Assembly (NCBI GenBank): GCA_000165345.1 | Contig: CM000431.1 | Span: forward strand, 576,001 to 640,000 | Length of the DNA stretch: 64,000 nt | Direction of reading: 5' to 3' | Part shown: positions 1 to 64,000 of the stretch, piece after piece | How positions within the stretch are numbered: the first letter of the stretch is position 1 | Layout: every line of letters starts with the position of its first letter | Notes under the pieces: model-generated | What the model was told of the DNA's origin: nothing | The model's input: only the letters and a program-made list of their open reading frames with translations | Database searches by the model: none | Translations under genes and position numbers: made by a program

Positions 1-3000
1 AATGAAAATATTTGCATTCCAAATAACTCCGGATTATGGGGATTAGCTAAATCAGCAAATCTTGAAATTAGTTCTTTATTAACAAACTTTAGCCAACCAA
101 TCAAGAGTGTGGATCTAGAAATTACAGATTTTAGTGATAATCAATATTTGAGAAAAACCATAGGAAGCTTAGTTCGATGGATAGGAAACTTTGAATATTC
201 ATCTCTAAAAGAAAAAGAAAATCTTATTTTCAAATTTGAAAGGGAATTTAGTATTACCTCCAAAAATATATATGTAAACAGAATAAATAAATTCCATAAG
301 CAAATTGTTGGGCCAGTTGAATTATTCATGCAAAATAGAGGTTCAATTTCTAACTTATCGTTAATAGAATCAGAGCCTATACAACTTGAAAAATTGAATG
401 ACTATGAAGTAGTTATGAGAGTGAAATCTATTGGATTAAATTTTAGAGATGTATTAAATGTTATGGGATTGTATCCCGGTGACCCTGGACCTCCCGGCGG
501 TGATTGTTCTGGTACTGTTGTCGCTGTTGGTGAAGGCGTTAAGCATATTAAAGTTGGTGATAATGTATTTGGAATTGCTCCTGGATGCTTAAAAACTTAT
601 GTTACCACTGATTCAAATTTGTTATGCAAAATTCCAAAAGGATTTACCTTCGAACAAGCTGCTGCGTTACCAGTTGTTGCAACTACAGTTGAATATTCTC
701 TTAAAGATATTGCGAATATTAAAAAAGGAGATATTGTTCTAGTTCATGCAGTTACTGGTGGCGTAGGATTAATGGTTGTTCAATATTGCAAAGCAATTGG
801 TGCTAAAGTATACGGCACAGCTGGAAGCGAATCTAAAGTTGAATATGCACTTTCTAATGGTGTTGAGAGGGTAAGTAGCTCGAGAAATGCTGATAAATTT
901 AAAGAGGATATGAAAGATTTAGAGGGAAAAGTTGATATTGTAATCAATTCATTGATCGAAGACTTTATTCCAAATTCTTTGAATTTATTGAAAAAAGGTG
1001 GTTGTTTTGTCGAATTGGGAAAAAGAGGAATATGGACAGAAGAAGAGATGAAAGAAAAGAGACCTGATATTAAGTACAAATGTGTTGCTGTTGATGTAAT
1101 GATGGAGGAAGATCCTTCTTGGTTTGGGGGAATGCTAACAAGAATAAAAAATTTGGCAGAAGAAGGAATAATCGAATCATTACCATTGAAGGTGTTTGAT
1201 ATGAGAGGTTCAGATGAGAATGGAATAGATGCATTCAGATATATGCAAAGAGCGCAACATATAGGAAAGGTTATTATTAAAATTCCATACTTAGCCGGTA
1301 TTGGAGATAATTCAATTCCAGAAGAATGCTTGATTACAGGTGGAAGTGGTTCTTTAGGTCTAGTTCTCACAGAGACCCTGCTTAATGAGGGTATTACAAA
1401 TATTTCTATAATTTCTAGATCAGGAATTGAATCACAATCAGATAGTATAAAAGCCAAATGGGAGAAACTATTTAAGAGAATTCTGAATAATAAAAATGGT
1501 AATAGTGGTATTAGATTCTTTAATATTGATATTGGCAACAAAGATTCAGTATATAAATTAATTAATACAGAGTTTAAAAACCTAAAGCATATATTCCATT
1601 TGGCAGGAGTACTTTCAGACTCAAACATCGAAACTCAAACTCGTGAAAGCATTGAGGAGGTATTTAAACCAAAAGCAATCGGTGCATGGAACTTACACAA
1701 CATCTGTGAAGAATTAGGGTTAAACAAAGAATTAAAGACATTTGTTATGTATTCTTCGATTGCATCAGGTTTAGGTAACTTTGGTCAAACAAACTACTCT
1801 GCAGCAAATTCTTGTTTAGATTCATTATCACAATATAGAGTAAGCAAAGGACTTAGCAGCAGAAGTATTCAATGGGGAGCTTGGGATGAGGATGGAATGG
1901 CTATGAATATAAGACAGCATTTGGGATTGGTAGGAATGAGCCCTATCTCCAAAACTACTGGGCAACAGGTAATATTTGATTTAATTACAACACAAATTTA
2001 CGAGGAAAATAGAAAGTCTGCGACAATAATGTGCCTTCCAATTAAATGGAAGACTTATATTAATACAATATATTCTGGAGAAAACATACCCCAGTTCTCA
2101 CTGGTAAATACGAATTTAAGAACTAAAAGGCAGCAAAATACAATATTATTGAAAATGAGTAAAGAAGAACGTGAAACATATATCGAGAAACAGATTATTT
2201 CTCTTTCAAAATCTATTCTTGGTGTTGAAATTAAATCACTGGACCAACCATTACAAGACATTGGAATCGATTCGCTTGCAGCACTTGAATTCAGAAACGC
2301 ATTATCAAAGAAATTTAACATTAAACTGTCAGCAACAACATTATTCGATTATCCTACAATTAGAGGAATTAAGGATCATATATCCGAGAAGCTTTCTGTC
2401 AAAGAGAGCATATACGAAACTAACAAGACTCAAATCTCGAACTTGATTCTTTCCCAAGACAATTTATCAGATGACAATGTTGGAGTTATTGCGGGATTAG
2501 CCTGCAGATTCCCTGGCGGATGCAATACTCCAGATACGCTCTGGAAATCTCTTATTAGAGGTTATTCGATAAATCCATTGTCTGGCAAAATGTTTAACTC
2601 AGTAGGCGGTGCCTTTTGTGCATCTAGAGAAATTCCAATTCAGAGGTGGAATCATAATTTAGTTTATAATGCAGATCCAGATAAAACGGGTAAATGCTAC
2701 TCTTACAAAGCATGTTTTATTGATTCAATAGACATGTTTGATAATTCCAAGTTTGGAATTACGAATATTGAGGCAAAACATATGGATCCTCAGCAAAGAA
2801 TTGTGCTAGAAACATGCTATGAGGCTCTAGTAGCCGCAAAAATTAAAGAAGAAACTCTAATTGGATTTCAAATGGGTGTATTTATTGGTTGTTGTTCAAA
2901 TGATTGGTCATTTTTACAAAGTAGAAAGGGAATGGCACCATTTACAGGGACTGGGGCTGCAAACACTACAATTTCAAACAGAGTTTCATACGTTTTTGGT

Positions 3001-6000
3001 ATGAGGGGTCCAAGCATGACAGTAGATACGGCATGTGCATCATCTCTCACTGCAGCATGCATTGCAATGGACAGTTTTAGAAACAAAGAGTGTAATGGAG
3101 CTATAGTTGGCGGAGTAAATGCTTTATTATCCCCGAACCTCTTCATTGCATTCTGCAAGGCTAGAATGCTTTCAGTAGATGGTAAATGCAAAACATTTGA
3201 CGCTTCAGCTGATGGTTATGTTAGAGGAGAAGGATGTGGCGCAATTGTAATTTTAAAGCAAAGTGAACAAAAGAAGCAAAATACTCCTATATTAGGAAGA
3301 ATAAAAGGTTGGGGATGCAATCATGTAGGGAGAAGCGCAAGCTTAACTGCTCCAAATGGTCCTGCACAAACATGCGTCATTAAAATGGCACTTAATCAAT
3401 CAAAATTAAACAGTTCAGATATTGATTACATTGAAACACATGGAACAGGAACAGCATTAGGAGACCCAATTGAGCTAGGTGCATTAAAAAGTGTTTTTGG
3501 AAGAAATGCAGATTATAAAAGATCAACTCCTTTAGTATTAGGAGCATTAAAAAGTAACATTGGGCACTTGGAGGGCGCAGCAGGTATTGCAGGATTAATT
3601 AAGCTGGTCTTAGTTTTAAAACACGAGACTGCAATTAGAATTGCCCATTTGACTAAAATTAATCCTCATTTAGATTTAGAAGACTTTAATGTCATTATAC
3701 CACAAAAAACCGTTTCATTAAAGTGTAATAAAAACAAACTTATTGGTGGGGTCAGTGGATTTGGATTTGGAGGATGTAATACTCACGTAATAGTGGAATC
3801 AACAGAAAAAAACAAATCTGAGGATATAGAGGCAGCTGATTTCTCGAAAAATCATATTTTGTTCGTATTTACAGGGCAAGGCTCACAGTATATCAATATG
3901 TGTAAGGGTATTTATGAAACTGAACCTATATTTAGAGAAAATATGAATTTATGTAATGAAATCGTTTCTAAAATTCTAAATATATCTCTTCTTGATATAA
4001 TCTATCCAATTGATGGTAATAAAGACGCTGAATTTAAAGCTATGAACATGCTAAATGATACTCGTTATGCTCAGCCAGCAATCTTTGCCGTTGAATATTC
4101 CCTAGCACAATTATGGATTTCTAAAGGTATAAAACCAGATTCAGTACTAGGACATAGCCTTGGAGAGTTTATTGCTGCGACTATTAGTCAAGTAATGACA
4201 ATTGAAGATGCATTAACTCTGGTCACACACAGAGCAAGTATCATGGCATCTACACCTGCTCTAGATGGAATCATGGTAGCCTGTAGACTCACTGAATCTC
4301 AAGTTGTTGATACAATTAAAAGATTCGGCCTCGAAGAATCTGCCTCTCTGGCAGCTGTTAATGGACAGAAAAGTGTCACTATATCTGGGAAAAAAGAGTC
4401 GGTATATAAGATTTTGGAGTATAATAATGTTGGTAGTAGATTCAGACGGCTAGATGTTTCTCATGCATTCCACTCTCCACTGGTCAGTGAAGCATCTGAC
4501 AAATTTAGCAAATTATTGGAAAACATCGAACTAAAAAAACCAACTGTTGAATTTATCTCAACCGTTACTGGAAAAAAAGAAATTGAATCAATATCGACTG
4601 CTAAATATTGGTCAAAACATATATTGAACACTGTTCGACTTTCGGATGCAGTTTATCACGCTATTGAATCTGTAAACTCAAGAATGACATTTATTGAGAT
4701 TACATCAAAGCCTATTCTTTCACAATTATTAAAAGCCCTAATACCTGTAAATAGTAGCCACATTTCAGTTAAATGCACATGCAAGCTGGTAAATTCTGAA
4801 ATTGACTTTATTCAACCTTTAGAGGAAATGCAAGAATTCGGTTCAGAAAATTCAAGTTTTACAAATCATGCTAATAACTTAGATGATGATTCTTGGAGGT
4901 TCAAACTCCTGAAACGAAGGCAAATTTCATGGAGTGATATTAGCCATCCAATAATTGCTCCTCTACATGACTTTAATGATATCGAATGGGTCAAGGAAAA
5001 TATATCCATAAGTAAGTCAAATGCAAGAGAACTTGTCGAAAAATTAGAATTTACCTGTATGATTTCACCAGAATTACTTGATTTGTTTGACAACCACAAA
5101 GTATTGGGACAGTCAATCCTCCCAGGAGCTGCCTTTGTCGATTTTATGGCAACAGTAGCATTGAATTATACAAAGTCGCAATTTACTTTAGGAGTAATTG
5201 GAGCAATGCCAGACTGGATTCAATTAAAGGGAATCTTCTTTAGAAACCCATTTATAATGTCTTCTGCAAAACAATACAAATATTTAAATACACAATTTGA
5301 TAGTCAAGACTATTCTGATGAAGATAATTCAAGCCGTAGTTCAGACTTTAATATTATTATGTCAAAAGGTAACAATTGCCAAATAAGCATTGAGTCTTCA
5401 TTGAAAATGGACGAAGAAACCGTTGTATATGCAACATGTGATGAAGTAGAATACGTATCAAGTATTGAGGCACAAACAAAAAGTTTGTGTATAATTTCTG
5501 AATGGCCAAGCAGTGAACTTATTTCAAACTCAAAAAAAGTTTCCCAAGAAGATATCTATGAAAAAATGTCAATTGCAGGTCTTCAATATGGTAGCAGGTT
5601 CAAAACTCTGAAAGAAATGTGGAAAGTTACTTCAAACTCCGCAGTAGGGATAATTCAAAGCGAGCTATTTACTAAAAATTGTGCAGAATCACCAGATAAT
5701 CTTGCAGTTTATGAATCAATAATGAATGAAAGAGGCTTTACAATACATCCGACTCTTTTGGATGGCGTATTGCATATGTGCGCATCTATACTTGGCGATC
5801 AATCAGATAAGGAGACATTTAATGAATTACACAAGCGAGCCACAATGGTACCAATAAGTATAAATAAATGCCTTATCACTTCTAAAATTGACACTTCAAA
5901 GTATATCAAGGGAGAAAAATATTGGGCTTTTGTTCAGCTCAAAAGTTCGGATAAGGACAGCGCAATAGTAAATGTTGCACTGAAAAGTATGAGTGGAGTT

Positions 6001-9000
6001 CCAATAGCAGTGCTTCTCGGAGTTTCACTTCGCTCTGTTAAAAACGGAGTGATTTCTACTCATACTATTAAACATGTAATTCCAAATGAGCTGTTATGGA
6101 GAATTGACTGGGATGAAGTTATTGAAAGCATTACTAATTCTGAAATAGTGTCGCTTCCAACCAAAGTCAATTGCGATAACACAGAAAATGAGTCCTATCA
6201 AGGGATAAACGCAAATCTGGTTGAAAAAAGAAAAGTTTTATTACTTACTAACTCTTGCAATATTAGTAAAAAAGAATTGTATTCCGAATATTTTACTGCT
6301 GATATTGTATGTGAAGCATCAAAACTATCTTTAGCTGAAATAGAGGCAACAATATATGGGAGAGATGATCAAGAATTGCCACCTTCTCCATCAAATGAAG
6401 CAAAGTATGACTTAATTTGTCTCCATATTCCCAATTCAGATAAGAATAAAGCTATTGTTTCATTATTGCCAGTATTATATCTTTGCAAAATTCTAAGATC
6501 AATGTTCGAAAATAAGGAAAGATTAATTCCACGTGTTAGAATAATTACTGAAAACATATTCAATGTAGATGGAATGAATCTTGAATTTAGAACAAATTCA
6601 GGTGTTGCTCCTTTCATTAAGAGCGCTAGACAAGAACTCGAGTTATTCTCTGATCAATCTGTTTCATTAGGATTAATTGATATAGAGACTGCAGAAGACT
6701 TAAATAAAGCTATAATTCTTTCATTTGTGAAAGATATACTTTGTTTCAAAAAAAGAGAAGATATTACTTCTAACGGCACACTTACAGAATCGCAACGTTT
6801 ATTTTTAAATACCGAATATGAGCCAGAGCTTGTGCTAAAAAAGAAAATTAAAGGTAAAGAAGATAACTGTGAAGCTCATTACAGAATAATTACTCCAAAA
6901 CTAGTCAGCTTAAGAGGCGAAGCAGCGATTATTGGTTCTTGTAAGTTAAATTTGAGTTCTCGCGGAGCGATAAATAATTTAGAGTTGTTACCTTTATCTA
7001 ATGAAGAAAGAAAATGTCCATCTGCAAATACTGTTGAAATTAGAGTAAGGTCAATCGGACTTAACTTTAGAGACGTATTAAATGTTATGGGATTGTATCC
7101 CGGTGACCCTGGACCTCCCGGCGGTGATTGTTCTGGTACTGTTGTCGCTGTTGGTGAAGGCGTTAAGCATATTAAAGTTGGTGATAATGTATTTGGAATT
7201 GCTCCTGGATGCTTAAAAACTTATGTTACCACTGATTCAAATTTGTTATGCAAAATTCCAAAAGGATTTACCTTCGAACAAGCTGCTGCGTTACCAGTTG
7301 TTGCAACTACAGTTGAATATTCTCTTAAAGATATTGCGAATATTAAAAAAGGAGATATTGTTCTAGTTCATGCAGTTACTGGTGGCGTAGGATTAATGGT
7401 TGTTCAATATTGCAAAGCAATTGGTGCTAAAGTATACGGCACAGCTGGAAGCGAATCTAAAGTTGAATATGCACTTTCTAATGGTGTTGAGAGGGTAAGT
7501 AGCTCAAGAAATGCTGATAAATTTAAAGAGGATATGAAAGATTTAGAGGGAAAAGTTGATATTGTAATCAATTCATTGATCGAAGACTTTATTCCAAATT
7601 CTTTGAATTTATTGAAAAAAGGTGGTTGTTTTGTCGAATTGGGAAAAAGAGGAATATGGACAGAAGAAGAGATGAAAGAAAAGAGACCTGATATTAAGTA
7701 CAAATGTGTTGCTGTTGATGTAATGATGGAGGAAGATCCTTCTTGGTTTGGGGGAATGCTAACAAGAATAAAAAATTTGGTAGAAGAAGGAATAATCGAA
7801 TCATTACCATTGAAGGTGTTTGATATGAGAGGTTCAGATGAGAATGGAATAGATGCATTCAGATATATGCAAAGAGCGCAACATATAGGAAAGGTTATCA
7901 TCAAAATTCCAACTCCTTTCAAATATTTAGAATTGGATACGGAAAATCATAAGTTAAACAACGTTGGTTCTGAAAAAGAAGATAGACACAACAATGAATA
8001 TGGCATTCATGTGATTACTGGAGGATTAGGAGGAATTGGAAGGATTATTATCAAGTGGATGTTAGAAGAAGGAGTTAGAAAGATTGCAATTTTATCAAGA
8101 AGCGCTAATAATGATTCTTTAAGAGATATCCCAGAAATAAAGGATTATTTGAATACAGATATTATTCAAATAGAATGCATAAAATGTGATGTTTCGATAT
8201 TGTCACAGGTAGAGAGTGCATTTAGGGAGATTTTAGTTAAATTTGGAGAAACGAACCAAATACATGGAATATTCCATGCTGCAGGTATTCTGATGGATGG
8301 AGCAATTGCTTCTCAAACAATGGAAATGATGGAGTCAGTATATGCACCCAAGGTATATGGAGCATGGAATCTACATGAGTGTTGTGAGAAGTTTGACTTG
8401 AATAAAAATTTGAAGCACTTCGTGATGTTTTCTTCAGTTGCATCATTACTGGGTAATTTTGGTCAAACAAACTACTCTGCAGCGAATTCTTGTTTAGATT
8501 CATTGGTTGAATATAGAAGAAATAAAGGAATGTGCGGAACTAGTATACAATGGGGTCCCTGGATTGAACAAGGAATGGCAATGAATATAAAACAACATTT
8601 AGAGAAGGTTGGAATGCATGGAATATCCAATGAAATGGGTATAAGAGTGATTAATGACGTGATCTTATATCAAAACACAGATTTAGATAAGAACTCATTA
8701 GGGAAATACCCAGTAATCACTTGCCAATCATTTAATTGGAATGTATATATGCGTCAATTATATTATAACTCAAAATATCCATCATTCTTCAAAGATGTGG
8801 TTGCATCAATGTCTACTGGAGAAGTAAAGAATATAGGAATGGATTTCAGGGGAATGAGTAAAGAGGAAGTGTACTCGTATGTTAAAGACTCAGTGCATAA
8901 TATAGTAGAACAGATTATTGGAATACAATCGTCAACTCTTGACTTGGACACGCCATTTTCAGAACTTGGGATGGATTCTTTGTCGGCAATTGAGTTGAGG

Positions 9001-12000
9001 AATGCATTAATTTCAAGATTTGGAATTAAGATATCTTCGACAGCATTGTTTGATTACCCAACATTGAGATCAATTATTCAGCATTTGACAGACTCTTTAT
9101 ATGTTTCAGAAACCCGAGACGCATTTTCTGACCTAGGAATGAGTATCTCAGAAAGAGAGTATTCAGTCGCAATAATTGGTGTTTCTTGTAGGCTTCCCGG
9201 TAGAGTAAAGTCATTTAACGATCTTTATGAAATTGTTTTGCTTAAAAGTAAGGATTGCATTACGGAAATTCCATTAGATAGATGGCCATTTGATTTATAT
9301 TATGACCCAGATCCAGATAATAGAAGCAAGTCATATGTAAACCAAGGTGCATTCATAACTGACATTGATCTATTTGATAATACTTTCTTTGGTCTTTCAT
9401 CAACTGAGGCTACAAATGTTGACCCTCAACAAAAATATATGCTTGAGGTAGCATATGAAGCAATGTATAATTCTGGAATTACAAAACGTTCGCTAACTAG
9501 CATCAAAAAAACAGCAAAAACAGGTGATGATCCTGTATTAATGGGAGTTTTTATTGGCTGTTGCAATACGGATTGGCACTTCCTTCAAGCAAAGTTTGGC
9601 TTTGAAAACTTCACTTCTTATACTGGTTCTGGCGGTGCAAGCTCTCTTGTTTCTAATAGAGTATCATATTCGTTTGGATTTAGGGGGCCTTCGCAGACCA
9701 TAGACACTGCATGCTCTTCGTCTCTTGTTGCGATGGATGCAGCTCTAAAGTCGTTGAAAGAAGGCTCTTGTCATACTGCATTAGTTGGAGGCGTAAACTT
9801 AATGCTAAGCCCGCATTTATTTGTAGCATTTTGCCGTGCAAGAATGCTTTCTCCTGATTGTAGATGTAAAACATTTGACGCCTCTGCAAATGGATATGTT
9901 AGAGGAGAGGGATGCGGCGCAATTTTATTAACTAAGAGATCAGAAATAGGTGGAAAAAAAATTAGGCCAATTGCATATGTGTTGGGATCTGCAACAAATC
10001 ATAATGGGAGATCTGCAAGCCTCACAGCTCCAAATGGTCCCTCACAAACAGAAGTTATTCAAAATGCCCTAAGAAATGCTAGATTAACTCCTAATGATAT
10101 TGATTACCTAGAATCTCATGGAACAGGAACTCCTCTTGGAGATCCTATAGAGTTTGGTGCGTTAAAGACGGTTTTTGGAAACAAAAAGGATATTAAGAGA
10201 AGTCAACCTCTTATTCTTGGAGCTCTGAAAACGAATATTGGTCATCTTGAGGGCGCAGCAGGTGTTTCAGGACTACTAAAGTTAATCTTGGTGTTGAAAA
10301 ATCGTATTGCACCAAAAATATTGCATTTCCAAAAACTTAATCCTCATATTGATACTGAGAACTTCGACGTTGAATTCCCAACTGAGTTAAAACCTATTAT
10401 TTCTAATAAATCAAAATTAGTTGGTGGTGTGAGCTCATTTGGGTTTGGAGGATGTAATTCCCATGTAATTTTGGAATCTGCCTCTGCCAACGAATTGAAT
10501 ACTGAAAGTAGCCAAAATAAAAACTATCCATATTTGATATTTGCGTATACTGGCCAAGGATGCCAATATATTAATATGTGCAAGCAACTGTATGATACGG
10601 AAGAAGTTTTTAGAAATGAAATGGATAAATGCAATGAACTTTTATATCCAATATTGGGGAGATCATTAATTTCAACAATATATTGTGAAAAAACTATGGA
10701 GAGTGAGAAGTTGATAAATCATACATCAATTTCTCAACCAGCAATATTTTCAATTGAATATTCATTAACTAAACTGTGGGAATCAAAGGGTATAGTTCCA
10801 TCTGCAGTAATGGGTCATAGCCTTGGAGAATTTGCAGCAGCAGTTACTAGTGGGATCTTATGCCTCAAAGATGCCATCACTCTAGTTGCAAGGAGAGCAG
10901 AAATTATGGCGTCTCTTCCTCAGAATGATGGAATAATGGTTGCTTGCAGGGTTTCAGAAGATCAAGTATTAGATTCTATTAATAAATTGAACTTAAAAGA
11001 TTCTGCAGCAGTTGCTGCAATAAATGGTCCAAAGAGCGTAACGATATCAGGAAGCAGGAGTTCAGTAATGCAGGTCCTGAATAATTTGGGTATGGAAGAC
11101 AGATATAAACAACTTGATGTTTCTCATGCATTCCATTCTCCTTTGGTTAGCTCTGCTGAAGAAAAGTTTGAAAAAGTAATAGAAAATATTCAATTTTTCG
11201 AGCCAAAATTAACATTCTTTTCTTCTGTAACGGGTAATATTGAATCTAAATTGTTAATAGAAAATAAATATTGGGCACAACATATTATACATTCTGTTAG
11301 ATATTATGATGCACTTGAGACTGCAATTTCCACAGATGAAGAAAACATAGCAATTATCGAAATTGGACCTAAGTCTGTTCTTACCTCGATGGGCAAACAA
11401 GCAGTAGGAGGCATTCAATTAGTACAAAGCTCAAATGAAAATATTTCAAATAATGAATTGACATGGATTCCAACAATTGATAATTCAAAATCAAATACAA
11501 TTGATTTCAATGATGCGCTAAAAGCTGCTCGGGAATATATAAAATATATTTCAGAAAGCGTTTGTGTTCATAAATGGAACCACTCTAGGTTCCATTGGGC
11601 AGATTTGACATCTGTCCACCCCTTATTGGGAAAGTTTTATTCATCAATTTCAGATGAAAATTATCTTGCTTATTCCACTGATATGCTAAAATCTAAAGTA
11701 TTTAAAAACATTGTAGAAGATCATGTTATTTTTGATACAAATATTATTCCCGCAGCAGCATTGATTGAGGCATCTGCATGCGCAGCATTTAAATTACAAA
11801 GGTCTGAAAAGTTCCCATCTAAATACGTCGAAATGGATTCAATGGATATTGAAAAGCCATTAGTATCAAATCAAGATGAAACTACATCTGAAATGGAAGT
11901 CTTTGTTGCAAAAAGTGGAGCAATTCAAATAAGGAAAAAATGCATTTCCGAAGCATTTGAATATGAAGAAGAATTTTCTGGACCACAAATAATTGCCAAT

Positions 12001-15000
12001 GATACAGTATTTAGTAATAGTAGAATTTACCATCATGCATCTATTTCAAACTCTAGAATACTTAGCAAGGATGAAGTAGATAAACAATGTTTCCCAAATT
12101 TAGTGGATTATTTAGAAAAGTATTCATCAAAAGATACAATGGAAGTCCCCATTGACAATATTTACAAAATGATGAATGAAATTGGTCTACAATATCAAAA
12201 AAATTATCAATGCCTTAAAACTGTAAAAGTAAAAATTGATAATAGCAACGATGAAAAAAAAATAAAGAGTTCAGGAAGCAATCAGATAAATGAGGTATTC
12301 TGCTATGTTAAGAGGCCAATAAGTGATTTTGACCTAACTGAGCTTAGGATTCACCCTGGAATGCTTGATTCAGTATTTCAAGCATCCTCAGTTTTGTTTG
12401 CCTCTGATGAGTTATTAGAGGGCAAAGATACGACAAAAAATAAGAGAGGACATGTTGCAATGGCTCCAATTGGATTCACTAAGTGTTTTTATGGAAGAAT
12501 ACAACATAATTCTGATGTTTGGGGTCTAGTGAAATTAAATCGATTTGAAAAAAAAGGAAATATAGCATTTATTGATGTAACTTTGTGGGATAGCAAAACA
12601 AATATTTTGGCAGCGCATTTCCAAGATTTAATTTTAAAAGGATTTTCGAACGCAGCATCGTTACTGTCCCAAGAAGTCAGAATTCCAAACCAGTTTTTGT
12701 GGAGAACTTATAATAAAAAGATAGTAGATAGAACTAATTATATTGAAAATAGCAGTACATTTGAACAAGAAAATAAAGAAGATCAAGATAAAGAGTTCAA
12801 CAGTGAAGACTCCGATCATGATAACCAAATCCAAAAGATTCTTATCTTTGGAATACCAACTGTAATTAAGGAATTGATTTGTAGTAAAATGGACAATAAA
12901 TACAAAAAGATTTCAACCACATTTATTTGTTTAGAAGAAGATCTAACGATTGACCTGATTGATCAGAAAATACAAGAAGAAAACTGGTCTGCTATGTTTT
13001 ATTTAGGTGGTTTAATGGATAATCTCTCAAGTAAGCAAGTTATGGGCGATATTTTAAAAATATCGCAGGTAATTTCAACTATTTCTGTATCTATTACAAC
13101 CGCACCATTTGTTTGTTTAACTTCATTTAATGATTGCAAAGAAGATGGGAACATTCCTAGACATTCAGGAATTAAAGGTTTTGTGAAAACAGCTAGAGTT
13201 GAACTTGAAAATGTCATAGGAAAATCAATAAACATTTCTCATATTGAGTGCAATTCGAGTTTGGTAAACGATCCAGAAACTCTTATGAGGACAATAAGTT
13301 ACATAGCCTCAATATATGAAGGAAAGATTGAAGAGGAAATTACTTTGGAAAGAGATTTAACTATATCTGAAAGTGGAATTTATGCCCCCAGATTAGAAAG
13401 TATTAATTTCCCTGTTTTTGGTGCAATTAAATTAACAATGTCATCTAGGGGAGCAATTGGAAACCTTAAATTCAAGCCACAACCACAATCTGAAAGAGTA
13501 AATCCACCTGCAAATACTGTTGAAATTAGAGTAAGGTCAATCGGACTTAACTTTAGAGACGTATTAAATGTTATGGGATTGTATCCCGGTGACCCTGGAC
13601 CTCCCGGCGGTGATTGTTCTGGTACTGTTGTCGCTGTTGGTGAAGGCGTTAAGCATATTAAAGTTGGTGATAATGTATTTGGAATTGCTCCTGGATGCTT
13701 AAAAACTTATGTTATCACTGATTCAAATTTGTTATGCAAAATTCCAAAAGGATTTACCTTCGAACAAGCTGCTGCGTTACCAGTTGTTGCAACTACAGTT
13801 GAATATTCTCTTAGAGATATTGCGAATATTAAAAAAGGAGATATTGTTCTAGTTCATGCAGTTACTGGTGGCGTAGGATTAATGGTTGTTCAATATTGCA
13901 AAGCAATTGGTGCTAAAGTATACGGCACAGCTGGAAGCGAATCTAAAGTTGAATATGCACTTTCTAATGGTGTTGAGAGGGTAAGCAGCTCAAGAAATGC
14001 TGATAAATTTAAAGAGGACATGAAAGATTTAGAGGGAAAAGTTGATATTGTAATCAATTCATTGATCGAAGACTTTATTCCAAATTCTTTGAATTTATTG
14101 AAAAAAGGTGGTTGTTTTGTTGAATTAGGAAAAAGAGGAATATGGACAGAAGAAGAGATGAAAGAAAAGAGACCTGATATTAAGTATAAATGTGTTGCTG
14201 TTGATGTAATGATGGAGGAAGATCCTTCTTGGTTTGGAGGAATGCTAACAAGAATAAAAAATTTGGTAGAAGAAGGAATAATCGAGTCATTACCATTGAA
14301 GGTGTATGATATGAGAGGTTCAGATGAGAATGGAATAGATGCATTCAGATATATGCAAAGAGCGCAACATATAGGAAAGGTTATCATCAAAATTCCAACT
14401 CCTTTCAAATATTTAGAATTGGATACGGAAAATCATAAGTTAAACAACGTTGGTTCTGAAAAAGAAGATAGACACAACAATGAATATGGCATTCATGTGA
14501 TTACTGGAGGATTAGGAGGAATTGGAAGGATTATTATCAAGTGGATGTTAGAAGAAGGAGTTAGAAAGATTGCAATTTTATCAAGAAGTGCTAATAATGA
14601 TTCTTTAAGAGATATCCCAGAAATAAAGGATTATTTGAATACAGATATTATTCAAATAGAATGCATAAAATGTGATGTTTCGATATTGTCACAGGTAGAG
14701 AGTGCATTTAGGGAGATTTTAGTTAAATTTGGAGAAACGAACCAAATACATGGAATATTCCATGCTGCAGGTATTCTGATGGATGGAGCAATTGCTTCTC
14801 AAACAATGGAAATGATGGAGTCAGTATATGCACCCAAGGTATATGGAGCATGGAATCTACATGAGTGTTGTGAAAAGTTTGAATTGAATAAAAATTTGAA
14901 GCACTTCGTGATGTTTTCTTCAGTTGCATCATTACTGGGTAATTTTGGTCAAACAAACTACTCTGCAGCGAATTCTTGTTTAGATTCATTGGTTGAATAT

Positions 15001-18000
15001 AGAAGAAATAAAGGAATGTGCGGAACTAGTATACAATGGGGTCCCTGGATTGAACAAGGAATGGCAGCAAATCTTAAACAACATTTAGAGAAGGTTGGAA
15101 TGTATGGCATATCCAATGAATTGGGTATTCGTGTTTTGAACGACATTCTATGCTTTGTATCAAAAAGTAGCTCTGTTATTGGTTGTCAGTCACTGAAATG
15201 GGATACGTTTATGCGCCGTTACAATACGATACCAACATTTTTAAGTGAAGTCGATTACAGTTCTCAGGGTAGATCACAAGGTCGTGTTGACATAAGCAAG
15301 CTGTCTGACGAGGAATTGGTTGTTGTCATTGCTCAAGTTGCTCAACAGTGTGCTAGTTCTCCGACATTACCAAGCCCAGATACTGTTTTGTTAGATTTAG
15401 GATTGGATTCATTGGGAGCTGTTGAATTCAGGAATTCAGTACTTGAAATGACAGGAGTTAAATTGCCGCAGACACTTGTTTTTGAAAACCCTACAATATA
15501 TGCAATTTCTATGTATGTAAGGGATCAAAATTCAGGAAACTCTACAAAATCAGATTCTAAAAAACATTCCCAGACTTCAAACGAACAAGCAAAGATGACA
15601 ATTGAGCAGTGGCTTCTATCTTCACTCAAACAGTCAGAAAGGTATATTTTATATGCTGAAGCTTTTGAAAAAAAATACCAAACAATCAGTAATTTAATTA
15701 CTGAGACTGATATTATTAGTGCATTAGAAGAGTTGGGAGTTGAAAATAATCAGGATTATGATCTATTATATGTTTCTTGGAATGAATTAATTTCTTCTGA
15801 AGAGGAAAATAGTAAGAAGCAAAATGATAGCAATAGCAAAAAACTTGAACAGGAGTTAATATTCGATCCTATTGCGGATGTAGAAGAGATCAAAAATTCC
15901 ATGAAATTAGATTTGGATGGGATATCAACAACAACTGACCCATCAGAGTTCAAAACCGCACTTTTGACAGGTGTAACAGGATTTGTTGGTAGAATATTGC
16001 TCGTGAAACTAATTGAAGAGTTTAAGAATATGCAGATTGTTTGTCTTGTAAGAGCAAGCAGCTCTGAAAAAGGCTTAGAAAGAATAATTAATGTTTGTGA
16101 AGAGGCAGAAGTGTGGAATCCAACCTATGCTTCTAGGATTATTGTCGAATGTGGAAACTTCGAAGAGGAGTATTTAGGACTTTCAGAAGAGAGATATTAT
16201 GAATTATGTAAAGAAATCGACGTTGTTTATCATATTGGAGGTGATGTTAATCTATTAAGTAATTACAAGAGATTAAGAAAAACAAACACTCTTTCACTTG
16301 TTGGTATAATAAATTTTTGTACAACTATCAAGCTTAAGCACTTGCATTTCTCTTCTACACTTGGACAGTTTCCAGCATTTTTTGCGGTATTTACCAGGGA
16401 GTTTGAAAATGCAGTTGTTAAGGAAACAGAAGGGCCATCTACGAGAGAAATGAGCAGATTGTTTCCTCCTACAAGACAAGGGTATCCTTGGAGTAAGTGG
16501 GCAGCTGAACAAATATTAGAAACTGCTCATCAACAAGGACTTCCACTTTCAATTTACAGACTGCCAAATACATATATTGCATCAGATACAGGTTATACAA
16601 ACAAAACTGATTATGCAACAGCTTTATTGATCGCTTCAATTTTGGAGGGTATGTTCCCTATTGGTTCATCAACTGCGCCATTGACACCTGTTAATACAAT
16701 ATGTGAAATAATAATATCTGCATCTAAAAAGAAAGAAAGGAAGCATTGGAGATATAACTTATTAGACACAAGAATTTTAGGAAAAAAACATGTTGAAGCT
16801 TGGGCATCTCAATTAGGGCTAGGAAATTATAAAGGCGTTGCTATTGATGAATTCTTCAGTGCAATTAAAAGTAGAGGGCCAGAAAGCCCAATTTTCAAAT
16901 TTGTACCATTAATGCAATACTGGAGGCACTATTGGTTTGATAATACTGAAAGAACTCAACCTTTTCCAGTAGATACATCGAATGTTTCTGAAGATATGCC
17001 TGAAATTTCATGGCCACCGTTGGAGATTACTTTTCAAAACTCATTTTTATACTGCGCAAAAAGAGGTTATTTCCCATCAAACTCTTCTTCAATTTCCTTC
17101 ACTCCAATTAAATGTTACAGCGATGCTTTAAATGAAATTAAAGCAGAATTAAGTTTAAGAAATGTTAATTTCAACCAGAATAAGTATGATTTTATTTGCA
17201 GAAAAATGCAAAAAAATGCAGACTCGATTTACGATTCATTAAAAAAAGTTTCGCTCAATTTCTGTGCTAAATATTCTTACTACATACTTCTGAAGCAATC
17301 TATAGTAAATCAATATATTGTTCAAGAGTCCCTCAATGATTCAATTTTAGAAAAGTTTAAAATGATGGATTGCTACTTTATTACGGGAACATCGTTTGAG
17401 GAAATATTGGAGTTGAGAAGAGTAATCAGAAAACTACTAAATAATTATAATGAATTAAAATTTGTTGACATTGCTTGTCCTTATCTTCCAACGAAGAATT
17501 CAAGAAGACTTATTTTAGAACAACTAAAAATCGCAACATCTATTTTACCATTAAAAAGATTCGAAGCTGTGGATTTGGATGAAATATTGACAGACGACTC
17601 CATTTTGTTAGAAATGTTTATGTTTGCTCCGTTTACCTTACCATTGATATATGGAAAAGAGTATTTTGAAGAATACAAAAATAAAATTACAGGTTGTTCA
17701 GAGGTAATGGAAGCATATTCATCGTTTAAAAATTACATTATTCAAACTCTAATAAAGAATAATTACAATACTGAATATCCGATTATTTTTAGTTCTCCTT
17801 TCCATTTACCTTTTGTAAAAGAAATTTTACAGATTTTTGAGAACTCTAAAATTATTGTTGTTGATAATAAACCAGATAATTCGACCATTCAAGGGAAGTT
17901 GTCAATGGTAAAATCTTTAAAATCAAAATATACGAATCTAGATGTTAGCGAAGAAGAAAATTCAGAGGTATATTTGCTAGACATCCTTGAGGAAATGAAG

Positions 18001-18138
18001 CATAGATTTGTTATCAATGAACCCAGCATTGATAAAAATAGGCTAATTTATCTCAAAGATTTTGGAGAGATACACAATGAAAAGATAAGTGTACAGTTAC
18101 AAGATTTCTGTTCCACGAGTATAGACAGTAGATTTTAA
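1..18138 (+). CDS. Type I multifunctional fatty-acid/polyketide synthase, C-terminal ~6045 codons (5' end outside window), intronless
   Basis: The frame is open from nt 1; the track ORF starts at a GTG at 109 only because of the start-codon rule. Stop codon at 18136-18138. Domain order inferred from motifs: ER-KR-ACP, then two full KS-AT-DH-ER-KR-ACP modules, then an NAD(P)-binding thioester reductase and a ~370-aa C-terminal tail. This architecture (three full modules plus terminal reductase) matches what is described for the Cryptosporidium FAS1/PKS1 megasynthases; it cannot be assigned to FAS1 or PKS1 from this partial window. Confidence 0.9.
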   Translation, partial: NENICIPNNSGLWGLAKSANLEISSLLTNFSQPIKSVDLEITDFSDNQYLRKTIGSLVRWIGNFEYSSLKEKENLIFKFEREFSITSKNIYVNRINKFHKQIVGPVELFMQNRGSISNLSLIESEPIQLEKLNDYEVVMRVKSIGLNFRDVLNVMGLYPGDPGPPGGDCSGTVVAVGEGVKHIKVGDNVFGIAPGCLKTYVTTDSNLLCKIPKGFTFEQAAALPVVATTVEYSLKDIANIKKGDIVLVHAVTGGVGLMVVQYCKAIGAKVYGTAGSESKVEYALSNGVERVSSSRNADKFKEDMKDLEGKVDIVINSLIEDFIPNSLNLLKKGGCFVELGKRGIWTEEEMKEKRPDIKYKCVAVDVMMEEDPSWFGGMLTRIKNLAEEGIIESLPLKVFDMRGSDENGIDAFRYMQRAQHIGKVIIKIPYLAGIGDNSIPEECLITGGSGSLGLVLTETLLNEGITNISIISRSGIESQSDSIKAKWEKLFKRILNNKNGNSGIRFFNIDIGNKDSVYKLINTEFKNLKHIFHLAGVLSDSNIETQTRESIEEVFKPKAIGAWNLHNICEELGLNKELKTFVMYSSIASGLGNFGQTNYSAANSCLDSLSQYRVSKGLSSRSIQWGAWDEDGMAMNIRQHLGLVGMSPISKTTGQQVIFDLITTQIYEENRKSATIMCLPIKWKTYINTIYSGENIPQFSLVNTNLRTKRQQNTILLKMSKEERETYIEKQIISLSKSILGVEIKSLDQPLQDIGIDSLAALEFRNALSKKFNIKLSATTLFDYPTIRGIKDHISEKLSVKESIYETNKTQISNLILSQDNLSDDNVGVIAGLACRFPGGCNTPDTLWKSLIRGYSINPLSGKMFNSVGGAFCASREIPIQRWNHNLVYNADPDKTGKCYSYKACFIDSIDMFDNSKFGITNIEAKHMDPQQRIVLETCYEALVAAKIKEETLIGFQMGVFIGCCSNDWSFLQSRKGMAPFTGTGAANTTISNRVSYVFGMRGPSMTVDTACASSLTAACIAMDSFRNKECNGAIVGGVNALLSPNLFIAFCKARMLSVDGKCKTFDASADGYVRGEGCGAIVILKQSEQKKQNTPILGRIKGWGCNHVGRSASLTAPNGPAQTCVIKMALNQSKLNSSDIDYIETHGTGTALGDPIELGALKSVFGRNADYKRSTPLVLGALKSNIGHLEGAAGIAGLIKLVLVLKHETAIRIAHLTKINPHLDLEDFNVIIPQKTVSLKCNKNKLIGGVSGFGFGGCNTHVIVESTEKNKSEDIEAADFSKNHILFVFTGQGSQYINMCKGIYETEPIFRENMNLCNEIVSKILNISLLDIIYPIDGNKDAEFKAMNMLNDTRYAQPAIFAVEYSLAQLWISKGIKPDSVLGHSLGEFIAATISQVMTIEDALTLVTHRASIMASTPALDGIMVACRLTESQVVDTIKRFGLEESASLAAVNGQKSVTISGKKESVYKILEYNNVGSRFRRLDVSHAFHSPLVSEASDKFSKLLENIELKKPTVEFISTVTGKKEIESISTAKYWSKHILNTVRLSDAVYHAIESVNSRMTFIEITSKPILSQLLKALIPVNSSHISVKCTCKLVNSEIDFIQPLEEMQEFGSENSSFTNHANNLDDDSWRFKLLKRRQISWSDISHPIIAPLHDFNDIEWVKENISISKSNARELVEKLEFTCMISPELLDLFDNHKVLGQSILPGAAFVDFMATVALNYTKSQFTLGVIGAMPDWIQLKGIFFRNPFIMSSAKQYKYLNTQFDSQDYSDEDNSSRSSDFNIIMSKGNNCQISIESSLKMDEETVVYATCDEVEYVSSIEAQTKSLCIISEWPSSELISNSKKVSQEDIYEKMSIAGLQYGSRFKTLKEMWKVTSNSAVGIIQSELFTKNCAESPDNLAVYESIMNERGFTIHPTLLDGVLHMCASILGDQSDKETFNELHKRATMVPISINKCLITSKIDTSKYIKGEKYWAFVQLKSSDKDSAIVNVALKSMSGVPIAVLLGVSLRSVKNGVISTHTIKHVIPNELLWRIDWDEVIESITNSEIVSLPTKVNCDNTENESYQGINANLVEKRKVLLLTNSCNISKKELYSEYFTADIVCEASKLSLAEIEATIYGRDDQELPPSPSNEAKYDLICLHIPNSDKNKAIVSLLPVLYLCKILRSMFENKERLIPRVRIITENIFNVDGMNLEFRTNSGVAPFIKSARQELELFSDQSVSLGLIDIETAEDLNKAIILSFVKDILCFKKREDITSNGTLTESQRLFLNTEYEPELVLKKKIKGKEDNCEAHYRIITPKLVSLRGEAAIIGSCKLNLSSRGAINNLELLPLSNEERKCPSANTVEIRVRSIGLNFRDVLNVMGLYPGDPGPPGGDCSGTVVAVGEGVKHIKVGDNVFGIAPGCLKTYVTTDSNLLCKIPKGFTFEQAAALPVVATTVEYSLKDIANIKKGDIVLVHAVTGGVGLMVVQYCKAIGAKVYGTAGSESKVEYALSNGVERVSSSRNADKFKEDMKDLEGKVDIVINSLIEDFIPNSLNLLKKGGCFVELGKRGIWTEEEMKEKRPDIKYKCVAVDVMMEEDPSWFGGMLTRIKNLVEEGIIESLPLKVFDMRGSDENGIDAFRYMQRAQHIGKVIIKIPTPFKYLELDTENHKLNNVGSEKEDRHNNEYGIHVITGGLGGIGRIIIKWMLEEGVRKIAILSRSANNDSLRDIPEIKDYLNTDIIQIECIKCDVSILSQVESAFREILVKFGETNQIHGIFHAAGILMDGAIASQTMEMMESVYAPKVYGAWNLHECCEKFDLNKNLKHFVMFSSVASLLGNFGQTNYSAANSCLDSLVEYRRNKGMCGTSIQWGPWIEQGMAMNIKQHLEKVGMHGISNEMGIRVINDVILYQNTDLDKNSLGKYPVITCQSFNWNVYMRQLYYNSKYPSFFKDVVASMSTGEVKNIGMDFRGMSKEEVYSYVKDSVHNIVEQIIGIQSSTLDLDTPFSELGMDSLSAIELRNALISRFGIKISSTALFDYPTLRSIIQHLTDSLYVSETRDAFSDLGMSISEREYSVAIIGVSCRLPGRVKSFNDLYEIVLLKSKDCITEIPLDRWPFDLYYDPDPDNRSKSYVNQGAFITDIDLFDNTFFGLSSTEATNVDPQQKYMLEVAYEAMYNSGITKRSLTSIKKTAKTGDDPVLMGVFIGCCNTDWHFLQAKFGFENFTSYTGSGGASSLVSNRVSYSFGFRGPSQTIDTACSSSLVAMDAALKSLKEGSCHTALVGGVNLMLSPHLFVAFCRARMLSPDCRCKTFDASANGYVRGEGCGAILLTKRSEIGGKKIRPIAYVLGSATNHNGRSASLTAPNGPSQTEVIQNALRNARLTPNDIDYLESHGTGTPLGDPIEFGALKTVFGNKKDIKRSQPLILGALKTNIGHLEGAAGVSGLLKLILVLKNRIAPKILHFQKLNPHIDTENFDVEFPTELKPIISNKSKLVGGVSSFGFGGCNSHVILESASANELNTESSQNKNYPYLIFAYTGQGCQYINMCKQLYDTEEVFRNEMDKCNELLYPILGRSLISTIYCEKTMESEKLINHTSISQPAIFSIEYSLTKLWESKGIVPSAVMGHSLGEFAAAVTSGILCLKDAITLVARRAEIMASLPQNDGIMVACRVSEDQVLDSINKLNLKDSAAVAAINGPKSVTISGSRSSVMQVLNNLGMEDRYKQLDVSHAFHSPLVSSAEEKFEKVIENIQFFEPKLTFFSSVTGNIESKLLIENKYWAQHIIHSVRYYDALETAISTDEENIAIIEIGPKSVLTSMGKQAVGGIQLVQSSNENISNNELTWIPTIDNSKSNTIDFNDALKAAREYIKYISESVCVHKWNHSRFHWADLTSVHPLLGKFYSSISDENYLAYSTDMLKSKVFKNIVEDHVIFDTNIIPAAALIEASACAAFKLQRSEKFPSKYVEMDSMDIEKPLVSNQDETTSEMEVFVAKSGAIQIRKKCISEAFEYEEEFSGPQIIANDTVFSNSRIYHHASISNSRILSKDEVDKQCFPNLVDYLEKYSSKDTMEVPIDNIYKMMNEIGLQYQKNYQCLKTVKVKIDNSNDEKKIKSSGSNQINEVFCYVKRPISDFDLTELRIHPGMLDSVFQASSVLFASDELLEGKDTTKNKRGHVAMAPIGFTKCFYGRIQHNSDVWGLVKLNRFEKKGNIAFIDVTLWDSKTNILAAHFQDLILKGFSNAASLLSQEVRIPNQFLWRTYNKKIVDRTNYIENSSTFEQENKEDQDKEFNSEDSDHDNQIQKILIFGIPTVIKELICSKMDNKYKKISTTFICLEEDLTIDLIDQKIQEENWSAMFYLGGLMDNLSSKQVMGDILKISQVISTISVSITTAPFVCLTSFNDCKEDGNIPRHSGIKGFVKTARVELENVIGKSINISHIECNSSLVNDPETLMRTISYIASIYEGKIEEEITLERDLTISESGIYAPRLESINFPVFGAIKLTMSSRGAIGNLKFKPQPQSERVNPPANTVEIRVRSIGLNFRDVLNVMGLYPGDPGPPGGDCSGTVVAVGEGVKHIKVGDNVFGIAPGCLKTYVITDSNLLCKIPKGFTFEQAAALPVVATTVEYSLRDIANIKKGDIVLVHAVTGGVGLMVVQYCKAIGAKVYGTAGSESKVEYALSNGVERVSSSRNADKFKEDMKDLEGKVDIVINSLIEDFIPNSLNLLKKGGCFVELGKRGIWTEEEMKEKRPDIKYKCVAVDVMMEEDPSWFGGMLTRIKNLVEEGIIESLPLKVYDMRGSDENGIDAFRYMQRAQHIGKVIIKIPTPFKYLELDTENHKLNNVGSEKEDRHNNEYGIHVITGGLGGIGRIIIKWMLEEGVRKIAILSRSANNDSLRDIPEIKDYLNTDIIQIECIKCDVSILSQVESAFREILVKFGETNQIHGIFHAAGILMDGAIASQTMEMMESVYAPKVYGAWNLHECCEKFELNKNLKHFVMFSSVASLLGNFGQTNYSAANSCLDSLVEYRRNKGMCGTSIQWGPWIEQGMAANLKQHLEKVGMYGISNELGIRVLNDILCFVSKSSSVIGCQSLKWDTFMRRYNTIPTFLSEVDYSSQGRSQGRVDISKLSDEELVVVIAQVAQQCASSPTLPSPDTVLLDLGLDSLGAVEFRNSVLEMTGVKLPQTLVFENPTIYAISMYVRDQNSGNSTKSDSKKHSQTSNEQAKMTIEQWLLSSLKQSERYILYAEAFEKKYQTISNLITETDIISALEELGVENNQDYDLLYVSWNELISSEEENSKKQNDSNSKKLEQELIFDPIADVEEIKNSMKLDLDGISTTTDPSEFKTALLTGVTGFVGRILLVKLIEEFKNMQIVCLVRASSSEKGLERIINVCEEAEVWNPTYASRIIVECGNFEEEYLGLSEERYYELCKEIDVVYHIGGDVNLLSNYKRLRKTNTLSLVGIINFCTTIKLKHLHFSSTLGQFPAFFAVFTREFENAVVKETEGPSTREMSRLFPPTRQGYPWSKWAAEQILETAHQQGLPLSIYRLPNTYIASDTGYTNKTDYATALLIASILEGMFPIGSSTAPLTPVNTICEIIISASKKKERKHWRYNLLDTRILGKKHVEAWASQLGLGNYKGVAIDEFFSAIKSRGPESPIFKFVPLMQYWRHYWFDNTERTQPFPVDTSNVSEDMPEISWPPLEITFQNSFLYCAKRGYFPSNSSSISFTPIKCYSDALNEIKAELSLRNVNFNQNKYDFICRKMQKNADSIYDSLKKVSLNFCAKYSYYILLKQSIVNQYIVQESLNDSILEKFKMMDCYFITGTSFEEILELRRVIRKLLNNYNELKFVDIACPYLPTKNSRRLILEQLKIATSILPLKRFEAVDLDEILTDDSILLEMFMFAPFTLPLIYGKEYFEEYKNKITGCSEVMEAYSSFKNYIIQTLIKNNYNTEYPIIFSSPFHLPFVKEILQIFENSKIIVVDNKPDNSTIQGKLSMVKSLKSKYTNLDVSEEENSEVYLLDILEEMKHRFVINEPSIDKNRLIYLKDFGEIHNEKISVQLQDFCSTSIDSRF
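409..1290 (+). other. Enoyl reductase (ER, MDR/zinc-ADH-like) domain, module A
   Basis: VVMRVKSIGLNFRDVLNVMGLYPG...; NADPH fold motif VHAVTGGVGLMVVQYCKAIGAKVYGTAGS. Confidence 0.8.
451..1270 (+). repeat. Intragenic direct repeat copy 1 (ER coding segment, ~0.82 kb)
   Basis: Nucleotide sequence from gtattaaatgttatgggattgtatcccggt... onward is near-identical to 7075-7900 and 13561-14386; only a handful of substitutions. Confidence 0.9.
1318..1930 (+). other. Ketoreductase (KR) domain, module A
   Basis: Rossmann motif ITGGSGSLGLVL; SDR-type YSAANSCLDS region. Confidence 0.75.
2160..2390 (+). other. Acyl carrier protein (PP-binding) domain, module A
   Basis: LGVEIKSLDQPLQDIGIDSLAALEFRNAL with phosphopantetheine-site Ser in DSL. 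Confidence 0.8.
2476..3815 (+). other. Ketosynthase (KS) domain, module B
   Basis: Active-site Cys in TVDTACASSL; HGTGTALGDP and NIGHLEGAAG His motifs. Confidence 0.85.
3850..4740 (+). other. Acyltransferase (AT) domain, module B
   Basis: FTGQGSQY entry motif; GHSLGEF active-site Ser. Confidence 0.85.
4930..5800 (+). other. Dehydratase (DH, hot-dog) domain, module B
   Basis: HxxxGxxxxP motif HKVLGQSILPGAAF; C-terminal LDGVLHM segment. Confidence 0.7.
7039..7905 (+). other. Enoyl reductase (ER) domain, module B
   Basis: Same motifs as ER of module A; nucleotide sequence almost identical. Confidence 0.8.
7075..8580 (+). repeat. Intragenic direct repeat copy 2 (ER+KR coding segment, ~1.5 kb)
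   Basis: Near-identical to 13561-15066 over ~1.5 kb, and to copy 1 over the ER part. Offsets between copies are 6624 and 6486 nt. Confidence 0.9.
7990..8600 (+). other. Ketoreductase (KR) domain, module B
   Basis: ITGGLGGIGRII Rossmann motif; YSAANSCLDS. Confidence 0.75.
8870..9080 (+). other. ACP domain, module B
   Basis: LDLDTPFSELGMDSLSAIELRNAL. Confidence 0.8.
9160..10480 (+). other. Ketosynthase (KS) domain, module C
   Basis: IDTACSSSL active-site Cys; HGTGTPLGDP; NIGHLEGAAG. Confidence 0.85.
10520..11400 (+). other. Acyltransferase (AT) domain, module C
   Basis: YTGQGCQY; GHSLGEF. Confidence 0.85.
11590..12420 (+). other. Dehydratase (DH) domain, module C
   Basis: HPLLGKF...IIPAAALIEAS hot-dog motif; IHPGMLDSVFQ. 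Confidence 0.65.
13525..14390 (+). other. Enoyl reductase (ER) domain, module C
   Basis: Third near-identical ER copy. Confidence 0.8.
13561..15066 (+). repeat. Intragenic direct repeat copy 3 (ER+KR coding segment, ~1.5 kb)
   Basis: See copy 2. The copies diverge at ...aaacaacatttagagaaggttggaatg... Confidence 0.9.
14475..15085 (+). other. Ketoreductase (KR) domain, module C
   Basis: Nucleotide sequence identical to the KR of module B over about 0.6 kb. Confidence 0.75.
15300..15500 (+). other. ACP domain, module C
   Basis: LLDLGLDSLGAVEFRNSV. Confidence 0.8.
15940..17000 (+). other. Terminal NAD(P)-dependent thioester reductase (R) domain
   Basis: LLTGVTGFVGRILLVKL glycine-rich NAD-binding motif immediately after the last ACP; YPWSKWAAE (Y..K) region. 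This is the chain-release domain expected at the C-terminus. Confidence 0.7.
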
Positions 18139-18184
18139 ATTAGAAATGATGTTCGAACTAGTTAGATTTCTGTTTTAAAATTAT

Positions 18185-19339
18185 TTATTCAAAAGTTTCA
18201 TTTGAAAATAATAATGACGCAGCTAATTCAGTATTTCCATTTGTAGCTCTTAATGCATTAATTACCTGGCTTTCAGAAAACCCTAGTGATAAAAGTTGAA
18301 GTTTTTTCCCCTGTTCAAAGCATTGATCATATTCATTATTTGAATTTATTTGACTAATTTCACTATTTATTTCGGATTCAGATAAGAATTGTACCTTTTC
18401 ATCTCCAATAATTAGTGCATTTTGATGCAAGTCAATACAACATTGATACCTTTTAAGTAAATCCAATCCAAATAGGAAATCCACATGACTTTCTTCAAGT
18501 ACTGTTATTGAGAATGGAAAGAAGGAATTTCCAATTTTCATTTGAGCAACGTGTATTTTACCAACAATTTTACTTGTGCCCACACCTTGTGCAATTCCAC
18601 TAAACCTATAGTCTATTAACCTCACGAGGTTGCACTTTTCTGCACATTTTTTAGACATAATTGTTGTTTGCGCACCACTATCAACAAACGCTTTAATTGA
18701 GATTCCATTAACTTCTGCATTTATATATAGCATGTGAACTTGCGTAAAACTTTCTGGTAAATGGTCTTGCGCCAAAATTAAATTTTCTTCAACATTTTGT
18801 TTTCTTACTTGCTCTTCAATTAACCTTTGATATTCTGGGCTTAAAGGGTCCAAATTATACAAATTTGAGCTTGAATTTGAACTAGAAGAAATAGAGTTCA
18901 GATTTCCGGAAAAGTAGTCATTTTTTATTAGTTCTGTAAAACTTTTAATATCATCTTTATCAATTGAATCTCTATATTTACTTGATTTTGAGTAGTATAC
19001 TGATTTTAATGATTGATCTTCTTTAATTTTTGTGAAAAGCTCTTTTGAAAGCAATTGAATCAGATTTTCACGGTCATTCAAAGAAAAATTAGAATTTTCA
19101 AAGGTATTTTTATTGGTTTTTTCTGATAATACAAATATTGAGCCTTCATTTACAATATCAGATAATACGAATCCATCATTTTTCAAAATTTTACCTTCAA
19201 TTGAGAGCTCGTAATTCTTAAAACTATCTAAGTTAAGTTCAATTTCAATAAGCGATTTTAAAACCTCAACAGTAGTTTCTTCATGGATTTCAACTGAGAT
19301 GAGCTCTCCTGTTACGCTATAGAAAATATTCACTTTCAT
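18185..19339 (-). CDS. DDI1: DNA-damage-inducible protein 1 (Ddi1)-type shuttle factor: N-terminal ubiquitin-like domain, retropepsin-like aspartyl protease, C-terminal UBA
   Basis: ATG at 19339. Retroviral-type protease motif FVDSGAQTTIMS; UBL-like N-terminus; UBA-like C-terminus ...QVINALRATNGNTELAASLLF. Confidence 0.8.
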   Translation of the reverse strand: MKVNIFYSVTGELISVEIHEETTVEVLKSLIEIELNLDSFKNYELSIEGKILKNDGFVLSDIVNEGSIFVLSEKTNKNTFENSNFSLNDRENLIQLLSKELFTKIKEDQSLKSVYYSKSSKYRDSIDKDDIKSFTELIKNDYFSGNLNSISSSSNSSSNLYNLDPLSPEYQRLIEEQVRKQNVEENLILAQDHLPESFTQVHMLYINAEVNGISIKAFVDSGAQTTIMSKKCAEKCNLVRLIDYRFSGIAQGVGTSKIVGKIHVAQMKIGNSFFPFSITVLEESHVDFLFGLDLLKRYQCCIDLHQNALIIGDEKVQFLSESEINSEISQINSNNEYDQCFEQGKKLQLLSLGFSESQVINALRATNGNTELAASLLFSNETFE

Positions 19340-19362
19340 TTTATTTATTTACAAATCTTCGA

Positions 19363-19370
19363 TGGCGGGC
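19363..19370. promoter_or_regulatory. TGGCGGGC box upstream of DDI1
   Basis: gatggcgggcatgcaacgcactcgagc is a GC-rich island about 25 nt upstream of the DDI1 ATG (minus strand). Confidence 0.3.
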
Positions 19371-19553
19371 ATGCAACGCACTCGAGCTGTTATTTGCACA
19401 CTTAAAATCAAAGTGGCAAAGAAAAAAACCTAGTGGGAAGTTAAGTTCAATAAAAAGTAATTGATCAGAGCAAGTATAGCAATCTAAAATAAATACAATT
19501 TTAAGCTATTAAAATATTATGCGTACGATAACCGATCTTTTTCAAAATAAATC

Positions 19554-20309
19554 CTACTCGGCGCTTGCAAGGTCATCTATGTATTTCTCGACACGCTCGT
19601 TGAGCAAATTTATTTGTTTTTCAGGAACTATAGAAAATTGGAAATCCGATCCAGGGCCAATGAAAGCCATTTCTAGTTCAAGGTTTTTTGATGCTCCTTC
19701 CTCTCTAGATTGTATTATCACTCTTGCAGCCTCGTATAACGCGTCTTCCTCGGATAAATTTTTCTCCATTAGTTTTTCTAGGTCAGTTCTTGCAAACTGT
19801 CTACCTTTACCAACCGCCATTGCGCAGTATTTATAGCATGAGCCGGATGGATGAATACAATATAGCTCAACACCTCTATCCTGGTCAAGCCCCCCCAGGA
19901 GTATTGAACAACCGAACGGTCGAACGGAACCATAAAGAGTAAAGTTATGCATATACATTGCAATTCTCTCTGCTAACACGCGTATTGGTATAGGATTCCC
20001 ATAGATTTTTTGATAATTTAACGACTCTGAACGTGCTATTGAAACGATCTTGTTCGAATCCGTAACAAATCCAGCAACACAACAACCAATCTGATTATCT
20101 ATCGCAAAAACTCTTCTGTTAGTACCTGCTACCATCATTTTGCTAGCAACATATTTGTCTACAGCAAAAACAATACCAGAGTTGTAAATCATTGCAATAG
20201 TTGTTCCACTATTGTCAACAGCTTTGTTTGCATATTCGACTTGGAAGACACGACCATCAGGAGAAAAGGTAGAAACTGATGAGTCATATCCAGATCCTAC
20301 ACTAGTCAT
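19554..20309 (-). CDS. PSMA3: 20S proteasome subunit alpha type-3
   Basis: [31 protein letters not shown]... aligns residue by residue with human PSMA3 ([31 protein letters not shown]). The track ORF begins at an upstream GTG (20321); the first ATG is at 20309. Confidence 0.9.
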   Translation of the reverse strand: [251 protein letters not shown]

Positions 20310-20660
20310 ACTTGACAACACAATTCAAGAGCAAGATCAATTTCTTTTCGTAAATATTATTTCGATAAAGTTACGAGAATTTTATCAGTTTAAAAACTAT
20401 CCCCACAATGATTCAAAGTAACTAAGTAGCGGGTAGTGTTAGCTTGAATATGATTGTTCACTATCCCCTCGTAATTGCTTCTAATTTGGTAACAAGTATG
20501 ACTTATAAATTAACGAAATTGATAAATTAGAATAGTATTACTCATATTTTTGAATAGATTTAATTCAAATCATTTTGATTAATATTTCACAAAACTTTTT
20601 TAGTGATGCGAATTTATAAACTAAAATATTTCGAATTCTAATATTAATAGTTGATTAAAC

Positions 20661-20750
<90 letters not shown>

Positions 20751-20967
20751 TTGCATAATTTTGACTGGAATATTACTTCATGTATTTGAGTTCATTAAGG
20801 TTGTGGGGCATGAAAGTTGGCTTGCTTCCCCTCATAATCTGATTAGCATTTATTTAATCAATAATTCAAGAAAAGTTGCTATTAAAGAAATAAATATGTC
20901 AGAGTAAGTCGACTAATAATATCTAAATTAATGATTTCATCTATTTAAACTTTCAATTAGCTGCTTT

Positions 20968-22389
20968 ATGCCAATCAGAGAAGTAAATGTGAACAGGCAA
21001 ACTATTTCAATTAAGGGCCGTATCATTCAGAAAAGTTCACTCCAGATTTTAAAGAGTGGGTTACGGTTTTTTCATCTTGACATAATAGACAAAGATAATG
21101 ATGTTATTAGAGTTAAGTTTTGGCGTCAAAAGGCAGAAGAGTATCATAATATTTTACAACATGGCTCAGTATATATTTTAAAATGCACAGGAAACGATGT
21201 TGTTGTTTCGAATACTAAGTTTAATGACACTTCAAATCCGTATGAAATTAACTTTTCTGATAGATGTTTTGTTAGAAAAGTTGAGAACGATGATGATTCA
21301 ATTGGCAAGGCACCAAAATATGTTTTTACAACTGTTAAGGATATTAGAGAAATACCAGTTCCTTCAATTGTTGATCTGATCGGAATAGTCAGACATTTCA
21401 GCCCTTCCACAAAAGTGATTTCAAGAAAGAACAATGATGAGGTTTCCAGAAGGACAATTTCAGTAGTAGATAAAACAGGCTTTCTTATAAACATCACATT
21501 ATGGGGAGAATTAGCGGAAGTTAGCGATGAAAAATTTTTGGGGAATCCAGTGGTTGCATTGAAGAGCATACAGATAAGGGAATATCAGGGTAGACAAGGA
21601 TCCACATTAAATGGGAGAAGCAATATGGAATTTTCCATAGATGATGGGAAAATGGAAGAGTTGAGAGACTGGTATGATAGTATTGGGAGTTCTATAAAGT
21701 TTGAATCTATAAGCAATATATCTTCGAATGAATCACCAAATAATTTCAGAGTTAACGATAAATTATACTCGGGAAGGACTCTCAAAGATATTAGGAATCG
21801 GATGGAAGATAACGAGTTTTCGTCAACTCCGTCGTTTCAGGTAATTGCAAGAATTTCGAAGATTGGCTCAATAAACGTAAATCAACAAGTTTCTGGAGAT
21901 AAAGGCGGCTCGTTGACATACGATGCATGTCCAATATGTAAAAAGAAAGTTCTCTTTTCCACTTCTTATTGTGAGAAGTGTGACGAATCTGTAGTTCCTG
22001 AGACTAAGTTCCTATTTCCTGTTACAATTGAAGACCATACATGTTCTTTAACCGTTCAATGTTTTCATGAAATTGGCTCAACATTTATTAAAGAATTGAG
22101 TGCTTCAGCCTGCAAAGAGATGGAACAAAATAACGACAAAAAGTTAAACTTCATCCTTAATCTACAATGTATGTGGAGACATTACAATCTCAAAATTCAA
22201 TTGAAGGCTGAAGAGTACAATAATCAGAAAAAAACTAGGGCAATAATTCAGTCAGCTGAGCCAATTGATCTTAATCAAATTTCCTATTTAATGCTAGAAT
22301 CGATCAGCCAATCAATATTAGGTAAAACTAACAAAAGATCTTTGTTTGAAGATAACATTAACACAAACAAAAGAATTTCGGTTGGCTAG
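20968..22389 (+). CDS. RPA1: Replication protein A large subunit, short type (no N-terminal 70N domain); OB-fold DNA-binding domains and C-terminal C4 zinc ribbon
   Basis: OB-fold wording VVDKTGFLINITLWGELAEV; zinc ribbon CPICKKKVLFSTSYCEKCDES. A 473-aa size matches the ~54 kDa short-type RPA1 described for Cryptosporidium. A possible 5' micro-exon is in the findings. Confidence 0.8.
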   Translation: MPIREVNVNRQTISIKGRIIQKSSLQILKSGLRFFHLDIIDKDNDVIRVKFWRQKAEEYHNILQHGSVYILKCTGNDVVVSNTKFNDTSNPYEINFSDRCFVRKVENDDDSIGKAPKYVFTTVKDIREIPVPSIVDLIGIVRHFSPSTKVISRKNNDEVSRRTISVVDKTGFLINITLWGELAEVSDEKFLGNPVVALKSIQIREYQGRQGSTLNGRSNMEFSIDDGKMEELRDWYDSIGSSIKFESISNISSNESPNNFRVNDKLYSGRTLKDIRNRMEDNEFSSTPSFQVIARISKIGSINVNQQVSGDKGGSLTYDACPICKKKVLFSTSYCEKCDESVVPETKFLFPVTIEDHTCSLTVQCFHEIGSTFIKELSASACKEMEQNNDKKLNFILNLQCMWRHYNLKIQLKAEEYNNQKKTRAIIQSAEPIDLNQISYLMLESISQSILGKTNKRSLFEDNINTNKRISVG

Positions 22390-22502
22390 TTAATTAAAAA
22401 ATATTCCATAGAATTCCAATAGGATAGCTATAATTACTTGAATGTTAGTTTAATTCCTACACAGCTGCTAGAAACTATCTTCTTGAATAAATTGTTGCGT
22501 GT

Positions 22503-22510
22503 TGGCGCGT
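22503..22510. promoter_or_regulatory. TTGGCGCG box about 90 nt upstream of the UBC13 start
   Basis: GC box in an AT-rich spacer. Confidence 0.3.
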
Positions 22511-22597
22511 ATTGTTGCTTTCAATTGGATTCATTATGTTACATTGAGATCAATATCTACTTTAGCACGCACGAAATAATTTAAAGTTTTGGGAATC

Positions 22598-23050
22598 ATG
22601 TCAATTTCAAAAAGAATACAAAAAGAAACTATGAATCTCGCAAATGATCCGTCGCCTGGAATAAATGCAGAACCTGATGAAGACAATTATAGATATTTCA
22701 AAATTATGATGATGGGCCCTGAGGGCACACCTTATGAAGGTGGAAGCTACAAGCTTGAACTTTTTTTGCCAGAGCATTACCCTATGGAACCCCCAAAAGT
22801 TAGGTTTCTAACAAAAATTTACCATCCAAATATTGACAAACTTGGAAGAATTTGTCTAGATATTTTGAAAGATAAATGGAGTCCAGCCTTGCAAATTAGA
22901 ACAGTATTGCTAAGTATACAAGCATTACTAAGCTCTCCAGAACCTAATGATCCTTTAGACACCGTAGTTGCAGATCACTTCAAAAATAATTTACTGGACG
23001 CAGAGTCAACGGCCAGAGAATGGAATAGACTTTATGCCAAAGGATCATAA
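22598..23050 (+). CDS. UBC13: Ubiquitin-conjugating enzyme E2 N (Ubc13)
   Basis: [44 protein letters not shown]...[36 protein letters not shown] is near-identical to human UBE2N. First ATG at 22598. Confidence 0.9.
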
Positions 23051-23323
23051 AGTTATTAACAAAAGGCAACACAAAAGGCAAATTAGCACAGATGCATTCA
23101 ACATCCACACTTTTCTAGTATTTTGGATCTCTAGAATTGAGTTCTGTTAGATTAAACCTTTTGATCAAACTTTTACAGACCAGATTTAGTAAATGCAACA
23201 CTAGAAAGTTAAATTTTTCAAAGTTGTCTGTTGGCCTAACATGAGTTCAACCTATATGGCCACGGGTATTTTGCAAATAGACACCGTGATAAATCTACAC
23301 TATTTTAATAGAACAAAATCAAT

Positions 23324-23962
23324 CTAAAGCTTTTTCTCTTCTCTTTTGATGAGTTCACGAAGTTCCCCCAATAATTGTGACTCTTTTAACATTCTTTGTT
23401 TCTCGTTTTGAAGAGCTATATTTCTTCTTTCTTCTACCGTATAAACTTGGTTCTCCTTTCTAATTCTTACAGCTGTCATTCTCTTGTGCATACTTCCGCT
23501 CATTACATATCCTACCTTCTCAAACGATTCTATTTGTTCTCCTGTTAATCCAACTTCACCTCTTCTTGGTATTCTTTTTCCTGCTTGGACGAATTGTGCC
23601 ATAGCTTCACCTTCGCCATAAAGAAGAGCTGCCCCATAATTTAGGTTTTGATTGATTGCTGTTTTTTTAATATCAGATGGACTTGGACCGAACAAATGAT
23701 CATCTTCAATCTTTTCTTCATTATCACAGCCAATGTCACTATTTGGACTCATTGAGGCAGTATCCTCGCTTAAAGATAAGTCTCTTTCAAAAGAAGGCCT
23801 TCTTTTATCTTTAAAATACCCAATAATGTTCTCTACGCTTGAAATATCCTTATCTTGCTCTCCATTTAAGGATACTTCTTCATTCCATAAGTTTTTGATT
23901 TTTTTTCTCATATCTCTTCTCCTTTTAGTGCGTTCATGTAACCATGAGATTAGCTTTTCCAT
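23324..23962 (-). CDS. NKAP-family protein (C-terminal DUF926/NKAP domain)
   Basis: C-terminus AQFVQAGKRIPRRGEVGLTGEQIESFEKVGYVMSGSMHKRMTAVRIRKENQVYTVEE matches the conserved NKAP C-terminal domain. The track start at 24007 is a GTG; the first ATG is at 23962. Confidence 0.65.
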   Translation of the reverse strand: MEKLISWLHERTKRRRDMRKKIKNLWNEEVSLNGEQDKDISSVENIIGYFKDKRRPSFERDLSLSEDTASMSPNSDIGCDNEEKIEDDHLFGPSPSDIKKTAINQNLNYGAALLYGEGEAMAQFVQAGKRIPRRGEVGLTGEQIESFEKVGYVMSGSMHKRMTAVRIRKENQVYTVEERRNIALQNEKQRMLKESQLLGELRELIKREEKKL

Positions 23963-24157
23963 ACTGGACCATTGTGAACAAAATGTATAAATAAGTTGAA
24001 TATGCACTAATAATTTTATCGGATAATTTTTGTTTCAAAAAAACTTATATTTACCCTCAAAATATTGCCGGTAATTACAGATGGAAACCCACAGAAATTA
24101 TTTGAGGAATATTTTTTGACAAAAATAAATAACACTGTAATTGAGTTTTTCGTGATA

Positions 24158-24605
24158 ATGGAGAAAAGATTTGATCTGAGATACTGTGAAAAATTTCCAA
24201 ATGATTCACTATTAAACGGATTTGCTCCAAGAGATCTTGGTACAAAACCAAAATGCTTGCCACAGCAGATTCAAGAAACTGTAAGTTGGGAACAATAACT
24301 TTTCGAATATTGAATAATGCCATTTCTCTTAGGGGTTCATTCGGACATTAGAAAATGAGTTGAATATGCTTAGTGCTATACAAGGTTATCACTCAGCTGC
24401 AAAATCAAGAATGGAACAGGATTTAGTTTCGAAGGTTCAAAGACATCCAGGAATTCCAAGCTCTCACTTGAGCCTTGATCTACTAATGAATATGGATGAC
24501 AAGATCGAAATAAGCGATATTCTAGGCACGGAGAAACCTATCAATCCATTGGGCAAGAAGACAATCAGCGACACATTAGAGTCAATATTCAATATCAATA
24601 GTTAA
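24158..24605 (+). CDS. Hypothetical protein, 2 exons (24158..24280, 24333..24605) joined over a 52-nt GTAAGT...TTAG intron
   Basis: Track ORFs 24065..24298 and 24360..24605 become one frame when 24281-24332 is removed (donor ACT|GTAAGT, acceptor TCTCTTAG|GGG). The first ATG is at 24158, so the start is uncertain. No family recognised. Confidence 0.45.
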
Positions 24606-24708
24606 ACATAGGCTCTCTCTACAACATTAAAAATATCTAATTTAGCAACAGAGAAACCCGGATATTACTAAGGACTAGATGCAATCTAACTCGTCGGTAG
24701 TTATTCAA

Positions 24709-25155
24709 TTACTCTGCCTCTTCTCTCTGCTTCCTCAAACGTGCAATCGTCGATCTAGCAGTAACTGCTGCCGCAGTGCTTAGCTGCCATGCACCTCCTG
24801 CCAAGACCTTTCTGCAACCCTTGCATTCCCAAATTCCACAGGCAGTTCTCTTTGTCGCTGTTTTTCCACAGAATGGACAAACATATGTCTCACGTTGTAG
24901 GATCTCAGTCTTCTTCACTTGCTTACGTAGAGAAGCACCATATCTAGTGCCAAATTTACCAACAATACCAACCTACAATAAAAAGGAAATGAGAAAATAT
25001 GAAGGATCCATAATGATAGGGGTCGAGATCGAAGAGTAAGATATGGGTTCTGAATGTCGAACATTTAGTTCAATAGAGGGATACTAAGAAGTTTACTCAT
25101 AAGATCGTCATCCTCCTGCTCAAATGTAACTTACCTTCTTAGTTCTTCTACCCAT
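24709..25155 (-). CDS. RPL37A: 60S ribosomal protein L37a (eL43), 2 exons (25155..25135, 24972..24709), 162-nt intron
   Basis: Exon 1 ATG GGT AGA AGA ACT AAG AAG|GTAAGT (MGRRTKK). Exon 2 [38 protein letters not shown]...C4 zinc ribbon. Matches eL43 ([24 protein letters not shown]...). Confidence 0.85.
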
Positions 25156-25691
25156 TTTCTTTTAATCACTTGAAACTAAAGTTAGTGCTCTGAAACGCTT
25201 CGTTTATTAAATCCCTATGAGACGGTTTATTTTAGCGCGTTGTCTCGATTTATACGCGGTAAATGCACGTATTTTAGCATTGGAATATTACTTTGCAAAA
25301 ATATTTAACAGGAGTCAAAACAATAAAAAACTGTAAAAAAGAATGAATTCTGAACTAATTAGTAGGAATATTGCTTGTACAACAAAATTATCTCAATTTA
25401 AGCTTAGATTTCCCACCTTAAGCGAATGTCAGAGCGCCATCTTAGTAATAGATACCAGCCTATTTGTACGTATTTCATAAAACTAAAAATCAAATTAGAG
25501 TTTTATTTTTAAAATATTTTCCTTGAGATTTCACGTTAGGGCTGAATAGACTTAATCATGTAATGCGCAACTCACCGCCTAATAATACACACATAGATGT
25601 CGCATGTAATAAATCTTTTTTTCCCTCTTTCCTACGAAACATTTCTCTTGGCTAATTTTTTTCAACTTTATAGCAATACATAATTGTAGTC

Positions 25692-26114
25692 ATGTCTGAA
25701 TTGGAAGCCCTGAGCAACCAAAGTACTGAGCGTGGAGTTGTTCAAGAGAACTCCACAGAAAAGATGGATGCAGCAGAAAATCCAAACGAAATTTCAGTAG
25801 ATAACAATGCCGCCATTGAGCTATTAAATGTTAATTTGCAGGACATGTTCGCCAACTCCTTCATTGGTGCTAACGTTGTTAATGCCACAAGAATGCAAGA
25901 GACTATTGGCGAATCTTGGCCATTTGACCAATATCAGGCAACCGGCTTGTTGCCAGTAGATTATGCGTACTGGCTTACGCCTTATAATACTTCAATAGGC
26001 CCAACTGCATTTGTTATGATGCAGGCCACAGCAACATTCCCAGATGGCACTCAGATGGATGCACAACAAGCGAGAGCACGAAGAAGACGCCATGTATTTG
26101 GTGTGTGTTGTTAA
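25692..26114 (+). CDS. Hypothetical 140-aa protein ending in a polybasic stretch plus Cys-Cys (..RARRRRHVFGVCC)
   Basis: ATG-initiated ORF with locally higher GC and no recognisable family. The C-terminal CC after a basic run resembles a prenylation/palmitoylation signal. Confidence 0.35.
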   Translation: MSELEALSNQSTERGVVQENSTEKMDAAENPNEISVDNNAAIELLNVNLQDMFANSFIGANVVNATRMQETIGESWPFDQYQATGLLPVDYAYWLTPYNTSIGPTAFVMMQATATFPDGTQMDAQQARARRRRHVFGVCC

Positions 26115-26235
26115 TTACTAGGCATAGATTTATGAAAATATCATTAGAGAAAATAAGTTTAAAACATTGGATGTATAATTTCTATTAAGCTATAATATAT
26201 TACTATTTCAAGTAGCACATTTAATATTGTAAACG

Positions 26236-27885
26236 CTAGTTTACCAAGCATTTTTTGCAGTTTTGAATAATTATCTCAACTGCAATCTTGAATTCCTTCA
26301 GTAGTACATGCTGTTTCGTCTCTAGGCTAACCTTTTGAGATATTTTCTTAATACATTCAAATATTTCATTTTTATTTTCTATTGACTTATTTTGATTTAA
26401 TAGTCTTACAATGTTACTTTCATGTAGAATGTGTTCAATTAATTCTGAAATCAATATAAATTGGTGAGGGCCGCACTTGCCCATATTCTTGCTAATATAT
26501 TTTAGCAATTTAATAGTTTTTTCGTATTCATTCTCCCTTGCAATCAAATGCAGAGCTCCTCTTGATGAAAGTAATTTTAAGAGTGAAATAAAATGCGGCC
26601 AGCTCATTTTGAGAGCGATTTCTAATGCCTTTTTATAAGAATATGATCGTAATAACCTGTCAAGTTTTGTTTGACGCTTCTTGCAATTTTTAATCTCTAT
26701 GTCCATAGCATTCGCAGAAGCCGCTCTACCTCTTTTATAATATCTTATCGTACCTGTTCTATATCCCTTTCTTAAGTTATTAATATCTTCATTAGCAACG
26801 TCCCTAGTTGACTCTTTAATTTCTGAAAAAACTTTTTTTCTTATACTCCAATTACCATCTTCAAGAGCAATTGCAATATACGATGAGCAATTTGATGTTG
26901 CAACTTTTACTATTCCTTTATTATAATTAAAAGATCGAATGAATTCAAATGTTTTAGAGTCATAAATGCATACATTATGGTCCAAACATCCAACAGCAAA
27001 TATATTCTCATTAGAGGAAATTGTTGTAATTGTTCGAGCAAAGTTTGCGATGCTGTGAATACATTCAAATTCAGTTTTTTCCAGATCCCAAATTTTAATA
27101 CAAGTACCTCCACAAGAAATTAACTTATTTCCATTAATAATATCAATACATTCTACAGGAAAATTATGCTTCAAGATTTTCATAACCTTTAGTTGGTATT
27201 TATTTGGTAAAGCATTACTTGCAGCATAATTTTCAGCTTGTTTGAGTTCTGAATAACACCAAATTTTGATATTAAAGTCATAGCTACAAGTTGCAAAATA
27301 AATATTTAAAGTATCTGTTGTGCTTGAATCATGGTTAGGATAATTAAACAATTTATTTTCAAGTGGTAATATACATCTGATCACATCATTGTGCGCAGGA
27401 GCTGTAAAAACAATTTCACCAGAGGAAACCTCTAAAATTGAGACTTTACCTGTCAATGTTCCAGAAATTATTTTGCTTTTGTCACATGAAAACGCAATCG
27501 ACGAGAGTTGTTCACTACTCTTTTCAAACCTGCGGACAACAGTCATAGTTTCAGTATCTAGCGCGATACATTCATTATTTTCCATTGAAATTCCACAAAG
27601 TCTACCATCATTTCTTAGAGTAGTTGCAGTAATTAAATTCTTTGAGTTAAATGAGGTAAGCTTACTTGAATTTTCTTCATTTACTTTTATGGGGCTTACT
27701 GTTTTTAGTTTATTTCCTGTAGTAATTAAGAGAGAGATTTCTCCATTAAAAATTCTAAATTCTAAATTTTTAATTGTTTCATTTTCATTCCCACTATTAG
27801 AATATAAATACCGATTATTAGATAAGATTTCAGAATATAAGGCTTTTCTTTTTGGCTCGATTTCAATTGGAATATAATCACCCAT
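26236..27885 (-). CDS. UTP15: U3 snoRNP protein UTP15 (WD40 repeats + UTP15 C-terminal domain)
   Basis: N-terminus MGDYIPIEIEP matches human MAGYKPVAIQT. WD repeats. C-terminal LRSYSYKKALEIAL...SSRGALHLIARENE matches the UTP15_C region. First ATG at 27885; the track begins at an upstream TTG. Confidence 0.7.
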   Translation of the reverse strand: MGDYIPIEIEPKRKALYSEILSNNRYLYSNSGNENETIKNLEFRIFNGEISLLITTGNKLKTVSPIKVNEENSSKLTSFNSKNLITATTLRNDGRLCGISMENNECIALDTETMTVVRRFEKSSEQLSSIAFSCDKSKIISGTLTGKVSILEVSSGEIVFTAPAHNDVIRCILPLENKLFNYPNHDSSTTDTLNIYFATCSYDFNIKIWCYSELKQAENYAASNALPNKYQLKVMKILKHNFPVECIDIINGNKLISCGGTCIKIWDLEKTEFECIHSIANFARTITTISSNENIFAVGCLDHNVCIYDSKTFEFIRSFNYNKGIVKVATSNCSSYIAIALEDGNWSIRKKVFSEIKESTRDVANEDINNLRKGYRTGTIRYYKRGRAASANAMDIEIKNCKKRQTKLDRLLRSYSYKKALEIALKMSWPHFISLLKLLSSRGALHLIARENEYEKTIKLLKYISKNMGKCGPHQFILISELIEHILHESNIVRLLNQNKSIENKNEIFECIKKISQKVSLETKQHVLLKEFKIAVEIIIQNCKKCLVN

Positions 27886-27945
27886 TTTAAAACAGTTTAA
27901 TTTCAATGTCAAATTTTACATTTTTTGTCTTTTATTTAAGAGGTT

Positions 27946-27975
27946 GTGGCGCTCTTAACAAAAAAAATTGGCGCT
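27946..27975. promoter_or_regulatory. Two TGGCGCT boxes (27946-27953, 27968-27975) in the divergent UTP15/hypothetical-gene spacer
   Basis: gtggcgct ... ttggcgct within the 240-nt AT-rich spacer. Confidence 0.35.
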
Positions 27976-28127
27976 CAAACTCACACATCTCACACTGCAT
28001 GTTCGATTATAATCATCAAAGAAATGGCATGAACTTACAAAACATTGTCTCAAAATATTGCAGTAACTTCCATTTTTGTTATAAATATTATATATCTAGA
28101 GTAGTATCATGATCATTTACTAGCAAA

Positions 28128-29783
28128 ATGGAATTTACCAAACTTGTTAGTAAACCCAGTTTTAAATTGGATTTGGATAAAATCAACTATAAATTTGAGG
28201 CAGGAGATAAAAATAGCAATAGTTGCAAAGCCAACGGTAATAGAGGAAAACATAGCTTGGAATGTGGAAATTCATGCGGCACTGTTTATTTGGAAGATGG
28301 TGATAGTCAGATTTTGGAACAATTAAAACGCATAGAGGAGGAGAATATAAGGCTTCGCGAAATAAATGAACAGCTTTCAAGATCACTTTGCATCAGTACA
28401 AGATCTATTTCAATAAATAACAGTAATAACTCCTTTCAAATAGACGATTTTTCCAGGCAGTCATCATTTCTTAGTAGTCGAGCATTAACAACTAGATCAA
28501 TCTCTATGAACCCACAAATAGTAAAAAATTTAAAGATGACGGTAAGCGATATAATTGGAGATAGAACAGAAATAGCACTAAGAGTTATGCTATTAGAAAA
28601 TGAGTATTTTTTGGGTTTAGAACCAATTCTTGACAGGCAATCTGCAAGAGTTGTACTATCAAAGACTCCTTCCTACTGGAGTATTAAAAAAATACCTCAC
28701 TTTTGGGAAGGGTTTTCAAACATAATGTCTTCCGTAATTAAAAAAGGGTTCTTAAATACTATAAGCTATTGGTCTTTTCTTAGGGCACCTCCAAGCCCCA
28801 AAAAAAATGTAAAAAAATGGGAAGGCATTACGATTAAATACAAAGGGCCACTCAAGGAATTTAGAGGATATTCATTGGCTGGCAATGATGACGGATTGTT
28901 TGTATATCTTGAATCAGAAGAGGATGCATATGATAATATATTCTATTGCAACTTTAGGAAGAAGAAGGAAAAATGTACTGAAGATTTTAGAGATTGTACC
29001 AATGATCTACGAACAAATGTATTAAATTTGCTACATGCTAATACAAGAAGTTTTATTTGTATAGAACCGAATATAAAAAGTAAGGGTGGAAATATAATGA
29101 TTAAGTTGTCCGAGTCAAAAAGGAACAAATTGATGTTTGAAGAAATAAGTGCAAGCGAATTACTTGCTAGGCAATTGCTGATATCCGCTGAACAGATTTC
29201 CCAAGATTTTGATCTAACAAATAGAAATATTCATCAAGTGACATCTTTCCCATCTTTCAGTAATTATGAGCAAAACTTTCAGAAGACGAGCTCGAATAGA
29301 TATTCTCCTGAAGAGAGCTTTACGAGTAGAACTGTGGAATTATGCTCCTCTGCAGAGACGCAAAACAAAGATAAACGAGGTTCACTTGCGGACGAATTAT
29401 CAAGTGAACTTTTAACTCAAAGAAATCAGTCGCTAAGTAATTTTTTTGGTGAGGCAAATCATTCAAAATACACTTTAAGCGATAATATTGGCTTTAAAGA
29501 AGAAATACCTAATAAAAACAGCTTGAAAATTATAGATACAAGCCTTGGAGAAAATTCCAAAATTTGTTCGCCAAGAATTCGAGCATCGAATATAATCAAC
29601 GACCAGTTATCAGGATTGGAGTATCATGAAGTCCCGTTAACTAGAAGGCTAAACGTGGTGTACATTCCATCTACAACTGCTGTATTAGTTCATGACCTTG
29701 TTGATAGCGATGAAGAACTAAATAACAATATAGATAGTGGAAAAATAAGCGATGTGGAACAGGAGTATTTCAAGGTTGAATAA
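28128..29783 (+). CDS. Hypothetical 551-aa protein (coiled-coil segment, Ser/Asn-rich)
   Basis: Long ATG-initiated ORF with typical coding composition; no family recognised. Confidence 0.5.
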   Translation: MEFTKLVSKPSFKLDLDKINYKFEAGDKNSNSCKANGNRGKHSLECGNSCGTVYLEDGDSQILEQLKRIEEENIRLREINEQLSRSLCISTRSISINNSNNSFQIDDFSRQSSFLSSRALTTRSISMNPQIVKNLKMTVSDIIGDRTEIALRVMLLENEYFLGLEPILDRQSARVVLSKTPSYWSIKKIPHFWEGFSNIMSSVIKKGFLNTISYWSFLRAPPSPKKNVKKWEGITIKYKGPLKEFRGYSLAGNDDGLFVYLESEEDAYDNIFYCNFRKKKEKCTEDFRDCTNDLRTNVLNLLHANTRSFICIEPNIKSKGGNIMIKLSESKRNKLMFEEISASELLARQLLISAEQISQDFDLTNRNIHQVTSFPSFSNYEQNFQKTSSNRYSPEESFTSRTVELCSSAETQNKDKRGSLADELSSELLTQRNQSLSNFFGEANHSKYTLSDNIGFKEEIPNKNSLKIIDTSLGENSKICSPRIRASNIINDQLSGLEYHEVPLTRRLNVVYIPSTTAVLVHDLVDSDEELNNNIDSGKISDVEQEYFKVE

Positions 29784-30349
29784 TGTTCAATTAACTTAAT
29801 TGACCATTAAAAATAGTCAAGCAATTATTTTTGAGCAAAATTTACCGTTGATCAAAATTTTATTTTGAATACAAAAATTATCTTATATATACTAGCTAAA
29901 TAATTTTGACTCATTAAGCCAGTTATAAAGAGAAATCAAATCTTGGTTTTCGGTATTTTGAATGGCGTTTTTATCATTAATTATATACTGGAGGAAGTTT
30001 TTTAATTGATAAGTAAGGCCTTTTATGGATTTAATAATTCTGATTTTTTTATCCATTATTTTCAATAGACTAGATATTCTTTCAATTTCATATGTAGCTA
30101 TTGCATTTCTCAGAGATAATTTCAAAACGTAAATCTTCAATGCGTTTATACCTGAAATATTGTCTAAAAATCAAAATAATTAGTGTATAAATTTATGGTA
30201 AAACGTACTGGGATTAGTTTCGGCCTCACAAAGGGATTTAATTGAAGAAATTAGTCCCTTCAGAATATTCCGTTTATAATGCATGCAGTTATCACGCATC
30301 TTATCTTATTCATCATAACTCAGATAAAAGGGAAACCATTGCGCGATGA

Positions 30350-30360
30350 GGGGGGGGGGG
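30350..30360. repeat. G11 homopolymer (C11 on the minus strand)
   Basis: gagggggggggggc seen directly. Very unusual in a ~30% GC region. It lies just 3' of the last confident exon of the ORC/Cdc6-like gene. Confidence 0.9.
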
Positions 30361-30404
30361 CACAACGAAACGTATGGAGCTGCGAAATTAAAAAGAAAAT
30401 TTAA

Positions 30405-32759
30405 TTAAAATTTACAGTATCTACTAGCAATATCCAATATTTTTCTGTAGACTAAATCAATGAAGCAACTTTCTAGATTCGAGGGAATACCATTGTTAGA
30501 GTATTCAATTAGTAGCTTTAAAATAAGAAAACCTAAGTCATTTGCGATCCCCTTAGCAACTGACGGTGTGAATCTCTGTTCGATGTAAGACGCAACGTCC
30601 TCGATTAGCCTATCAATCCTATCTGGGGAAACTTTAATTGGCACCTTCTTCGAGAATCTAGCCAATAGAGGCCCCAAGTGAAAGTTTAGCATATTAACAA
30701 CTTCTCTTAAGTTCCATTCGCCGCAGCCTGGAAGAGACAAATGAATGAAGAATCTGTAGGGCTACACAAGTTATTTCAGCTAAAAGACATCGGTGGATTT
30801 AAATAACAGCTCAGACAAATGCCTCGATTGTAATCAACACTAGCCATATGGCTAATGCAATTGATACAAGATAACTGGCAAACCCTTCGATAAGCCCGCT
30901 ATTATATCAAATTCATGCTCGTCATCTGATTTATCATCATTACCAGATAAATCCACGCAAGAAACAACATACCTGAAACATTCTGGTGCAAACAATATTT
31001 TTACTTGTAGATGTGCCAAAAATCATTATTTCTGAATGCATCCATTTGTTCGAACGAGATATAATATCAAAAAAAAACATCAATGAAAGAAGCGTATTGT
31101 TTTCTTCTAGCAAATACTGATCTATATCTTCAATGACCAATATATATTTACGTTTTCTTGTACAAACATCAATAATTTCTTTCAAGTATCTTTCAAAAAA
31201 TCCAATAGTTGCGTTGAAAATGTCTGCAGTATGTACGTATTTAATACTATAGTTTAAAGAGTCGGCAATTGAAGAGACGAGAAAGCTCTTACCTAAACGG
31301 TGATAAATATTTGTTAAATTAAATACAGGCATCAAATTTAAGGCTCAAATTTTCAACATGAAGAATTAGTGACCTATCATATAGTTATTTTCTCATTTGC
31401 CTGACTAAAATAAAACTTACCACAACCCTTGTCACCGAAAACAATAATACCAGACGCTTCATTAAAAACTATAGGAAGTCGAAAGTTCGATATTTCTGAA
31501 TATGAAATACAGGGGAGCAAAAGATTCTTTATTTTGTGAATTACTTGGCCAAAGCCAGTCATTTGAATTAATCCATTTTTGCATGAACCGCTCTCTCTAT
31601 CACAGCTAGAATCACAAATTGTACAATTTGAATTACTGACTGATTTATTCAATCTCCTGATAACGAAGTTAAAATAATATAAAAATACATTAAAAAAGTC
31701 AGGTATTACACCATTGAGGACTATTGCAACAAATCTACCGCACGAAACAGTGTATGGAATATCATGCAGTTCTTCATTTAAAACGTCAGCGATGCGAACC
31801 AGGTCAATCTCATTTACAATGAATTTCAATTCTTCATTGGATAAAGCCATAATATATTTGGAGTGAATGCTAGAAATTTTTTCCATCAGACAATTCAGAG
31901 AAATTTCATTTATATCATATCTTTTATAAATTAAGAACCTTAATAAGGAAATTTTATCGATCTGGAGCGAGAAGTTTCTGAAATCTATTTCAAAAAATTC
32001 TCCATATCCATACTTAAATATATATCTTATATCCATAGTCTTTGACTGTAAAATCTTATTCGATGTGCCATAGTCATCTGGGTCTATATCCGAAATAAAA
32101 AATGAAACAATTGGAATATTTTTGTTATCCCAAATACGGATAAATTTAGAGATCAAATTAAGAATAACTATTTGTTTTGAAACATCACCATAGTAGTTAC
32201 TATTTGGTCCTGTGTAATATTTATTTGGATTTGCACTTCTAAAACAAACCAATATGGCAGGAGGGGAAAAAGGTCCACTGCATAATGAGTCTCTTAAGCG
32301 CACCCCTACTTTTGATATAGACGTTAATTTATTATTCAAATAATAAATCTTCTTGTCAAAACAATCAGTAGTTCTCGTATCAATAAAATATTCATCAATT
32401 GATATATTGAAAGTCACGGGATTAAAGGATTTTGAGTTTTCAAAGTAACAAATCTTTGAGAAGCTAGATAACAATTCTCTTGCAAAGTATCTCTTTCCAG
32501 ATCCACTATTACCTATTAGAATCAAAACTTTCGGAAGTCTGTCAATGAAAAGGTTAATACCCACTTCAGTCGTGTCAATATCACAAAAATTAGTCTCATA
32601 TCTTTTTAGCAACAATAGATAGAATATCGACCCAATTTTTTCAAAGAAATCATCAAGCAATGGGCCGCCTACAAATGATTCATCCAGTTCCAATCTCCAT
32701 TTAAAAAGAAAAAAGGAGATCCATCTCAGAGGAATCTCGTCGTACTTGTCCCAATACAT
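30405..32759 (-). CDS. Divergent ORC1/Cdc6-like AAA+ ATPase with two tandem P-loop modules; at least 3 exons (32759..31421, 31292..30973, 30761..30405), 3' end uncertain
   Basis: Walker A GNSGSGKR in module 1. In module 2 Walker A is GDKGCG|KS, split by a 128-nt GTAAGT..TTTAG intron, and Walker B is YILVIEDID. ORC/Cdc6-type wording LLSLMFFFDIISRSNKWMHSEIMIFGTSTSKN and CTRMFQ|PYRFFIHL is split by a 211-nt GTATGT..TAG intron (compare ORC1 LGLTRMCFQPYTY). Intron positions are supported by restored motif continuity. Further 3' exons are possible (see ORF 29892..30140). Confidence 0.5.
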
Positions 32760-32867
32760 AAATCGAACGAAGAGTCAGAAGTCCATACTTGACGAAATTT
32801 GAAAACTGTAACAAATCAAACTGCTAGGAGACCTATGTAATAAGTAGAACAAGACATTGTCTACCTG

Positions 32868-32875
32868 TTGGCGCA
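32868..32875. promoter_or_regulatory. TTGGCGCA box followed by A14, upstream of the ORC/Cdc6-like gene
   Basis: tgttggcgcaaaaaaaaaaaaaa, about 110 nt upstream of the ATG at 32759 (minus strand). Confidence 0.3.
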
Positions 32876-32979
32876 AAAAAAAAAAAAATCGTAATTGTAA
32901 CGAACATATAAGAGAATAAATACGAAGGAAACTAAAAATGTCCGTATTGGCTTTGCGTTCCAAGAAATATATTCATTAT

Positions 32980-33373
32980 TTAATAATGACTTTTATTATT
33001 GAAAAACAGCACTGTTAAATATCTATTTAATGTTAACCTCTCAAATTAGATTTAAATTAACATACCTTCCAGAAACTTGAAAACCAGAAAGCTGTTTCAG
33101 CGCACTTTTTGCATCCTCAATCTCATCATATACTACAAATGCTGTGCCCTTTGTATCTTCACCTACACCTCTATTTCAGACTCTTCATGAACAAGAAATT
33201 TTGTTAGCCTTACCTTCTTATTTGTCTAATTGTTCCATGTCTCCCAAAAATGTCGTAGAGATCGGTAGAAGAGATATCATATGGAAGTTGCCTAAGGTAA
33301 ATAATAGATGAATTTAAAACAATGCATTTTACATTTCGTACCTTACATATAGAATTCGGCTATTATTAGACAT
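32980..33373 (-). CDS. SF3B6: Splicing factor 3B subunit 6 (SF3b14a/p14) RRM protein, 4 exons (33373..33342, 33291..33214, 33170..33066, 33022..32980); introns 50, 43, 43 nt
   Basis: Absent from the ORF track. Spliced product [85 protein letters not shown] aligns along its length with human SF3B6 ([76 protein letters not shown]). Donors AG|GTACGA, AG|GTAAGG, AG|GTATGT; acceptors ..CCTTAG, ..GAAATAG, ..TAAATAG. Confidence 0.8.
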
Positions 33374-33547
33374 TGAGTAGTTTAAACTAAACAAAATCGG
33401 ATAATGCCTTAGTAATATATTCTTAATGTTATAAAAGTTACCTTAAATAATACTATTATATTGCCATAGCTTAAAATTAATGTCAATAATAGTAATAGTT
33501 CAAATATAGGCGGTGTGTAAGTAGCGCTTTCCTACACACAATTTTAC

Positions 33548-33556
33548 TCGCGCGTG
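33548..33556. promoter_or_regulatory. TCGCGCGTG box in the divergent SF3B6/PDE spacer
   Basis: GC box about 80 nt upstream of the PDE ATG. Confidence 0.3.
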
Positions 33557-33631
33557 CAACGTAGAAGTTATAATATTGCGGAATGTCGCACCATCGATTT
33601 CCTCTAATCCTCATCTAAGGATAATTTCAAG

Positions 33632-36625
33632 ATGAGTGGGTTAGCCAGCTCTCCCTCTATTGGGAAGACAATACTATTTGAGAAGAATAACGATTGGGGG
33701 CTTAATTTTGATTTGGGCGAGCTCGAAATATATGAAAATCAGGACTTAAAAACTAGACTAAAGGAATTAATTTCGCCATTCGAAAACACATTTTCTTCTG
33801 TATCTACTCTAGAATACTTGCATCCATTTACATTGAAGTTCCGAAGCGAGATTTTGGAAAAGAAATTTGAAAAAAAATTTAGAAAAAGAACAGAAATTGG
33901 TATTTTTTGGATTGGATTGCTAACATTATTTTTAATAATCTTGGATATCTTATTAGAAGTTTACAATCAAAAAGTAAATGAAGTTTCTAATAGTTCAGTA
34001 ACTGCTTATTTTATAATTTGTGGTGTAGTTGCAACATGCTCATTATTTCTAATCATATCATTTTTCGTCAATTTCTTAAATAAACATTTGGAAGTTATAT
34101 TTACATCAACTACAATAATAACAACAATACTTAATATTACAGCAGGAAATTTATTACTAGATGTCTCACTTTCCCCTAATAATAACTACGATCCTGCTGT
34201 CCAGAATTCCAGATCACTTATTGTAATCACAATTTGCTCGATTCTGCATTTTATGTTACCAATTTCTTTTATGAGTATATTAATTTATTCAATAACGAGT
34301 ATCTCATTCTATATTATATTGGTCCCTTCTATGCTGATGCCTATTCCTAACGAAACTCAATACGTATCCACAACAATTTATCTTTTTGTGTTCTGTTTTG
34401 TATGTATTTTGGCTAAAAGAGTTAACGTGAGCTCTTCTAGAAGAGACTTTTTTAACATTAATTTAGTTAAAGCAGAAATGCAAATATTGGAGAATTCTAT
34501 GAATCAAACACCTAAATCTACAATGATCGAAGGAACATTAGCTAACATCAATAAGGTTCAACTATTTCTTCGCTATTTAAATACTTCCTGCACAAAGGGA
34601 ATAAATCGTAAAATGTTACATGACGCAATGGTAGACCTGACTTCTGCTCAAGTCACTTTATGTAGGTCAGATGATATTTATGCAGTTGATCCAGTTGCGA
34701 TTTTCCTACCGCAGTCACTTCAGTCAAATGTGCCGCAAACCCCTAGACAATCTAAGGTTAGAATAATAGGTAGTGGAGATGTAACTCCAAAAGAAAATTG
34801 CTCTCCAACTGCTTCTCAAAAGATAAAACAAGAGTTGGGTATATCTTATGATGTTAGAATTCCTATATCTCCTAATTCTCCAAAGTCAATGGGGCAGTTT
34901 TTATCTCCAAAGTCGCACGAGAACAAGTCAAGTTATATAAGCGTTGATTCCATATCAGCCAGAAGGAATACAGAATCAAGGGCTACTGTTACATCGATTC
35001 CTGGCCCTTCTCGTCGAAGACTCTCAATGATGATTGCTACTGCAGGAGAGAACTCTTCAACACTTATTGATCCGTCCGTTGAAAAGGTGAGAGAGTATAT
35101 TACTGCAGAATTTACTAAATCGTCTGCATCTAGAAGAGAGGTTTTATATGCTTCTAAAGTTTTTGATGGACCGGCCGCAAACCCAAGCAATACTAATGAA
35201 AAGATCAAGACTACATCTCAAAATTTGGATACAAATCATATAGTGGAAAGTATGATTTCCCGTCAAGGACCCTTAGATGAACCTGCAGTTGGTGGAGATA
35301 TTGAAGATAATTATAGACATCTTTTAAAGAATAAGCGTAAGATAGCTCACTTCGCAACTCATCTAGCTTCAAAACTCATTTCTATTAAAGATCCTTCTGG
35401 AACAATCTCATTATTAAGTCAATCATATTTTAATGAAACTAATCCACATAATTTTACGCTACCTGAACTTCCCAAAGGTGTTGGTACAGAACTTCATTCT
35501 GATTTAGATAGGGCATTGCAACTTATGAATAACCAGTATTCTTCTAATTGGGATTTGGACATGTGGAGGCTAAACGAATTAACAAAAGGTAATTGCCTTT
35601 CAGTGGCAGGACTATATATGCTACACTTGATTGCATTAGAAGAAAAAAACCAGGAATCTGGCTTTGATTCATCTAACTTGCCTAGGGGAATTACTACAGC
35701 ATATTCTTCTTCAATTACTGCTCCTTCGAAGCTAATTGGCAATATATCCAAATTCAATATATTTTTTCGAGAATTAAATATTAGATACCTCAACAATAAA
35801 TACCATAACGAATTACACGGCACTAACGTATGCCATCTTGCAATTTGCCTATCAAGAGCGACTGGATTATGGAGCCATTTAGACACTGTAGAGAGGCTTG
35901 CCTCAGTTATTGCATCTCTTGGGCATGATGTAGGCCATATTGGTAGAACAAGCAATTTTCTTGTAAATTCAAGACATATGCTTGCAATTAATTATAATGA
36001 TCGATCTGTCCTTGAAATGTTCCATGCATCCCTAACGTTTCGGATAATCTACTATTATGGAGGCGGAGCTGCTGATTTTTTGCAAAGTTGGGACGCAGAA
36101 CTCCACAAAGAATTTAGAAGAATAGTTATTGAATTAATATTAGAGACAGATATGCATAGGCATTTTGAATGCGTTTCTAGGTTTAGAGTGAGAAGGCAAG
36201 CAGTTGATTGGGACCCATACGGAGATGCTCAAGATAGGCTAATGCTTGCTAGGACATGTTTAAAAGCTGCAGATATCGGACATGGAGCATTGAAATGGAA
36301 TCAACACTATAAGTGGTGCAGATCTGTTGTAGAAGAATTTTTCCTACAAGGAGATGAGGAGAAAGCATTATCGCTGCCCATTTCTCCAATTTGTGATAGG
36401 GAATCTACAGATGTACCAAAGTCGCAGGTTGGATTTTTAAATTTTGTTTGTCTTCCATTGTTCCAAGAATTATGCTATGTAGATGTGGAGGGTGATGTGA
36501 GAAGATGTATTGATCGAATTTTGGAAAATATTAATAACTGGGAAGACATAGCTGAGGCAGGCATTCAGTGGGATAGTGAAGATGCATTAACATTTGTTTC
36601 AGATGAAAAAGCTGATTTACAATAG
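33632..36625 (+). CDS. 3',5'-cyclic nucleotide phosphodiesterase with an N-terminal multi-pass transmembrane region (apicomplexan-type PDE)
   Basis: PDEase signature YHNELHGTNV...LGHDVGHIGRTSNFLVNS (HD..H......N.F motif) in the C-terminal half. Several hydrophobic helices between residues ~90 and 250. Confidence 0.8.
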   Translation: MSGLASSPSIGKTILFEKNNDWGLNFDLGELEIYENQDLKTRLKELISPFENTFSSVSTLEYLHPFTLKFRSEILEKKFEKKFRKRTEIGIFWIGLLTLFLIILDILLEVYNQKVNEVSNSSVTAYFIICGVVATCSLFLIISFFVNFLNKHLEVIFTSTTIITTILNITAGNLLLDVSLSPNNNYDPAVQNSRSLIVITICSILHFMLPISFMSILIYSITSISFYIILVPSMLMPIPNETQYVSTTIYLFVFCFVCILAKRVNVSSSRRDFFNINLVKAEMQILENSMNQTPKSTMIEGTLANINKVQLFLRYLNTSCTKGINRKMLHDAMVDLTSAQVTLCRSDDIYAVDPVAIFLPQSLQSNVPQTPRQSKVRIIGSGDVTPKENCSPTASQKIKQELGISYDVRIPISPNSPKSMGQFLSPKSHENKSSYISVDSISARRNTESRATVTSIPGPSRRRLSMMIATAGENSSTLIDPSVEKVREYITAEFTKSSASRREVLYASKVFDGPAANPSNTNEKIKTTSQNLDTNHIVESMISRQGPLDEPAVGGDIEDNYRHLLKNKRKIAHFATHLASKLISIKDPSGTISLLSQSYFNETNPHNFTLPELPKGVGTELHSDLDRALQLMNNQYSSNWDLDMWRLNELTKGNCLSVAGLYMLHLIALEEKNQESGFDSSNLPRGITTAYSSSITAPSKLIGNISKFNIFFRELNIRYLNNKYHNELHGTNVCHLAICLSRATGLWSHLDTVERLASVIASLGHDVGHIGRTSNFLVNSRHMLAINYNDRSVLEMFHASLTFRIIYYYGGGAADFLQSWDAELHKEFRRIVIELILETDMHRHFECVSRFRVRRQAVDWDPYGDAQDRLMLARTCLKAADIGHGALKWNQHYKWCRSVVEEFFLQGDEEKALSLPISPICDRESTDVPKSQVGFLNFVCLPLFQELCYVDVEGDVRRCIDRILENINNWEDIAEAGIQWDSEDALTFVSDEKADLQ

Positions 36626-36636
36626 ACAAGATTATA

Positions 36637-38923
36637 TTATAGAAAAGTTAATGATAGTGCTAGTATTAAGGGTGATAGTAATCCTATCAGCAAATGTTTG
36701 AACATTGTTGATTTCAAGCACCTATCATCCCTAAATAAATGAAATAAATTTTCCGTAAAAATTTCATAAAAATTCTTCCCGTTGTAATTACACATATTTT
36801 TTTCTATTTTAATTTCCACCCAACTGATCCACTGCAAAATAGGGATACTTTTAATTATTTTATACTGTTTTGAAACCTGGTCAAAACCATCCAATGATAA
36901 CCTATTACAGAAATTATTTATCTCTGCTGAAAAATATTGTTTATTACGACAAAATATCTCGTTCCCTAAAACGGAGTTCCAAATAGATGCAGAATTTTTC
37001 GCTTTGCTAATATCGAAACCAAGATTATAAATAAAATGTTTTGAATTTAAAATATTTGCAATATCTATCAAAAAATATCTTGTCTTCATTGCTATTTTTG
37101 ATAAAATACATGCATAGTAGTCTCCTTTCTTTTTATAACAACAAAAATTTAATAAAATCACCAGGAAAATTGTCCAGATTATAAATTTTCGAAAAGCTGA
37201 AGAATCCATGATAAAAATAATAAATAGAATGATGGGAATAATAAAAACCAAAATGCTGAAATTTTTTGTTGAAAGAATAATTGAGAAGGCAATTAGAAAT
37301 ATTTTATTCATTATCTTAATAGAATTAATAATATCTTTGTATGCGCTACTATTCTTTTGAACATTAAATAGTTTAATGAATATATTAATGCTTGAAGTAA
37401 CAAAAAATGTGATGAAGAAGACCACAAAAGTTAATGCAATAAACAAGGGCCACAAGTTTGTATATTCGGATTCAGATAAATTGGAGCAATCAAATAAAGA
37501 ATTACCAATTTTATCAAATAAATGCACAACCAAGAGTATTATTGGAGCAGTTATTGAAATCAAACAAGCTATTAGAATAATTCCAATAAGTAGAATACTG
37601 CTTTCTTTTGATATTTGTGCTAATATTCCGATCGAAAATGATATTAACATCAGAATAATTGGGACTAAATAAATACCAAAGTTTAGTGTTGAAAAATATG
37701 ATGTAAAATAGTATTTGTTACTTGATTGATGCAATTCATCATGAAGGTTACTTTGAATCTTAACAATACCTTCTAAAAATTTATAAATCTCAAATTGTTG
37801 AATTGGAAATATTGAAATGAACTCGTTCGCATCATTGCTGTCCTTAAAATGATCCCAAATTTCATTATTCGCTATCGAAAATTCATCAACCAAAGAAAGT
37901 GTAAATGAATTGATATTATTTTGCAAAAATCGACTGTGAGGTTTATACGATCCTTTATTAAACGCTTGCCTGAAGCAATTATTTGGCAAATTAATGGTTT
38001 TTAAAAGCTTACCTTGCAATTGAATCCCAAAAATTCCTTGTAATTATAGATATAGGAGGATAGGTGAAGCTTGATTCAACTTCCCTAATAACAGAATTGG
38101 GGAAATCTTGATTAGTTTGTAGTCCATCCATAGATTCTACTAAAAGTTAGAAATTAACATACATGATTGAATCAACTTACCGATGTCAATAAAGACTCTT
38201 GTTGGAGTTAACGATAATATTTCAATACAAATTGCAGTTCGTATTCTACCATTGTATTTTAGCAGTCTTTGGTCAATTGCCAGATCCTTCAGAAATGAGT
38301 TAATTCCCATTGAATTTGGAATGTTCGAATCCGTAAAAAGTAGAATTATGTCTTTCGAAGTCCAGTAAATCTTTTCAAAATGTTTGGAAAGAGGAATAAT
38401 TAAGCCTGCTGCACTACCCAGTTCATCTTTTCCATCTTTATATTTCCATGGAAAGGAAATAGAAATTATTATTACTTCTGAAGAATCGCCTCTTTTTGAT
38501 GGAACTACAGCTGCAATATACCCGGAACTTAAGAGGTATAAATCTTTATATCTGTATGAAGAGAAGTTTTTATTTTTTATTATATCAATGTCTCCAGAAT
38601 CATCGCATTCAATGCAGTGAGTGTCCCTTGCGATAGAATTAATTATGCTTTGCGCAACCAATTCAGCGTTACCCGATTTTTGAGAAGTTAGTATCTCTTG
38701 GGTTACTTTCTTATATTCAAGTACGATGCTGCGGTCAACTGTAGCCTTATTTACTCCTTCAGAAAACCCACTTTCTTTTACTTGCGTAACTTTATCAAAG
38801 CCTGGAAGAGATAAAAGAAATAAAACCCCAATAAGCAACAGAGTTAATCTATAAAGATAAGAATGTAGTTGAATTTGAAAGCTTACGCACTTACCTGATT
38901 AATCCAACCGTAGTAAAGCTCAT
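36637..38923 (-). CDS. GPAA1: GPI transamidase component GAA1/GPAA1, 4 exons (38923..38895, 38848..38181, 38139..38013, 37969..36637); introns 46, 41, 43 nt
   Basis: GLIIPLSKHFEKIYWTSKDIILLFTDSN matches human [53 protein letters not shown] matches [23 protein letters not shown]. Multi-TM C-terminus. The only in-frame ATG is in a 29-nt first exon (MSFTTVGLI|R) joined by GTAAGT...CTTTATAG. Two internal GTAAGT/GTAAGC introns restore the frame between track ORFs 38140..38838 and 36637..38019. Confidence 0.75.
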
Positions 38924-38970
38924 ATCCAGCACAGTTGTAATTATTAAGGTATTTTACCCTTTGTATTTGT

Positions 38971-38976
38971 GCGCGC
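38971..38976. promoter_or_regulatory. GCGCGC box in the divergent GPAA1/DDX54 spacer
   Basis: ttgtgcgcgcatg, about 50 nt upstream of the GPAA1 first exon. Confidence 0.3.
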
Positions 38977-39235
38977 ATGAGAAGCTTACAGTTTATACCT
39001 CGTAAAAATTGAAAGTAATGTGGAATTTAATTTATAATAAATGTAATATAGATTTTCACATAACACCAAAGAGACCATTTCTTTTTGGTTGCAACATATT
39101 TGCGATATTTTTGTCCGATTATACATAATTATTGTATTAATTTTTTTTTGAAATTTAGAATTTTAACACATCTTGCCCGCAAAACAATTATCTCTTTTAC
39201 CGCACAAGCAAATTGTCATTTTTGACGAATATTAA

Positions 39236-41824
39236 ATGGCTAAAGGAACATTTCAATGTTTTGGTTTTTCTCCAAAGCTTTTGGAGTCAATAAAGATTAT
39301 AGGCTATTCTCTTCCAACTCCGATTCAGCGTAAATGTTTTCCGTCTATTTTAGCAGGTAGAGATGTGGTTGCTATGGCAAGAACAGGTTCTGGTAAAACT
39401 GCGGGTTTCGTATTGCCTATGATTGAACGATTGGGCTGCTCTCATTCGCAAATTGTTGGAATTAGGGGAGTTATATTGTCTCCAACTAGAGAGCTTGCAT
39501 TACAGACTTATCGTGTTGTGCGAAAGCTTGCCTGTAAAACGAATTTGGTTGTTTGCGCACTAACAGGTGGCTCATCGCTTGATAGACAGTTTGAATCATT
39601 ATCTGGAAATCCAGATATTGTAGTTGCAACTCCAGGAAGATTATTCCATCACATTATAGAAGCAGGGCTTTCATTAATAGCTGTCAAAATAATTGTTCTT
39701 GATGAGGCAGACCGACTATTTGAAATGGGATTAGCCAGCCAAATTGAGAAAATATTGGAGTCCATCCCAAAGAATAGGCAATGCGTATTAGTATCAGCTA
39801 CAATGCCTACAGCTCTTGCATCATTTTCTAAAGTTATGTTAAACGAGCCGGAAGTTATTCAAATTGATTCAGATTATATATTAAGTGAAACATTAAAGTT
39901 AACATTTCTCTTTGTTAGAGAGGATGAAAAGCTTGCATCCTTACTATACTTGCTTAGAAACACTATTCCTTCTCACGAAAGAGCTATTATTTTTTGCGCA
40001 ACTAAACATCATGTTGATTATATCGTAAAAATTCTTGAATCAAACAACATTATAGTTAGTTATATTTATGGAAATATGGATCAAGAGGCACGTACAATGC
40101 ATTTGAACACTTTTAGAAAGAATAAGAGTAGAGCGTTAATAGTAACTGACATTGCTGCAAGAGGCGTGGATATACCAATGATCAAATATGTCATAAATTT
40201 TGATTTTCCATTGAGCCCAAAATTATTTGTTCATAGGACTGGAAGAACAGCAAGGGCAGGACAACATGGCAGAGCATTTTCGCTTATTACTTCCAGAGAT
40301 TTACCATACACGATTGACCTTTGTCTGTTTCTTGGCCTTAAAATGACTACGTTAACAAGTAAACAGACTACAGATTCATCAAATTATAGCTTAAACACAG
40401 AAAATAGAGTTGAAGCTGGCATAAGAGACGATGATATTCATGAAGAAGGGATATCTTTTATTAAACCAGCTTCTTTAAATGATTTTCATGGAGAGTCAAG
40501 ATTAATTTTAGCTGGTTTCCCTGATCTTACACTGGAGATAGAATCTATTGAAAGAGTTCTTACTGAGAATTCTGAAATAGAGAGGTGTAGGAGGTCAATG
40601 GAATCTGCGTATTTATTGTACTTGAAAACCAGGACACCATCTTCAAAAGAAAGTTTAAAAAGATCACGGGAACTTTTAGAAAAGTGCGGAGGAGTATCAA
40701 AAATATTAATGTCTATTCATCCAGATTTAAATATAGATACCAATGAAACTAATTTAAATATCGTAACTTTTCAAAATCTCGGAGTTATCAGCGACCCTCT
40801 TTTGGACCATTTGAAATCATTTAGACCAACTGAGAACAAAACTCACAATAAGTATGGGTGCCTTAACCAAGCTACTGGAAAGATGGTTTTAAAGTCATCA
40901 ATCAAGATGAAAAAAATTAAAGATATGGGCAACGTTGTAAAATCAATTCTAAGTGAAGATAAATTTGCAATTGGCACCTCTATTTCTGAGAGTCAAAATG
41001 GTATTTCAGACGAAATATCTTCAAATAATAATATTTCACAGAATTTTGTGAATAAAAAAAGAAAGCCTAAGAAACAGTGTAATAGAGTTAAAGAATCAGA
41101 ACATTTCTTTATACCTTATAAAAATAGTGAAGGGGAAGTTTCTAGATCGACTGGATTACAATTAGAGTCATCAAGTTTTGATATTAATCCTGATGAAGAG
41201 GGCGAGATGAAAAGACAAAAGTGCGTTAGAAAATGGAACTCTAAAAGGAAAAGGTATGAGCTAATCGATATTTCTAAAAAAAATTCCATCAAAAAGTTTA
41301 ACGAAAGTGGTATTAAGGTTAAAGGAGAGCTAAAGTGTACGGGGCAATATAAGAAATGGAAGGCAAATACAAATTTAAAGATCCAGAATGTTGGTGAAAT
41401 CGAGGATACAGAACTTAATAAAACTATTCGTAATAATGGGTTTAAAGATAAATATAATACGAGCGATATTAACTCTTCATTTGACTATTCGAACGTACAT
41501 GATAAACATAAAGGGATCATTGAGGCTATAAGTAAAGGTATTAAGCTAACTCACAAACAGAAACGTATTGCAAGACGCATTGGAATAATCAAGGAAAAAA
41601 TTGTTAATAAAAGCAAAAGTTTGCAAAATGAAATAAGAACTCCGCAGCAGATTCTTAAAAAACGAGCAAATGACGTCAAACAAAGAATGAAAAATGATTT
41701 AGAATTTAGAAGAAAGCAGCTAGCAAAAAAAAATAAGGAGTTTGCAGAGAAGAATTTTAAAAAAGTTATTCAAAAGGGGAGACCGAACAGGAGTAAAGTT
41801 GTGCTAGTTGAAAGGCGTAGATAG
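39236..41824 (+). CDS. DEAD-box ATP-dependent RNA helicase, DDX54/Dbp10 type
   Basis: Motif I AMARTGSGKTAGFVLPMIE, motif II DEADRLFEMG, SAT, HRTGRTARAG. C-terminal Dbp10-type extension (FIPYK..., KWNSKRKRY, YKKWKAN). Confidence 0.8.
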   Translation: MAKGTFQCFGFSPKLLESIKIIGYSLPTPIQRKCFPSILAGRDVVAMARTGSGKTAGFVLPMIERLGCSHSQIVGIRGVILSPTRELALQTYRVVRKLACKTNLVVCALTGGSSLDRQFESLSGNPDIVVATPGRLFHHIIEAGLSLIAVKIIVLDEADRLFEMGLASQIEKILESIPKNRQCVLVSATMPTALASFSKVMLNEPEVIQIDSDYILSETLKLTFLFVREDEKLASLLYLLRNTIPSHERAIIFCATKHHVDYIVKILESNNIIVSYIYGNMDQEARTMHLNTFRKNKSRALIVTDIAARGVDIPMIKYVINFDFPLSPKLFVHRTGRTARAGQHGRAFSLITSRDLPYTIDLCLFLGLKMTTLTSKQTTDSSNYSLNTENRVEAGIRDDDIHEEGISFIKPASLNDFHGESRLILAGFPDLTLEIESIERVLTENSEIERCRRSMESAYLLYLKTRTPSSKESLKRSRELLEKCGGVSKILMSIHPDLNIDTNETNLNIVTFQNLGVISDPLLDHLKSFRPTENKTHNKYGCLNQATGKMVLKSSIKMKKIKDMGNVVKSILSEDKFAIGTSISESQNGISDEISSNNNISQNFVNKKRKPKKQCNRVKESEHFFIPYKNSEGEVSRSTGLQLESSSFDINPDEEGEMKRQKCVRKWNSKRKRYELIDISKKNSIKKFNESGIKVKGELKCTGQYKKWKANTNLKIQNVGEIEDTELNKTIRNNGFKDKYNTSDINSSFDYSNVHDKHKGIIEAISKGIKLTHKQKRIARRIGIIKEKIVNKSKSLQNEIRTPQQILKKRANDVKQRMKNDLEFRRKQLAKKNKEFAEKNFKKVIQKGRPNRSKVVLVERRR

Positions 41825-41859
41825 TAATTTATACTTTTTTCTAGAGACTTAAATTAGTT

Positions 41860-42123
41860 TTAATTTATTCTTTTTTTAATTTCATTAAGGGATTCTTTAT
41901 TGAAAATTACTTTAATTTTCAATGAACAGCTTTCACATTGTAAAACTACGGAACTATCATTCCCTTTAGCTTCTGAATTGACTATCTCTTCAAGATAAGG
42001 AAGCGTTGTCCAGAATATGTCGCCGCATGAGCAATTATATGATAGAGTTCCCGAATAAATATCCAACCATTCCAACTCATCAATGTATATGACTTTCCAT
42101 ATAAATCCGTTTTTATCATTCAT
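41860..42123 (-). CDS. DPH3: Diphthamide biosynthesis protein 3 (Kti11/DPH3), CSL-type zinc finger
   Basis: YIDELEWLDIYSGTLSYNCSCGDIF...LQCESCSLKIKVIF matches the DPH3 CSL zinc finger. First ATG at 42123; the track starts at an upstream TTG. Confidence 0.75.
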   Translation of the reverse strand: MNDKNGFIWKVIYIDELEWLDIYSGTLSYNCSCGDIFWTTLPYLEEIVNSEAKGNDSSVVLQCESCSLKIKVIFNKESLNEIKKRIN

Positions 42124-42154
42124 GGAAAGGTTAGAATTAGCAATCAATGCAAAT

Positions 42155-43342
42155 CTAAATTGTTTTATTTAAATATTTTTCCGATATAACAGAAATTGGA
42201 TCAATCTTAATTAAAGACTCAAATACTTCGAACGGTTCTGTCGGCTCATAAAATTCTAAACTTGATTTTTTCGAATCACTATTAAATATCAGAGACAATG
42301 CAGAAATTGAAAGAAATGTATGTAGCGGATCTGAATGACCTTTGTTGTCGGTATTAAAAGGAGATTTTTGAAAACCGCCATAAATATTGTTTTGATGGCA
42401 TAGAATTCCATTTATCAATATTTTTAATATTTTTGAGTTAATGATTGATGAACAGTCAATATTTCTATTAATAGTAATATTTTTCACGATCTTAAGACTT
42501 GCAAATACCCACCATGAGTAGCATACATCACATTTTTTCCCAATGCGTCCATTAAAGCAATACGATTGATACTTAGTATTTTCGTGACTTTCAGAAGCGA
42601 TTATTCTCTTTAATAGCCACCTGTTTAGTCTGTTAAAATTAAACAACAAATCAATTGAGTTATTTTTCGTTATTTCTTTGATTATTGCTATCGATGAAAC
42701 TGCGCAGAAAGTATATCCTGCATGGGACTCGTCTTTATAGCGTTTACCGAATCCACCATCTTTGTTTTGCATATTAACCAATAGCTTTGTTAGTTCTGAA
42801 ATTCTAAAGACTGAATCTTGTTTTAAATCAGGATAGTTCGATAAATAGTATACAAGTAGTGTTGAATAAATAAACCTGACGTCAAATTGTCTTAAGCAGT
42901 TTTTGGAGTTATTGATATATATTTTTTCACCTCTCAAGGCAATTAGGCTTTTTATAAAAGCAGTTAATTCATATTTGTTATCTTCAGTAATTTTATTGTT
43001 TAATATTGTCTTTATTTGTATCCCACTAAGTATAGAAAGAATGGAAGGTCTAACAAAATCAAATGGATTAAGAGAATAAAATTTTAACTTAAAGTTATCT
43101 ATAAGTAATTCACGTTCACATTTTTTTAATAAATGTAAAAACTTATTTCTAGCATTATGGAGTTGATCGCAAATATTAAATTGAATTAAATCTGAGCAGC
43201 ACAAAACCCAATAAATACCATGTATAAATACTGAACTCAGCTGGATTTTAGATGAATCATAGCTGTTTATTGCATCATTTGTTACAAAGATTAGATATTT
43301 TTTATGTAGTTCCAGGTCGAATTTTCGTGCTGCATTATACAT
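42155..43342 (-). CDS. RABGGTB: Rab geranylgeranyltransferase (GGTase-II) beta subunit
   Basis: Prenyltransferase alpha-alpha toroid repeats: NKDGGFGKRYKDESHAGYTFCAV; DVCYSWWVFASLKIV is near-identical to human RABGGTB DVCYSWWVLASLKII. Confidence 0.8.
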   Translation of the reverse strand: MYNAARKFDLELHKKYLIFVTNDAINSYDSSKIQLSSVFIHGIYWVLCCSDLIQFNICDQLHNARNKFLHLLKKCERELLIDNFKLKFYSLNPFDFVRPSILSILSGIQIKTILNNKITEDNKYELTAFIKSLIALRGEKIYINNSKNCLRQFDVRFIYSTLLVYYLSNYPDLKQDSVFRISELTKLLVNMQNKDGGFGKRYKDESHAGYTFCAVSSIAIIKEITKNNSIDLLFNFNRLNRWLLKRIIASESHENTKYQSYCFNGRIGKKCDVCYSWWVFASLKIVKNITINRNIDCSSIINSKILKILINGILCHQNNIYGGFQKSPFNTDNKGHSDPLHTFLSISALSLIFNSDSKKSSLEFYEPTEPFEVFESLIKIDPISVISEKYLNKTI

Positions 43343-43409
43343 TATATCTTTTTTATTCCCAATGAATTATGCCGCCGCAACTATTCTAAATCACTTTGAA
43401 TTGAATAAT

Positions 43410-43912
43410 ATGAAAAAGACTCAAATATCAAACGGTAAGTAATTCAACTATCACTATATGTTATCATTCTGTCTCAGTTGCAAGTGGGATTTTGTCTAGA
43501 TCGGTTTTGAAAGGAGACCCTGTTTTTTCGCAAGAAGACTTGTCTAGCAGAAAAATAATTAAAAATGAAAGCAAAAAGCACAGTAAAAGAAACGTAAGTT
43601 ATCTTCATGATAAAAACTTCTAATAACTTATATAAATAGGCTAATGAAAATATTTTGAACACAATTTTTTTAAAACAAACCGCAAAGAATCAAAGGGAGA
43701 AGAGTTTGAAGCAGTTAGCGACGAAAGGAGTCGTAAAGTTCTTTAATATGATAGTAAACTATCAGGAAAATTCAAACATCAAAGCAAGTAAAGGCACTAG
43801 TAGTCCGAAAAATGCAGGACATTGCACAGAAACTAGGAAGGTAAAAAACGTGGAGTCCAACATTAAACCAAATAGATTCGGAACAATTGTTGGAATGCAT
43901 TCAGATAGGTAA
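43410..43912 (+). CDS. RRP15: RRP15-like rRNA-processing protein, 3 exons (43410..43434, 43478..43593, 43640..43912); introns 43 and 46 nt
   Basis: Only its last exon is in the ORF track (43655..43912). LKQLATKGVVKFFNMIVNYQENS matches human RRP15 [23 protein letters not shown]. Donors ACG|GTAAGT and AAC|GTAAGT; acceptors CTGTCTCAG| and TATAAATAG|. Start codon is 67 nt from the divergent RABGGTB start. Confidence 0.7.
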
Positions 43913-43936
43913 TGATGACGAAACTAAATTACTCTA

Positions 43937-46900
43937 CTAATGTTTAGCAATTCCTATTGCGTCTAAAACTATATCCCAACAGTAATTATCTATTATATTG
44001 TTAATGCATTGTTCAAACGAATATCTAACAGTATCTTCCCTCAAAGCAGTAAACTTTTCCAGATTAGTGAAAATAATTTTCAATTCATCCTGATCTATAT
44101 AGTAAGTCTCACTTTCTATTAATCTCGTGGCAAACTTCATGTATTGACTTGAAATGGTTATTATAGACTTGAGTGCATGCCATATATCTGTCACAATCTG
44201 TTCTTCATATGCTGAAAAGATTAATTGTAGATTTTCATTGGTATTGAGCAAGTAAGCATCAAAATAATTTCTAATCTTATAGAGTGGCTTCTTTCCAATT
44301 ATTACACATTTTGTAAGAGCTGATATTTCAATCAGTGTATTTGGTAGAAGAGGAGCATAAAATAGCTTCTTTGCAGCAGATATAGCCAGACTATTAATGG
44401 CAGATACATGATCTGAACGATGAAATAATAAATCTCCAGCTTTATATTTATTTTCTTGCAAGCGATTTATTAGATACATTGTGCATTTTAGTGATTGCAA
44501 TATGTTTCCGCTAGACTCTAATTTATAAATTATTGCCTCGAGCAACCAATTCAGCGGTATCCCCAATTTATCGACTAAGAACTTCCACTTTTCATCATTT
44601 AAGTAATCTTCGGGATTAGAATAATCGGGATTCTCTTGTATATTTCTCATAATAACGCAATTAAGAAGATAATAAAAGTCTGAGTTCATATTAGTATGCA
44701 TTATGATAAAAACTGCCCATTCCCACAAACCAAGAATTTCTAGTTCCTCTATAAGTATTAAGTTTAATTTATTTGTAGGTGTAATCTCATTACTATTGCA
44801 GATACTGTTGTGATAGAACGTGAGGGCCCTTGCAATTAGCCAATTAAATGAAGAGAATTTGATAGAGCCGAAGTTGTTCAATCGAAATAGCTCTACCTGT
44901 CTAGAATTTTCATCGCCAAAGAAGAATTTAATTATTTGAAATTGTATCTGCTCAAATACTTGTTTTTTGCCTACCTCTGATGGACTTATGTTAATAGGAT
45001 CATCTGAATCAATTAATTTTCCCAATTTTTGTGTATTATCAATTAAAGAGGCGTTTTTCATTTTTAGTAACCTTTCACCAAGCTTTGAATTTGTTGAATA
45101 ATTTGCAGATAGGAATACGTTATTTTGCCATTCGTATAAAAAACCATCCGCAGATGCATCTATATTAGATATTGTTTTGTATATTCTATTTGAATAAGAA
45201 GTTAGATCCGAAACAAGACCGATTTTTGACCACCACTGCATGTTTTCCATCATCTGCAAAATAGACGTTTTATTATTTCCAATGGACAAGAACAACGACG
45301 CAGTCCTTGGAATCGTCAAATATGATAAACTTGGGCCATTTCTAACTAGATCAAGTAAGTTTCCGTTTACAATATTATTCAAGAGAAGGCTAATTCTTTC
45401 TTCATGTAAACATTGAGAATTTTGTTTGTCATCACCAAACCTAATCACTGGAATGTCATTAATCACAATCTTCATCCACCAGGAAATCAGTTCTCTTAAA
45501 TTAGACTCGAAACGCTTTTCAGATGGATTATTCAAATTTTTAATTATTAATTCCATTATTCCACCAACCAAACCAAATGTTTGTTCAAAATATTTTAATC
45601 GCTCAAAATTTAAAGAATTAAACTTGAATCCAGATAAATGCGAATAAATTTCAACTTCATTTTTTGTTATGCTCCACAGGAGGAAAATAAGTTTTATTAT
45701 TGATTCGATTGAAACTCCAGAACAATTATTACTTGTTTTATTTCCTATTATCTCAAAATATAGCCTAAACCAGGCAGAAATCAACCTTCGGGAATAACCC
45801 AAATTGTTTATTGAATCTTTAGTTACGGATCCTGTCAGGTTATTTATTCTTAATAGAGTAATCGATGTGTTATAGTCGCTAACACCTTGAATATCTTTAC
45901 GAAATGATCTATGTGGTACTACAACAAAACTATTTGAGCCAATATACATACCACTTCTGAAACAGATTCCATTATAAGCAGATTTCTTTAAGCTATTGTC
46001 TTTTTCCACAATGCTTTTAATTTCTGAGTACAAACTAAAATTATATTGGCTCTTCATTACAAAAAAATGACCTTTATACTGTTCTTGTTTAGAACTTCGA
46101 AGAAAATGATTTTCCTGGTCGGAGACATTAAAATTAGTTTCTTTTGTCGCAAGAGCACTACAAGGTTCTTTAAAGTGAGATAAAGAATTATCTTCACTCA
46201 AAAAACCATATTTAGAAAAATGTGTGACCTCAAATTTCCATTCCCAGGTAATAGTATCAAGCGAAATAAATCTTGCACCCATTTGCTCTGTGTAAGACTT
46301 AATTTGTTTAACACGATTACTGTTAAATTCGTCTATCTCTTGTGGATCTTTAGAGGGTATAGCTCTCTTTGGTTTGCAATTCTTGAGTGTTATAATAGCT
46401 TTTTTATTTAATCCTTCGCCAATTGGAATAGAGGAGTCTCCATCACCATATACCGACACACATAGAGGTTCAATGGAAACAACTGAATCAAGATTAATCC
46501 CACGTAAATCAGTAACTCCAGGCCAAACGATCTCCCCAACTCCTTCTCTAACTATTTTGAAGTCTTCCACGACGGCAAGTCTCTCTTCTGAAAATGTTTT
46601 TAATAATTCTATTGATGGAATACAAAAGTAGTCATGCTTGGTGAGTATTGGGGTCAGGGATTCAATAACAAATTCTTTTTGCTTCCTTATATAGGACTTA
46701 ACTAGATCAGATGGGATGCTATCTATCAACTGATCTGGCCTTCTAGTAATAGGTCTAGGTGTTGTAAGACCAATGGAGCTACGTGCCTGACGTTCATTAC
46801 TAACAGCCGAAATAGAATTTACTGAGTTTCTATGTTGGTTTAAATATGGAGTTCTTGCTGCATTATTACTTTCATTAACTACCCTACCAATTGAAGTTCT

Positions 46901-49354
46901 GCAATCATCACTTTTGGAAATTTGCACATCCTGCGAAATACGTGAAATTGAATCGAGGTTTATCAATGGCTTTGAACTATCAGAACTTGACTTATTCTCA
47001 ATTTTTGAGGCTCTTGGGGAGAAAGTAGCTGAACTAGAATCATCTATTGCATCTTCAAATGTTTCGTCTAAAGGGACAAACTTTGTAGTATGAGATGTAG
47101 TAAATACCAAGGACCTAGTTTTGGAATTTGTAGGTGAATTTCCATTTTGTTCTGGAGACTGTACCGCGTCAAAGAACTGTTGTTGACGCTCAAGCAAGTT
47201 TAGGAATGCTGCAGGAGTCTGAGGATCCATAGTTTTCTCAATGCGCCTAACGGAAGTTAAAAGAGCAGTATTATGTCTCGCACTCTCGGTTGCAACCGCA
47301 GGAAGAGCCAGTTCTGATGAATTTGTAATTCTTTCGTGAGAAACGTGACTTAAGTTATCGAGTTGGTATCTATTAGAACGAGAAATAAATTGTGGTAGAG
47401 GTTTCCAGAGCCATAGTGACTTTCCTCTTTCATTCGAATCAGAATACTTTGAATTCTGAACAATTGGCTTAGGAAGCACACTATTGATTAATTTGTTTGA
47501 AGAAAGCCCATTGCCTAAAACAATTGACGAGTTTTGATTTGAAGGCTTTCCAGATTGCCCACCACCAAGTATATTCTGTAGCTGAATTGAGCTATTATTC
47601 AGTTGAGAATTTCCTGGTAAATTTGTTTGACCAATTGCAGAATTCGAAACCCCAGAAGTCAAAGATGACCATGATTGATTAGGAGGATTAACGCTTGAGA
47701 ATCCAAATGACTGAGATAAAGAAGTTGATTGGCCAAATAAGCTTGAACTGGATGCGTTTGCATTATTGTTATTCAGCGTATTCTGAGGTTGAGTGGAACT
47801 AAATAGACTATTTGGAGAGTTACTAAACAAGCCTGACGAGCTAGGCAGCGTTGAACCAAATAAGCTTGTAGATAAATTAGCTCCACTTGTACTACCAGAA
47901 CCTGCACCCAAATTAGAGCCACTTAATGTTTGATTACTACCAAATAATGGCTTCATTGAAAGCGAAGAATTTGACAAAGAAATTTGAGGTTGAGTATTTG
48001 AATTTGAATTAAAAAGAGTCAAGCTGGCACTATTTGAAGTTGTCGAACTCCCCCCAAACAAGGAACCAGAAGTCTTTAGAGAGCTATCTAGTGATCCTAA
48101 ATTGGATGGCTGCCCAAACAAATTACCACCGTTTAAACTGCTAATACTTGTACCTAAGTTGTTGCTGTTATTACTATTATTAATAATACCATTATTGCTA
48201 TTGCTAGAGAATAAACTGGGAGTGGAGAATAATCCTGAGTTTGAACCACTCGTTGAAGATTGAAGTGGAAATGAATTTGTATTGTTCGAAGCACCAAATA
48301 ATCCATTATTTGATACAAACTGAGTATTACCTATGTTTGATTGAGAGTTTTGAAGCCCCTGACCTAGAATTGAAGTTTGGCCCAAACCTGAGGACGAGCC
48401 ACTAGAACCGAAAAGAGAGTTTTGTGGTGTCGTTGATGATATAAAAGATGACTGAGGTTGTCCAAAAATTGAGTTTGAGATAGAAGGTCCTTGGGAGTTA
48501 GAAGCAAACCCGCCAGCGTTAGAAAATGAGCTATTCCCAAAACTATTGGTGCTTGTGGTAAAATTCGTATTGATGGATGATAAACTATTTGCAGGCCCTC
48601 TTTTTTCTTGATAATCTTCCCATCTAAGCTCTTCAACTGACTTTTTCTGATCAATGTCCTTCTGATATACAATAGACATGATTCTGGCATCGCTATCTCT
48701 ATCGACTACGGGTTGAAATGTAATCCCATTTGTGCCTTTCTTTGCCCCAAAAATATTCGAATTTGTTCCCATAGTGCCTCCGAAGGGCGAAGCTGAGGTG
48801 TTACCAAAAGTCTGAATGGGCATTGACCCAAAAAGACCACTATTGTTTTGTTGCCCAAAAAAGCTTGATGGGTTGCTTTGAGATGACTGGCTTCCAAAGC
48901 CTCCAGAAGTTCCAAATGAGTTTTGAAAAGAGCCAAAGCCTCCAGAGTTATTTGCCGAGCTAGAATTAAAAAACCCAGAGCTAGAACCTATCGTAGAAGA
49001 GGAACTTGAGCCAAACATAGTTGGTTGTGTAGAACTTATTTGCTGATTACCTCCAAACGTACTCATTGATTGGCCAAATAAGCCATTGGAAGATTGACCA
49101 AAAACTGAAGATTGCCCAGTATTTCCAAACCCGGAATTAGAAGAGCCAGTACTTCCAAATAGCCCAGGGCTCGCATTTCCTCCAAATAGGGAAGTTGATG
49201 AATTAAACAATCCCGTTGAAGCCGGTTGTACCGTATTAATATTTTGTGATACCCCTTGCTGGCCGATCCCAACTCCAAAAGAGTTGGATGTTCCAAATAA
49301 TCCTCCAGAAGACTGTTGGTTTTGGTTTGAACCAAACCCTCCTCCACCAAGCAT
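43937..49354 (-). CDS. Nup98-Nup96 nucleoporin precursor (FG/GLFG repeat N-terminus, autoproteolytic domain, Nup96-like alpha-solenoid)
   Basis: The N-terminal ~900 aa are GLFG/FG repeats (GLFGTSNSFG, GLFGSTG...). EVTHF|SKYGF matches the Nup98 autocleavage site HFS at about nt 46213-46218. Long helical C-terminal part. Confidence 0.8.
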   Translation of the reverse strand: MLGGGGFGSNQNQQSSGGLFGTSNSFGVGIGQQGVSQNINTVQPASTGLFNSSTSLFGGNASPGLFGSTGSSNSGFGNTGQSSVFGQSSNGLFGQSMSTFGGNQQISSTQPTMFGSSSSSTIGSSSGFFNSSSANNSGGFGSFQNSFGTSGGFGSQSSQSNPSSFFGQQNNSGLFGSMPIQTFGNTSASPFGGTMGTNSNIFGAKKGTNGITFQPVVDRDSDARIMSIVYQKDIDQKKSVEELRWEDYQEKRGPANSLSSINTNFTTSTNSFGNSSFSNAGGFASNSQGPSISNSIFGQPQSSFISSTTPQNSLFGSSGSSSGLGQTSILGQGLQNSQSNIGNTQFVSNNGLFGASNNTNSFPLQSSTSGSNSGLFSTPSLFSSNSNNGIINNSNNSNNLGTSISSLNGGNLFGQPSNLGSLDSSLKTSGSLFGGSSTTSNSASLTLFNSNSNTQPQISLSNSSLSMKPLFGSNQTLSGSNLGAGSGSTSGANLSTSLFGSTLPSSSGLFSNSPNSLFSSTQPQNTLNNNNANASSSSLFGQSTSLSQSFGFSSVNPPNQSWSSLTSGVSNSAIGQTNLPGNSQLNNSSIQLQNILGGGQSGKPSNQNSSIVLGNGLSSNKLINSVLPKPIVQNSKYSDSNERGKSLWLWKPLPQFISRSNRYQLDNLSHVSHERITNSSELALPAVATESARHNTALLTSVRRIEKTMDPQTPAAFLNLLERQQQFFDAVQSPEQNGNSPTNSKTRSLVFTTSHTTKFVPLDETFEDAIDDSSSATFSPRASKIENKSSSDSSKPLINLDSISRISQDVQISKSDDCRTSIGRVVNESNNAARTPYLNQHRNSVNSISAVSNERQARSSIGLTTPRPITRRPDQLIDSIPSDLVKSYIRKQKEFVIESLTPILTKHDYFCIPSIELLKTFSEERLAVVEDFKIVREGVGEIVWPGVTDLRGINLDSVVSIEPLCVSVYGDGDSSIPIGEGLNKKAIITLKNCKPKRAIPSKDPQEIDEFNSNRVKQIKSYTEQMGARFISLDTITWEWKFEVTHFSKYGFLSEDNSLSHFKEPCSALATKETNFNVSDQENHFLRSSKQEQYKGHFFVMKSQYNFSLYSEIKSIVEKDNSLKKSAYNGICFRSGMYIGSNSFVVVPHRSFRKDIQGVSDYNTSITLLRINNLTGSVTKDSINNLGYSRRLISAWFRLYFEIIGNKTSNNCSGVSIESIIKLIFLLWSITKNEVEIYSHLSGFKFNSLNFERLKYFEQTFGLVGGIMELIIKNLNNPSEKRFESNLRELISWWMKIVINDIPVIRFGDDKQNSQCLHEERISLLLNNIVNGNLLDLVRNGPSLSYLTIPRTASLFLSIGNNKTSILQMMENMQWWSKIGLVSDLTSYSNRIYKTISNIDASADGFLYEWQNNVFLSANYSTNSKLGERLLKMKNASLIDNTQKLGKLIDSDDPINISPSEVGKKQVFEQIQFQIIKFFFGDENSRQVELFRLNNFGSIKFSSFNWLIARALTFYHNSICNSNEITPTNKLNLILIEELEILGLWEWAVFIIMHTNMNSDFYYLLNCVIMRNIQENPDYSNPEDYLNDEKWKFLVDKLGIPLNWLLEAIIYKLESSGNILQSLKCTMYLINRLQENKYKAGDLLFHRSDHVSAINSLAISAAKKLFYAPLLPNTLIEISALTKCVIIGKKPLYKIRNYFDAYLLNTNENLQLIFSAYEEQIVTDIWHALKSIITISSQYMKFATRLIESETYYIDQDELKIIFTNLEKFTALREDTVRYSFEQCINNIIDNYCWDIVLDAIGIAKH

Positions 49355-49449
49355 TTTGTTTCAATTAATTGGGAAAAATTCCGTGTCGTATAGCATCTGC
49401 CCCACTTAAGGTTGCCGCTTTATGGCGGTGTTTTTATACTATAGACATT

Positions 49450-50519
49450 CTAAATCTTTTTTTTTAGTGCTCTTTCTCGGATATATTTGGTCTGTGATAT
49501 TCTTATTTTATTCCAAATTGGTCGAGGGATCATATTTGCCTGAATACAAAGTATCAAAAAGTAGTTACACTCTTTATTTTACTTACTATTAATAGTTGTA
49601 TTCGATGACCAAAATAAGGAACAACCGTCGAGTAAACCGATGGAGTTTTTTTAAGCATCTTTATAGATTCAACAGAAAACCTAAGAAACCAATCAAGATG
49701 CTATAAAAATAATAGCTTACTACTTACCTTTTTGTTGAAATTGTGAACAAGGTTTCTCTTTTGGCTTTTGATAGTTTAGTGGTAACTAGTAAAGGAGTAT
49801 GGCATTGGATTGTGATATTCTCGGACTCACATTCCGCTCGTAAACTTCTACATAGAGATTCGGCGACACTTTTTGTAGCGGCATACGCGGAATAGAGAGG
49901 GTCAGTCTGAAGCTGTGACGACCCACTTCCTATACACAAAATGGCTCCCCGATCCCTAAGCATATGCATTATTTATTTAGTAAAGTTTGAAAGCACTACT
50001 CACCTCTTTTTCATGTAGCTGTAAACAATGCGAGTCATCATTAATACAGACCTAACATTCACTTCTATTAATTCATTAATTAGATCCAAACTAGTCTCTT
50101 CAAAATATTGTGCATACGGATATGAGATGCCAACATTATTTATTAGAATCCCAACATCATCAATTGAATTCAAATATCCGCAAAAATTTGAGTAACAAGT
50201 CGGGTCAGTAAAATCCATTAAATAATACCTTATTTCTTGATTTGAATCTGGTTTTTTCAAGGATAGCAACTAGGGCAAGAATTAGTATTTTTGAAGCATA
50301 TTTAAAGCTTACCTCATTTACAACATTTTGCAGCTTTTCTCTATTTCTTCCTATTAAAATTAAGTTTAAATCTTCTTTAAACAATTCCTTTGCCATTGCT
50401 TTTCCAATTCCGTCGCTTGCGCCAGTTATAATTGCCCAACTTCCAAATGAAGTAAGTTTTTTCTCAGGTCTGTTGAGCAAGAGAAATAATTTGTTTATGG
50501 CCATAGAAAGATAATTCAT
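49450..50519 (-). CDS. Very-long-chain 3-ketoacyl-CoA reductase (HSD17B12/IFA38-type SDR of the ER fatty-acid elongase), 5 exons (50519..50313, 50269..50004, 49955..49728, 49680..49587, 49539..49450); introns 43, 48, 47, 47 nt
   Basis: Three track ORFs (50205..50540, 50000..50269, 49724..49969) plus two further exons assemble into a 294-aa protein colinear with human HSD17B12. Matches: WAIITGASDGIGKAMAKEL / WAVVTGSTDGIGKSYAEEL; VGILINNVGISYPY / IGILVNNVGMSYEY; GAILCIGSGSS...YSAYAATKS (YxxxK); HTPLLVTTKLSKAKRETL; C-terminal PIWNKIRISQTKYIREKALKK / PSWIYLKIVMNMNKSTRAHYLKK. Donors GAG|GTAAGC, AG|GTGAGT, AG|GTAAGT, ATA|GTAAGT. Confidence 0.8.
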
Positions 50520-50668
50520 TATTAATTTAATAAAATTCAAGCAAATAATTCCTGCTATTTTACTAATATTAACTCATTGCGGCAGGAATTTTACTTAAGC
50601 ATAAATTCATTTGATCTTTTTTTTCTTAATCTGGAAGATGTTAACATTTATTTTCATATACTTTAAAC

Positions 50669-51034
50669 TTACTTTAGATCTTCTAATTCTGTCTCTTGAA
50701 CCTTAACAAAAAGGCAAGTGCAACATTTATACAAGATTATCAAAGTCATCCCCAATATAACCAACGACAACAAAACAAGACATAAATAAATCCACCATGG
50801 CCATGCTGATGCACAAATATTTGACATGGTATTTTGTCGGCAAGATGTAATTGAATCCACTTTTGATGTACAGAAAAATTCTGAACTACTCGAAACTTTA
50901 CAAGGCGAACAAAACTTAGAAAGCTGGCATTCGCCACAAGACTTAATTGATCTGCAAATATTAAATATATCGACTTCGGTCAATTCATTGCGACCGAAGG
51001 CAGAAGTTCTATTCACTAAGATGCTGCTACTCAT
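50669..51034 (-). CDS. Hypothetical small Cys-rich protein with a C-terminal transmembrane helix
   Basis: CGECQLSKFCSPCKVSS...; TM WPWWIYLCLVLLSLVILGMTLIILY; short Cys-rich tail. The track ORF extends to 51100 from a TTG; the first ATG is at 51034. No family recognised. Confidence 0.4.
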   Translation of the reverse strand: MSSSILVNRTSAFGRNELTEVDIFNICRSIKSCGECQLSKFCSPCKVSSSSEFFCTSKVDSITSCRQNTMSNICASAWPWWIYLCLVLLSLVILGMTLIILYKCCTCLFVKVQETELEDLK

Positions 51035-51055
51035 GTTTATTTTAAAAAAATTTAT

Positions 51056-51064
51056 GGGGGGGGG
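51056..51064. repeat. G9 homopolymer (C9 on the minus strand)
   Basis: tttatgggggggggtgaagc. It lies in the 5' region of the Cys-rich TM protein gene, and is coding (PPP) if the upstream TTG-initiated frame were used. Confidence 0.9.
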
Positions 51065-51133
51065 TGAAGCAAGATTCAATACCGCAGATAAAATATACAA
51101 TTAGCTGAAAATCTATGTAAAACAAAATTCAAA

Positions 51134-52279
51134 CTAAGAACTAACTATAGGTTTGTTTTTCTTCTTCTTCTTCACTGAAAGTGGAGTTGAAAGAATTGAA
51201 TTAATTTCTTCATCAGTTACCTTGAATTCCGAGTCACAAATATTTTCCTGTGTGAATTGTAGGCCGGAAATGCGTTTTGAACCATTTGGAAGCAGTAGAA
51301 GTGTACATTTAAAGCTCGCAACGTACTCACCTTGTCTCTCTGTTATTACAGGGTATGAATACAAAAGGTTATGTCTAATGCATTCAGAAACTCCCAATCT
51401 TGCAACCTTTTCATCTGATATCATATTTAACGAAAACGGTAATGTAGGGAATCTTTTGTTAACTTCACTTAGAAATTGCCTTGGAATCGGGCTTTTCAAG
51501 TTATAGTTAGTTTCAATAGCGCGTTTAAAAACTGTGCTTCTGTAATCAGACTCCCTGGGAACGCCTTCTCCACTGCTTACTAGAATATCCAATCCATAAA
51601 CTTCATTTTCCTCGAATGTGAATTCATCAACTTTTTCATCTAGTGTCTCTTTTGAAATGATTACACGATTTCCATCAATAACATGTCTTTTTAGCTGATG
51701 TGACAAAACTCCCTGAACCATATTGCAGTTAAATTCCTTAACAGTCTTGTTAAGCATAGATGTTACATATGTGTTAGTGTTTCCAGGTTTTACAGTTCGA
51801 ATAGCCACTTCCATCGCAGTATTTGCTGCCTTTAAAACATCCGCTTGTTTTCCTGAAATACGTTCAGTCCCAATAACAATGGAATGCGAGCAAATACTAA
51901 TGAATCCATCTATATGAGCGCCGAGGTCAATCTTAATTAAGTCACCATTCTTTAACTTTAGGCTTTCTGCAGGCAAAGGGGAAAAATTGCCACAAATTTC
52001 ATTTACAGAAATGCACGTAGGAAATGCAATACCCTTATCCAATTTCCTGCCACCCTCTTTTTTGTTATAAACTGAACTTGACTTCTCCTCGATCATAGAG
52101 TCGCTTTTCCTGCAAATTTCTGAGATATCTGCGCCATCCAAACATAATGTTATTACATACTGAAGCGTTGAATTTACTATCTCCGCTGCTGTATAGTATT
52201 TAGTAACAACCTCTGAATTGGATATTGACTCAGAAATGCAAAAGTCGTCTACGTTCTCAAGCCCTTCTTGTTTTGACAT
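51134..52279 (-). CDS. PA2G4: Proliferation-associated protein 2G4 (EBP1)-like, M24 (methionine-aminopeptidase) fold
   Basis: VVTKYYTAAEIVN..., KGIAFPTCISVNEICGNFSPL, NGDLIKIDLGAHIDGFI, VYGLDILVSSGEG, GEYVASFKCTLLLLPNG; colinear with human PA2G4. Lys-rich C-terminus. Confidence 0.8.
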   Translation of the reverse strand: MSKQEGLENVDDFCISESISNSEVVTKYYTAAEIVNSTLQYVITLCLDGADISEICRKSDSMIEEKSSSVYNKKEGGRKLDKGIAFPTCISVNEICGNFSPLPAESLKLKNGDLIKIDLGAHIDGFISICSHSIVIGTERISGKQADVLKAANTAMEVAIRTVKPGNTNTYVTSMLNKTVKEFNCNMVQGVLSHQLKRHVIDGNRVIISKETLDEKVDEFTFEENEVYGLDILVSSGEGVPRESDYRSTVFKRAIETNYNLKSPIPRQFLSEVNKRFPTLPFSLNMISDEKVARLGVSECIRHNLLYSYPVITERQGEYVASFKCTLLLLPNGSKRISGLQFTQENICDSEFKVTDEEINSILSTPLSVKKKKKNKPIVSS

Positions 52280-52330
52280 TTTTCGTTTAAATAAAAAAAA
52301 ACTAATACAACTAACTTACTCGTCTTATCA

Positions 52331-52338
52331 TTTCCCGC
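52331..52338. promoter_or_regulatory. TTTCCCGC (reverse complement of GCGGGAAA) E2F-like box upstream of PA2G4
   Basis: About 55 nt upstream of the PA2G4 ATG (minus strand). Confidence 0.3.
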
Positions 52339-52557
52339 TGCAAACATTTTGTAAAAAACATACTATCAAATACTTAAATTGAACATTAGTTGTTCAAGAT
52401 TCAAAGCAACAATGGTTTATAACATTTGGCTTTAAAGTTTGACTTATTAATAAGGCTATTCTCATAAGATACCTTTGTTTGTAATGATGAGGCTAACCCT
52501 ATTTCTAAAATTAATTATGTATTCCGTAGGAATGGTCAGCTAAGTTTGAGTTGTATC

Positions 52558-55186
52558 TCAATTTTTTTTTTTGCGAATAGGCCTTTTTTGATGCTCTTTG
52601 TGTTGTTTGGATAAATTGTCAAAGTCATTATACTCAAATAACTCTGATATCTCCTTGGGAATTTCATCAATATTAGCGTTATTTTTGGAATCGGGATCAG
52701 CCGTTTCTTTTATCGTGTTGTCTTCAAAATTGTCCACAATATCTACTCCTTTATCCAAACATTGAAACTTGTGACTGTGAAATTTTCTCTTTTCGCATGT
52801 AAAATAAGATTTTAAGTCATGATCAGCGGTTAAACCTGAATGTGTATTGGATGATAAAATGTTTGAACCATTTTTTCTGCAGTTATTTAAAGATTGAGTA
52901 GATTTAGATAATAATTTAAATGATTCGAGCATTCTAGAAAAAACTCTGCATTTCGAGCCTCTAGATGCCTTAAGGTTCAAATTACAAATTACAACAATAT
53001 AGTTCTCAAGTAAATATTTTAAAATTAACTGAATATTATTTCTGCATATAAAGTCAAGCATTTCAATTACCACGCTTTCCAATATTGAACCCTCTCCTCT
53101 ATTTCTTGGCACCTTTAATTGGTCCATTATTAAGAAAATGTACTTAAAAATATCATGTTTAGTGAATAGACGGTAATAAAAGTCGTCTCGAGTTCCCAGG
53201 CAAGTTCTCAAGAATTTAATAACTGAAATAGAAAAAATTTTATGAAATGGTCGAGTAGCGATACGTAGCAATTTTCTTGGCAATTGATTTTGAAGGATTT
53301 TGTATTTAATTCTGTAGTTGTGTTCTTGTACGCAAGTTGCGAGAATATCGCAAAATAATACTCTTGCAGAATACAATGGATTGAATTCAGTAAAAATTAA
53401 AGAGTCGTTGAGCAAGCTATCTATTAATCTGTCTAGAATGCCCATATCATAAAATAAAGAGAGTGAATCATCTCTTTCTGGAACATCCATAGTCTTAGGG
53501 TCCAATATTCGTTTAAAAATTGCACAAATTTGCATTTGGATGCTCTCACTCCTTGAATTAATAAAAATTTCGCATAGAGTTCCCCATAGTGAATGAAATA
53601 AGTTAGATTTGTCGGATAAATTTTCCATTTCTTTAATGCTTTCTTTTGGACTATTTTGAAGAGCATCATCAGCATATAAAATATCGACATTCGAGCCATA
53701 TATATTAGTTTCTTTATGAACTTTAAAATATTGAGAAGTTGATTCATGAATAGCGTGTCTCAAAAGACCAGGATTAATTTCGCAAACCATTGAATATATT
53801 TCAACTGCTAAATCAATTGGCCTTATATTAGAATAATTTATGAATGATAAATCATTAGTATTTGAAAAATTTTTATGATCATCATTTGAAGTGGATAATT
53901 CTAACATCTGCCTAGCTCCAATACAATTTTCATTTAAATATCCACAAAACTCACATAAAATATTGTTAACTTTAAGATTTATGAATATTTGATGTCGTTC
54001 ATAAATCGAAAGCATTGGGTTTTGTTTTAAAACCGTCAATACTGCATGAATAAATTTTGCAACAAGAAAGTTTTTCTGAATGTTTTCCTTGAGATATTTC
54101 CAAATATCGCTTGTAGTTACGATCATACTAATTATCGATGAAAAATTATTATTAATTATTGTTGCTATTCTTTGAAGGCTTTGCTCATCAAGATGCCTAG
54201 GCATAACAACATCTCTTAAATACATTAACCTATAGTTAAGATGAATTGTTCGAACTTCTGGTAAAGGAACAACACTGTGAAATTTAACATTTTCTAAAAA
54301 CTTCTTGTGAGAAAATTTTATTTTATAATTTTCCAATGTCTCGTCATATTCGCAAGCTTTAAAAAATTTTAAATAATATTCATCGCTTAATAAGATTTCA
54401 AATACTTCATTGAAGCTACTGTAGAAAACTATTATTCTACGAAGTACTTGGAATATTTTATGTAGCCCAATCAAATCAGAATTTTGTTCAAATTCTTCCA
54501 TTAGATTAAAAAGTGAATCAAAAAATTCTCTACTTAATAGATCCATAACAATATTTTCAGAATTAATATTGGAATCAAGTTCTAGATCATCAATTATTTG
54601 ATCTATATTACTTGAAGTTGGCCTCTCTAATAGTGAATAGCCCGTACTTTCTTCTGGTAATTCTGCTTCTAATAGGTCAACGCACAGATGCGGAACTAAA
54701 GAAGTGATCATGTTCCATATTGAATTACAACTTTCTGAATGCTGGAAACTTAATGCCCTGTATAGATCTGAATTTAGTCCATCCTGCCAAGTAATAATAC
54801 TTTCTTTTTGATGGCAATACTCTCGATTCAAGTCAATAGGAGTGTTTACTAATTTAACTATATTATAGTTTTCTATTTCTAGTAAATCCTCAATATTTTT
54901 TCTTTGTGAGTGCAGTTCTTTCTCAAAATTTGGATCTTCGTCACTTAAGACCTAAAAAAGTAAATAAAAAAACGGTTATTTATATTAAGCTTACCAAAAT
55001 ATTAAACTTATCATTATCCTTGTTTAATTTTAAAAAGCCAGTTCCGCAGTCAATCCAGTTACCATTTTCAGGATTTACTTCGTAAAGTTTAACCCTACGG
55101 TATTCCAATGGCCATGCATTAAAACAATAAACTTTATGCTCTGGGATTGAAATGTTTTTTATAGACTCCAGCTCTGAAAAAGCCAT
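52558..55186 (-). CDS. Protein phosphatase 4 regulatory subunit 3 (SMEK/Psy2/falafel), 2 exons (55186..54995, 54951..52558); 43-nt intron
   Basis: EVH1-like N-terminus RRVKLYEVNPENGNWIDCGTGFL (compare SMEK [22 protein letters not shown]) in track ORF 54980..55186, joined by TTG|GTAAGC...CTTTTTTAG|GTC to the main ORF. SMEK core similarity: IITWQDGLNSDLYRALSFQ; armadillo-like remainder. Confidence 0.75.
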
Positions 55187-55648
55187 AATTTGTCCATTTT
55201 ATACAGAAATAAATTAACTATGCGGCATGCTTGTAAAAAAAAGGGTGACAAACATTCGAATAAATTATGTGAGATTTTACATTACTTTAATTCGGAAGCT
55301 TTACCATAAATCAGAAGATAATTTTTGGCGTTATATCATAATTTAGCTCAATATAAACTATCCATGAATTCCTACAAGTCTAACAAAAAAACGTATAAAT
55401 AAATACATATTTAAATTGCAATTACACGAAAATAAACTAATTTTAAATTGAAAAATATAGAAAGATAGAAGCTATCTGAAAATATAGTAAATTATCAAAG
55501 CTGGACAATCACTTGAAGCTTTATCGATAAAACTTCTTTCGTTGAGGTGAGCACATTTCGAGAATGTCAATGATCAAAGCATAATGATTTGAGCGGCCCA
55601 AAATCTCATTTGAAAATTTATGTTTAATGAACTAATCACCTAAACGGA

Positions 55649-58600
55649 TTATGAATGATTCTTGTTTTCTAAAAATAGTTTGATCTGATCTTTAAGGCAT
55701 GTCTGAGGTATTAATTCATCCTTTGTAAGAGGAAGCCTATTAAATGGGTCTACGCCATCAGATATCAATATTCTTTCAATTACTTTTCTATCCATTATTT
55801 TTGAAGACGTTGGAAGTAATACAGGATCTTGCATAATATCCTGCATAATTGGGTCCAGAAATTCCTCCGGTATGTCTGTTTCGTCTATATTAGTCATACT
55901 CTGTCCAACTTCATTCTCTTCAAGCTCTTTCTGCAAATATTTGACAAGTTGGTTAAAGCAATCAGATTTACTTTTATTCATCAATCCTTCTCTTCGAGCA
56001 ATATGGTGTGCCTTTACAAAAGTATGAATCTTAAAATACCTCTGTTCATTTATTATTTCCAAAATCAAAATTTTAGAAAAATCTGTCTCCATTGGCTTAC
56101 ATTCAACTTTAGAATTAAATGCAAGAGTGACATAGGTCATGCAAACATTAGCCAATAGTTGCCTGGGATTAAAATTATAAGCATCGAAATTGCTTACTTT
56201 CAGTTCTAAGCACTTTGGTCCCACTAGCCGATCAAGTGTACAATTCAAGCAAGTCACAATTTGAGGCAGTATTAGTGGGGAGTCTAATATTTCAAAAGTA
56301 TAATATTCCGTAATTTTTTGCAATAAACTCGCCGACGCATGTGAAAGTTGCATATAACCTTTGCATGCATGTTCTAATCTTTCTATAGGCATTTCTTCGA
56401 TTGTACTCTCTATTTCTTCATGATTAGAACTTCTTGATTCATTGTTGGAGTTACCAAACTCATTATTATTAATACTAATAGAATTAGGAACTTGATTGCG
56501 CTTTGACTCTCTCTTTTTTATCTCTGCTAGCATTGAAAGTCCCTCCTCAAGTAGATAGTTCAGATCTGAAACGAGTAAATGAATAAATTTAGTAAATGAT
56601 TCATCTCTCTGTTTAATAAATTTATGTAACCTTTCTCTGTGCAAGTCCACTTTTAATAGAGACTCAAATAACATGATAATAGGTAATCTCAACGAGAACC
56701 GATCAAAGTATGGTGACTTTTGTACATCATTGAAAAGAGAAATTAAAGCTGGAAGAATATACTCTGCAGTAAAATCACTAGCTTCTATTCGATGCCTAAA
56801 TTGAGGAATCTGAAGAAGGTAGTGTATCCCAATTACACCTCTTTGGCACCTAATGTGAGGATTTTTGAAATAGTTTCCATAATTTATTATAAAAATAACG
56901 AATGAAATATATGAATCAAAATCGAAACCAATCAAAATTTCGTCGTTGCCCTTAATTCTTAACAATAGCTCAGTAACTGATAATACATCTTCAATTAAGC
57001 AAGATGGGAGCGATGAAAACTGTGGTGAAGGCTTACTAGATGGAGCAGTTGACTTAAGCGCTACTGCGATTCGGCCTTGTTTAGAAGCTAGTAATGTATT
57101 CCTATCACAATTCTCAACCCCATTTTCATCAAAAGAATAAATTGTTCTAAAAATAAATTGAATAAATAGAGATAAAAAATGCCAAAATGCGGAAATAGTG
57201 TTTTGATGGAAAACTGCGCATTCAAATGATAATGCCTCGCAGCTTAATTGCTCAAGATGATGGTCATTCTTATATTTATGCCCAGAAGTGAGTCCGCTTC
57301 TATAGTCATTTAAATCATTTAGAATACTCTCATATTCAAGTAATACTGGCTGCATAAAACATTTGATTGATTTACACGAAATCCAAAATATTTGAGTTGG
57401 GAATTTGATAAAGTCTTGATATTTTAGATTAATTTGATTTAAATCACTCAATTTCTTCTTTGTTAAATTTAATGCAATTTCCACCTGGTCTTTCTCGCCA
57501 AGAGTTGCATCATTTACTAAATCTCCTAAAAGATTATGAACCTCATTGCAAATATCATTTAATTGGTTAAATCTCCCGTACATATGAAAAAAACAGTCTA
57601 GTTCTGAAACCTTTTCAATCTTAACTGGCTGTAATAGTCTCAACACTATGTGTAAATAATTAATTGAAAATCCACTCGTTGAAAGACCAGAAGTTCTCAT
57701 TATTAGAGAGCGTAAGTTGTGTTGAATTTCTCGTGAATTTTGGATATTTCCAAACATTGACAAATCTGGTATTGAATTGTATATTTTTGATTTATCTTCA
57801 TTTGAAGTACATATAATGCCCATCCATTTTATTACCATTCTTCTACATTCTGTGCTTGCTTTAAGCATATTTTTTATTACTAGAGCTGAATGTTCATATA
57901 CCAACGAAAGATCTTGTTTAATCAGCATCTTACTTTGATTGATATAAGAATGAGTCTTAGATAACAATCCTGAAAAATATTTCATAATGGTAGGGTTTAC
58001 ATTTGTTTTGAAATCTTTGTCTATTGGATTTGGGCTAATAATACAACCCAAGAGAGAGTTTTGCTGTTGAACCAAACCTGATGATACCTTCGTTCCTTGA
58101 TTTGTATTAGATGACTTAATAAATGAGGGGGTTTGTGTTAAAATAAATGTAGTTTGTTTGAATTGGCTGAGAAAGATAATATTTTTTATTGAATGAAGCT
58201 TTAAGTCAGTAAATTTTCTTTGTCTAATAATATCCATTTGTCTCTCAATATAGTCGGTGAAGGTAGAAACAAATAATTTAGGATCGTTACTTTCCATTTC
58301 TTGTATCAATGTGAGAAAAAATGAATTTGGAACTGAAATTTCAAATAGATCTGAGATTGCACACTCACTGTTACATACTATTTCGAAAAGTTCAGGGCAC
58401 TGAATTATTAATGCACAATATTTGGGGAAAAATTGAGCAAGGTTTGAAATCCTTTCATTAATTTCGATTTTCTTAGGAATTGAGCTCTCATTAATAAATT
58501 TGTTATATGAATCGATCAAAAACTGAAATGCTTTAATTCTAGGTTTATTATCTGTTGTCGAGAAAAAAATTTTCAATCTATGGAAGATAATATTCTCGAG

Positions 58601-58774
58601 ATCATCGAATAATAGTGCAACCTTCTTTTCTTGAATTAACAATTCATTCTTGTAATCACTCAAAAATATCCGCTTTGTTGATGGATTTTCAACGGGGTTG
58701 TCAGTACAAATCAGTGAAACCCCAAGAAGAGCACCAATGAGTGAATTTTCAATTTCCTCCTGATTAGTTAACAT
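55649..58774 (-). CDS. Ubiquitin conjugation factor E4 (Ufd2) with C-terminal U-box
   Basis: C-terminal U-box IPEEFLDPIMQDIMQDPVLLPTSSKIMDRKVIERILISDGVDPFNRLPLT. A ~1000-aa helical Ufd2-core-sized N-terminal part. Confidence 0.75.
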   Translation of the reverse strand: MLTNQEEIENSLIGALLGVSLICTDNPVENPSTKRIFLSDYKNELLIQEKKVALLFDDLENIIFHRLKIFFSTTDNKPRIKAFQFLIDSYNKFINESSIPKKIEINERISNLAQFFPKYCALIIQCPELFEIVCNSECAISDLFEISVPNSFFLTLIQEMESNDPKLFVSTFTDYIERQMDIIRQRKFTDLKLHSIKNIIFLSQFKQTTFILTQTPSFIKSSNTNQGTKVSSGLVQQQNSLLGCIISPNPIDKDFKTNVNPTIMKYFSGLLSKTHSYINQSKMLIKQDLSLVYEHSALVIKNMLKASTECRRMVIKWMGIICTSNEDKSKIYNSIPDLSMFGNIQNSREIQHNLRSLIMRTSGLSTSGFSINYLHIVLRLLQPVKIEKVSELDCFFHMYGRFNQLNDICNEVHNLLGDLVNDATLGEKDQVEIALNLTKKKLSDLNQINLKYQDFIKFPTQIFWISCKSIKCFMQPVLLEYESILNDLNDYRSGLTSGHKYKNDHHLEQLSCEALSFECAVFHQNTISAFWHFLSLFIQFIFRTIYSFDENGVENCDRNTLLASKQGRIAVALKSTAPSSKPSPQFSSLPSCLIEDVLSVTELLLRIKGNDEILIGFDFDSYISFVIFIINYGNYFKNPHIRCQRGVIGIHYLLQIPQFRHRIEASDFTAEYILPALISLFNDVQKSPYFDRFSLRLPIIMLFESLLKVDLHRERLHKFIKQRDESFTKFIHLLVSDLNYLLEEGLSMLAEIKKRESKRNQVPNSISINNNEFGNSNNESRSSNHEEIESTIEEMPIERLEHACKGYMQLSHASASLLQKITEYYTFEILDSPLILPQIVTCLNCTLDRLVGPKCLELKVSNFDAYNFNPRQLLANVCMTYVTLAFNSKVECKPMETDFSKILILEIINEQRYFKIHTFVKAHHIARREGLMNKSKSDCFNQLVKYLQKELEENEVGQSMTNIDETDIPEEFLDPIMQDIMQDPVLLPTSSKIMDRKVIERILISDGVDPFNRLPLTKDELIPQTCLKDQIKLFLENKNHS

Positions 58775-58807
58775 AGAAATTAATTTCTATTTTACATAAT
58801 TAAATCC

Positions 58808-58815
58808 TGCGCGCA
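58808..58815. promoter_or_regulatory. TGCGCGCA box followed by long A tracts, upstream of the UFD2 gene
   Basis: cctgcgcgcaaaaaaaaaagagaaaaaaaaaaaaag, about 35 nt upstream of the UFD2 ATG (minus strand). Confidence 0.3.
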
Positions 58816-59277
58816 AAAAAAAAAGAGAAAAAAAAAAAAAGAAAAAACATAGCTTTACTATTAATTTATTTTTCTAAAAAATGTCTTGGTGTTTATTAGT
58901 CAATCCCAATTATTTAATGAACTAATACATTGGAAATTATTTAAAATATAGAACACTAGTGATTAAGTTAAATTAAAAATTAAAGGAAATCACTAAATCT
59001 CATATCTAACTTAAATATTGATTTAATTTTGATATATTATTTATTCACCTGAAATTTTAAATTTGTAAAACACGTAATTAAAAAAATAGTGGCTACCGCT
59101 AATGCATTGTGACGTGCAATTAATAATTAACACGTAAATAAGATTTTTTACCCCTTTCCTTCATCGCTATTAATTTGAAAAGAATGTGTAATTGTGAATA
59201 ATATGTAAGTTTTGTGATAGTTTTGTGGTTTGATATACTCTTATTTAAAACAAGTAATGAGAACTTAAATAAAAAAA

Positions 59278-60640
59278 ATGAGTGTAAATAAAAATATTTT
59301 ATTCCCATGTATGAAAAAGGCGGAATGCAACATCTTTTGTCCAAATGAAGTTTTGAGAGAAAATATTAACTCTTATGGATCTATAGAAATTATGGATAAA
59401 ATATCAATTTTTCACATTCCTAGTCCACAAAATAACCAAAAGCCAAAAAAAATATTCGTTACTAGAAAAGAATGCTGTAAACTACTTGATATTTCAATAG
59501 ATGAATATTTATTCATTAATCAAAATTTGTGTGGATTGAAACCAATAATTAAATGCACTGGAAAGATCATTATTAAAATGTCCGTTACAAGTGTTATCAT
59601 TGCATGCAAAGATGTTTGGATTCTTAATCCGGAAAATAGCAAAACATTAGAGATCATTGAAAGGCTATTAGAGTGCACAGGATATAATATTTCGGTAGAC
59701 AACAACACTCCCAGTACAAAAGTTTCATTTGCAGATGGTATCAGCAAAGAATTCATTTCTCCTTTGGTAGAAAATTATAATTATAATTCTAGTTTAGAAT
59801 GTACTCGCAATAATTTTGAAGAAACAGAACATGCACTTTCGAGCTCAATATTAAGTACATTTACTGATATAAATACTTTGGATAATTCACATGAGTATAA
59901 AAGACAGGAATCAATCGAATGCTCTATTTCAAGTGCTACCCAAGAAAAGAATATTGATATCTACAATTACAGGTTTATTCCCACAATCAACAAAGATTAT
60001 TACTCTCATTCATTTGCTGCTGTATGCATAGAGATAGGATTAGAAGTACTAAATAAAGAATTAATTGAAAGTATTAATTGCACAAAAAATGAAGTACTAA
60101 AAAGTTGTAATATATTAATAAAGAGCAGTAAATGGTACAAATACCCTTGGAGATTTACCTTTAGTGACTTTACAAATAAAAAAATGATATCTAAGTCAGT
60201 AAACGTAAGTTTTTTCTCGTAGATTAACAATATATTGATTCCATATTTAGACGTTAGAAATTACCACTTCTATATTAATAGATTGCTTAAAGGAAATTTT
60301 GGAAGAGATTAAACAAATTAGACAAAAAGATGGAGACGAATTAGTTATTTGTATTGAAGAATGGGAAGACATTTTACACCGTTACATCCCAGCAATATAC
60401 TTGGCATCCAAAGAATTAACAGAAGTCAAATCCTCAATTACATTCAGTGACGAATTGTCAAAGGTATATCTCGACTTCCAGAGAAACGAATACATGTACA
60501 CAAACTTAAAGATCTCGCTACTTACATTATCGTGTAGCATCACCTCAGTAATTACAGGTAAGAGTGATTTTGCAAATATTAATAAAAAGTTAATTAGCCT
60601 CACAAGGAATATTCGGAATGAATCTTCTCAGTGGAATTGA
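59278..60640 (+). CDS. Hypothetical protein (~438 aa), 2 exons (59278..60204, 60251..60640); 46-nt intron
   Basis: Track ORFs 59278..60222 and 60299..60640 are joined in frame by AAC|GTAAGT...CCATATTTAG|ACG. No family recognised. Confidence 0.5.
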
Positions 60641-60890
60641 ACACGACCCTATAGCTTGGTACGTCGTCACATTCTTAGTTGTCACCCCAATAATATTATG
60701 GGGAGTGAGTTGTTGGTTTACAGGAGCGATGTGTAAACGCGAAATAAACTACATAAGCCACAACCAAAAGGGAAGATAAAAAAAAAAATTAGAATACACT
60801 AGAATAATAGTGCTTGGGTGAATATCAAACTATTTGTGGTCATTCAATATTAATACAGACTCCCACAAAAATACTACGGTAGAATAGATT

Positions 60891-61352
60891 TTACCTTTTC
60901 TTTGCAGCTGCGGCTGCCCTGCTACCACGGCCAGTAGTTTTAGTATGCTGGCCTCTAACTCTAACACCCCAATGGTGACGAAGACCCCTATGGCTTCTAA
61001 TCTTCTTAAGACGCTCCAAATCCTCACGTAGAGATGCTTCTAGATTGTTTGAAGTAATATGCTTATATTTCCCATCCTTGACATCTTTTTGTCTATTAAG
61101 CATGTAAGAGGGAATGTTAAACTGCAGAGGATTTGCTACAATTGCTACAATTCTGTTAATTTCTTCTTGAGATAACTGCCCTGCTCTCTTCGAGAGATTT
61201 ACATCGGCTTTTTTACAAACAATATTCGAAAAGCGTCTACCGATACCTTTGATTGCTGTAAGAGCATACATAATTTTTTGACGCCCATCAACATTCGTAT
61301 TCATAATACGAAGGATGTGCTGAAAATCTTGATCCATTATTTGCAGTGACAT
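60891..61352 (-). CDS. RPS18: 40S ribosomal protein S18 (uS13)
   Basis: [40 protein letters not shown]...[21 protein letters not shown] is near-identical to eukaryotic RPS18. Confidence 0.9.
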
Positions 61353-61456
61353 CTTTCAAAAATATCGAATAAAACTGAAGTTTCAATAACTGGAGACGAA
61401 AGAAAAATCACGTCTTAGCGCAAAATGTCTAATTTAAATGCTAAACCCGCATTTTG

Positions 61457-61465
61457 TTGGCGCCA
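61457..61465. promoter_or_regulatory. E2F-like GC box TTGGCGCCA in the divergent RPS18/GYF spacer
   Basis: Palindromic GGCGCC core in an otherwise >75% AT spacer. Matches the TGGCGCCA-type motif reported upstream of many Cryptosporidium genes. Confidence 0.4.
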
Positions 61466-61683
61466 TCCTCAAAATTATAAATTATGAACATGCTTAAGTG
61501 GCATGTACTTTACTTGGATGAAGAAAAACATTATATTGTTAAAATTCGGCTTATACTTATTTGGGGTACTATGTTAGCCTACCTTCTTATTAACTTGCTT
61601 TAAATCTTAAGTTATTTGATTCCAATAAAATTTTTAGTCGCGTCATTGTTATAAAATAAATAAATCTATAAATTATTATTAAA

Positions 61684-63213
61684 ATGGATCAAGAATTAGG
61701 GTTATCAAGTGGTACAAATACACATCATATTGAGCTATCAATTTATTTAGGATCCATAAGTGTTACAATTAGTGATGATAATCAAGTTAATTGTAGGTTT
61801 TTCTCACTTACAGTTGATATTGAACCATCATTTAATTTAGAAAACAGTTTACAGGAAATTAATACACAAACACAGAACATTTTTGATTATAATGATTCAG
61901 AGATAGATGATTGTGAGAAAACTCAGTTTTGTACTAGTTGGTATGAAATAACAGATGCTCCATTACATGCAACCTATGGTATATTTTCTAGTGAAATTAA
62001 TGGCATTATTAAAGAGTGCAATATAAACCAAGATATATATTTAAATCTGAAGTTGCCTATATGGGTTTCAAATATGGCAAAACAATTTTATAATGCATAC
62101 AACCAAATTGGCTTTGAAAACTTTCTATTAACAGTTCTTCAGTTAAGAATCACAATCTGGGCTACAAAAAATTCAACTATTGAATCAGCTGAAATATTTG
62201 AAGTTGGTGAAACAATTATCAAAGTTTCTGAGGATCACATATTATCAAAAAATTCATTTTATTTTATACATAGAATTCCTGAGCATGACGCTTTTGCTAT
62301 TAAGGAATATTCTGGAAACGACAAAGAATACACAATTGGTATTCTTAAATGTTTTTTTAACTCCAGGCCCGTAATAATAAAAAACATTAATAATAATTTA
62401 ATAGATATTTGTAAAAATAACGCAACACCTTGCGATTTTTCAAAAGAAAATTTTGAATTAATTCAGAAATTGCGAATTAGTCAAGAAAATGTTCGAATGC
62501 AGCTTCATGATATTGTTCCTTTGAAATGGGAATATTTAGATGATAATAATGTAATCAGAGGGCCATATAATAGCATTGTTATGATGAGTTGGATAGTAAA
62601 AGGGTACTTTGGAGAAAATAGCAAATTACGTTTATTTGATTTTGGTCAAGAGTGCAAAATTGAAAGTACTACTCCAAGATGTTTACAAAAGTTTCAACCT
62701 TTGAGCAATTACCTATCTTTGATTAAATCAGATGTGTCTAGAATATTTAGATGCTCACCTAATGATTTAATAAACATTGGCTTAATAGTTAAAGAGCCTA
62801 ATCATGAAAACATGAATTTACATACTGTGGAAATGACTAATAAATCAAGTGCACGAGAAGAAAATGCAAGATTTATTCACAAATCCCAGGAAAGCAAAAG
62901 AATTGAAATTGAAAACGCAGTAAATATGCTGAAAACCCAATTTTCACATATTGAAAAAGAATTTCAAAATAAGTTTAGAAGAAAAGTGCAAAATAAAAGT
63001 ATGGATAACAATTTTTCCTTGGAAGCAACAAATATAAGTAAGGACGAGTTTATAAAATTTGCAACAAAAAATGTATTTAGACAAAAAAATAATGCTTTAT
63101 TCAAAAAATGGTGCGCAGAATATGGGCCTGAATTAGTGTTAGAAGCATGCGCAATTAGGATTCAAACCGCATTTCGCAAATACATTAAAAGAAGATATTT
63201 AAATGTAAAATGA
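61684..63213 (+). CDS. GYF-domain protein with a C-terminal IQ motif
   Basis: GYF signature WEYLDDNNVIRGPYNSIVMMSWIVKGYFGEN; IQ-like IRIQTAFRKYIKRR near the C-terminus. Confidence 0.55.
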   Translation: MDQELGLSSGTNTHHIELSIYLGSISVTISDDNQVNCRFFSLTVDIEPSFNLENSLQEINTQTQNIFDYNDSEIDDCEKTQFCTSWYEITDAPLHATYGIFSSEINGIIKECNINQDIYLNLKLPIWVSNMAKQFYNAYNQIGFENFLLTVLQLRITIWATKNSTIESAEIFEVGETIIKVSEDHILSKNSFYFIHRIPEHDAFAIKEYSGNDKEYTIGILKCFFNSRPVIIKNINNNLIDICKNNATPCDFSKENFELIQKLRISQENVRMQLHDIVPLKWEYLDDNNVIRGPYNSIVMMSWIVKGYFGENSKLRLFDFGQECKIESTTPRCLQKFQPLSNYLSLIKSDVSRIFRCSPNDLINIGLIVKEPNHENMNLHTVEMTNKSSAREENARFIHKSQESKRIEIENAVNMLKTQFSHIEKEFQNKFRRKVQNKSMDNNFSLEATNISKDEFIKFATKNVFRQKNNALFKKWCAEYGPELVLEACAIRIQTAFRKYIKRRYLNVK

Positions 63214-63249
63214 GAATTACATCATATATTTAAAAAATTGTGCCTAATA

Positions 63250-64000
63250 ATGAATACTATTCGACCGAATTATGGATTTATCAACTCAAGCTTTTCAAAG
63301 ACATGTATACAAAGCGTATTTAGAACAAGTAGGGGGATATGTAAAATGAACTTTAAACACTATATTAAGTTGTATAGAATTAACAACCCCACGGGATTTT
63401 GGCTTCTCTTTATTCCTACTTTTGGGAGCTTGACCCTTGCATCTAACTCATTGCTACCAAAAGCGAACATTACCGCATTGTTTGCACTTGGGTCAGTAGC
63501 TTCTAGGAGCGCAGGATGCGTAATAAATGATTTGGCAGATCGCCAATTTGATTCAAAGGTTGTTTTCCATACTTTCTTTATTCATTATCATCTGCTTTCA
63601 GGTTGAGAGAACAAAGAATAGACCGCTTGCTAACGGAGAAATGGCTTTTACCAAAGGTAAATTACACAAGTTTGGTTTTACTATTTTCATTCTAGTTTAG
63701 CGCTAATTGCTCTCATTGGGTCTTCTACAACTTCAGCGATTGTTTTGTCTAGACTTAACAGATACACAATTTATTTAGGTATTCCTTCTGTATTCTTAAT
63801 AGCAGCATACCCTTTTATGAAAAGGATAACGCATTACCCCCAGCTATTTCTAGGTTTTACATTTAATTGGGGCGTATTGCTTGCTTGGACCTCTATATAT
63901 GGTTGTATTAACCCATATCGGAGCTCGTGGTTATGTCCGATTTCATATTACCTTTCTTCTGTTTGTTGGAGCGTACATTATGATACAATCTATGCGCATC
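63250..64000 (+). CDS. COQ2: 4-hydroxybenzoate polyprenyltransferase (COQ2, UbiA family), partial; exons 63250..63558, 63602..63656, 63701..>64000; introns 43 and 44 nt
   Basis: NPTGFWLLFIPTFGS...SRSAGCVINDLADRQFDSK|VERTKNRPLANGEMAFTK|ALIALIG...YPFMKRITHYPQLFLGFTFNWGVLLAW...YDTIYAH matches UbiA/COQ2 motifs (NDxxDxxxD, RPLxxG, YDTIYAHQD). Donors AAG|GTTGTT and G|GTAAAT; acceptors CTGCTTTCAG| and CTAGTTTAG|. Continues beyond the window. First ATG at 63250; the track starts at a TTG at 63238. Confidence 0.75.

Follow-up and report, generated by a model that had tools for sequence, protein, structure and literature searches.

In the mycolactone PKS of Mycobacterium ulcerans, an evolutionarily very young and plasmid-borne system, nearly all domain types are near-identical. 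This repetition of near-identical domain DNA, with recombination between modules (PMC2569948), is regarded as an extreme case (PMC4256081) of the behavior of bacterial modular PKSs and NRPSs, such as those of the rapamycin and erythromycin families. Internal recombination in these synthases homogenizes homologous domains between modules, trees follow cluster or species instead of module position, and some domain types escape (PMC4256081, PMC1592344). GRINS are intragenic repeats of ~1 kb with >80-90% identity that occur in assembly-line synthases and are tied to gene conversion. Eukaryotic examples have been reported from amoebae and choanoflagellates; the paper that describes GRINS makes no mention of Cryptosporidium (PMC8256042). 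Classical concerted evolution, as in rDNA, polyubiquitin, and the ubiquitin of Plasmodium (PMC10457151), leaves copies alike within species and different between species, synonymous sites included.

The sequence studied here is CpFAS1, the type I fatty acid synthase of Cryptosporidium, and its near-identical tracts are best explained as a new instance of a known process, concerted evolution as in bacterial modular PKSs. Unlike those systems, CpFAS1 is a eukaryotic fatty acid synthase gene without introns, from a parasite that is haploid and sexual; the homogenized unit is ER or ER+KR and not KS or AT, the tract edges are the same across the genus, and the evidence comes from DNA and synonymous sites across species and isolates. 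In contrast to the mycolactone PKS, near-identity in CpFAS1 is confined to ER and KR and is an old, genus-wide state, with the tract sequence turning over. rDNA and polyubiquitin differ in another respect, since the CpFAS1 repeats are domain parts within one ORF, with 5-6 kb of diverged coding DNA between one and the next. That intervening sequence must stay intact, and therefore only non-crossover outcomes persist. We found no paper in the open-access literature on intragenic identity in CpFAS1; the original description (Zhu et al. 2000, Mol Biochem Parasitol) may mention it. Among megasynthases, CpFAS1 offers a eukaryotic case of domain-selective concerted evolution that is clean and can be quantified.

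We analyzed a 64-kb stretch of DNA (the window), whose first 18.1 kb (1-18138, plus strand) hold the 3' part of the intronless CpFAS1 gene. A previous reading of the letters alone (the sequence-only reading) had described an 18-kb ORF. Frame 1 is indeed open from base 1, but the left window edge truncates the gene, which is annotated at 8243 aa in full. A Pfam scan gave the domain order ER-KR-ACP, KS-AT-DH-ER-KR-ACP, KS-AT-DH-ER-KR-ACP, and thioester reductase, followed by a C-terminal tail; the loading unit and the KS-AT-DH of module 1 lie beyond the window. This architecture agrees with the published description (PMC2995488), with three KS-AT-DH-ER-KR-ACP modules and a C-terminal thioester reductase in a single intronless ORF on C. 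parvum chromosome 3. Positions 8185-20000 were 100% identical in DNA to C. parvum CP044420.1, and the neighboring proteins were exact matches to C. parvum records.

Three tracts on the plus strand carry the repeats. The ER tract of module A, the core of a three-way repeat, spans 451-1274 (blast extent 415-1287; ER Pfam domains at aa 134-429). The ER+KR tract of module B spans 7022-8580 (blast extent 7006-8642), with its ER part at 7075-7898 and its KR part at 7899-8580, and that of module C spans 13508-15066 (blast extent 13492-15128). Self-blastn of 1-18200 aligned 7006-8642 with 13492-15128 at 98.41% identity (26 mismatches in 1637 nt, no gaps), 415-1287 with 7039-7911 at 98.40% (14/873), and 415-1287 with 13525-14397 at 97.25% (24/873). 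Chance similarity was dismissed because the E-values were 0, and no repeats besides these tracts were found within the 64-kb window. Site by site, the ER core of A differed from that of B at 2 and from that of C (13561-14384) at 12 of 824 nt. Over the 1559 nt of the ER+KR tracts, B and C differed at 13 sites, nine of them synonymous, with 10 in ER and three in KR. The near-identity of ER segments, synonymous sites included, and the ~1.5 kb of identity between B and C were therefore as the sequence-only reading had claimed, with coordinates correct to within a few bases; the KR segments of B and C, which it had called identical, are near-identical.

Outside the tracts, the modules have diverged. 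Amino acid identity between modules was 56% for KS, 49% for AT, 24% for DH/linker, and 29-41% for the ACP region, which corrects an earlier figure of roughly 40-50% for KS, AT, and DH and upholds their clear divergence; self-alignment gave them nothing comparable to the identity of the tracts. The KR of module A (1275-1940) provides an internal contrast. It takes no part in the homogenization, having 48.5% amino acid and 57% nucleotide identity to KR-B/C, and the ER-KR linker of module A is 19 residues shorter than those of B and C. At identical residues, third-position identity was 97-99.6% inside the tracts versus 45-59% outside, where the flanks are saturated. In bins of 20 codons, identity stepped from ~50% to 100% at each tract edge. 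The edges of the module B tract lie within about 5 residues of the ends of the Pfam domains (ER, aa 2342-2637; KR, aa 2668-2855). The edges are sharp, coincide with ER/KR domain ends, and stand at the same position across the genus. The left edge of copy A (415-450) is soft, with the protein kept and 10 of 36 nt differing from B/C; at five of those 10 sites copy A retains the state of C. meleagridis B/C. The right edge of the B/C tract (8581-8616, paired with 15067-15102) is variable.

The few differences among the copies form a mosaic shared by subsets of copies. Derived states were common to A and B only at 7328 and 7641 and private to C at 7752, 7800, and 7820. Together with the discrete tracts and diverged flanks, this is the pattern of concerted evolution. 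We consider it very probable that the three ER and two ER+KR segments of the C. parvum gene evolve in concert through recurrent intragenic gene conversion.

Near-identity of this kind could also be produced by assembly or polishing that made diverged copies alike, and the region demonstrably defeats assemblers. The right tract edge ends short-read contigs in nine datasets from seven species, with contigs starting there (at WIEQGMA) in C. ubiquitum, C. bovis, C. andersoni, C. canis, C. ryanae, one C. hominis assembly, and three Logan assemblies. C. hominis UdeA01 has 100 N where tract C should be, and the C. tyzzeri assembly lacks 1419 nt at tract C; the C. tyzzeri gene model is 7770 aa long, without the module 3 ER-KR. 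Only fragment proteins are available for C. ubiquitum, C. bovis, C. andersoni, C. canis, and C. ryanae. Five partial proteins predicted from the ends of short-read contigs had no exact match in the protein collection searched. The C. meleagridis ORF is intact, yet it is divided into several gene models, and in two isolates the C. canis ER is one stand-alone contig of 833-856 nt. The region is thus the trap for short-read assembly that had been anticipated. However, a contig break at a tract edge requires reads that are near-identical across copies. Tract C is present in three chromosome-level C. parvum assemblies and in a C. hominis TU502 contig, and specific differences recur, with those at 7752, 7800, and 7820 found in all three C. 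parvum copies of C. The copies show 2-13 defined differences instead of exact identity, and their structure is reproduced across independent assemblies, species, and contig breakpoints, which also speaks against a single collapsed assembly. The near-identity of the ER and ER+KR copies is confirmed, and an artefactual origin of it is extremely improbable. In a weaker form of this explanation, the residual differences and isolate variants would be polishing errors.

The weaker form bears on variation among isolates. Over 11.8 kb, 15 of the 16 SNPs relative to the window fell at sites that differ between copies (8/9 in HLJ and 7/7 in 43IA8), and at each of these one copy's state was replaced by the other's. 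In 43IA8, every ER change gives copy C the state of the other two copies (a 2:1 majority), which is also what mis-polishing would produce, and these "conversion SNPs" could in part be errors of short-read polishing of long-read assemblies. The edge variant at 8581-8589 takes two forms: C. parvum IOWA, isolate 43IA8, and C. hominis have a B-specific sequence, and C. parvum HLJ, C. tyzzeri, and C. meleagridis have the C state. If assembly words of 31 nt are assumed for the Logan contigs, the contig starts at 15037 and 15073 each lie 30 nt before the first expected B/C difference and fit the two edge variants, which would make this the sole isolate variant backed by separate short-read assemblies and would argue against polishing as its source.

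Comparison among sister species, which the sequence-only reading had proposed, showed that copies group by species and not by module. In the ER core (824 nt; ER-A represented by C. parvum only), within-species mismatches numbered 2-12 in C. parvum, 1-6 in C. hominis, and 2 in C. meleagridis, the last with its copies taken as the assembly resolved them. Between species, mismatches numbered 24-28 for C. parvum against C. hominis, 27-32 in comparisons with C. tyzzeri, and 71-74 in those with C. meleagridis, regardless of the modules compared. KR mismatch matrices had the same pattern. Bootstrap values for species groups were 100/100 for ER and 99.8/99.6 for KR, and those for module groups were 0, among C. 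parvum, C. hominis, C. tyzzeri, and C. meleagridis, with module B of C. hominis and C. tyzzeri coming from assemblies damaged here and possibly being a consensus of copies. Paralogues within a species are thus more alike than orthologues between species. B and C of C. meleagridis were 98.85% identical over 1657 nt, with the same edges, whereas identity between the C. parvum and C. meleagridis tracts was 89.9-91.0% for orthologous and paralogous pairs alike. The substitutions that separate species are present in all copies compared, as is a 3-nt indel separating C. parvum from C. meleagridis, found in both copies compared. Protein word-index searches with ER-KR and DH/linker queries returned no Cryptosporidium protein and missed even P0001 (91% over 316 aa), so that the comparison drew on a minority of the ER-B copies of other species. 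Outside the genus, ER copies were 94-96% identical in amino acid sequence within a Chromera velia protein and 100% identical within a Cardiosporidium protein, which also fits concerted evolution; the loci of Gregarina niphandrodes and Toxoplasma gondii were too gapped for a test of homogenized tracts.

These comparisons also decide between recurrent conversion and a single recent duplication or replacement of ER or ER+KR that left too little time for divergence. Within one genome the two would look the same, and differences of 0.2-1.5% can be read as a short elapsed time. C. meleagridis has the same tracts with the same edges, however, and contig breakpoints imply tracts in C. canis, C. ubiquitum, C. 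bovis, C. ryanae, and C. andersoni. Tract sequences differ by 3-19% between species and are 98-100% identical within each, and a single-event history would need the same replacement to have happened separately in each lineage, which is recurrent conversion under another name. A single event is therefore very improbable. Of the two explanations offered by the sequence-only reading, recurrent intragenic conversion limited to the reducing domains gains support from clustering by species at four depths with the same edges; a very recent segmental replacement, as one event, cannot give rise to that pattern.

Selection on the nucleotide sequence itself, through codon choice, mRNA structure, or an embedded element, might hold the ER segments identical. 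Two features could be cited for it: the ER tracts contain antisense ORFs of 172-282 aa, and tract GC skew is 0.33-0.36 versus 0.09 +/- 0.06 in the rest of the gene. The skew is almost wholly predicted by amino acid composition and the codon usage of the gene (expected 0.28-0.32; observed z = 1.4-2.0). No family match was found for the antisense ORFs, which we treated as chance occurrences. Synonymous change between species is faster in the tracts than in the rest of the gene. Between C. parvum and C. meleagridis, dS was 0.38-0.47 in the tract and 0.15-0.28 in the rest of the gene (Fisher p 8e-9); between C. parvum and C. hominis, 0.106-0.122 and 0.066 (p 0.002); and between C. parvum and C. 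tyzzeri, 0.115 and 0.045-0.075 (p 0.00015). dN was unchanged. Because synonymous divergence in the tracts is approximately twice that in the rest of the gene, constraint at the nucleotide level is excluded as the source of their synonymous-site homogeneity, and we give such selection next to no credence. Synonymous sites in the C. canis comparison were saturated in tract and non-tract sequence alike (pS 0.64-0.67) and are uninformative for rate; even so, the ER of that species forms the single stand-alone contig noted above in both isolates, as expected if its copies are kept alike.

Compositional skew also raises the question of whether the tracts are GRINS-type elements like those of bacterial assembly-line PKSs, in which repeats with strong nucleotide skews recode domains and favor conversion. 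By definition, GRINS are >500 bp long, match a second region of their synthase at >80% DNA identity, and have mean absolute GC and TA skews >0.15 that correlate with each other (PMC8256042). The CpFAS1 tracts have the required length and identity, and their mean absolute GC skew in 150-nt windows is 0.34-0.36. Unlike in GRINS, however, their mean absolute TA skew (0.105-0.119) equals that of the rest of the gene and stays under 0.15, and the two skews correlate negatively (r -0.45 to -0.66) and not positively. Third-position GC skew is 0.21-0.24 in the tracts versus a gene mean of 0.06 +/- 0.12, with the total skew just 1.4-2.0 SD over expectation; protein composition, rather than synonymous recoding, probably accounts for most of it. 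A GRINS-type origin is accordingly improbable. GC-biased conversion was considered and rejected, GC3 being 0.22-0.28 in the tracts and 0.245 in the gene.

Recurrent conversion would work by non-reciprocal homologous recombination, with patches of one copy overwriting a second copy that lies 6.5 or 13.1 kb off within the gene. The starting point may be a break in a copy, or a fork that stalls there, followed by strand invasion into a paralogous copy and non-crossover resolution. Crossover or single-strand annealing between the direct repeats would remove or double an entire module, and selection presumably purges such products. Cryptosporidium has a mostly haploid cycle and lacks non-homologous end joining (PMC12368253), for which reason the cis paralogue may often be the sole repair template. 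Conversion would stop at flanks too diverged to pair, and the edges would therefore maintain themselves, much as in the "trap" model originally formulated for bacterial PKS and NRPS domains (PMC4256081). For transfer events themselves, support is indirect and comes from the isolate SNPs at sites where the copies differ, some of which may be polishing errors. ER and KR probably tolerate homogenization since all three modules carry out the same full reduction. AT domains likewise catalyze one and the same reaction in all modules but escape homogenization; functional interchangeability alone therefore cannot explain which domains are affected.

The tracts have practical consequences. Genus-wide edges at domain ends show at which natural junctions ER-KR exchange is tolerated, a point relevant to swapping reductive loops in engineered PKSs, and the tracts may serve as a record of homologous repair in an organism without end joining. 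In Cryptosporidium genomics, the tracts are where many public assemblies and gene models break or become corrupted. Variant calls from short reads within them will mix inter-copy differences with true SNPs, and such calls may imitate recombination signals in population studies.

The twofold synonymous rate is not predicted by unbiased neutral conversion. One conceivable but doubtful reading is that homogenization of the ER-KR unit is more than passive: repair between copies is mutagenic or fed by a further donor, such as the CpPKS1 ER domains, and is combined with a fixed-edge conversion trap that predates the Cryptosporidium radiation and also operates in Chromera and Cardiosporidium. If so, mutagenic repair or a further donor would turn the tracts into the part of the gene with the fastest synonymous change, in a parasite restricted to homologous repair. 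Such repair and an ancient trap, taken together, would speak for selection in favor of reductive domains that can stand in for one another in alveolate FAS1.

Frame 1 of the window sequence (33% G+C) is open from base 1 through a stop at 18138. A Pfam scan of this ORF gave the domain order ER-KR-ACP, KS-AT-DH-ER-KR-ACP, KS-AT-DH-ER-KR-ACP, thioester reductase (NAD_binding_4), and C-terminal tail. The C-terminal 1002 aa share 96% identity with a C. meleagridis protein and 57-84% identity with "type I fatty acid synthase" fragments of other Cryptosporidium species. Five neighboring proteins match C. parvum records exactly, and C. parvum CP044420.1 is 100% identical to window positions 8185-20000, which identifies the ORF as the 3' 18.1 kb of CpFAS1, a 25-kb synthase with three modules and a terminal reductase (PMC2995488). 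The 18-kb open frame described in the sequence-only reading is present, but it is not a complete gene; the window truncates it, and the whole protein is annotated at 8243 aa.

Modules 1, 2, and 3 are denoted A, B, and C. Exactly three long self-matches were found by self-blastn, between modules B and C (7006-8642 versus 13492-15128, 98.4% identity), A and B (415-1287 versus 7039-7911, 98.4%), and A and C (415-1287 versus 13525-14397, 97.3%). Compared site by site, the 824-nt ER cores (451-1274, 7075-7898, and 13561-14384) differ at 2 positions between A and B, 12 between A and C, and 10 between B and C. The ER+KR tracts of B (7022-8580) and C (13508-15066) differ at 13 of 1559 nt, with nine of the differences synonymous. 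Only three of the 13 lie in the 682-nt KR part, and the KR segment reported as identical in B and C is thus shared but near-identical. The earlier description also needs correction in that KR-A is excluded from the homogenized tract, having 48.5% aa identity to KR-B/C. Elsewhere outside the tracts, aa identity between modules is 56% for KS, 49% for AT, 24% for DH/linker, and 29-41% for the ACP region. At identical residues, third-position identity is 97-99.6% within the tracts versus 45-59% outside. In 20-codon bins, identity steps from ~50% to 100% at the tract edges, with a short gradient (92%, 85%, then 52%) only at the right edge of the B/C tract, and the edges lie at most ~5 residues from the Pfam boundaries of the ER and KR domains. 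Together, these comparisons confirm, with small corrections, both the coordinates and the claim of near-identical ER segments beside diverged KS, AT, and DH domains.

Orthologous regions were compared from C. meleagridis (CM077709.1), two further C. parvum-type assemblies and one identical to the window, five C. hominis regions (including LN877949.1, assembly UdeA01), and C. tyzzeri (PYHZ01000003.1). The C. meleagridis B/C tract spans 1657 nt at 98.85% identity, with edges as in C. parvum. Identity of the window to C. meleagridis in the tracts is 89.9-91.0% for orthologous and paralogous copy pairs alike, and both copies carry the 3-nt indel that separates the two species. Mismatches within species number 2-12 (C. 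parvum), 1-6 (C. hominis), and 2 (C. meleagridis) in the 824-nt ER core, and 0-3, 0-3, and 0, respectively, in the 682-nt KR core. Between species, they number 24-28 (ER) and 18-20 (KR) for C. parvum versus C. hominis, 27-32 and 14-20 for C. tyzzeri versus either of these, and 71-74 and 59-62 for C. meleagridis versus the others, independent of the module pair compared. To the question raised in the sequence-only reading of whether copies cluster by species or by module, the answer was species: species groups were recovered in 100/100% (ER) and 99.8/99.6% (KR) of 500 bootstrap neighbor-joining trees, and module groups in 0% for both.

Selection on the nucleotide sequence itself could in principle keep the tracts alike, but between species the tracts (7022-8580 and 13508-15066) diverge about twice as fast at synonymous sites as the rest of the gene. 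dS between C. parvum and C. meleagridis is 0.46-0.47 (ER) and 0.38 (KR) versus 0.15-0.28 (Fisher p 8e-9); for C. hominis it is 0.106-0.122 versus 0.066 (p 0.002), and for C. tyzzeri 0.115 versus 0.045-0.075 (p 0.00015). dN does not differ between tracts and the rest of the gene. The raised synonymous divergence rules out nucleotide-level selection. The doubled rate is itself an excess that simple neutral conversion leaves unaccounted for, because unbiased neutral conversion predicts an ordinary rate. The excess rises with divergence and is not a fixed offset. The tracts show no increase in GC3, and there is thus no sign of GC-biased conversion.

Site states, polarized with other species as outgroups, form a mosaic. 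Copies A and B alone share the derived states at 7328 and 7641; copy C has derived states of its own at 7752, 7800, and 7820 in each of the three C. parvum assemblies. Over 7053-7074, C. meleagridis states persist in copy A, and B and C share newer ones. Right-edge sites 8581-8589 are B-specific in the C. parvum isolates IOWA and 43IA8 and in C. hominis, and carry the C state in isolate HLJ, C. tyzzeri, and C. meleagridis. Over 11.8 kb, eight of nine HLJ SNPs and all seven 43IA8 SNPs relative to the window fall at copy-differing sites, each being a swap to the other copy's state; the 43IA8 swaps cluster in two patches (13715-14019 and 14589-14883). Recent conversion could account for these swaps, and so could errors of short-read polishing. 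For the edge variant only, separate support comes from Logan contigs built from C. parvum read sets. Two of these (L008 and L009) have their starts at 15037 and 15073, in each case 30 nt ahead of where the first B/C difference is predicted for one of the two right-edge types (IOWA or HLJ), and the L009 type was found in six samples. The starts fit assembly with 31-nt words; if this assumed word length is right, the raw short reads contain both right-edge variants.

For more distant Cryptosporidium species, the evidence consists of contig ends rather than resolved copies. The 3'-end contigs of C. ubiquitum, C. bovis, and C. andersoni start at "(W)I(E/D)QGMAA" or "MAATLK," the position of the right edge of the C. 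parvum B/C tract; a C. ryanae fragment starts at "GMAATLK," a C. canis contig 16 codons before that edge, and one C. hominis assembly and three Logan assemblies at window positions 15037-15073. In two C. canis isolates, ER occupies a contig of its own (833 and 856 nt). These contigs cover window-equivalent 7057-7889 and 431-1286, which corresponds in extent to the three-way ER tract, and are 80-81% identical to each of the three C. parvum copies. Synonymous sites are saturated between C. parvum and C. canis (pS 0.64), which excludes retained ancestry as the source of within-species identity.

In practice, the tracts affect both assembly and variant calling in Cryptosporidium, and the warning of an assembly trap was well founded: contigs break at the tract edge, and tract C is lost in C. 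tyzzeri PYHZ01000003.1 (one N joins window-equivalent 13712 to 15132; FAS annotated at 7770 aa rather than 8243 aa) and in C. hominis UdeA01, where 100 N replace 13683-14894. In C. meleagridis (CM077709.1; bases 1-13930 of the region compared), the reading frame runs uninterrupted to one terminal stop; the annotation nevertheless cuts it into several gene models with limits inside each ER tract, the first beginning in ER-A and breaks falling in ER-B and ER-C.

Recurrent non-reciprocal homologous recombination between direct repeats is the best-supported explanation of the tracts. Species clustering and fine structure favor the intragenic gene conversion proposed from sequence alone. Tracts range from a few hundred bases up to ~1.5 kb. 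Resolution would proceed without crossover, since loss or duplication of a module would follow from crossover or single-strand annealing. The cis paralogue may serve as repair template; Cryptosporidium is mostly haploid and lacks end joining (PMC12368253). Edges may be self-maintaining because pairing cannot extend into such diverged flanks, as modeled for bacterial synthases (PMC4256081). That ER and KR are functionally interchangeable is plausible but does not suffice as an explanation, since AT domains show no homogenization.

The CpFAS1 tracts are a case of concerted evolution confined to particular domains of a eukaryotic fatty acid megasynthase. They resemble bacterial synthase domains, for which concerted evolution is well documented (PMC4256081, PMC1592344, and PMC2569948), but the host gene is a eukaryotic fatty acid synthase. 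No published account of intragenic identity in CpFAS1 was found in the open-access literature. GRINS are defined as repeats of >500 bp and >80% identity with mean absolute GC and TA skews >0.15 (PMC8256042). Absolute GC skew is 0.34-0.36 in the tracts versus 0.12-0.17 elsewhere in CpFAS1, nearly all of it predicted from the amino-acid sequence, and absolute TA skew (0.105-0.119) is below the GRINS threshold and equal to that elsewhere in the gene; we therefore did not apply the GRINS label.

Within the ER tracts, the minus strand contains ORFs of 172-282 aa (780-1628, 7404-7922, and 13890-14408); a search for family matches found none, and chance is their most likely origin. Downstream of the reductase, the C-terminal tail (16714-18135; ORF residues ~5572-6045) aligns with the post-reductase sulfotransferase domain of Eimeria, Vitrella, Gregarina, and Cardiosporidium orthologues. 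The orthologues' "GLNRSGTTF" and "HRDP," which we take to be PAPS-binding motifs, are degenerate in Cryptosporidium ("ITGTSF" and "VDNKPD"), and Pfam gave only a sub-threshold Sulfotransfer_3 match (E 0.006). The tail is probably a decayed sulfotransferase-like domain, of which no published description was found.

Orthologues outside the genus were collected by a profile-free search of representative proteins, and copies were compared within each protein. ER and KR copies share 94-96% and 89-95% aa identity in Chromera velia (Cvel_19857), 100% and 100% in Cardiosporidium cionae (KAF8817832.1), whose contig begins and ends inside the repeat, and 60% and 42-47% in Gregarina sp. Poly1; ER copies share 60% in Rhytidocystis pertsovi and 53% in one further transcript. 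Against other organisms, the Chromera and Cardiosporidium copies reach only ~60% identity. With copy identities ranging from 42 to 100%, reductive-domain homogenization is patchy across alveolates, on evidence at the protein level. Visual inspection suggests near-identity also for the KS domains, and for part of the DH-to-ER linker, in Chromera modules 1 and 2. In Toxoplasma gondii TgCatPRC2 (KQ983279.1), in segments 2944-4167 and 8659-9524 of the region examined, assembly gaps occupy the same KS-to-AT position of two successive modules. After each gap come 168 nt that encode AT, and these share 98% identity between the modules, which hints at a homogenized KS/AT segment in a Toxoplasma megasynthase.

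Follow-up and report, generated by a model that had tools for sequence, protein, structure and literature searches.

Many genes in the 64,000-nt stretch of DNA analysed here (the window) appear in pieces when read as open reading frames, which raises the question of what interrupts them. The preliminary description attributed the interruptions to spliceosomal introns of very small size that form one coherent class between 20904 and 63700. The window is 100% identical to chromosome 3 of Cryptosporidium parvum IOWA-ATCC (CP044420.1, about 579,046-643,045), independent assemblies carry the same sequence with 99.96-100% identity, and four intronless ORF products in the window are exact C. parvum proteins. 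We consider it close to certain that what interrupts the genes is a set of ordinary U2-type GT-AG spliceosomal introns, most of them near the minimum intron size for C. parvum (mode 43 nt).

Intron census and splice signals

In total 26 GT-AG introns were rebuilt, distributed over 13 of the 29 genes located between 18 and 64.4 kb. The earlier claim of at least 20 introns is borne out by the 24 that lie inside the window, the first (20904-20960) and the last (63657-63700) of which coincide exactly with the limits proposed. Three of these 24 are the longer introns of 128, 162 and 211 nt already listed, all of them recovered, and 21 are short, of 42, 43 (seven introns), 44 (two), 45, 46 (three), 47 (two), 48, 49, 50, 52 and 57 nt, with a mode at 43 nt. 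The range of short introns had been set to begin at 41 nt; it holds in the window from 42 to 57 nt, while the 41-nt value is found only in two COQ2 introns placed past base 64000 (64053-64093 and 64182-64222). The donors are GTAAGT in 13 of the 26 introns, GTAAGC in three, and GTGAGT and GTATGT in two each, with single copies of GTACGA, GTACGT, GTAAGG, GTAAGA, GTAAAT and GTTGTT; every donor named beforehand is therefore among them. A G occupies donor position +5 in 24 introns. The 3′ ends are T-rich and end in TAG (19), CAG (5) or AAG (2), so that YAG is present in 24 of 26. No U12-type donor was found among the 26 introns. Phases 0, 1 and 2 are represented by 10, 6 and 10 introns, and the apparent shortage of lengths divisible by three (5/26) comes from a sample of 26 introns, too small for a proper test.

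A strong U1-complementary donor of the GTAAGT type marks each intron together with the T-rich 3′ end usually closed by YAG, and removal of the introns leaves a single open frame colinear with conserved protein families. Recognition would probably proceed by intron definition over a unit of about 45 nt, and a weakly conserved YTRAY that precedes the 3′ splice site by 9-26 nt may act as the branch site. Such a motif is present at that distance in only 13 of the 26 introns, with a chance estimate of about 23%, and therefore the branch site is undefined.

The C. parvum genome contains 1364 CDS introns with a mean of 87 nt, the shortest being 31 nt (PMC13125899 Table S1). In the 2004 set of 213 introns, 84% started with GTAAGT, the median was 61 nt and the branch-point motif was not clear (Irimia & Roy 2008, PMC2483917). 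The ORF-based annotation of that year overlooked most C. parvum introns, and the share of intron-bearing genes, 4.3% at first, became 10.8% after reannotation and was set at about 25% in later work (PMC2483917; Isaza et al. 2015, PMC4637869; PMC13125899). The 26 introns resemble those of the literature in being short and AT-rich, with mostly GTAAGT donors and an unclear branch-point consensus, but they differ from the 2004 set in their median (45.5 versus 61 nt) and in the frequency of GTAAGT (50% versus 84%), a difference in keeping with an older set that had overlooked the introns of smallest size and least canonical sequence. The locus is also denser than the genome mean, with 13/29 genes and 0.9 introns per gene against about 25% of genes and 0.35 per gene (binomial P ~0.016).

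Intron classes of minimal length occur in other compact eukaryotic genomes, namely those of about 25 nt in Paramecium and of 18-21 nt in the Bigelowiella nucleomorph. The introns described here share with them a narrow length peak next to a lower bound and the fact that retention always gives a premature stop. However, the Cryptosporidium peak is larger (about 43 nt) and the canonical extended U1-type donor is kept.

Genes restored by splicing

The first intron of the window (20904..20960, plus strand, 57 nt, phase 2, GTAAGT..TAG) follows an 8-nt first exon in the gene of the RPA1 large subunit. The spliced product of 478 aa equals QOY42571.1, and its counterparts, with position and phase kept, measure 56 nt in C. 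ubiquitum and 128 nt in both C. muris and C. andersoni. In the gene of the proteasome maturation factor UMP1 (24281..24332, plus, 52 nt, phase 0, GTAAGT..TAG; product QOY42574.1) the intron is conserved, with lengths of 56 nt in C. ubiquitum, 84 nt in C. andersoni and 88 nt in C. muris. The 162-nt intron of ribosomal protein eL43 (L37a) (24973..25134, minus, phase 0, GTAAGT..TAG) is inserted after codon 7; the spliced 94-aa product is deposited, and its Pfam L37ae match (1-84/85) runs unbroken over the junction. The position is common to seven species, with lengths of 115-174 nt, and comparison of these seven found no internal conserved block. A hypothetical protein of 120 aa (QOY42579.1) is encoded around an intron of 45 nt (30164..30208, minus, phase 1, GTACGT..TAG), which measures 44 nt in C. 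ubiquitum and 65-71 nt in C. muris and C. andersoni.

The gene of a 671-aa AAA-ATPase, whose spliced product is exactly QOY42580.1, contains the other two long introns, of 128 nt (31293..31420, minus, phase 1, GTAAGT..TAG) and 211 nt (30762..30972, minus, phase 0, GTATGT..TAG), and both junctions fall within a single Pfam AAA match. The former has a counterpart of 129 nt in C. ubiquitum with an intron identity of 80%, equal to that of the flanking exons, and the latter, with position and phase unchanged, measures 216 nt in C. ubiquitum, 229 nt in C. andersoni and 227 nt in C. muris. Three phase 2 introns on the minus strand divide the gene of SF3B6/p14: 33292..33341 (50 nt, GTACGA..TAG), kept in C. 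ubiquitum; 33171..33213 (43 nt, GTAAGG..TAG), 45 nt there with the phase kept; and 33023..33065 (43 nt, GTATGT..TAG), 44 nt by nucleotide alignment. Once spliced, the product of 85 aa (QOY42581.1) is colinear over all three junctions with RRM_1 (1-69/70) and with p14 in the PDB (3lqv, residues 5-81). The gene of the GPI transamidase subunit GAA1 (GPAA1; minus) starts with a 29-nt exon followed by introns 38849..38894 (46 nt, phase 2, GTAAGT..TAG), 38137..38180 (44 nt, phase 1, GTAAGT..TAG) and 37970..38012 (43 nt, phase 2, GTAAGC..CAG), the last two within one Pfam Gaa1 match (7-418/497); its product of 717 aa is QOY42583.1.

On the plus strand, RRP15 (137 aa, QOY42587.1) has introns at 43435..43477 (43 nt, phase 1, GTAAGT..CAG; 44 nt in C. 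ubiquitum, phase kept) and at 43594..43639 (46 nt, phase 0, GTAAGT..TAG; 48 nt in C. ubiquitum), the second inside the Pfam Rrp15p match. Four introns interrupt the 3-ketoacyl-CoA reductase of HSD17B12/KCR type on the minus strand: 50270..50312 (43 nt, phase 0, GTAAGC..TAG) and 49956..50003 (48 nt, phase 2, GTGAGT..TAG), both within the adh_short match (2-193/195 for the former), 49681..49727 (47 nt, phase 2, GTAAGT..TAG), which leaves the product colinear with KCR homologues, and 49540..49586 (47 nt, phase 0, GTAAGT..CAG). Their C. ubiquitum counterparts measure 44, 48, 48 and 45 nt. The deposited reductase QOY42589.1 is a partial entry of 281 aa without a stop codon, equal to the first 281 aa of our product, whereas with these four introns removed and translation continued to the stop at 49450 the product has 294 aa and is colinear up to the C-terminus with the KCR of Plasmodium, a gregarine, plants and C. 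canis. In a hypothetical 133-aa membrane protein (QOY42590.1) the intron 50631..50672 (minus, 42 nt, phase 2, GTAAGT..CAG) changes only the last 12 residues, and its donor and acceptor are kept in C. ubiquitum (42 nt).

The intron of PP4R3 (54952..54994, minus, 43 nt, phase 0, GTAAGC..TAG) measures 47 nt in C. ubiquitum with its phase kept, and the 861-aa product is QOY42592.1. A CorA-like Mg2+ transporter with the GMN motif (plus, 468 aa, QOY42594.1) has introns at 60205..60250 (46 nt, phase 0, GTAAGT..TAG; 49 nt in C. ubiquitum) and 60558..60606 (49 nt, phase 1, GTAAGA..AAG), and the non-YAG acceptor of the second is also AAG in its C. ubiquitum counterpart of 47 nt. In COQ2/UbiA (plus), removal of 63559..63601 (43 nt, phase 0, unusual donor GTTGTT, acceptor CAG) restores the NDxxDxxxD motif; with 63657..63700 (44 nt, phase 1, GTAAAT..TAG) and the two introns beyond the window, the UbiA match (1-245/250) is unbroken over all four junctions and the product is QOY42597.1. 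An alternative 43-nt intron of COQ2, 63496-63538, was rejected, its product being absent from the deposited proteins.

The seven gene assignments made beforehand (the reductase, SF3B6, RRP15, COQ2, GPAA1, PP4R3 and eL43) all agree with Pfam, PDB or homologue matches. The ORF-only calls on the same DNA yield exactly the fragments foreseen, since the Logan calls and the "partial" models of the 2004 Iowa II annotation contain a COQ2 of 118 aa, a reductase in pieces of 104, 72 and 81 aa, a GAA1 split into 460 and 232 aa and a UMP1 of 79-90 aa.

Splicing weighed against other readings

All 13 spliced products are identical at every residue to deposited IOWA-ATCC proteins (QOY42571, 42574, 42579-42581, 42583, 42587, 42589, 42590, 42592, 42594 and 42597, in the range QOY42571-QOY42597, plus the eL43 entry), and the authors of that annotation report 100% RNA-seq support for its introns (Baptista et al. 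2022, PMC8744675). The 26 introns are all present in this public annotation, hence the observation is correct but ordinary and already known. Single-stretch Pfam or PDB matches span junctions in eL43, SF3B6, the reductase, UbiA, Gaa1, AAA and Rrp15p. In contig L011, whose source is a relative with 87% identity to C. ubiquitum, the eL43 and UMP1 introns are missing precisely at the predicted boundaries; the case for splicing rests on the published RNA-seq statement together with this contig, which comes from another species and a library of uncertain type.

It could be argued that errors of assembly or sequencing, or the decay of genes into pseudogenes, produced the interruptions, and that the GT..AG segments were chosen post hoc to repair the frame. 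Indeed, a length-constrained search can always find some GT..AG combination (43 solutions for eL43), and scoring initially preferred a wrong 43-nt intron in COQ2. GTAAGT is not over-represented in the window (30 copies versus 23 ± 5 in shuffles), but 13 of the 30 copies begin an intron. At eight of its sites, two otherwise interrupted open frames, each 30 codons or longer, are joined, against a mean of 1.2 and a maximum of 7 for 390 decoy motif pairs. Judged by sequence alone, support is thin for RPA1 with its 8-nt first exon, GAA1 intron 1, COQ2 intron 1 with GTTGTT, and the 133-aa protein, whose intron is one of the weaker calls. Against an origin in errors or decay, the independent assemblies agree, the donors are strongly non-random at +5, and the exact products are deposited in an RNA-seq-curated annotation. 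Moreover, positions, phases and splice signals are kept in species 20-50% diverged. The C. ubiquitum loci cover 19 introns, those of all genes but GAA1 and COQ2; 15 of the 19 have the same position and phase in the automated comparison and the other four were recovered by nucleotide alignment, while in C. muris and C. andersoni the five introns resolved at their loci are all conserved (65-229 nt). Identity to C. ubiquitum is 71.5% in introns and 81.3% in flanking exons, and the length difference is not a multiple of three in 13 of 15 intron pairs, whereas the flanking exons are gap-free; indels of this kind are tolerated in introns, not in exons. Error or decay is thus already effectively refuted and its probability is negligible. 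The introns are ancient within the genus, with positions and phases common to other Cryptosporidium species, and in evolution they behave like non-coding spacers whose length is constrained.

A different objection accepts the introns and supposes that some of the short ones are spliced inefficiently or conditionally, retention serving as a regulated switch. Retention gives a premature stop in 26/26 introns (22 within the intron, four at most 62 nt downstream), including an in-frame stop in all five introns of 3n length, yet such stops are expected by chance in spacers of 26% GC. The weak branch-point and polypyrimidine signals, the two AAG acceptors and the GTTGTT donor would suit conditional splicing, and regulated retention is little explored, since the genes reported to be alternatively spliced number only three in the whole genome; the published annotation, however, takes the introns of the window as constitutive. 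We regard such a switch as quite improbable and prefer simple constitutive introns.

snoRNA-like elements in the AAA-ATPase introns

The 128- and 211-nt introns are plausibly extra long because of the snoRNA-like elements inside them, which would be released from the excised introns. Sub-threshold Rfam matches and conservation point to a C/D-box snoRNA-like element at 31326..31403 (minus) in the 128-nt intron. Its terminal stem has 7 bp, its C box is degenerate, its D box reads UUGA, and a 16-nt block, AACTATATGATAGGTC, is invariant. The models snoR16 (25.5 bits) and snoZ101 (22.7 bits) align to it along their whole length, and nhmmer found it in four other species. The stem is 97% paired with two compensatory pairs, a covariation that is not significant at n=5, and a search for an rRNA target of this element found none.

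The 211-nt intron contains a SNORD15/U15-like C/D-box candidate (30793..30956, minus), recognized by its boxes, guides and Rfam matches, with C box ATGATGA (30934-30940), D box CTGA (30811-30814) and an outer stem of 9 bp. Like SNORD15 (U15, RF00067) and Tetrahymena TtnuCD10 (RF02287), the candidate is intronic in host-gene orientation and has C/D boxes and the antisense blocks GAUGACGAG and GAGGCAUUUGU at the consensus places. It differs from them in a central region unrelated in sequence, in a D′ box that is AUGA instead of CUGA, and in scores well under Rfam gathering (TtnuCD10 34.2 bits, SNORD15 22 bits, both guide blocks shared). In the LSU rRNA of C. parvum, 2′-O-methylation is predicted at the A and the G of CCAAAUGCCUCGUC.

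The conserved blocks could instead be elements controlling splicing or expression, or what is left of a lost exon. The Rfam scores (22-34 bits against gathering values of 75-85, and 25 against 45) leave room for such a reading, as do the degenerate C box, the UUGA D box, the empty rRNA target search and the non-significant covariation of the element in the 128-nt intron. We consider it unlikely, on account of the candidate in the 211-nt intron. There both boxes are canonical and, like the guides, invariant in seven species; the two guide blocks agree letter for letter with the consensus of SNORD15 and TtnuCD10, and they pair with adjacent sites of eukaryotic LSU rRNA through 11 and 10 contiguous Watson-Crick bp in the correct +5 register. 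The flanking stems differ in sequence among five species and stay complementary in all of them.

Reconstruction of the introns

The window is 100% identical to chromosome 3 of C. parvum IOWA-ATCC (CP044420.1 position = window position + 579,045), and the translations of four long uninterrupted ORFs match C. parvum protein entries exactly. The intron analysis covers the 29 genes that follow the fatty-acid-synthase-like (FAS-like) ORF, at window positions 18185-64435. Intron-bearing genes were flagged by subtracting 3 x (aa+1) from the public gene range, and the mismatch between the two values implies that 13 genes hold introns. In these genes, GT..AG introns were sought whose removal leaves the frame open over the expected length, by enumeration and then by a scored dynamic programme. 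The reconstruction gave 26 introns, 24 of them within the window. Inside the window the short introns measure 42-57 nt, most often 43, and the long ones 128, 162 and 211 nt; COQ2 has two more, of 41 nt each, immediately past base 64000. The first intron (20904-20960) and the last one in the window (63657-63700) coincide with the limits of the class of very small introns proposed in the preliminary description, and the three long ones have exactly the lengths it gave. Its range of 41-57 nt holds from 42 to 57 nt inside the window, whereas 41 nt occurs only beyond base 64000.

Solutions obtained with free ends contained spurious, over-fitted introns and were discarded. In COQ2, the splice score favoured 63496-63538 as first intron; this rival choice, equal in length to the accepted one, was rejected since it abolishes the NDxxDxxxD motif and yields a product that is absent from the deposited proteins. 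A scan of both strands with a position weight matrix and an open-frame requirement returned 21 of the 24 introns inside the window and gave no convincing extra intron, the best non-annotated matches being known sites reused or antisense frames.

The introns of the window are already known and annotated, in a genome that has been studied well. Short, AT-rich C. parvum introns with GTAAGT donors and without a clear branch point were described in 2008 (PMC2483917), and in 2015 it was reported that ORF-based annotation had missed most introns, the proportion of intron-bearing genes rising from 4.3% to 10.8% (PMC4637869). Current figures are 1364-1370 introns with a mean of 87 nt in about one quarter of the genes (PMC13125899; PMC9465071), and the introns of the IOWA-ATCC annotation are, according to its authors, 100% supported by RNA-seq (PMC8744675). 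With 13 of 29 genes and 0.9 introns per gene, intron density at 18185-64435 is above the genome-wide figures of ~25% of genes and 0.35 introns per gene (PMC13125899; PMC9465071); the binomial P against 25% of genes is ~0.016.

The giant ORF upstream, at 1-18135 (+), is part of an 8243-aa FAS-like gene. Its frame contains a near-identical internal repeat with ~6.5 kb spacing, marked by the duplicated antisense ORFs 6882-7220/13383-13706, 7407-7946/13893-14432 and 8240-8539/14726-15025, which presumably corresponds to repeated synthase modules. Directly upstream of the RPA1 start lies an intergenic AAT-rich simple repeat (20659-20904, +) that reads as a poly-asparagine ORF.

Splice signals, products and conservation

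All 26 introns begin with GT and end with AG, as expected of the U2 type, and none carries the U12-type donor [AG]TATCCTT. The donors are complementary to U1 (GTRAGT-like): GTAAGT heads half of the introns (13/26), G occupies +5 in 24 and a purine +3 in 25, the donor exceptions being GTTGTT and GTAAAT, both in COQ2. The motif YTRAY is located 9-26 nt upstream of the 3' splice site in 13 of the 26, a modest excess over the ~23% estimated by chance; the C. parvum branch-point motif is listed as 'not clear' (Irimia & Roy 2008, PMC2483917). Retention of any of the 26 introns leads to a premature stop, and all five whose length is a multiple of three hold in-frame stops. The hexamer GTAAGT is not over-represented overall, and 13 of its 30 sites head introns. 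Eight GTAAGT sites connect interrupted frames that are 30 codons or longer, whereas 390 decoy pairs average 1.2 such sites and reach 7 at most.

Two introns have individual peculiarities. The COQ2 intron at 63559-63601 (+) is the one with the non-canonical GTTGTT donor, without G at +5, and the intron of the Mg2+ transporter at 60558-60606 (+) ends in a non-canonical AAG acceptor, common to C. ubiquitum. Sense-strand GTAAGT sites also lie a short distance before the start codons of UTP15 (28033-28038, -), the cGMP phosphodiesterase (33517-33522, +), the M24 peptidase (52314-52319, -) and the Mg2+ transporter (59205-59210, +). These four sites could mark 5'-UTR introns; no acceptor or upstream coding exon was assignable to them.

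Removal of the introns restores continuous frames colinear with homologues, and the 13 spliced products are identical, residue for residue, to the deposited IOWA-ATCC proteins. Single near-full-length Pfam matches run over the junctions in eL43 (1-84/85), the reductase (2-193/195), Gaa1, AAA and Rrp15p; the RRM of SF3B6 is matched as one stretch (1-69/70) over all three junctions, and UbiA in COQ2 (1-245/250) over all four. Residues 5-81 of SF3B6 align with the solved structure of human p14, and the reductase is colinear with very-long-chain 3-oxoacyl-CoA reductases over 93-100% of its length. The deposited reductase, QOY42589.1, is labelled 'partial': it has 281 aa, is 13 codons short and ends without a stop codon. 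Read on through 49450-49539 (-) to the stop at 49450-49452, the product has 294 aa, ends in ...RERALKKKI and is colinear to its C-terminus with KCR/HSD17B12 homologues and with a 296-aa C. canis model. For the C-terminal intron of hyp133, the 8-nt exon 1 of RPA1, intron 1 of GAA1 and the GTTGTT donor of COQ2, support from the sequence alone is thin, and the main argument is the deposited annotation, to which conservation in C. ubiquitum is added for hyp133 and RPA1. The donors, acceptors and phases previously described agree with the tabulation of the 26 introns, and the colinearity with conserved proteins invoked for them is borne out by the single-stretch Pfam matches and the exact deposited products. 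The preliminary description was correct both in what it observed and in how this was interpreted.

The introns also keep their positions and evolve as non-coding sequence. Syntenic loci of C. ubiquitum, C. muris, C. andersoni, C. felis, C. xiaoi and C. canis were compared, and they keep the intron positions and phases. The short class measures 44-56 nt in C. ubiquitum, similar to C. parvum. Identity to C. ubiquitum is 71.5% in introns versus 81.3% in flanking exons, and intron length differs by a non-multiple of three in 13 of 15 C. parvum/C. ubiquitum pairs while the flanking exons are gap-free. Despite the ~30% sequence divergence, orthologous introns of these two species remain within +/-5 nt of each other in length. 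They are consistently longer in C. muris and C. andersoni, the gastric species (loci L013 and L014), with 65-128 nt versus 44-57 nt in C. parvum and C. ubiquitum, an indication that introns shortened further in the intestinal clade.

A 1.15 kb Logan contig from a related species (L011; SRR31831731, 1-1153), 79% identical to the window and ~87% to C. ubiquitum, carries neither the eL43 intron nor that of UMP1, the joins lying precisely where the boundaries were predicted. It has the two genes on opposite strands and, in spite of the missing introns, also ~330 nt ahead of the eL43 initiation codon; most likely it is an assembly of merged transcripts. When protein clusters were searched for spliced cDNA contigs of C. 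parvum, none was obtained, this contig of a different species being the sole match. The evidence that the introns are removed from mature C. parvum mRNA is thus indirect, consisting of the RNA-seq support stated for the annotation (PMC8744675) and the two introns missing from this contig.

snoRNA-like elements in the long introns

The AAA-ATPase gene holds two long introns, which differ from the short ones in being as well conserved as their flanking exons (79-80% identity to C. ubiquitum). An Rfam scan of the whole window at the gathering threshold gave no match; in E-value mode, sub-threshold matches to C/D-box snoRNAs, covering the full model length and on the host strand, were obtained in both introns.

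The element at 30793-30956 (-), within the 211-nt intron, contains a C box ATGATGA and a D box CTGA that are invariant in seven Cryptosporidium species, the gastric ones included, together with two equally invariant guide blocks, which are those of SNORD15 and of the TtnuCD10 consensus. Its flanks form a terminal stem with duplex energies of -8.5 to -14.6 kcal/mol in five intestinal species, values matched by at most 3% of shuffles; the sequence differs among species and the complementarity is kept. In C. muris and C. andersoni the flank stem is reduced to 4-5 bp. Antisense elements were required to pair over at least 10 nt with rRNA and to end beside D or D', the fifth paired nucleotide being the target (+5 rule), and the target sequence used was the eukaryotic LSU rRNA of an environmental rDNA unit (L042). 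The guides establish 11 and 10 contiguous Watson-Crick pairs with CAAAUGCCUCG and CUCGUCAUCU, and the sequence beginning CAAAUGCCUCGUCAUC was located in the Rfam-verified LSU rRNA of that unit. The predicted targets are an A and a G located 7 nt apart at adjacent LSU sites, namely the third A of CCAAAUGCCUCGUC and the G seven nucleotides downstream, which would correspond to the sites of yeast snR13 and snR75. The scores remain under the Rfam gathering thresholds, with 22 bits versus 75 for SNORD15 and 34.2 bits versus 85 for TtnuCD10. The element is therefore a candidate that shares the guides of U15 and would work like it, but its membership of the family is not established by the curated threshold.

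In the second element, at 31326-31403 (-) within the 128-nt intron, a stem and a 16-nt block that is invariant are conserved in five species. Its C box takes the canonical form in C. xiaoi alone, its D box is UUGA, and with five sequences the two compensatory pairs in the stem do not reach significance; the environmental unit offered no convincing rRNA target for it. The remaining long intron, the first of eL43 (24973-25134, -; 162 nt), is long in all seven species compared (115-174 nt), and it shows neither a conserved internal block nor a snoRNA signal.

Twenty-three intronic ncRNAs, four of them snoRNAs, have been reported in C. parvum, and such ncRNAs have been proposed to preserve introns (Li et al. 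2022, PMC9465071). A joint reading, which we put forward tentatively and regard as rather doubtful, would be that intron length in Cryptosporidium is bimodal for a functional reason, with ordinary introns squeezed to a floor of ~43 nt held by selection, as their small length differences from C. ubiquitum would indicate, and the long introns kept by snoRNAs; the two AAA-ATPase elements, one of them a dual-guide U15-like candidate for adjacent LSU sites, would perhaps be absent so far from the ten snoRNAs reported in C. parvum. If not yet catalogued, the elements would enlarge the very small set of snoRNAs known from Cryptosporidium.

Gene models in public annotations

The value of the finding is practical rather than conceptual: for the compact genome of a parasite, a reader provided only with sequence can recover the introns completely and correctly, and genes of the window are still missed or wrongly joined in several public annotations of Cryptosporidium. 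Correct gene models matter for drug-target work on this pathogen; COQ2, the GPI transamidase and the reductase of the elongase pathway are all enzymes of metabolism. By-products to be passed on are the two snoRNA-like elements, the reductase model deposited in truncated form and the annotation conflicts at the locus.

Further records of C. parvum and C. hominis give COQ2 as a fragment of 118 aa, the reductase with 234 aa and the Mg2+ transporter with 438 aa. GCA_031892065.1 divides the AAA gene into pieces of 130 and 460 aa. The AAA gene is fused with SF3B6 (p14) in a 721-aa C. hominis record and in a 731-aa C. ubiquitum model (L012, 1691-4790). Another C. ubiquitum model, of 398 aa (L015, 11243-12838), joins hyp133 and the reductase, as judged by position and length.

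Follow-up and report, generated by a model that had tools for sequence, protein, structure and literature searches.

The locus corresponds to the annotated Cryptosporidium parvum gene cgd3_2300 / CPATCC_001228, which in the window analysed here (the whole stretch of 64,000 nucleotides) occupies 32759..30405 of the minus strand, with three exons and a product of 671 aa. Canonical splice sites (GTAAGT..TTTAG and GTATGT..TGTAG) join 32759..31421, 31292..30973 and 30761..30405, and the spliced product is identical to the annotated C. parvum protein QOY42580 / CPATCC_001228 at 671/671 residues (100%). The existing label of the gene is 'AAA-type ATPase core domain containing protein', and Pfam recognises one AAA domain in it. 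A literature search on cgd3_2300 found no experiment, expression or localisation data. The gene and its 3' surroundings are organised as follows.

31421..32759, minus strand: exon 1, aa 1-446 plus 1 nt (short N-terminal helices, D1, linker and the D2 start up to GDKGCG)
31293..31420, minus strand: intron 1, 128 nt, GTAAGT..TTTAG, phase 1, inside a glycine codon of the D2 Walker A
30973..31292, minus strand: exon 2, aa 447-553 (remainder of Walker A, the pore-loop position, Walker B and sensor 1, as far as ..TRMFQ)
30762..30972, minus strand: intron 2, 211 nt, GTATGT..TGTAG, phase 0, between MFQ and PYRFF
30405..30761, minus strand: exon 3, aa 554-671 plus stop (PYRFF arginine, beta5, D2 four-helix lid)
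30350..30360, no strand assigned: G11 tract (C11 on the gene strand), within the 105-nt spacer from the AAA stop codon to the ATG of the next gene
29892..30299, minus strand: downstream gene of 120 aa, separate from the AAA gene, with two exons (30299..30209 and 30163..29892), its own annotation and its own conserved ATG exon

Much of the gene structure proposed in the preliminary description holds. The open reading frame of 460 codons said to carry a first module and the start of a second exists at 31377..32759(-), the two claimed P-loops are found as GNSGSGKR (aa 83-90) and GDKGCG|KS (aa 442-449), and the splice sites place introns within Walker A and ..MFQ|PYRFF.. as described. That this is a single spliced gene is borne out by the match to the annotated protein throughout its length. 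A model of two separate genes was rejected, since in all species only the joined exons give a complete Walker A and a complete second region of homology.

The 3' end, earlier left open, is now settled. The AAA gene ends at its own stop codon, which is kept in other Cryptosporidium species together with the C-terminus ..RYCKF*. What had been considered a possible further exon at 29892-30140 belongs to the separately annotated 120-aa gene, and the G11 tract, thought to intervene within the 3' end of the gene, sits in the intergenic spacer; its length differs among Cryptosporidium species. A C. meleagridis-style model, in which the AAA C-terminus is spliced to the downstream reading frame, was rejected because that species, like others, keeps the in-frame stop and the C-terminus ..KF*; the conserved ATG exon of the downstream gene also counts against such a splice. 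The downstream 120-aa protein had no match in Pfam or the PDB.

The two AAA+ modules

Motif states were compared over 13 sequences. The modules and their motifs in C. parvum are given below.

30408..31562 (span includes both introns), minus strand: module 2, a classical AAA domain (D2) with lid by PF00004, PDB matches and hhalign, aa 400-671
31285..31436, minus strand: D2 Walker A GDKGCG|KS, aa 442-449, interrupted by intron 1 and kept in every species
31192..31218, minus strand: D2 pore-loop-1 position FNATIGFFE, with Thr where classical AAA unfoldases have an aromatic residue
31120..31146, minus strand: D2 Walker B YILVIEDID, acidic pair E-D in place of D-E
30747..30987, minus strand: D2 second region of homology TRMFQ|PYRFF, aa 549-558, interrupted by intron 2
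31770..32564, minus strand: module 1, a degenerate AAA+ domain (D1) with lid, aa 66-330
32490..32513, minus strand: D1 Walker A GNSGSGKR, with Arg instead of Ser/Thr
32229..32264, minus strand: D1 beta3, PPAILVCFRSAN, in the place of Walker B but lacking the acidic pair

Judged by its sequence, module 2 is a genuine classical AAA domain whose Walker A is intact. It matches Pfam PF00004 with E 2.3e-11 and 44.7 bits (gathering cut-off 21.2), and orthologues score 62.3 (C. muris), 42.9, 30.5 and 22.1 bits. The top PDB sequence matches are Rix7, NVL, Afg2/Drg1, VAT, Cdc48/p97, Pex1 and Msp1. D2 of C. muris aligns to VAT from Walker A to the lid (E 2e-19), and hhalign against a profile of 252 classical AAA domains gave 99.9% and 2.5e-31. 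The alignment to VAT, Afg2 and p97 covers the whole domain and sets ..FQPYRF.. opposite ..LRPGRF...

The catalytic residues of D2 show a mixed picture. Walker A reads GDKGCGKS across species and GDKGSGKT in C. muris, both of which fit GxxGxGK[ST]. Walker B is hhhhED, with E-E in C. xiaoi and C. bovis, and the canonical D-E occurs in no species. At pore loop 1 the residues are A-T-I-G, except in C. muris and C. andersoni, which have K-R/K-L-G; an aromatic residue at this position is absent from every species aligned (13 sequences). The second region of homology is in register (..IFGTSTS..MFQPYRF.. against ..VIGATNRP..LLRPGRF..) with Thr or Ser at sensor 1. Here the first arginine finger is replaced by Gln genus-wide, and the second Arg is retained genus-wide.

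The preliminary description had taken the motifs after Walker B to be specific to ORC/Cdc6 and had proposed that two AAA+ modules of the initiator clade make up either an ORC1/Cdc6-type initiator, fused or duplicated, or a divergent ORC subunit. These motifs are the ordinary alpha3/beta4 and second region of homology of classical AAA domains. Features common to ORC1/Cdc6 and cgd3_2300 include the AAA+ fold and P-loop, found in both modules, and a helical lid; CTRMFQPYRFF looks superficially like an ORC1 box, although the resemblance of ..TRMFQPY.. is a chance one. HMM searches, proposed earlier as the check (AAA, ORC and Cdc6_C models), returned PF00004 on module 2, with no ORC/Cdc6 family listed by Pfam at E<=10 and no Cdc6_C. 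The NCBIfam orc1/cdc6 model TIGR02928 matched the P-loop only, at E 0.044 and with 12.6 bits where the cut-off is 181.3. ORC/Cdc6 chains are also absent from the 158-221 PDB sequence matches. With no profile match, no winged helix and two modules instead of one, cgd3_2300 differs from ORC1/Cdc6. The initiator explanation has thus already been largely refuted and is most improbable, and a false lead can be removed: there is no tandem ORC/Cdc6 initiator at this locus.

The same applies to the tandem arrangement, which had been called unusual. Tandem D1-D2 modules are the norm in the classical AAA group (Cdc48, NSF, Pex1/6, Rix7, Afg2, Yta7); the family had been wrongly assigned, and the claim of unusualness therefore falls.

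Module 1 is more degenerate. It has the AAA+ fold with a lid, a weakened Walker A (GKR) and no Walker B acidic pair. Its Walker A is canonical in C. muris (GYKGSGKS) and lost in C. xiaoi and C. bovis. Against the same 252-domain profile, hhalign aligned D1 over 203 columns, from the P-loop through the lid (95.1%, P 3.3e-8), with a score of 59.0 compared with 13.5 +/- 2.4 for column shuffles. When the P-loop was left out the score dropped to 20.8 (P 0.026) with the alignment still in register, a weak signal beyond the P-loop. Module 1 aligned weakly to module 2 of the same family, from the P-loop to alpha2 only (33%, P 4.6e-4). An HMM search of PDB sequences with the module-1 profile found nothing meaningful, and Pfam and NCBIfam searches with module 1 alone gave P-loop noise only.

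Structure prediction had been suggested as a check for two AAA+ cores and a winged helix. The first part of that expectation is supported, in that AAA+ folds with lids are predicted; the second is not, since no winged-helix domain follows either lid. An AF2 model of D1 alone (pLDDT 71.5, pTM 0.69) runs through b1-a1-b2-(short helix)-a2-b3-a3-b4-a4-b5 in that order and then into a helical lid. Foldseek ranks ORC5 and ORC4 first for this model (E 2.7e-4 to 1e-3, TM 0.3-0.46), which could be read in favour of an initiator, but the matches are weak and non-discriminating; at 7e-4 for Thorase and 2e-3 for Trip13 against 3e-4 for ORC, the E-values do not set ORC apart from Thorase, Trip13, RFC and p97. 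The full-length AF2 model is poor (pLDDT 46) and served solely for its pattern of Foldseek matches, which extend over 600-719 columns and are to just these tandem AAA proteins of the classical group. Two tandem AAA+ modules, as earlier proposed, are thus supported by PF00004 for D2, by hhalign for D1 and by these full-length matches.

Outside the two modules little is predicted. Some 65 residues, predicted to be helical, precede beta1 of D1; a Cdc48/NSF-type N domain was not found, with no CDC48_N or related Pfam match. Between the D1 lid and D2 only a hairpin and a hydrophobic helix are predicted. The predicted D2 lid consists of four helices (aa 571-670), after which the protein ends; the parts past the lids are all-helical.

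Introns and candidate snoRNAs

Both intron positions are identical in C. muris, and both introns are also found in C. hominis, C. meleagridis, C. canis, C. ubiquitum, C. felis and C. xiaoi (exon 3 of C. felis was checked by hand). Both introns are conserved to an unusual degree, and intron 1 more so than its flanking exons, with identities of 99.2% and 94.5% against 95.8% and 88.5% for exon 1. Each intron contains a candidate C/D-box snoRNA.

30808..30943, minus strand: candidate C/D-box snoRNA in intron 2, U15/snR13-like, with sub-threshold Rfam matches in C. parvum and C. muris and identical guide elements
31325..31404, minus strand: C/D-box-like snoRNA candidate in intron 1, with weak Rfam matches and a terminal stem CAGGCA/UGCCUG

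The intron-2 candidate has a C box AUGAUGA, a guide GAUGACGAG followed by a D' box AUGA, and a guide GAGGCAUUUGU followed by a D box CUGA. In 7 species the boxes are conserved, as are the two antisense elements, which are identical to those of the SNORD15 consensus. The guides give 11 and 9-10 Watson-Crick pairs with LSU rRNA, and their joint target of 16 nt is located in the LSU rRNA of eukaryotes; in CAAAUGCCUCGUCAUC, an A and a G of the LSU rRNA would lie opposite the fifth nucleotide before D and D'. The antisense elements and the box order agree with the Rfam consensus of SNORD15 (U15) / yeast snR13 (GAUGACGAGU.UGA ... GAGGCAUUUGUCUGA) in both C. parvum and C. muris. Unlike SNORD15/snR13, the candidate falls below the Rfam gathering thresholds (SNORD15 22-25 bits against 75; TtnuCD10 34 against 85), its central region is unrelated and its D' is AUGA.

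In the intron-1 candidate the core AACUAUAUGAUAGGUC is invariant in the 7 intestinal species, and the terminal stem covaries (CAGGCA/UGCCUG and CAAGCA/UGCUUG). In C. muris and C. xiaoi it has canonical boxes. The best LSU complementarity is 10 pairs, 8 of them Watson-Crick, hardly above the SSU background.

It has been proposed in general terms that introns persist because they host snoRNAs (Li et al. 2022, PMC9465071). The two ancient introns of cgd3_2300 may well have persisted because each hosts a candidate C/D-box snoRNA, and their positions inside protein motifs would then be incidental. The candidates provide a concrete example of how introns could persist at fixed positions in an intron-poor genome.

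Distribution, relatives and probable function

A profile search of 1.84 billion representatives found the family in Cryptosporidium only, with no full-length relative outside the genus. The next matches cover only D2, and their generic names give no clue to orthology. The order PDE - RRM - AAA - small gene - 55x-aa gene is syntenic in 8 species. As had been suspected, the protein evolves fast: C. parvum shares 94.3% of its aa with C. hominis and 82.4% with C. meleagridis, and its dN exceeds that of the PDE gene next to it by a factor of about 6. It is nevertheless under purifying selection, with dN/dS of 0.25-0.28, equal in D1 and D2.

These values bear on whether the reading frame is a decaying or functionless remnant in a locus kept mainly as a snoRNA host transcript. 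Such a remnant might be expected from the introns being more conserved than the exons, from the degenerate catalytic motifs and from the fast divergence of the protein. However, dN/dS in both modules is well away from the value of about 1, every species as far out as C. muris has kept the full-length reading frame, the splice phases and the D2 Walker A intact, and numerous invariant residues are scattered over the whole protein. A remnant is accordingly considered highly unlikely.

Cdc48/p97/VAT, Rix7/NVL and Afg2/Drg1/SPATA5 have in common with cgd3_2300 the tandem D1-D2 organisation with helical lids, and D2 aligns with them over the whole domain. A highly diverged orthologue of Rix7/NVL or Afg2/Drg1/SPATA5, which would strip assembly factors from pre-60S particles, is suggested by Rix7, NVL and Afg2 as top PDB sequence matches, by the C. 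felis orthologue, named 'Spermatogenesis-associated protein 5' by its depositors, and by the two snoRNA candidates, one with guides complementary to conserved LSU rRNA, which fit ribosome-biogenesis host genes thematically. Against this, the scores to Rix7, NVL, Afg2, VAT and p97 are all similar, E-values do not tell the subfamilies apart, and C. muris D2 matches archaeal VAT best. The N-terminal substrate/adaptor domain of these proteins is missing from cgd3_2300, D1 is without the Walker B acidic residues, and in D2 the D-E pair has become E-D, the aromatic pore loop is absent and Gln replaces the first arginine finger. Rix7/Afg2-type enzymes are also slow-evolving, whereas cgd3_2300 is confined to one genus and evolves rapidly. 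A separately annotated 'nuclear VCP-like' protein is presumably present in C. parvum as well. Orthology of this kind is therefore regarded as rather unlikely.

Partial analogies are found in other AAA proteins with inactive modules. Pex1/Pex6 and NSF share with cgd3_2300 one degenerate ring that binds nucleotide at most, next to a ring with a functional Walker A, and Pex6 and Pex1 are among the structural matches of the cgd3_2300 model. They differ in having large N domains and an active ring in which Walker B, arginine fingers and pore loops are all canonical. Orthology to Pex1/Pex6 or NSF was not detected at the sequence level, and Cryptosporidium is not known to have peroxisomes. The 'inactive' AAA modules of the FtsHi/Ycf2 type are different again; they belong to a chloroplast import motor, combine a single AAA with a protease-like domain and have no sequence relationship to cgd3_2300.

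The best explanation, to which a probability of about 0.75 is assigned, is that cgd3_2300 encodes a Cryptosporidium-restricted, rapidly evolving type II (tandem D1-D2) classical AAA ATPase whose two introns persist as C/D snoRNA hosts. From the behaviour of the family we infer its oligomeric state and ATPase activity: the protein would form a ring, alone or as a weakly active partner of another AAA protein. The D1 ring would be structural or bind nucleotide only, as in Pex1/Pex6 or NSF, and the D2 ring would bind ATP and hydrolyse it slowly at best. To call it a weak ATPase is a guess, and the E-D Walker B may still support hydrolysis. Such a protein would probably act as an ATP-dependent remodelling or assembly factor for a lineage-specific client, not as a processive threading unfoldase, and would have no role in origin recognition. 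A more specific version is possible but doubtful: a non-threading ATP switch, or a weakly active hetero-hexamer partner of a canonical AAA protein (compare Pex6/Pex1 and SPATA5L1/SPATA5), perhaps with a role in ribosome biogenesis because the gene hosts two candidate C/D snoRNAs, one of them with guides complementary to LSU rRNA. If the ring were indeed rewired and non-threading, it would be a parasite-specific and possibly essential remodelling factor.

The preliminary description is thus borne out in part as an observation and supported in part as an interpretation, its ORC1/Cdc6 assignment having found no ORC/Cdc6 profile match while module 2 passes PF00004. The analysis also corrects errors in the models of this AAA gene in several Cryptosporidium species, where it had been fused to the SF3B14-like RRM gene or to the 120-aa gene downstream, the P-loop had been skipped, an intron had been read through or exon 3 had been truncated. 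For C. parvum, the label of a protein with one AAA domain can be upgraded to a two-module, Cdc48-like architecture with defined, genus-wide deviations at the catalytic sites. Restriction to one genus together with purifying selection makes such an AAA protein a reasonable candidate for biology specific to the parasite.

Gene model and neighbouring genes

The window is AT-rich (G+C ~32%), and its minus strand carries at 30405-32759 an ORF of 460 codons followed by two shorter ORFs. Joined via canonical splice sites, these encode a protein of 671 amino acids, every residue of which (671/671) matches C. parvum QOY42580 / CPATCC_001228, named in the database 'AAA-type ATPase core domain containing protein'. 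The same 2355-bp gene stands in the public annotation of CP044420.1 (~609450-611804, converted coordinates). Since spliced product and gene call agree, the exon structure given in the preliminary description is correct and the gene was already annotated. The old Iowa II model XP_626797 is exon 1 alone, and Cgd3_2300 is the name on one UniRef member of the protein's cluster. A literature search on cgd3_2300 found nothing.

The AAA gene (cgd3_2300) and its neighbours
29892-30299, (-): 120-aa gene, annotated separately just 3' of the AAA gene; exons 30299..30209 and 30163..29892, 45-nt intron
30350-30360: G11 tract on (+), C11 on the gene strand, in a 105-nt spacer, ~50 nt upstream of the ATG of the 120-aa gene
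30405-32759, (-): AAA gene; intron 1, 128 nt, GTAAGT..TTTAG; intron 2, 211 nt, GTATGT..TGTAG
~32980-33373, (-): small, intron-containing RRM gene (SF3B14/p14-like), directly upstream of the AAA gene; 85 aa in the C. parvum annotation
33632-36625, (+): phosphodiesterase (PDE), 997 aa, PF00233; 99.1% aa identity to C. hominis

The order PDE - RRM - AAA - (small gene) - 55x-aa gene is common to all species examined (8/8). By gene order and length, the phosphodiesterase is cgd3_2320, or CpPDE1, a genetically validated target of pyrazolopyrimidine anticryptosporidials (PMC11436873).

The possible further exon once suggested for the AAA gene falls inside the two-exon model of the 120-aa gene. The C. 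meleagridis record joins the 120-aa ORF and the upstream RRM gene onto the AAA protein. Its fusion of the 120-aa gene is wrong; an in-frame AAA stop is kept in C. meleagridis DNA (..TASKHFKF*), and the C-terminus (..RYCKF / RNCEL / KCCKF / RYCAL / RYCSN) is conserved across five further species. The 120-aa gene has an ATG exon of its own, strongly conserved, and as a whole is conserved far better than the adjacent AAA gene: the protein shows 97.5% aa identity to C. hominis, and the large exon is 100% identical in C. meleagridis. The protein has no match in Pfam or PDB. The homopolymer upstream of it is conserved except for its length, which is C11 in C. parvum against C8 in both C. hominis and C. 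meleagridis; it may be a promoter element. In C. muris, ~1.9 kb without a called gene (locus L005, 7536-9419) separates the AAA gene from the small downstream gene, compared with 105 nt in C. parvum.

Several deposited orthologues contain gene-model errors (C. ubiquitum L007, C. felis L008, C. xiaoi L009, chipmunk genotype I P0003). The RRM gene is fused to the AAA protein in models from C. meleagridis, chipmunk genotype I, C. ubiquitum and one C. hominis assembly. The C. ubiquitum model splices out the P-loop of the first module, an apparent Walker A deletion that is an artefact, as the genome encodes GSIGSGKK there. The C. felis model lacks exon 3 (the genuine one reads PYRLL...RYCSN*), the chipmunk genotype I and C. 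ubiquitum models have it shortened, and those of C. xiaoi and C. bovis translate through intron 1.

Family of the two modules

The gene had been proposed to encode a tandem ORC1/Cdc6-like initiator, a reading that is unsupported. The C-terminal module (D2) passes the Pfam AAA model PF00004 at aa 438-561 (E 2.3e-11, 44.7 bits vs a cut-off of 21.2). ORC/Cdc6 families are absent from the Pfam matches to the protein even at E<=10, and the NCBIfam orc1/cdc6 model, whose cut-off is 181.3 bits, picks up the P-loop alone at 12.6 bits. Across all PDB sequences, the best matches are Rix7, NVL, Afg2/Drg1, VAT, SPATA5, Cdc48/p97, Pex1, Msp1 and Vps4, with the same outcome for single sequence and family profile. 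The alignment of the less derived C. muris orthologue with VAT (E 2e-19) runs from the helix ahead of Walker A to the lid and sets ..IDPYVFQPYRFSKLLKLP.. opposite ..MDPALLRAGRFDKLIYIP... From this register the box CTRMFQ|PYRFF, earlier thought ORC/Cdc6-specific, closes the classical second region of homology. Compared profile to profile with 252 classical AAA domains, D2 gives 99.9% (2.5e-31). D2 is a classical AAA domain and not an ORC/Cdc6 one.

In the N-terminal module (D1), HMMER detects only the P-loop. A profile built from 12 Cryptosporidium sequences reaches 95.1% probability (P 3.3e-8) against that of the classical AAA domains over 203 columns, beta1 to lid, and places LSNEELKFIVNEIDL opposite GFSGADI..L..EA. 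The score is 59.0, compared with 13.5 +/- 2.4 (maximum 20.8) for column-shuffled controls. When the P-loop is removed the register is kept and significance is lost (20.8, P 0.026), so the sequence signal is mostly P-loop. The structure model of the full-length protein is poor (pLDDT 46); D1 alone, with a 10-sequence alignment, gives pLDDT 71.5 and pTM 0.69, with AAA+ strand/helix order and a helical lid. By profile comparison and predicted structure, D1 is a degenerate AAA+ domain. The structure predictions place no winged-helix domain after the lid of D1 or D2. With its two modules the protein belongs to the type II (D1-D2) classical AAA proteins; its tandem arrangement, described as unusual, is normal for that clade.

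A word-indexed search finds Cryptosporidium proteins only. A full HMM search of 1.84 billion representatives, whose matches supplied the 252 domains, adds C. felis, C. xiaoi/bovis and C. muris/andersoni, and all its matches outside Cryptosporidium (E >= 3e-16) are to D2 only. The gene product is a divergent type II AAA protein specific to the genus, known but uncharacterised.

Introns and candidate snoRNAs

Both introns are found in 8/8 species (exon 3 of C. felis being placed manually), at identical positions in C. muris. Intron 1 is, unexpectedly, more conserved than the exons: identity to C. hominis and C. meleagridis is 99.2% and 94.5%, compared with 95.8% and 88.5% in exon 1. Conservation of intron 2 is about that of the exons and far above that of the intergenic spacers. 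An Rfam scan of the window at gathering level found nothing. A permissive scan gave sense-strand C/D-box snoRNA matches in both introns of C. parvum and C. muris, all below gathering scores.

Candidate snoRNAs
30808-30943, (-): U15/snR13-like C/D-box candidate, intron 2; C. muris L005 6957-7124
31325-31404, (-): C/D-box-like candidate, intron 1; C. muris L005 6488-6572

The intron-2 candidate has the C box AUGAUGA, GAUGACGAG followed by AUGA (D'), and GAGGCAUUUGU followed by CUGA (D), elements identical to the conserved ones of the SNORD15 consensus. Conservation of the C box, both antisense elements and the D box extends over 7 Cryptosporidium species, C. muris and C. xiaoi among them, and in C. 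parvum an outer stem GUGGAUUUA/UAAAUCCAC flanks the candidate. The 16-mer complementary to both guides, CAAATGCCTCGTCATC, is present in eukaryotic LSU rRNA genes, as located by an exact-match scan and then by Rfam LSU_rRNA_eukarya matches containing the site. The complementary rRNA stretch is CAAAUGCCUCGUCAUC, with 11 and 9-10 Watson-Crick pairs. This is the site whose methylation yeast snR13 and snR75 guide.

In the intron-1 candidate the terminal stem covaries from species to species (CAGGCA/UGCCUG vs CAAGCA/UGCUUG), and a 16-nt core, AACUAUAUGAUAGGUC, is invariant in the seven intestinal species; C. muris differs. C. muris and C. xiaoi have canonical C and D boxes in this candidate, C. parvum the degenerate AUGAGA and UUGA. 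Li et al. 2022 (PMC9465071) described 23 ncRNAs from C. parvum introns, 4 of them snoRNAs, and suggested that intronic RNAs help retain introns.

Evolutionary rate and predicted activity

Nei-Gojobori estimates
C. parvum - C. hominis: AAA dN 0.025, dS 0.100, dN/dS 0.25; PDE dN 0.004, dN/dS 0.07
C. parvum - C. meleagridis: AAA dN 0.085, dS 0.30, dN/dS 0.28; PDE dN 0.013, dN/dS 0.07

The description of the protein as fast-evolving is borne out by dN to C. hominis (0.025 vs 0.004 for PDE). Values of dN/dS of 0.25-0.28, equal for D1 and D2, mark the gene as fast-evolving yet constrained, and so not a pseudogene. The exon dS is ~2x that of the neighbours (0.10 vs 0.04-0.06 for C. hominis; 0.30 vs 0.18-0.19 for C. 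meleagridis), and the introns of the gene itself have diverged less.

As its D1 Walker A, C. parvum has GNSGSGKR, C. muris GYKGSGKS, C. felis GPSGFGKK and the C. ubiquitum genome GSIGSGKK, and C. xiaoi and C. bovis have lost the motif; the acidic pair of the D1 Walker B is absent. In D2, Walker A is intact in all species. Walker B there never reads D-E: it is hhhhE-D, with E-E in C. xiaoi and C. bovis. The pore-loop-1 position reads A-T-I-G or K-R/K-L-G and lacks an aromatic residue, and sensor 1 is Thr or Ser. All species have Gln in place of the first arginine finger and retain the second Arg. The protein has no N domain, as only ~65 helical residues lie ahead of D1. By analogy with Pex1/Pex6 and NSF, D1 would be structural, and D2 would bind ATP and hydrolyse it slowly at best. 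Processive threading would also be unlikely for this protein.

Follow-up and report, generated by a model that had tools for sequence, protein, structure and literature searches.

The closest described counterpart of the gene analysed here is human SF3B6 (p14/SF3b14a), the seventh subunit of SF3b in the U2 snRNP, which binds a segment of the N-terminal domain of SF3B1 (PMC11874996, PMC8714771). The human protein cross-links early to the branch-point adenosine, cryo-EM places its Tyr22 far off, and its exact role is debated (PMC11874996, PMC8714771). In human p14 the RNA-binding sheet is covered by the third helix, the C-terminal tail and the SF3B1 peptide (PMC8714771). S. cerevisiae and Cyanidioschyzon merolae are among the lineages that lack SF3B6, and a correlation between having the protein and having degenerate branch-site sequences has been suggested (PMC10158995).

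We analysed a 64-kb stretch of Cryptosporidium parvum chromosome 3 (the window) and found in it a small split gene that is very probably the C. parvum orthologue of SF3B6, i.e. the small RRM subunit of SF3b in the U2 snRNP, carrying three short introns and likely docking on SF3B1 near the branch site. Transcription would proceed along the minus strand, after which removal of three phase-2 GT-AG introns would give a 258-nt CDS encoding an RRM protein of 85 aa. By analogy with the human system, this protein would dock on the N-terminal region of SF3B1 and would sit near the intron branch site in early spliceosome assembly.

Two long ORFs flank the gene, at 31377-32759 (minus strand) and 33632-36625 (plus strand). 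A sequence-only reading of this DNA had described the ~870-bp spacer between them as apparently empty; we measured it at 872 nt, and the longest ORF that can be called in it mechanically is 62 aa. Searches of the whole window with Rfam (at the gathering threshold) and ARAGORN gave zero matches, so no RNA gene accounts for the spacer. The same reading had proposed a four-exon gene with introns of 50, 43 and 43 nt and an 85-aa product, and we reproduced this model to the base, on the minus strand from an ATG at 33373 to a TAA ending at 32980, with GT..AG at the ends of every intron (Table 1). All three introns are in phase 2 and each interrupts an AGR arginine codon (AAG|GTA). The RNP2-type motif RILYVRQLPY straddles the junction of exons 1 and 2, the second RNP motif lies in exon 3, and intron 3 carries a branch-site-like motif, TTAAC, about 11 nt upstream of its 3' splice site. 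The plus-strand neighbour encodes a 997-aa PDEase_I protein, and the short region that separates it from the SF3B6 candidate presumably holds the promoters and 5' UTRs of both genes.

Table 1. Exons and introns of the SF3B6 candidate gene, in transcription order, and the adjoining intergenic region (window positions)
Feature	Position	Strand	Description
Exon 1	33342..33373	-	32 nt; ATG 33373-33371; 10 residues and first two bases of Arg11; RNP2/strand beta1
Intron 1	33292..33341	-	50 nt; GTACGA...CTTAG; phase 2, within AGG Arg codon
Exon 2	33214..33291	-	78 nt; helix alpha1 and strand beta2
Intron 2	33171..33213	-	43 nt; GTAAGG...AATAG; phase 2, within AGA Arg codon
Exon 3	33066..33170	-	105 nt; RNP1/strand beta3 and helix alpha2
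Intron 3	33023..33065	-	43 nt; GTATGT...AATAG; phase 2, within AGA Arg codon
Exon 4	32980..33022	-	43 nt including TAA; strand beta4 and very short C-terminal tail
Divergent intergenic region	33374..33631	.	258 nt; common to SF3B6 candidate and PDEase_I gene (33632-36625, +)

For the downstream neighbour (30405-32759, minus strand), GCA_048859185.1 gives an AAA-type protein of 671 aa spread over 2355 nt, so that the introns of this gene must add up to about 340 nt; the ORF of 460 aa at 31377-32759 is no more than its first exon, and this exon taken alone has no Pfam match at E <= 0.01. Elsewhere in the window, an ORF at 24709-24918 (minus strand, in the apparently empty gap 24008-26235) encodes ribosomal protein L37ae/eL43 (Pfam PF01780, 2.2e-23, profile positions 23-85 of 85). 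As the match begins at profile position 23, the first ~22 residues must be on an upstream exon, which makes this another small split gene. A short-chain dehydrogenase (adh_short) at 49724-50540 (minus strand) is distributed over three ORFs in different frames (50205-50540, 50000-50269 and 49724-49969), which implies several exons separated by short introns. A single uninterrupted ORF of 6009 aa, encoding a giant protein, fills the first 18 kb of the window (109-18138, plus strand).

Pfam recognised one RRM_1 domain in the 85-aa protein (1.7e-15, profile positions 1-69 of 70). The tblastn search that the sequence-only reading had suggested, run with human SF3B6 residues 18-94 as the query against the 64-kb window, gave three collinear minus-strand HSPs in three frames (33305-33216, 33157-33059 and 33027-32998; frames -3, -1 and -2) with a joint E of 3.8e-16, and nowhere else in the window did this query match below E = 1. 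Among PDB chains, the best four sequence matches were all human p14/SF3B6 (3lqv at 1.2e-26, 2f9d at 1.5e-25), and the next were multi-RRM proteins that scored at least a million-fold weaker (3e-20 or weaker). The alignment to human SF3B6 is gapless over residues 5-81 of the C. parvum protein with an identity of 44/77 (57%), so that the match, which had been described as almost residue for residue, is indeed free of gaps but was overstated as to identity. In the protein collections searched, the matches were Cryptosporidium proteins followed by dozens labelled 'pre-mRNA branch site protein p14' or SF3B14.

The AlphaFold2 model, built on 42 homologues, shows an entire beta-alpha-beta-beta-alpha-beta RRM (mean pLDDT 85.7), with strands at residues 7-11, 32-37, 47-51 and 75-78 and helices at 19-29 and 54-64, in agreement with the single canonical RRM that characterises the SF3B6/p14 family and that Pfam had recognised. 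As beta1 comes from exon 1 and beta4 from exon 4, an intact domain requires all four exons. When the model was compared with the PDB by Foldseek, the top 10 structures were all human SF3B6 (TM 0.83-0.92, rmsd 1.0-2.1 A, 52-58% identity), whereas RRM structures other than SF3B6 reached an identity of at most 37%. Tyr9, in the motif RILYVR, pairs with human Tyr22, so that the conserved RNP2 tyrosine of the family, which has been implicated in contacting the branch adenosine, is present in C. parvum. The PDB search, Foldseek and the names of the homologues all place the protein closer to SF3B6 than to other RRM proteins. Sequence, fold, synteny and conservation across species bear out the SF3B6/p14 assignment made by the sequence-only reading, and the name on the C. 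parvum records could safely become SF3B6/p14.

We compared the locus in C. parvum with its counterparts in C. felis, C. ryanae, C. bovis, C. canis and C. tyzzeri by searching each exhaustively for combinations of up to three GT..AG introns of 20-150 nt that reproduce the conserved protein. There was exactly one solution per species, with the three introns at identical codon positions throughout. GT..AG was found in 18/18 orthologous introns, which occupy three common phase-2 positions and measure 41-59 nt (47-59 nt for intron 1, 41-50 nt for intron 2 and 43-49 nt for intron 3), mostly not in multiples of 3. The internal exons keep the same lengths (78 and 105 nt) throughout, and the start codon, the stop codon and all six splice sites are intact in every one of the six species, as is the gene order PDE (head-to-head), RRM, AAA. 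Exons and introns differ in how they have diverged. The CDS of the RRM core is 62-81% identical between non-sister species (99% between the sisters C. parvum and C. tyzzeri), and its differences fall mainly at third codon positions, e.g. 9:3:37 between C. parvum and C. canis (chi-square p = 2e-9). The intron sequences are ~35-55% identical between non-sister species, with indels (34-51% for intron 1). The three introns of all six species thus combine a conserved position and phase with free drift of sequence and length, and their removal restores the reading frame. Constraint on the exons together with drift of the introns indicates that the coding exons are under purifying selection and that genuine introns lie between them; the gene is real. 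The splicing model is strongly supported by this comparison; that the introns are excised is what we infer from homology and from the comparative evidence.

The sequence-only reading had also called the gene unannotated, and this did not hold up. An exact-sequence look-up showed that the identical 85-aa protein is already deposited as QOY42581.1 (CPATCC_001230), KAL5369581.1, WRK31466.1 and UniRef100_A0A7S7RH65, under generic names ('RRM domain-containing protein', 'RNA recognition motif domain containing protein' or 'hypothetical protein'). In GCA_048859185.1 (CM109963.1, 1.1 Mb) the gene call spans exactly the same 394 nt between the PDE gene and the AAA-type gene. The gene is therefore already catalogued and ordinary, and is only functionally under-named. 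The 6.4 kb around it in GCA_048859185.1 are the same as in the window save for the length of one homopolymer at ~30343-30353, which has 11 C (minus-strand reading) in the window and 7 in that assembly; this could be strain variation or a difference in assembly or polishing. According to its description (bioRxiv 10.1101/2021.01.29.428682), the IOWA-ATCC re-annotation, to which the CPATCC ids belong, was curated by hand with the help of RNA-seq and comparative evidence, and it lends the gene model indirect support. A literature search for Cryptosporidium SF3B6 found no paper on the gene, the sole match being a survey of Plasmodium RNA-binding proteins.

Other deposited models of this gene are wrong in various ways. 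In Iowa II XP_001388108.1, C. hominis CUV05112.1 and WKS76976.1, intron 2 is the sole intron recognised, parts of introns 1 and 3 are read through, and the records are flagged as partial. In C. hominis PPS93768.1 a boundary of intron 1 is misplaced, intron 3 goes unrecognised in the C. tyzzeri model, and the models of C. canis, C. bovis and C. ryanae are either truncated or extended into intron 3. The deposited products of C. ryanae, C. bovis, C. canis and C. tyzzeri are 89, 57, 83 and 79 aa long, while splicing by the four-exon model yields a full-length RRM protein, 85-89 aa long, in each of these four species. The name 'putative splicing factor 3B subunit 6' has so far been given only to the C. 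felis orthologue. Translated in the frame of exon 2, the 3' end of intron 1 (33292-33312, minus strand) reads SSIIYLR, a mimic of the genuine RNP2 peptide SRILYVR of exon 1. This mimicry is probably the reason that the older models, and also a plain tblastn search, run on into the intron and miss exon 1. The SSIIYLR peptide is not conserved in C. canis, C. felis, C. ryanae or C. bovis, and because of this the resemblance is probably coincidental.

Three other explanations of the locus were weighed against a four-exon SF3B6 gene. If the older public models were correct (XP_001388108.1, CUV05112.1, WKS76976.1 and TRY52624.1), the gene would have two exons or be partial, with intron 1 and/or intron 3 read through. 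Such models do exist as deposited records, and the SSIIYLR at the end of intron 1 resembles the RNP2 motif. However, they have no start codon and carry a partial flag, beta1 and/or beta4 are missing from their RRM, and their read-through peptides are not conserved in C. canis, C. felis, C. ryanae and C. bovis, where the four-exon product is; moreover, the intron sequences that they would translate diverge with frame-breaking indels. The gene might instead be a decaying pseudogene or a chance resemblance, and unexpressed, as the want of any long ORF would allow. Against this stand E-values of 1e-26 to 1e-36, a start, a stop and six splice sites that are intact in six species, and a strong bias of changes to the third codon position. 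We take the contrasting conservation of exons and introns to rule out both the read-through models and a pseudogene, the former being very improbable and the latter hardly credible.

The remaining alternative is a generic single-RRM protein, i.e. a paralogue with another function that is not an SF3B6 orthologue. The C. parvum records indeed say only 'RRM domain-containing protein', and the N- and C-terminal extensions typical of p14 are missing. Nevertheless, the gapless identity to human SF3B6 extends over the whole RRM and stands well above that of any other RRM structure, the top matches by sequence and by fold are all p14, and those homologues that carry names are called p14 or SF3B14. We regard a generic RRM protein as no more probable than the read-through models, and retain SF3B6 orthology as the explanation of the gene.

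About 10.8% of C. parvum genes have introns, with 2.6 exons per intron-containing gene, a mean intron length of 84-99 nt and an intron GC content of 22% (PMC4637869). Three introns of 43-50 nt in a CDS of 258 nt make the SF3B6 gene intron-dense and place it at the short end for C. parvum, although it is not anomalous. The proposal that the gene could serve as an internal control for the intron model seems reasonable to us, although its introns are all below the published mean. We also checked the 18 orthologous introns for a conserved branch-site motif and found no strict consensus among them, but only degenerate YTRAY-like matches at variable distances. Although 18 introns are a tiny sample, this fits the suggested association of SF3B6 with degenerate branch sites. 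Outside the genus, the p14 gene of the diatom Fistulifera solaris also has three introns, at positions and phases that differ from those in Cryptosporidium, and two further p14 genes, from metagenome contigs, are intronless; in this test of whether the Cryptosporidium intron positions are ancient, no shared ones were seen.

One feature of the C. parvum protein is mildly unusual: it consists of an RRM and little else. In an alignment with 41 p14 homologues of 101-141 aa, it was without the N-terminal RLPPEVN segment and without the C-terminal helix and tail, i.e. the flanking extensions of SF3B6/p14 proteins, which are a typical feature of the family that does not decide orthology. The beta4 segment (YLTVLFF or YITVLFF) is conserved in all six Cryptosporidium species and is followed by tails that are short and not conserved, the orthologues ending 4-17 codons after beta4. 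These tails indicate that the RRM-only form is genus-wide and that no exon has been missed. A fifth exon encoding the C-terminal helix was considered and rejected, given the in-frame stop 4-17 codons after beta4 in six species, and the 220 nt downstream of the gene encode nothing K/E-rich or helix-like. The tyrosine equivalent to human Tyr22 is kept in 5/6 species; at the C. felis locus (3001-3448) it is replaced by His (ILHIR vs ILYVR). None of these differences from typical p14 bears on the assignment.

A more far-reaching proposal is that the genus carries a 'minimal' SF3B6 in which Tyr22 is replaceable and, separately, that intron retention could feed splicing capacity back onto SF3B6 output. 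We consider this rather unlikely. If it were true, and if the sheet were exposed or covered by SF3B1 only, this naturally truncated p14 would reveal which of its parts a reduced spliceosome requires where introns are few and branch sites degenerate.

Otherwise the conserved four-exon structure is of use mainly for annotation. It allows the wrong models deposited for C. hominis, C. tyzzeri, C. canis, C. ryanae, C. bovis and the old Iowa II annotation to be corrected, and eukaryote-wide surveys of SF3B6 presence and absence (e.g. PMC8714771) rely on the correct modelling of small split genes such as this one. The case also confirms that, even for a gene this small, the correct multi-exon model can be recovered from sequence alone in an apicomplexan genome that is compact and poor in introns.

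Among the known systems, CPATCC_001230 has the same 85-aa sequence and the same 394-nt span as the gene in the window, and differs only in bearing a generic name. The C. felis SF3B6 (P0002, 101 aa) shares the synteny, the three intron positions and 77% amino acid identity over the RRM core, but its N- and C-terminal tails are longer than those of C. parvum and it has His in place of Tyr22. More distantly, Plasmodium falciparum PfSF3B6 (PF3D7_1224900) is the apicomplexan SF3B6 listed in a survey of RNA-binding proteins (PMC4630921), so the family is recognised in the phylum. With human SF3B6/p14/SF3b14a (PDB 2F9D and 3LQV; also 5Z56, 6FF4 and 7Q4O) the C. parvum protein shares its single RRM, 57% identical over 77 gapless residues, with RILYVR against RILYIR in RNP2 and KGTAFVVY against RGTAYVVY in RNP1, and its predicted fold superposes on the human one at a TM of 0.91 and an rmsd of ~1 A. 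The human protein has 125 aa, however, against 85 aa in C. parvum, where the counterparts of human residues 1-17, RLPPEVN among them, and ~95-125 are missing. Because the elements that cover the sheet of human p14 are among those missing, the Cryptosporidium protein may present its sheet differently, and its mode of action may differ in detail from that of its human counterpart.

Follow-up and report, generated by a model that had tools for sequence, protein, structure and literature searches.

Predicted four-exon structure of the Gaa1/GPAA1 gene of Cryptosporidium parvum, with the start codon in a 29-nt first exon and a tandem acceptor at the second intron

A gene for Gaa1/GPAA1 is located on the minus strand of Cryptosporidium parvum chromosome 3, at positions 36637-38923 of the window analysed here (the whole stretch of 64,000 nucleotides taken from assembly GCA_000165345.1, with a G+C content of 33%). 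The open reading frame of its second exon includes an ATG at codon 190 (..NSMGINSF..) and none ahead of the 189 conserved N-terminal residues, raising the question from which codon translation starts and how the parts of the coding sequence are joined. The initial annotation had described this long frame as having no in-frame ATG, which does not hold for codon 190 but is correct for the region before the conserved N-terminus. As read from the DNA, the gene is composed of the following segments, intron 2 being given with both of its possible 3' ends ("/" marks a splice junction).

Exon 1: 38895..38923, minus strand, 29 nt; ATGAGCTTTACTACGGTTGGATTAATCAG, ATG plus nine and two-thirds codons (MSFTTVGLI + AG), encoding the beginning of TM1
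Intron 1: 38849..38894, minus strand, 46 nt, phase 2; GTAAGT...TATAG, with the 3' end CTTTATAG
Exon 2: 38181..38848, minus strand, 668 nt; the remainder of TM1, followed by the PGFDKVTQVKESGF motif and the N-terminal half of the lumenal domain
Intron 2: 38137..38180, minus strand, 44 nt, phase 1; GTAAGT...CTAACTTTTAG/TAG, with the favoured downstream acceptor
Intron 2 in the form of the initial annotation: 38140-38180, minus strand, 41 nt; GTAAGT...TTTTAG, with the upstream acceptor
Exon 3: 38013..38136, minus strand, 124 nt, or 127 nt if the upstream AG is used; encodes ESMDGLQTNQDFPNSVIREVESSFTYPPISIITRNFWDSIA(R)
Intron 3: 37970..38012, minus strand, 43 nt, phase 2; GTAAGC...TTCAG
Exon 4: 36637..37969, minus strand, 1333 nt with the TAA stop counted; final part of the lumenal domain, helix cluster, long Cys loop and last helix

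Removal of the three GT-AG introns gives one continuous reading frame, of which the stop codon ends at 36637. Retention of any one of the three would shift the frame, since none of the lengths is a multiple of 3. With the downstream acceptor of intron 2, the coding sequence is 2154 nt long and encodes a protein of 717 aa, identical at 717 of 717 residues to the GenBank protein QOY42583.1; with the upstream acceptor, it is 2157 nt long and encodes 718 aa without internal stop, the N-terminus being MSFTTVGLIRLTLLLIGVLFLL. The 29-nt exon with its ATG and the introns of 46, 41 and 43 nt that had been proposed initially were all found, and the proposed four-exon structure is right except that intron 2 most likely ends 3 nt further downstream. 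Based on these observations together with the comparisons described below, the gene is very probably the C. parvum Gaa1/GPAA1 gene with four exons, three short introns and a main product of 717 aa. Neither the gene nor its four-exon structure is new: GenBank records of C. parvum and C. hominis contain both, and the feature is an ordinary, previously annotated spliced gene. The splicing of the C. parvum transcript, the choice of acceptor included, is a prediction; exact searches for the spliced junctions in metagenome contigs gave no matches.

The spliced protein matched the Gaa1 family of Pfam (PF04114) over residues 123-534, its score of 47 bits exceeding the curated threshold of 28.6 (E = 2.7e-12), the alignment ending at position 418 of the 497 profile positions. 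A homologue search with the spliced protein returned Cryptosporidium proteins only, several of which bear the names GPI transamidase component Gaa1 or GPI anchor attachment protein 1, and a precomputed PF04114 match was listed for eight of the ten orthologue clusters. The second word-indexed search, for which an alignment was used as the query, gave the same 10 Cryptosporidium clusters and nothing further. Distant Gaa1 proteins were reached by the exhaustive profile search only, the word-indexed search having stayed within the genus. The exhaustive search gave 124 relatives, and the Gaa1 domain of Pfam was detected in nine out of ten sampled, the tenth being a C-terminal fragment with no Pfam match. 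When a profile of the genus alignment was compared with the PDB, human GPAA1 was matched as 7w72_A (E = 2.1e-4) and 7wld_G, and no other entry was detected at E 0.01. The identification as GPAA1 in the initial annotation, which had suggested an alignment of the spliced protein to GPAA1/Gaa1 as a check, is in agreement with the PF04114 match, the match to human 7w72_A and the identity to QOY42583.1; the alignment was run, and the spliced protein aligns with these proteins, the human chain included.

The 717-aa protein QOY42583.1/WKS76978.1 (CPATCC_001232) carries in one source the name 'GPI transamidase component Gaa1 [Cryptosporidium parvum]', and the equivalent tags in other assemblies are CPHLJ_3g2325 and CHM_3g2325. 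The locus-tag prefix CPATCC is that of the gene identifiers in Baptista et al. 2022 (PMC8744675). In the supplement of the 2015 reannotation (PMC4637869), only cgd3_2320 and cgd3_2330 are given, and a literature search for cgd3_2325 gave no match. The literature retrieved for Cryptosporidium and GPAA1 (host-cell CRISPR screening) and for Cryptosporidium, GPI transamidase and Gaa1 (Aspergillus glycosylation) concerns subjects other than the parasite's own gene.

On one side, Gaa1 is aligned divergently with a gene for a DBP10-type DEAD-box helicase, with 312 nt between the two ATGs, and on the other side it is convergent with a gene for a membrane phosphodiesterase, with 11 nt between the two stops. 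The gene order of helicase, Gaa1 and phosphodiesterase is kept in all eight orthologous loci fetched. For a comparison of the gene and its upstream region, we used a total of nine Cryptosporidium species, C. parvum, C. hominis, C. meleagridis, chipmunk genotype I, C. ubiquitum, C. canis, C. felis, C. ryanae and C. bovis. Within the divergent spacer, one short element was detected.

CATGCGCGCAC motif: 38969..38979, minus strand, about 46-56 nt upstream of the ATG, in the 312-nt divergent intergenic region

This is the single match to CATGCGCGCAC in the window, and the core of the motif is present upstream of Gaa1 in all nine species. The motif may be regarded as a candidate promoter element.

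Reading downstream from an upstream TAA, the first in-frame ATG reached is that at 38923. Among the combinations of ATG, GT[AG]AGT donor and AG acceptor that keep the frame open within the 250 nt upstream, there is exactly one solution. Equivalents of exon 1 were identified in all nine species, with a conserved ATG, an open frame and a length of 26, 29 or 44 nt, and the donor is GTAAGT or GTGAGT in phase 2 in every case. The orthologues of intron 1 are 46-52 nt long, located at the same position and terminated by AG, again in nine of nine species. The public models for C. felis and C. bovis omit exon 1, yet the exon is present in the DNA (positions 1398-1426 of locus L003 and 1316-1359 of locus L006). 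The proposal that a 29-nt exon, spliced onto the long open reading frame, supplies the initiator Met is thus upheld by an exon and a phase-2 intron that recur throughout the comparison set. The conservation of TM1 and the PxF[DS]xxTx[IV]xE motif, together with the absence of an ATG before this motif in exon 2, indicates that the helix is encoded upstream, and the signal-anchor helix is translatable only if the 29-nt exon supplies the Met.

If there were no first exon, translation would start from Met190 within exon 2, leaving the upstream part of the open reading frame untranslated. Two older public models of C. hominis (528-529 aa) indeed begin at this Met, but the protein sequence of residues 1-189 shows strong conservation within the genus, a large number of sites from 43 to 185 being invariant, and the Pfam homology begins already at residue 123. 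Moreover, a protein starting from Met190 would lose TM1 and the PxFDxxT motif, both of which are common to distant Gaa1 proteins. We consider such a start extremely unlikely, and the ATG of exon 1 is taken as the start codon hereafter. A start farther upstream, MITTVLDM..., is included in some C. hominis and C. tyzzeri models; it was rejected for C. parvum, where the codon is ATA and a TAA is located further upstream.

All three introns are located at identical positions and in identical phases in the nine Cryptosporidium species, while the lengths of the orthologous introns drift between 46-52, 44-49 and 41-52 nt (introns 1, 2 and 3, respectively) by differences that are not multiples of 3, a pattern far beyond chance. 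A simple scan of the window for GT[AG]AG[TC]...AG pairs joining two long open frames gave candidate introns of 57, 52, 46, 46, 43 and 48 nt and a few longer ones, in agreement with the local intron size class assumed in the initial annotation. For the C. parvum genome, the 2015 reannotation gave a mean intron length of about 99 nt, with introns in about 11% of genes (PMC4637869).

Downstream of exon 2, the sequence could also be read with one intron of 144 nt (38180-38037, acceptor CAAG), by which exon 2 would be connected to a 460-codon open reading frame reading through intron 3, to give a protein of 698 aa. The frame needed for this reading is open not only in C. parvum but also in C. hominis. 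However, six of the nine species, among them C. meleagridis with 90% protein identity, have a stop within intron 3 that interrupts the exon-4 frame, and most of the further candidate introns in the window measure 43-57 nt. The segment to be skipped, furthermore, is the best conserved of the gene, evolves in the manner of coding sequence and holds a family motif. Exon 3 shows 59-99% nucleotide identity, while the introns flanking it show 46-55% identity in the most distant species, C. ryanae and C. bovis. The differences within exon 3 are distributed over the three codon positions as 3/1/15 in chipmunk genotype I and 3/3/16 in C. ubiquitum, indicating third-position-biased substitution over the 41 middle-exon codons compared (ESM..SIA). 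The product of exon 3 aligns to VEGLNGQLPNLDL of human GPAA1 and includes the conserved family motif E(G/S)xxGxxPNxD. The reading with one 144-nt intron is effectively refuted by these comparative data, its probability being close to nil, and the rejection of this intron in the initial annotation is borne out by the stops in six species and the coding-type conservation of the middle exon.

In the protein predicted from the four-exon model, the N-terminal helix covers approximately residues 5-27, within a hydropathy peak over residues 1-31. Directly after this helix, LPGFDKVTQVKESGF aligns with FPSFDRKTEVEEHAL and YPEFSHRTYISENAL of distant Gaa1 proteins, and Glu35 is invariant across the distant Gaa1 proteins aligned. 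In the lumenal domain, the motif DIESMDGLQTNQD aligns with human VAVEGLNGQLPNLD, and G237, D243, L353 and S356 are invariant in alignment A3. Approximate Kyte-Doolittle peaks at about 365-396, 389-429, 443-475, 487-539, 531-554 and 694-717 represent the C-terminal helix cluster, with a block of helices from about 365 to 554 and a last helix at 694-717. In the 717-aa form, intron 2 follows residue 232 and intron 3 follows residue 273, and the next membrane helix starts near residue 365; both introns are located well inside the lumenal domain, instead of joining the lumenal and membrane parts as supposed initially. The last helix is preceded by a loop of about 140 residues (approximately 555-690) with conserved cysteines. 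This loop is conserved in the genus, and it showed no alignment outside the genus, the exhaustive search giving no distant match past about profile position 570. AlphaFold2 prediction on a shallow alignment of 8 sequences gave a mean pLDDT of 37 and a pTM of 0.24, values too low to confirm a GPAA1-like fold.

The 3' end of intron 2 carries a tandem acceptor, TTTTAG/TAG (38145-38137), followed by AATC. The two adjacent AGs are in frame, and the choice between them inserts or removes exactly one codon, that of Val233. The sequence TAGTAG is present in C. parvum, C. hominis, C. meleagridis and chipmunk genotype I, while only the downstream AG is present in C. ubiquitum (TTTTATTAG), C. canis, C. 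felis, C. ryanae and C. bovis. The presence of the downstream AG in all nine species indicates that it is the ancestral and universally available site; the upstream AG is new to the parvum/hominis/meleagridis/chipmunk clade, where a T has been replaced by G. The 717-aa form crosses the junction without a gap when aligned with a more divergent Cryptosporidium-like Gaa1 (P0023) and with coccidian-like and other eukaryotic Gaa1 proteins. In the alignment with distant Gaa1 proteins, DIESMDGLQTNQD stands against DVEGINGMVPNQD, and an extra Val would be an insertion; the alignment with human GPAA1 is also gap-free across the intron-2 junction.

Intron 2 could instead be spliced via the upstream AG (41 nt, 718 aa, with Val233), or via both AGs to produce two isoforms differing by one valine. 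This AG is present and in frame in the four species with TAGTAG, and it is used, with the extra Val, in three public gene models, those of C. hominis UdeA01 (CUV05115.1), C. meleagridis and chipmunk genotype I. Two general features of splicing also count in its favour: dual use is commonest among tandem acceptors in which both triplets are [ACT]AG, and splicing often favours whichever AG comes first downstream of the branch point. Against the upstream AG, on the other hand, are its absence from five of the nine species and the resulting Val, which is an insertion relative to every homologue aligned. By our reading, the upstream AG is located about 7 nt and the downstream AG about 10 nt after the putative branch A of a likely CTAAC, the AGs of introns 1 and 3 being located about 9 nt after their likely branch A. 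The downstream AG is used by the annotation of which the introns are, according to Baptista et al. 2022, 100% supported by RNA-seq (PMC8744675), and also by several later C. parvum and C. hominis annotations. Alternative splicing is reported to be very rare in this parasite, and the Gaa1 gene is absent from the three genes listed as putatively alternatively spliced in the same study (PMC8744675). Taking both sides together, the main acceptor of intron 2 is probably the downstream AG, giving the 44-nt intron and the 717-aa protein without Val233, and appreciable use of the upstream AG is unlikely. The reading with the 41-nt intron, or with both isoforms, is accordingly held at low probability.

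It is likewise doubtful that TAG/TAG, created by a T-to-G substitution in the ancestor shared by parvum, hominis, meleagridis and chipmunk genotype I, is used both ways. If so, two Gaa1 isoforms would be made, with or without one valine just before the E-x-x-x-G-x-x-x-N-x-D motif. The predicted spliced junctions are GACATCG/AATCTATGG for the downstream acceptor and GACATCG/TAGAATC for the upstream acceptor. At the protein level, the upstream-acceptor form predicts the peptide VFIDIVESMDGLQ..., and the predicted tryptic peptide VFIDIESMDGLQTNQDFPNSVIR, or VFIDIVESMDGLQTNQDFPNSVIR, separates the two isoforms.

With the downstream acceptor, expression of the gene may be described as follows. Transcription would start within the 312-nt divergent promoter region common to Gaa1 and the DBP10-type helicase gene, and three spliceosomal GT-AG introns of 46 nt (phase 2), 44 nt (phase 1) and 43 nt (phase 2) would be removed. 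With intron 1 spliced out, the 29-nt exon and its ATG, the only usable one, would be continuous with the long open reading frame, and exons 1 and 2 together would encode the N-terminal signal-anchor helix and, behind it, the conserved PxFDxxTxVxE motif. A 41-codon exon bearing the E-x-x-x-G-x-x-x-N-x-D motif would lie between introns 2 and 3, within the lumenal domain. The main product would be the 717-aa protein (QOY42583.1), made via the downstream AG of TAG/TAG, and judging from the known function of the family, C. parvum Gaa1 presumably serves as a membrane subunit of the GPI transamidase complex in the endoplasmic reticulum.

The public models for this gene disagree with each other in the start at Met190, in the omission of exon 1 (C. 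felis and C. bovis) and in the choice at the tandem acceptor, and the public C. tyzzeri model skips conserved residues. Comparative sequence alone settles most of the structure, fixes the correct exons and favours the 44-nt intron. Beyond the quality of annotation, the result is of little importance. Several Cryptosporidium surface antigens are GPI-anchored, and since Gaa1 belongs to the GPI-anchoring machinery, a correct full-length model should be useful for pathway studies.

In comparison with known systems, the TAG/TAG at the 3' end of intron 2 resembles NAGNAG tandem splice acceptors, which have been described mainly in animals and plants, in offering a one-codon choice. In C. parvum Gaa1, the upstream AG is the lineage-specific change described above, and the public models are split between the two AGs. 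The protein itself is very divergent, with about 20% identity to homologues outside Cryptosporidium and an E value of about 2e-4 to the human chain, and its loop at approximately 555-690 showed no alignment beyond the genus. The public record QOY42583.1/WKS76978.1 has the same four-exon structure and the same start codon in the 29-nt exon as described here, the model of the initial annotation differing from it by one extra residue, Val233. Human GPAA1 (7w72 chain A and 7wld chain G) and yeast Gaa1 share with the C. parvum protein an N-terminal helix followed by PxF..T.(I/V)(S/E)E, a lumenal domain with ..D(I/V)E(G/S)..G..PN.D.. and, before the C-terminal helix cluster, an LHxSF-like motif, which is LHQSS in C. 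parvum.

At the 5' end of Gaa1, the GPAA1-family gene, species differ in having a further ATG besides the conserved start. In C. hominis, an additional in-frame ATG (window equivalent 38942-38944, minus strand) precedes the conserved start by 21 nt and yields a protein that begins with MITTVLDM, and the same upstream ATG is apparently present in C. tyzzeri, as judged from its protein model. This upstream start was adopted by some public models. The C. parvum codon at 38942-38944 on the minus strand is ATA, which leaves the conserved ATG at 38923 as the sole option. Upstream of this ATG, the following motif was detected.

38969-38979, minus strand, CATGCGCGCAC, about 46-56 nt ahead of the Gaa1 start codon

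The core of CATGCGCGCAC is kept upstream of Gaa1 in all nine Cryptosporidium species compared. Elsewhere in the 64-kb window, GCGCGC occurs only once more (58809-58814); a minus-strand ORF, 55649-58774, has its ATG (58774) about 35 nt downstream of this copy. CATGCGCGCAC, or its GCGCGC, may be considered a candidate promoter element.

Public models of the Gaa1 orthologue disagree among species, proteins P0002, P0005 and P0006 being among those concerned. Exon 1 is lacking from the models for C. felis and C. bovis, yet this exon is present in the DNA of both orthologous loci (within L003 1398-1472 for C. felis; within L006 1316-1406 for C. bovis). The C. tyzzeri model passes over residues that are conserved on either side of introns 2 and 3, the C-terminus is truncated in that of chipmunk genotype I, and the C. 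canis model is about 15 residues short where the exon coordinates used here go out of frame.

Within the protein, the C-terminal half includes the following segment.

36700-37260, minus strand, loop of about 140 residues (residues ~555-690) that follows the block of membrane helices and precedes the last helix

This loop carries conserved cysteines and a PILQWISW motif; its conservation was seen within Cryptosporidium, and it did not align with Gaa1 of the other eukaryotes compared.

At the 3' side, Gaa1 ends at 36637 and the convergent phosphodiesterase gene at 36625.

36626-36636, stop-to-stop gap of 11 nt between Gaa1 and the phosphodiesterase gene

With such a gap, the 3' UTRs must overlap in antisense. 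The spacing is likewise tight, 11-19 nt, at the C. meleagridis, C. ubiquitum, C. felis, C. ryanae and C. hominis loci.

A sequence scan of the window yielded eight other candidate short GT-AG introns, each with a GTAAGT-type donor and each connecting two long open frames; most are 43-57 nt in size, and two are 110-128 nt.

20904-20960, plus strand, candidate intron
24281-24332, plus strand, candidate intron
43594-43639, plus strand, candidate intron
60205-60250, plus strand, candidate intron
54952-54994, minus strand, candidate intron
49956-50003, minus strand, candidate intron
31293-31420, minus strand, candidate intron
50563-50672, minus strand, candidate intron

The window also includes one giant open reading frame.

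109-18138, plus strand, ORF of 6009 codons, entering from near the window start

It encodes KS-AT-DH-ER-KR-ACP modules in a repeated array with a reductase domain at the end, and its DNA repeats at 6.5-6.7 kb spacing with identity of up to 96-98%. This ORF appears to be the C. parvum giant type I fatty acid synthase.
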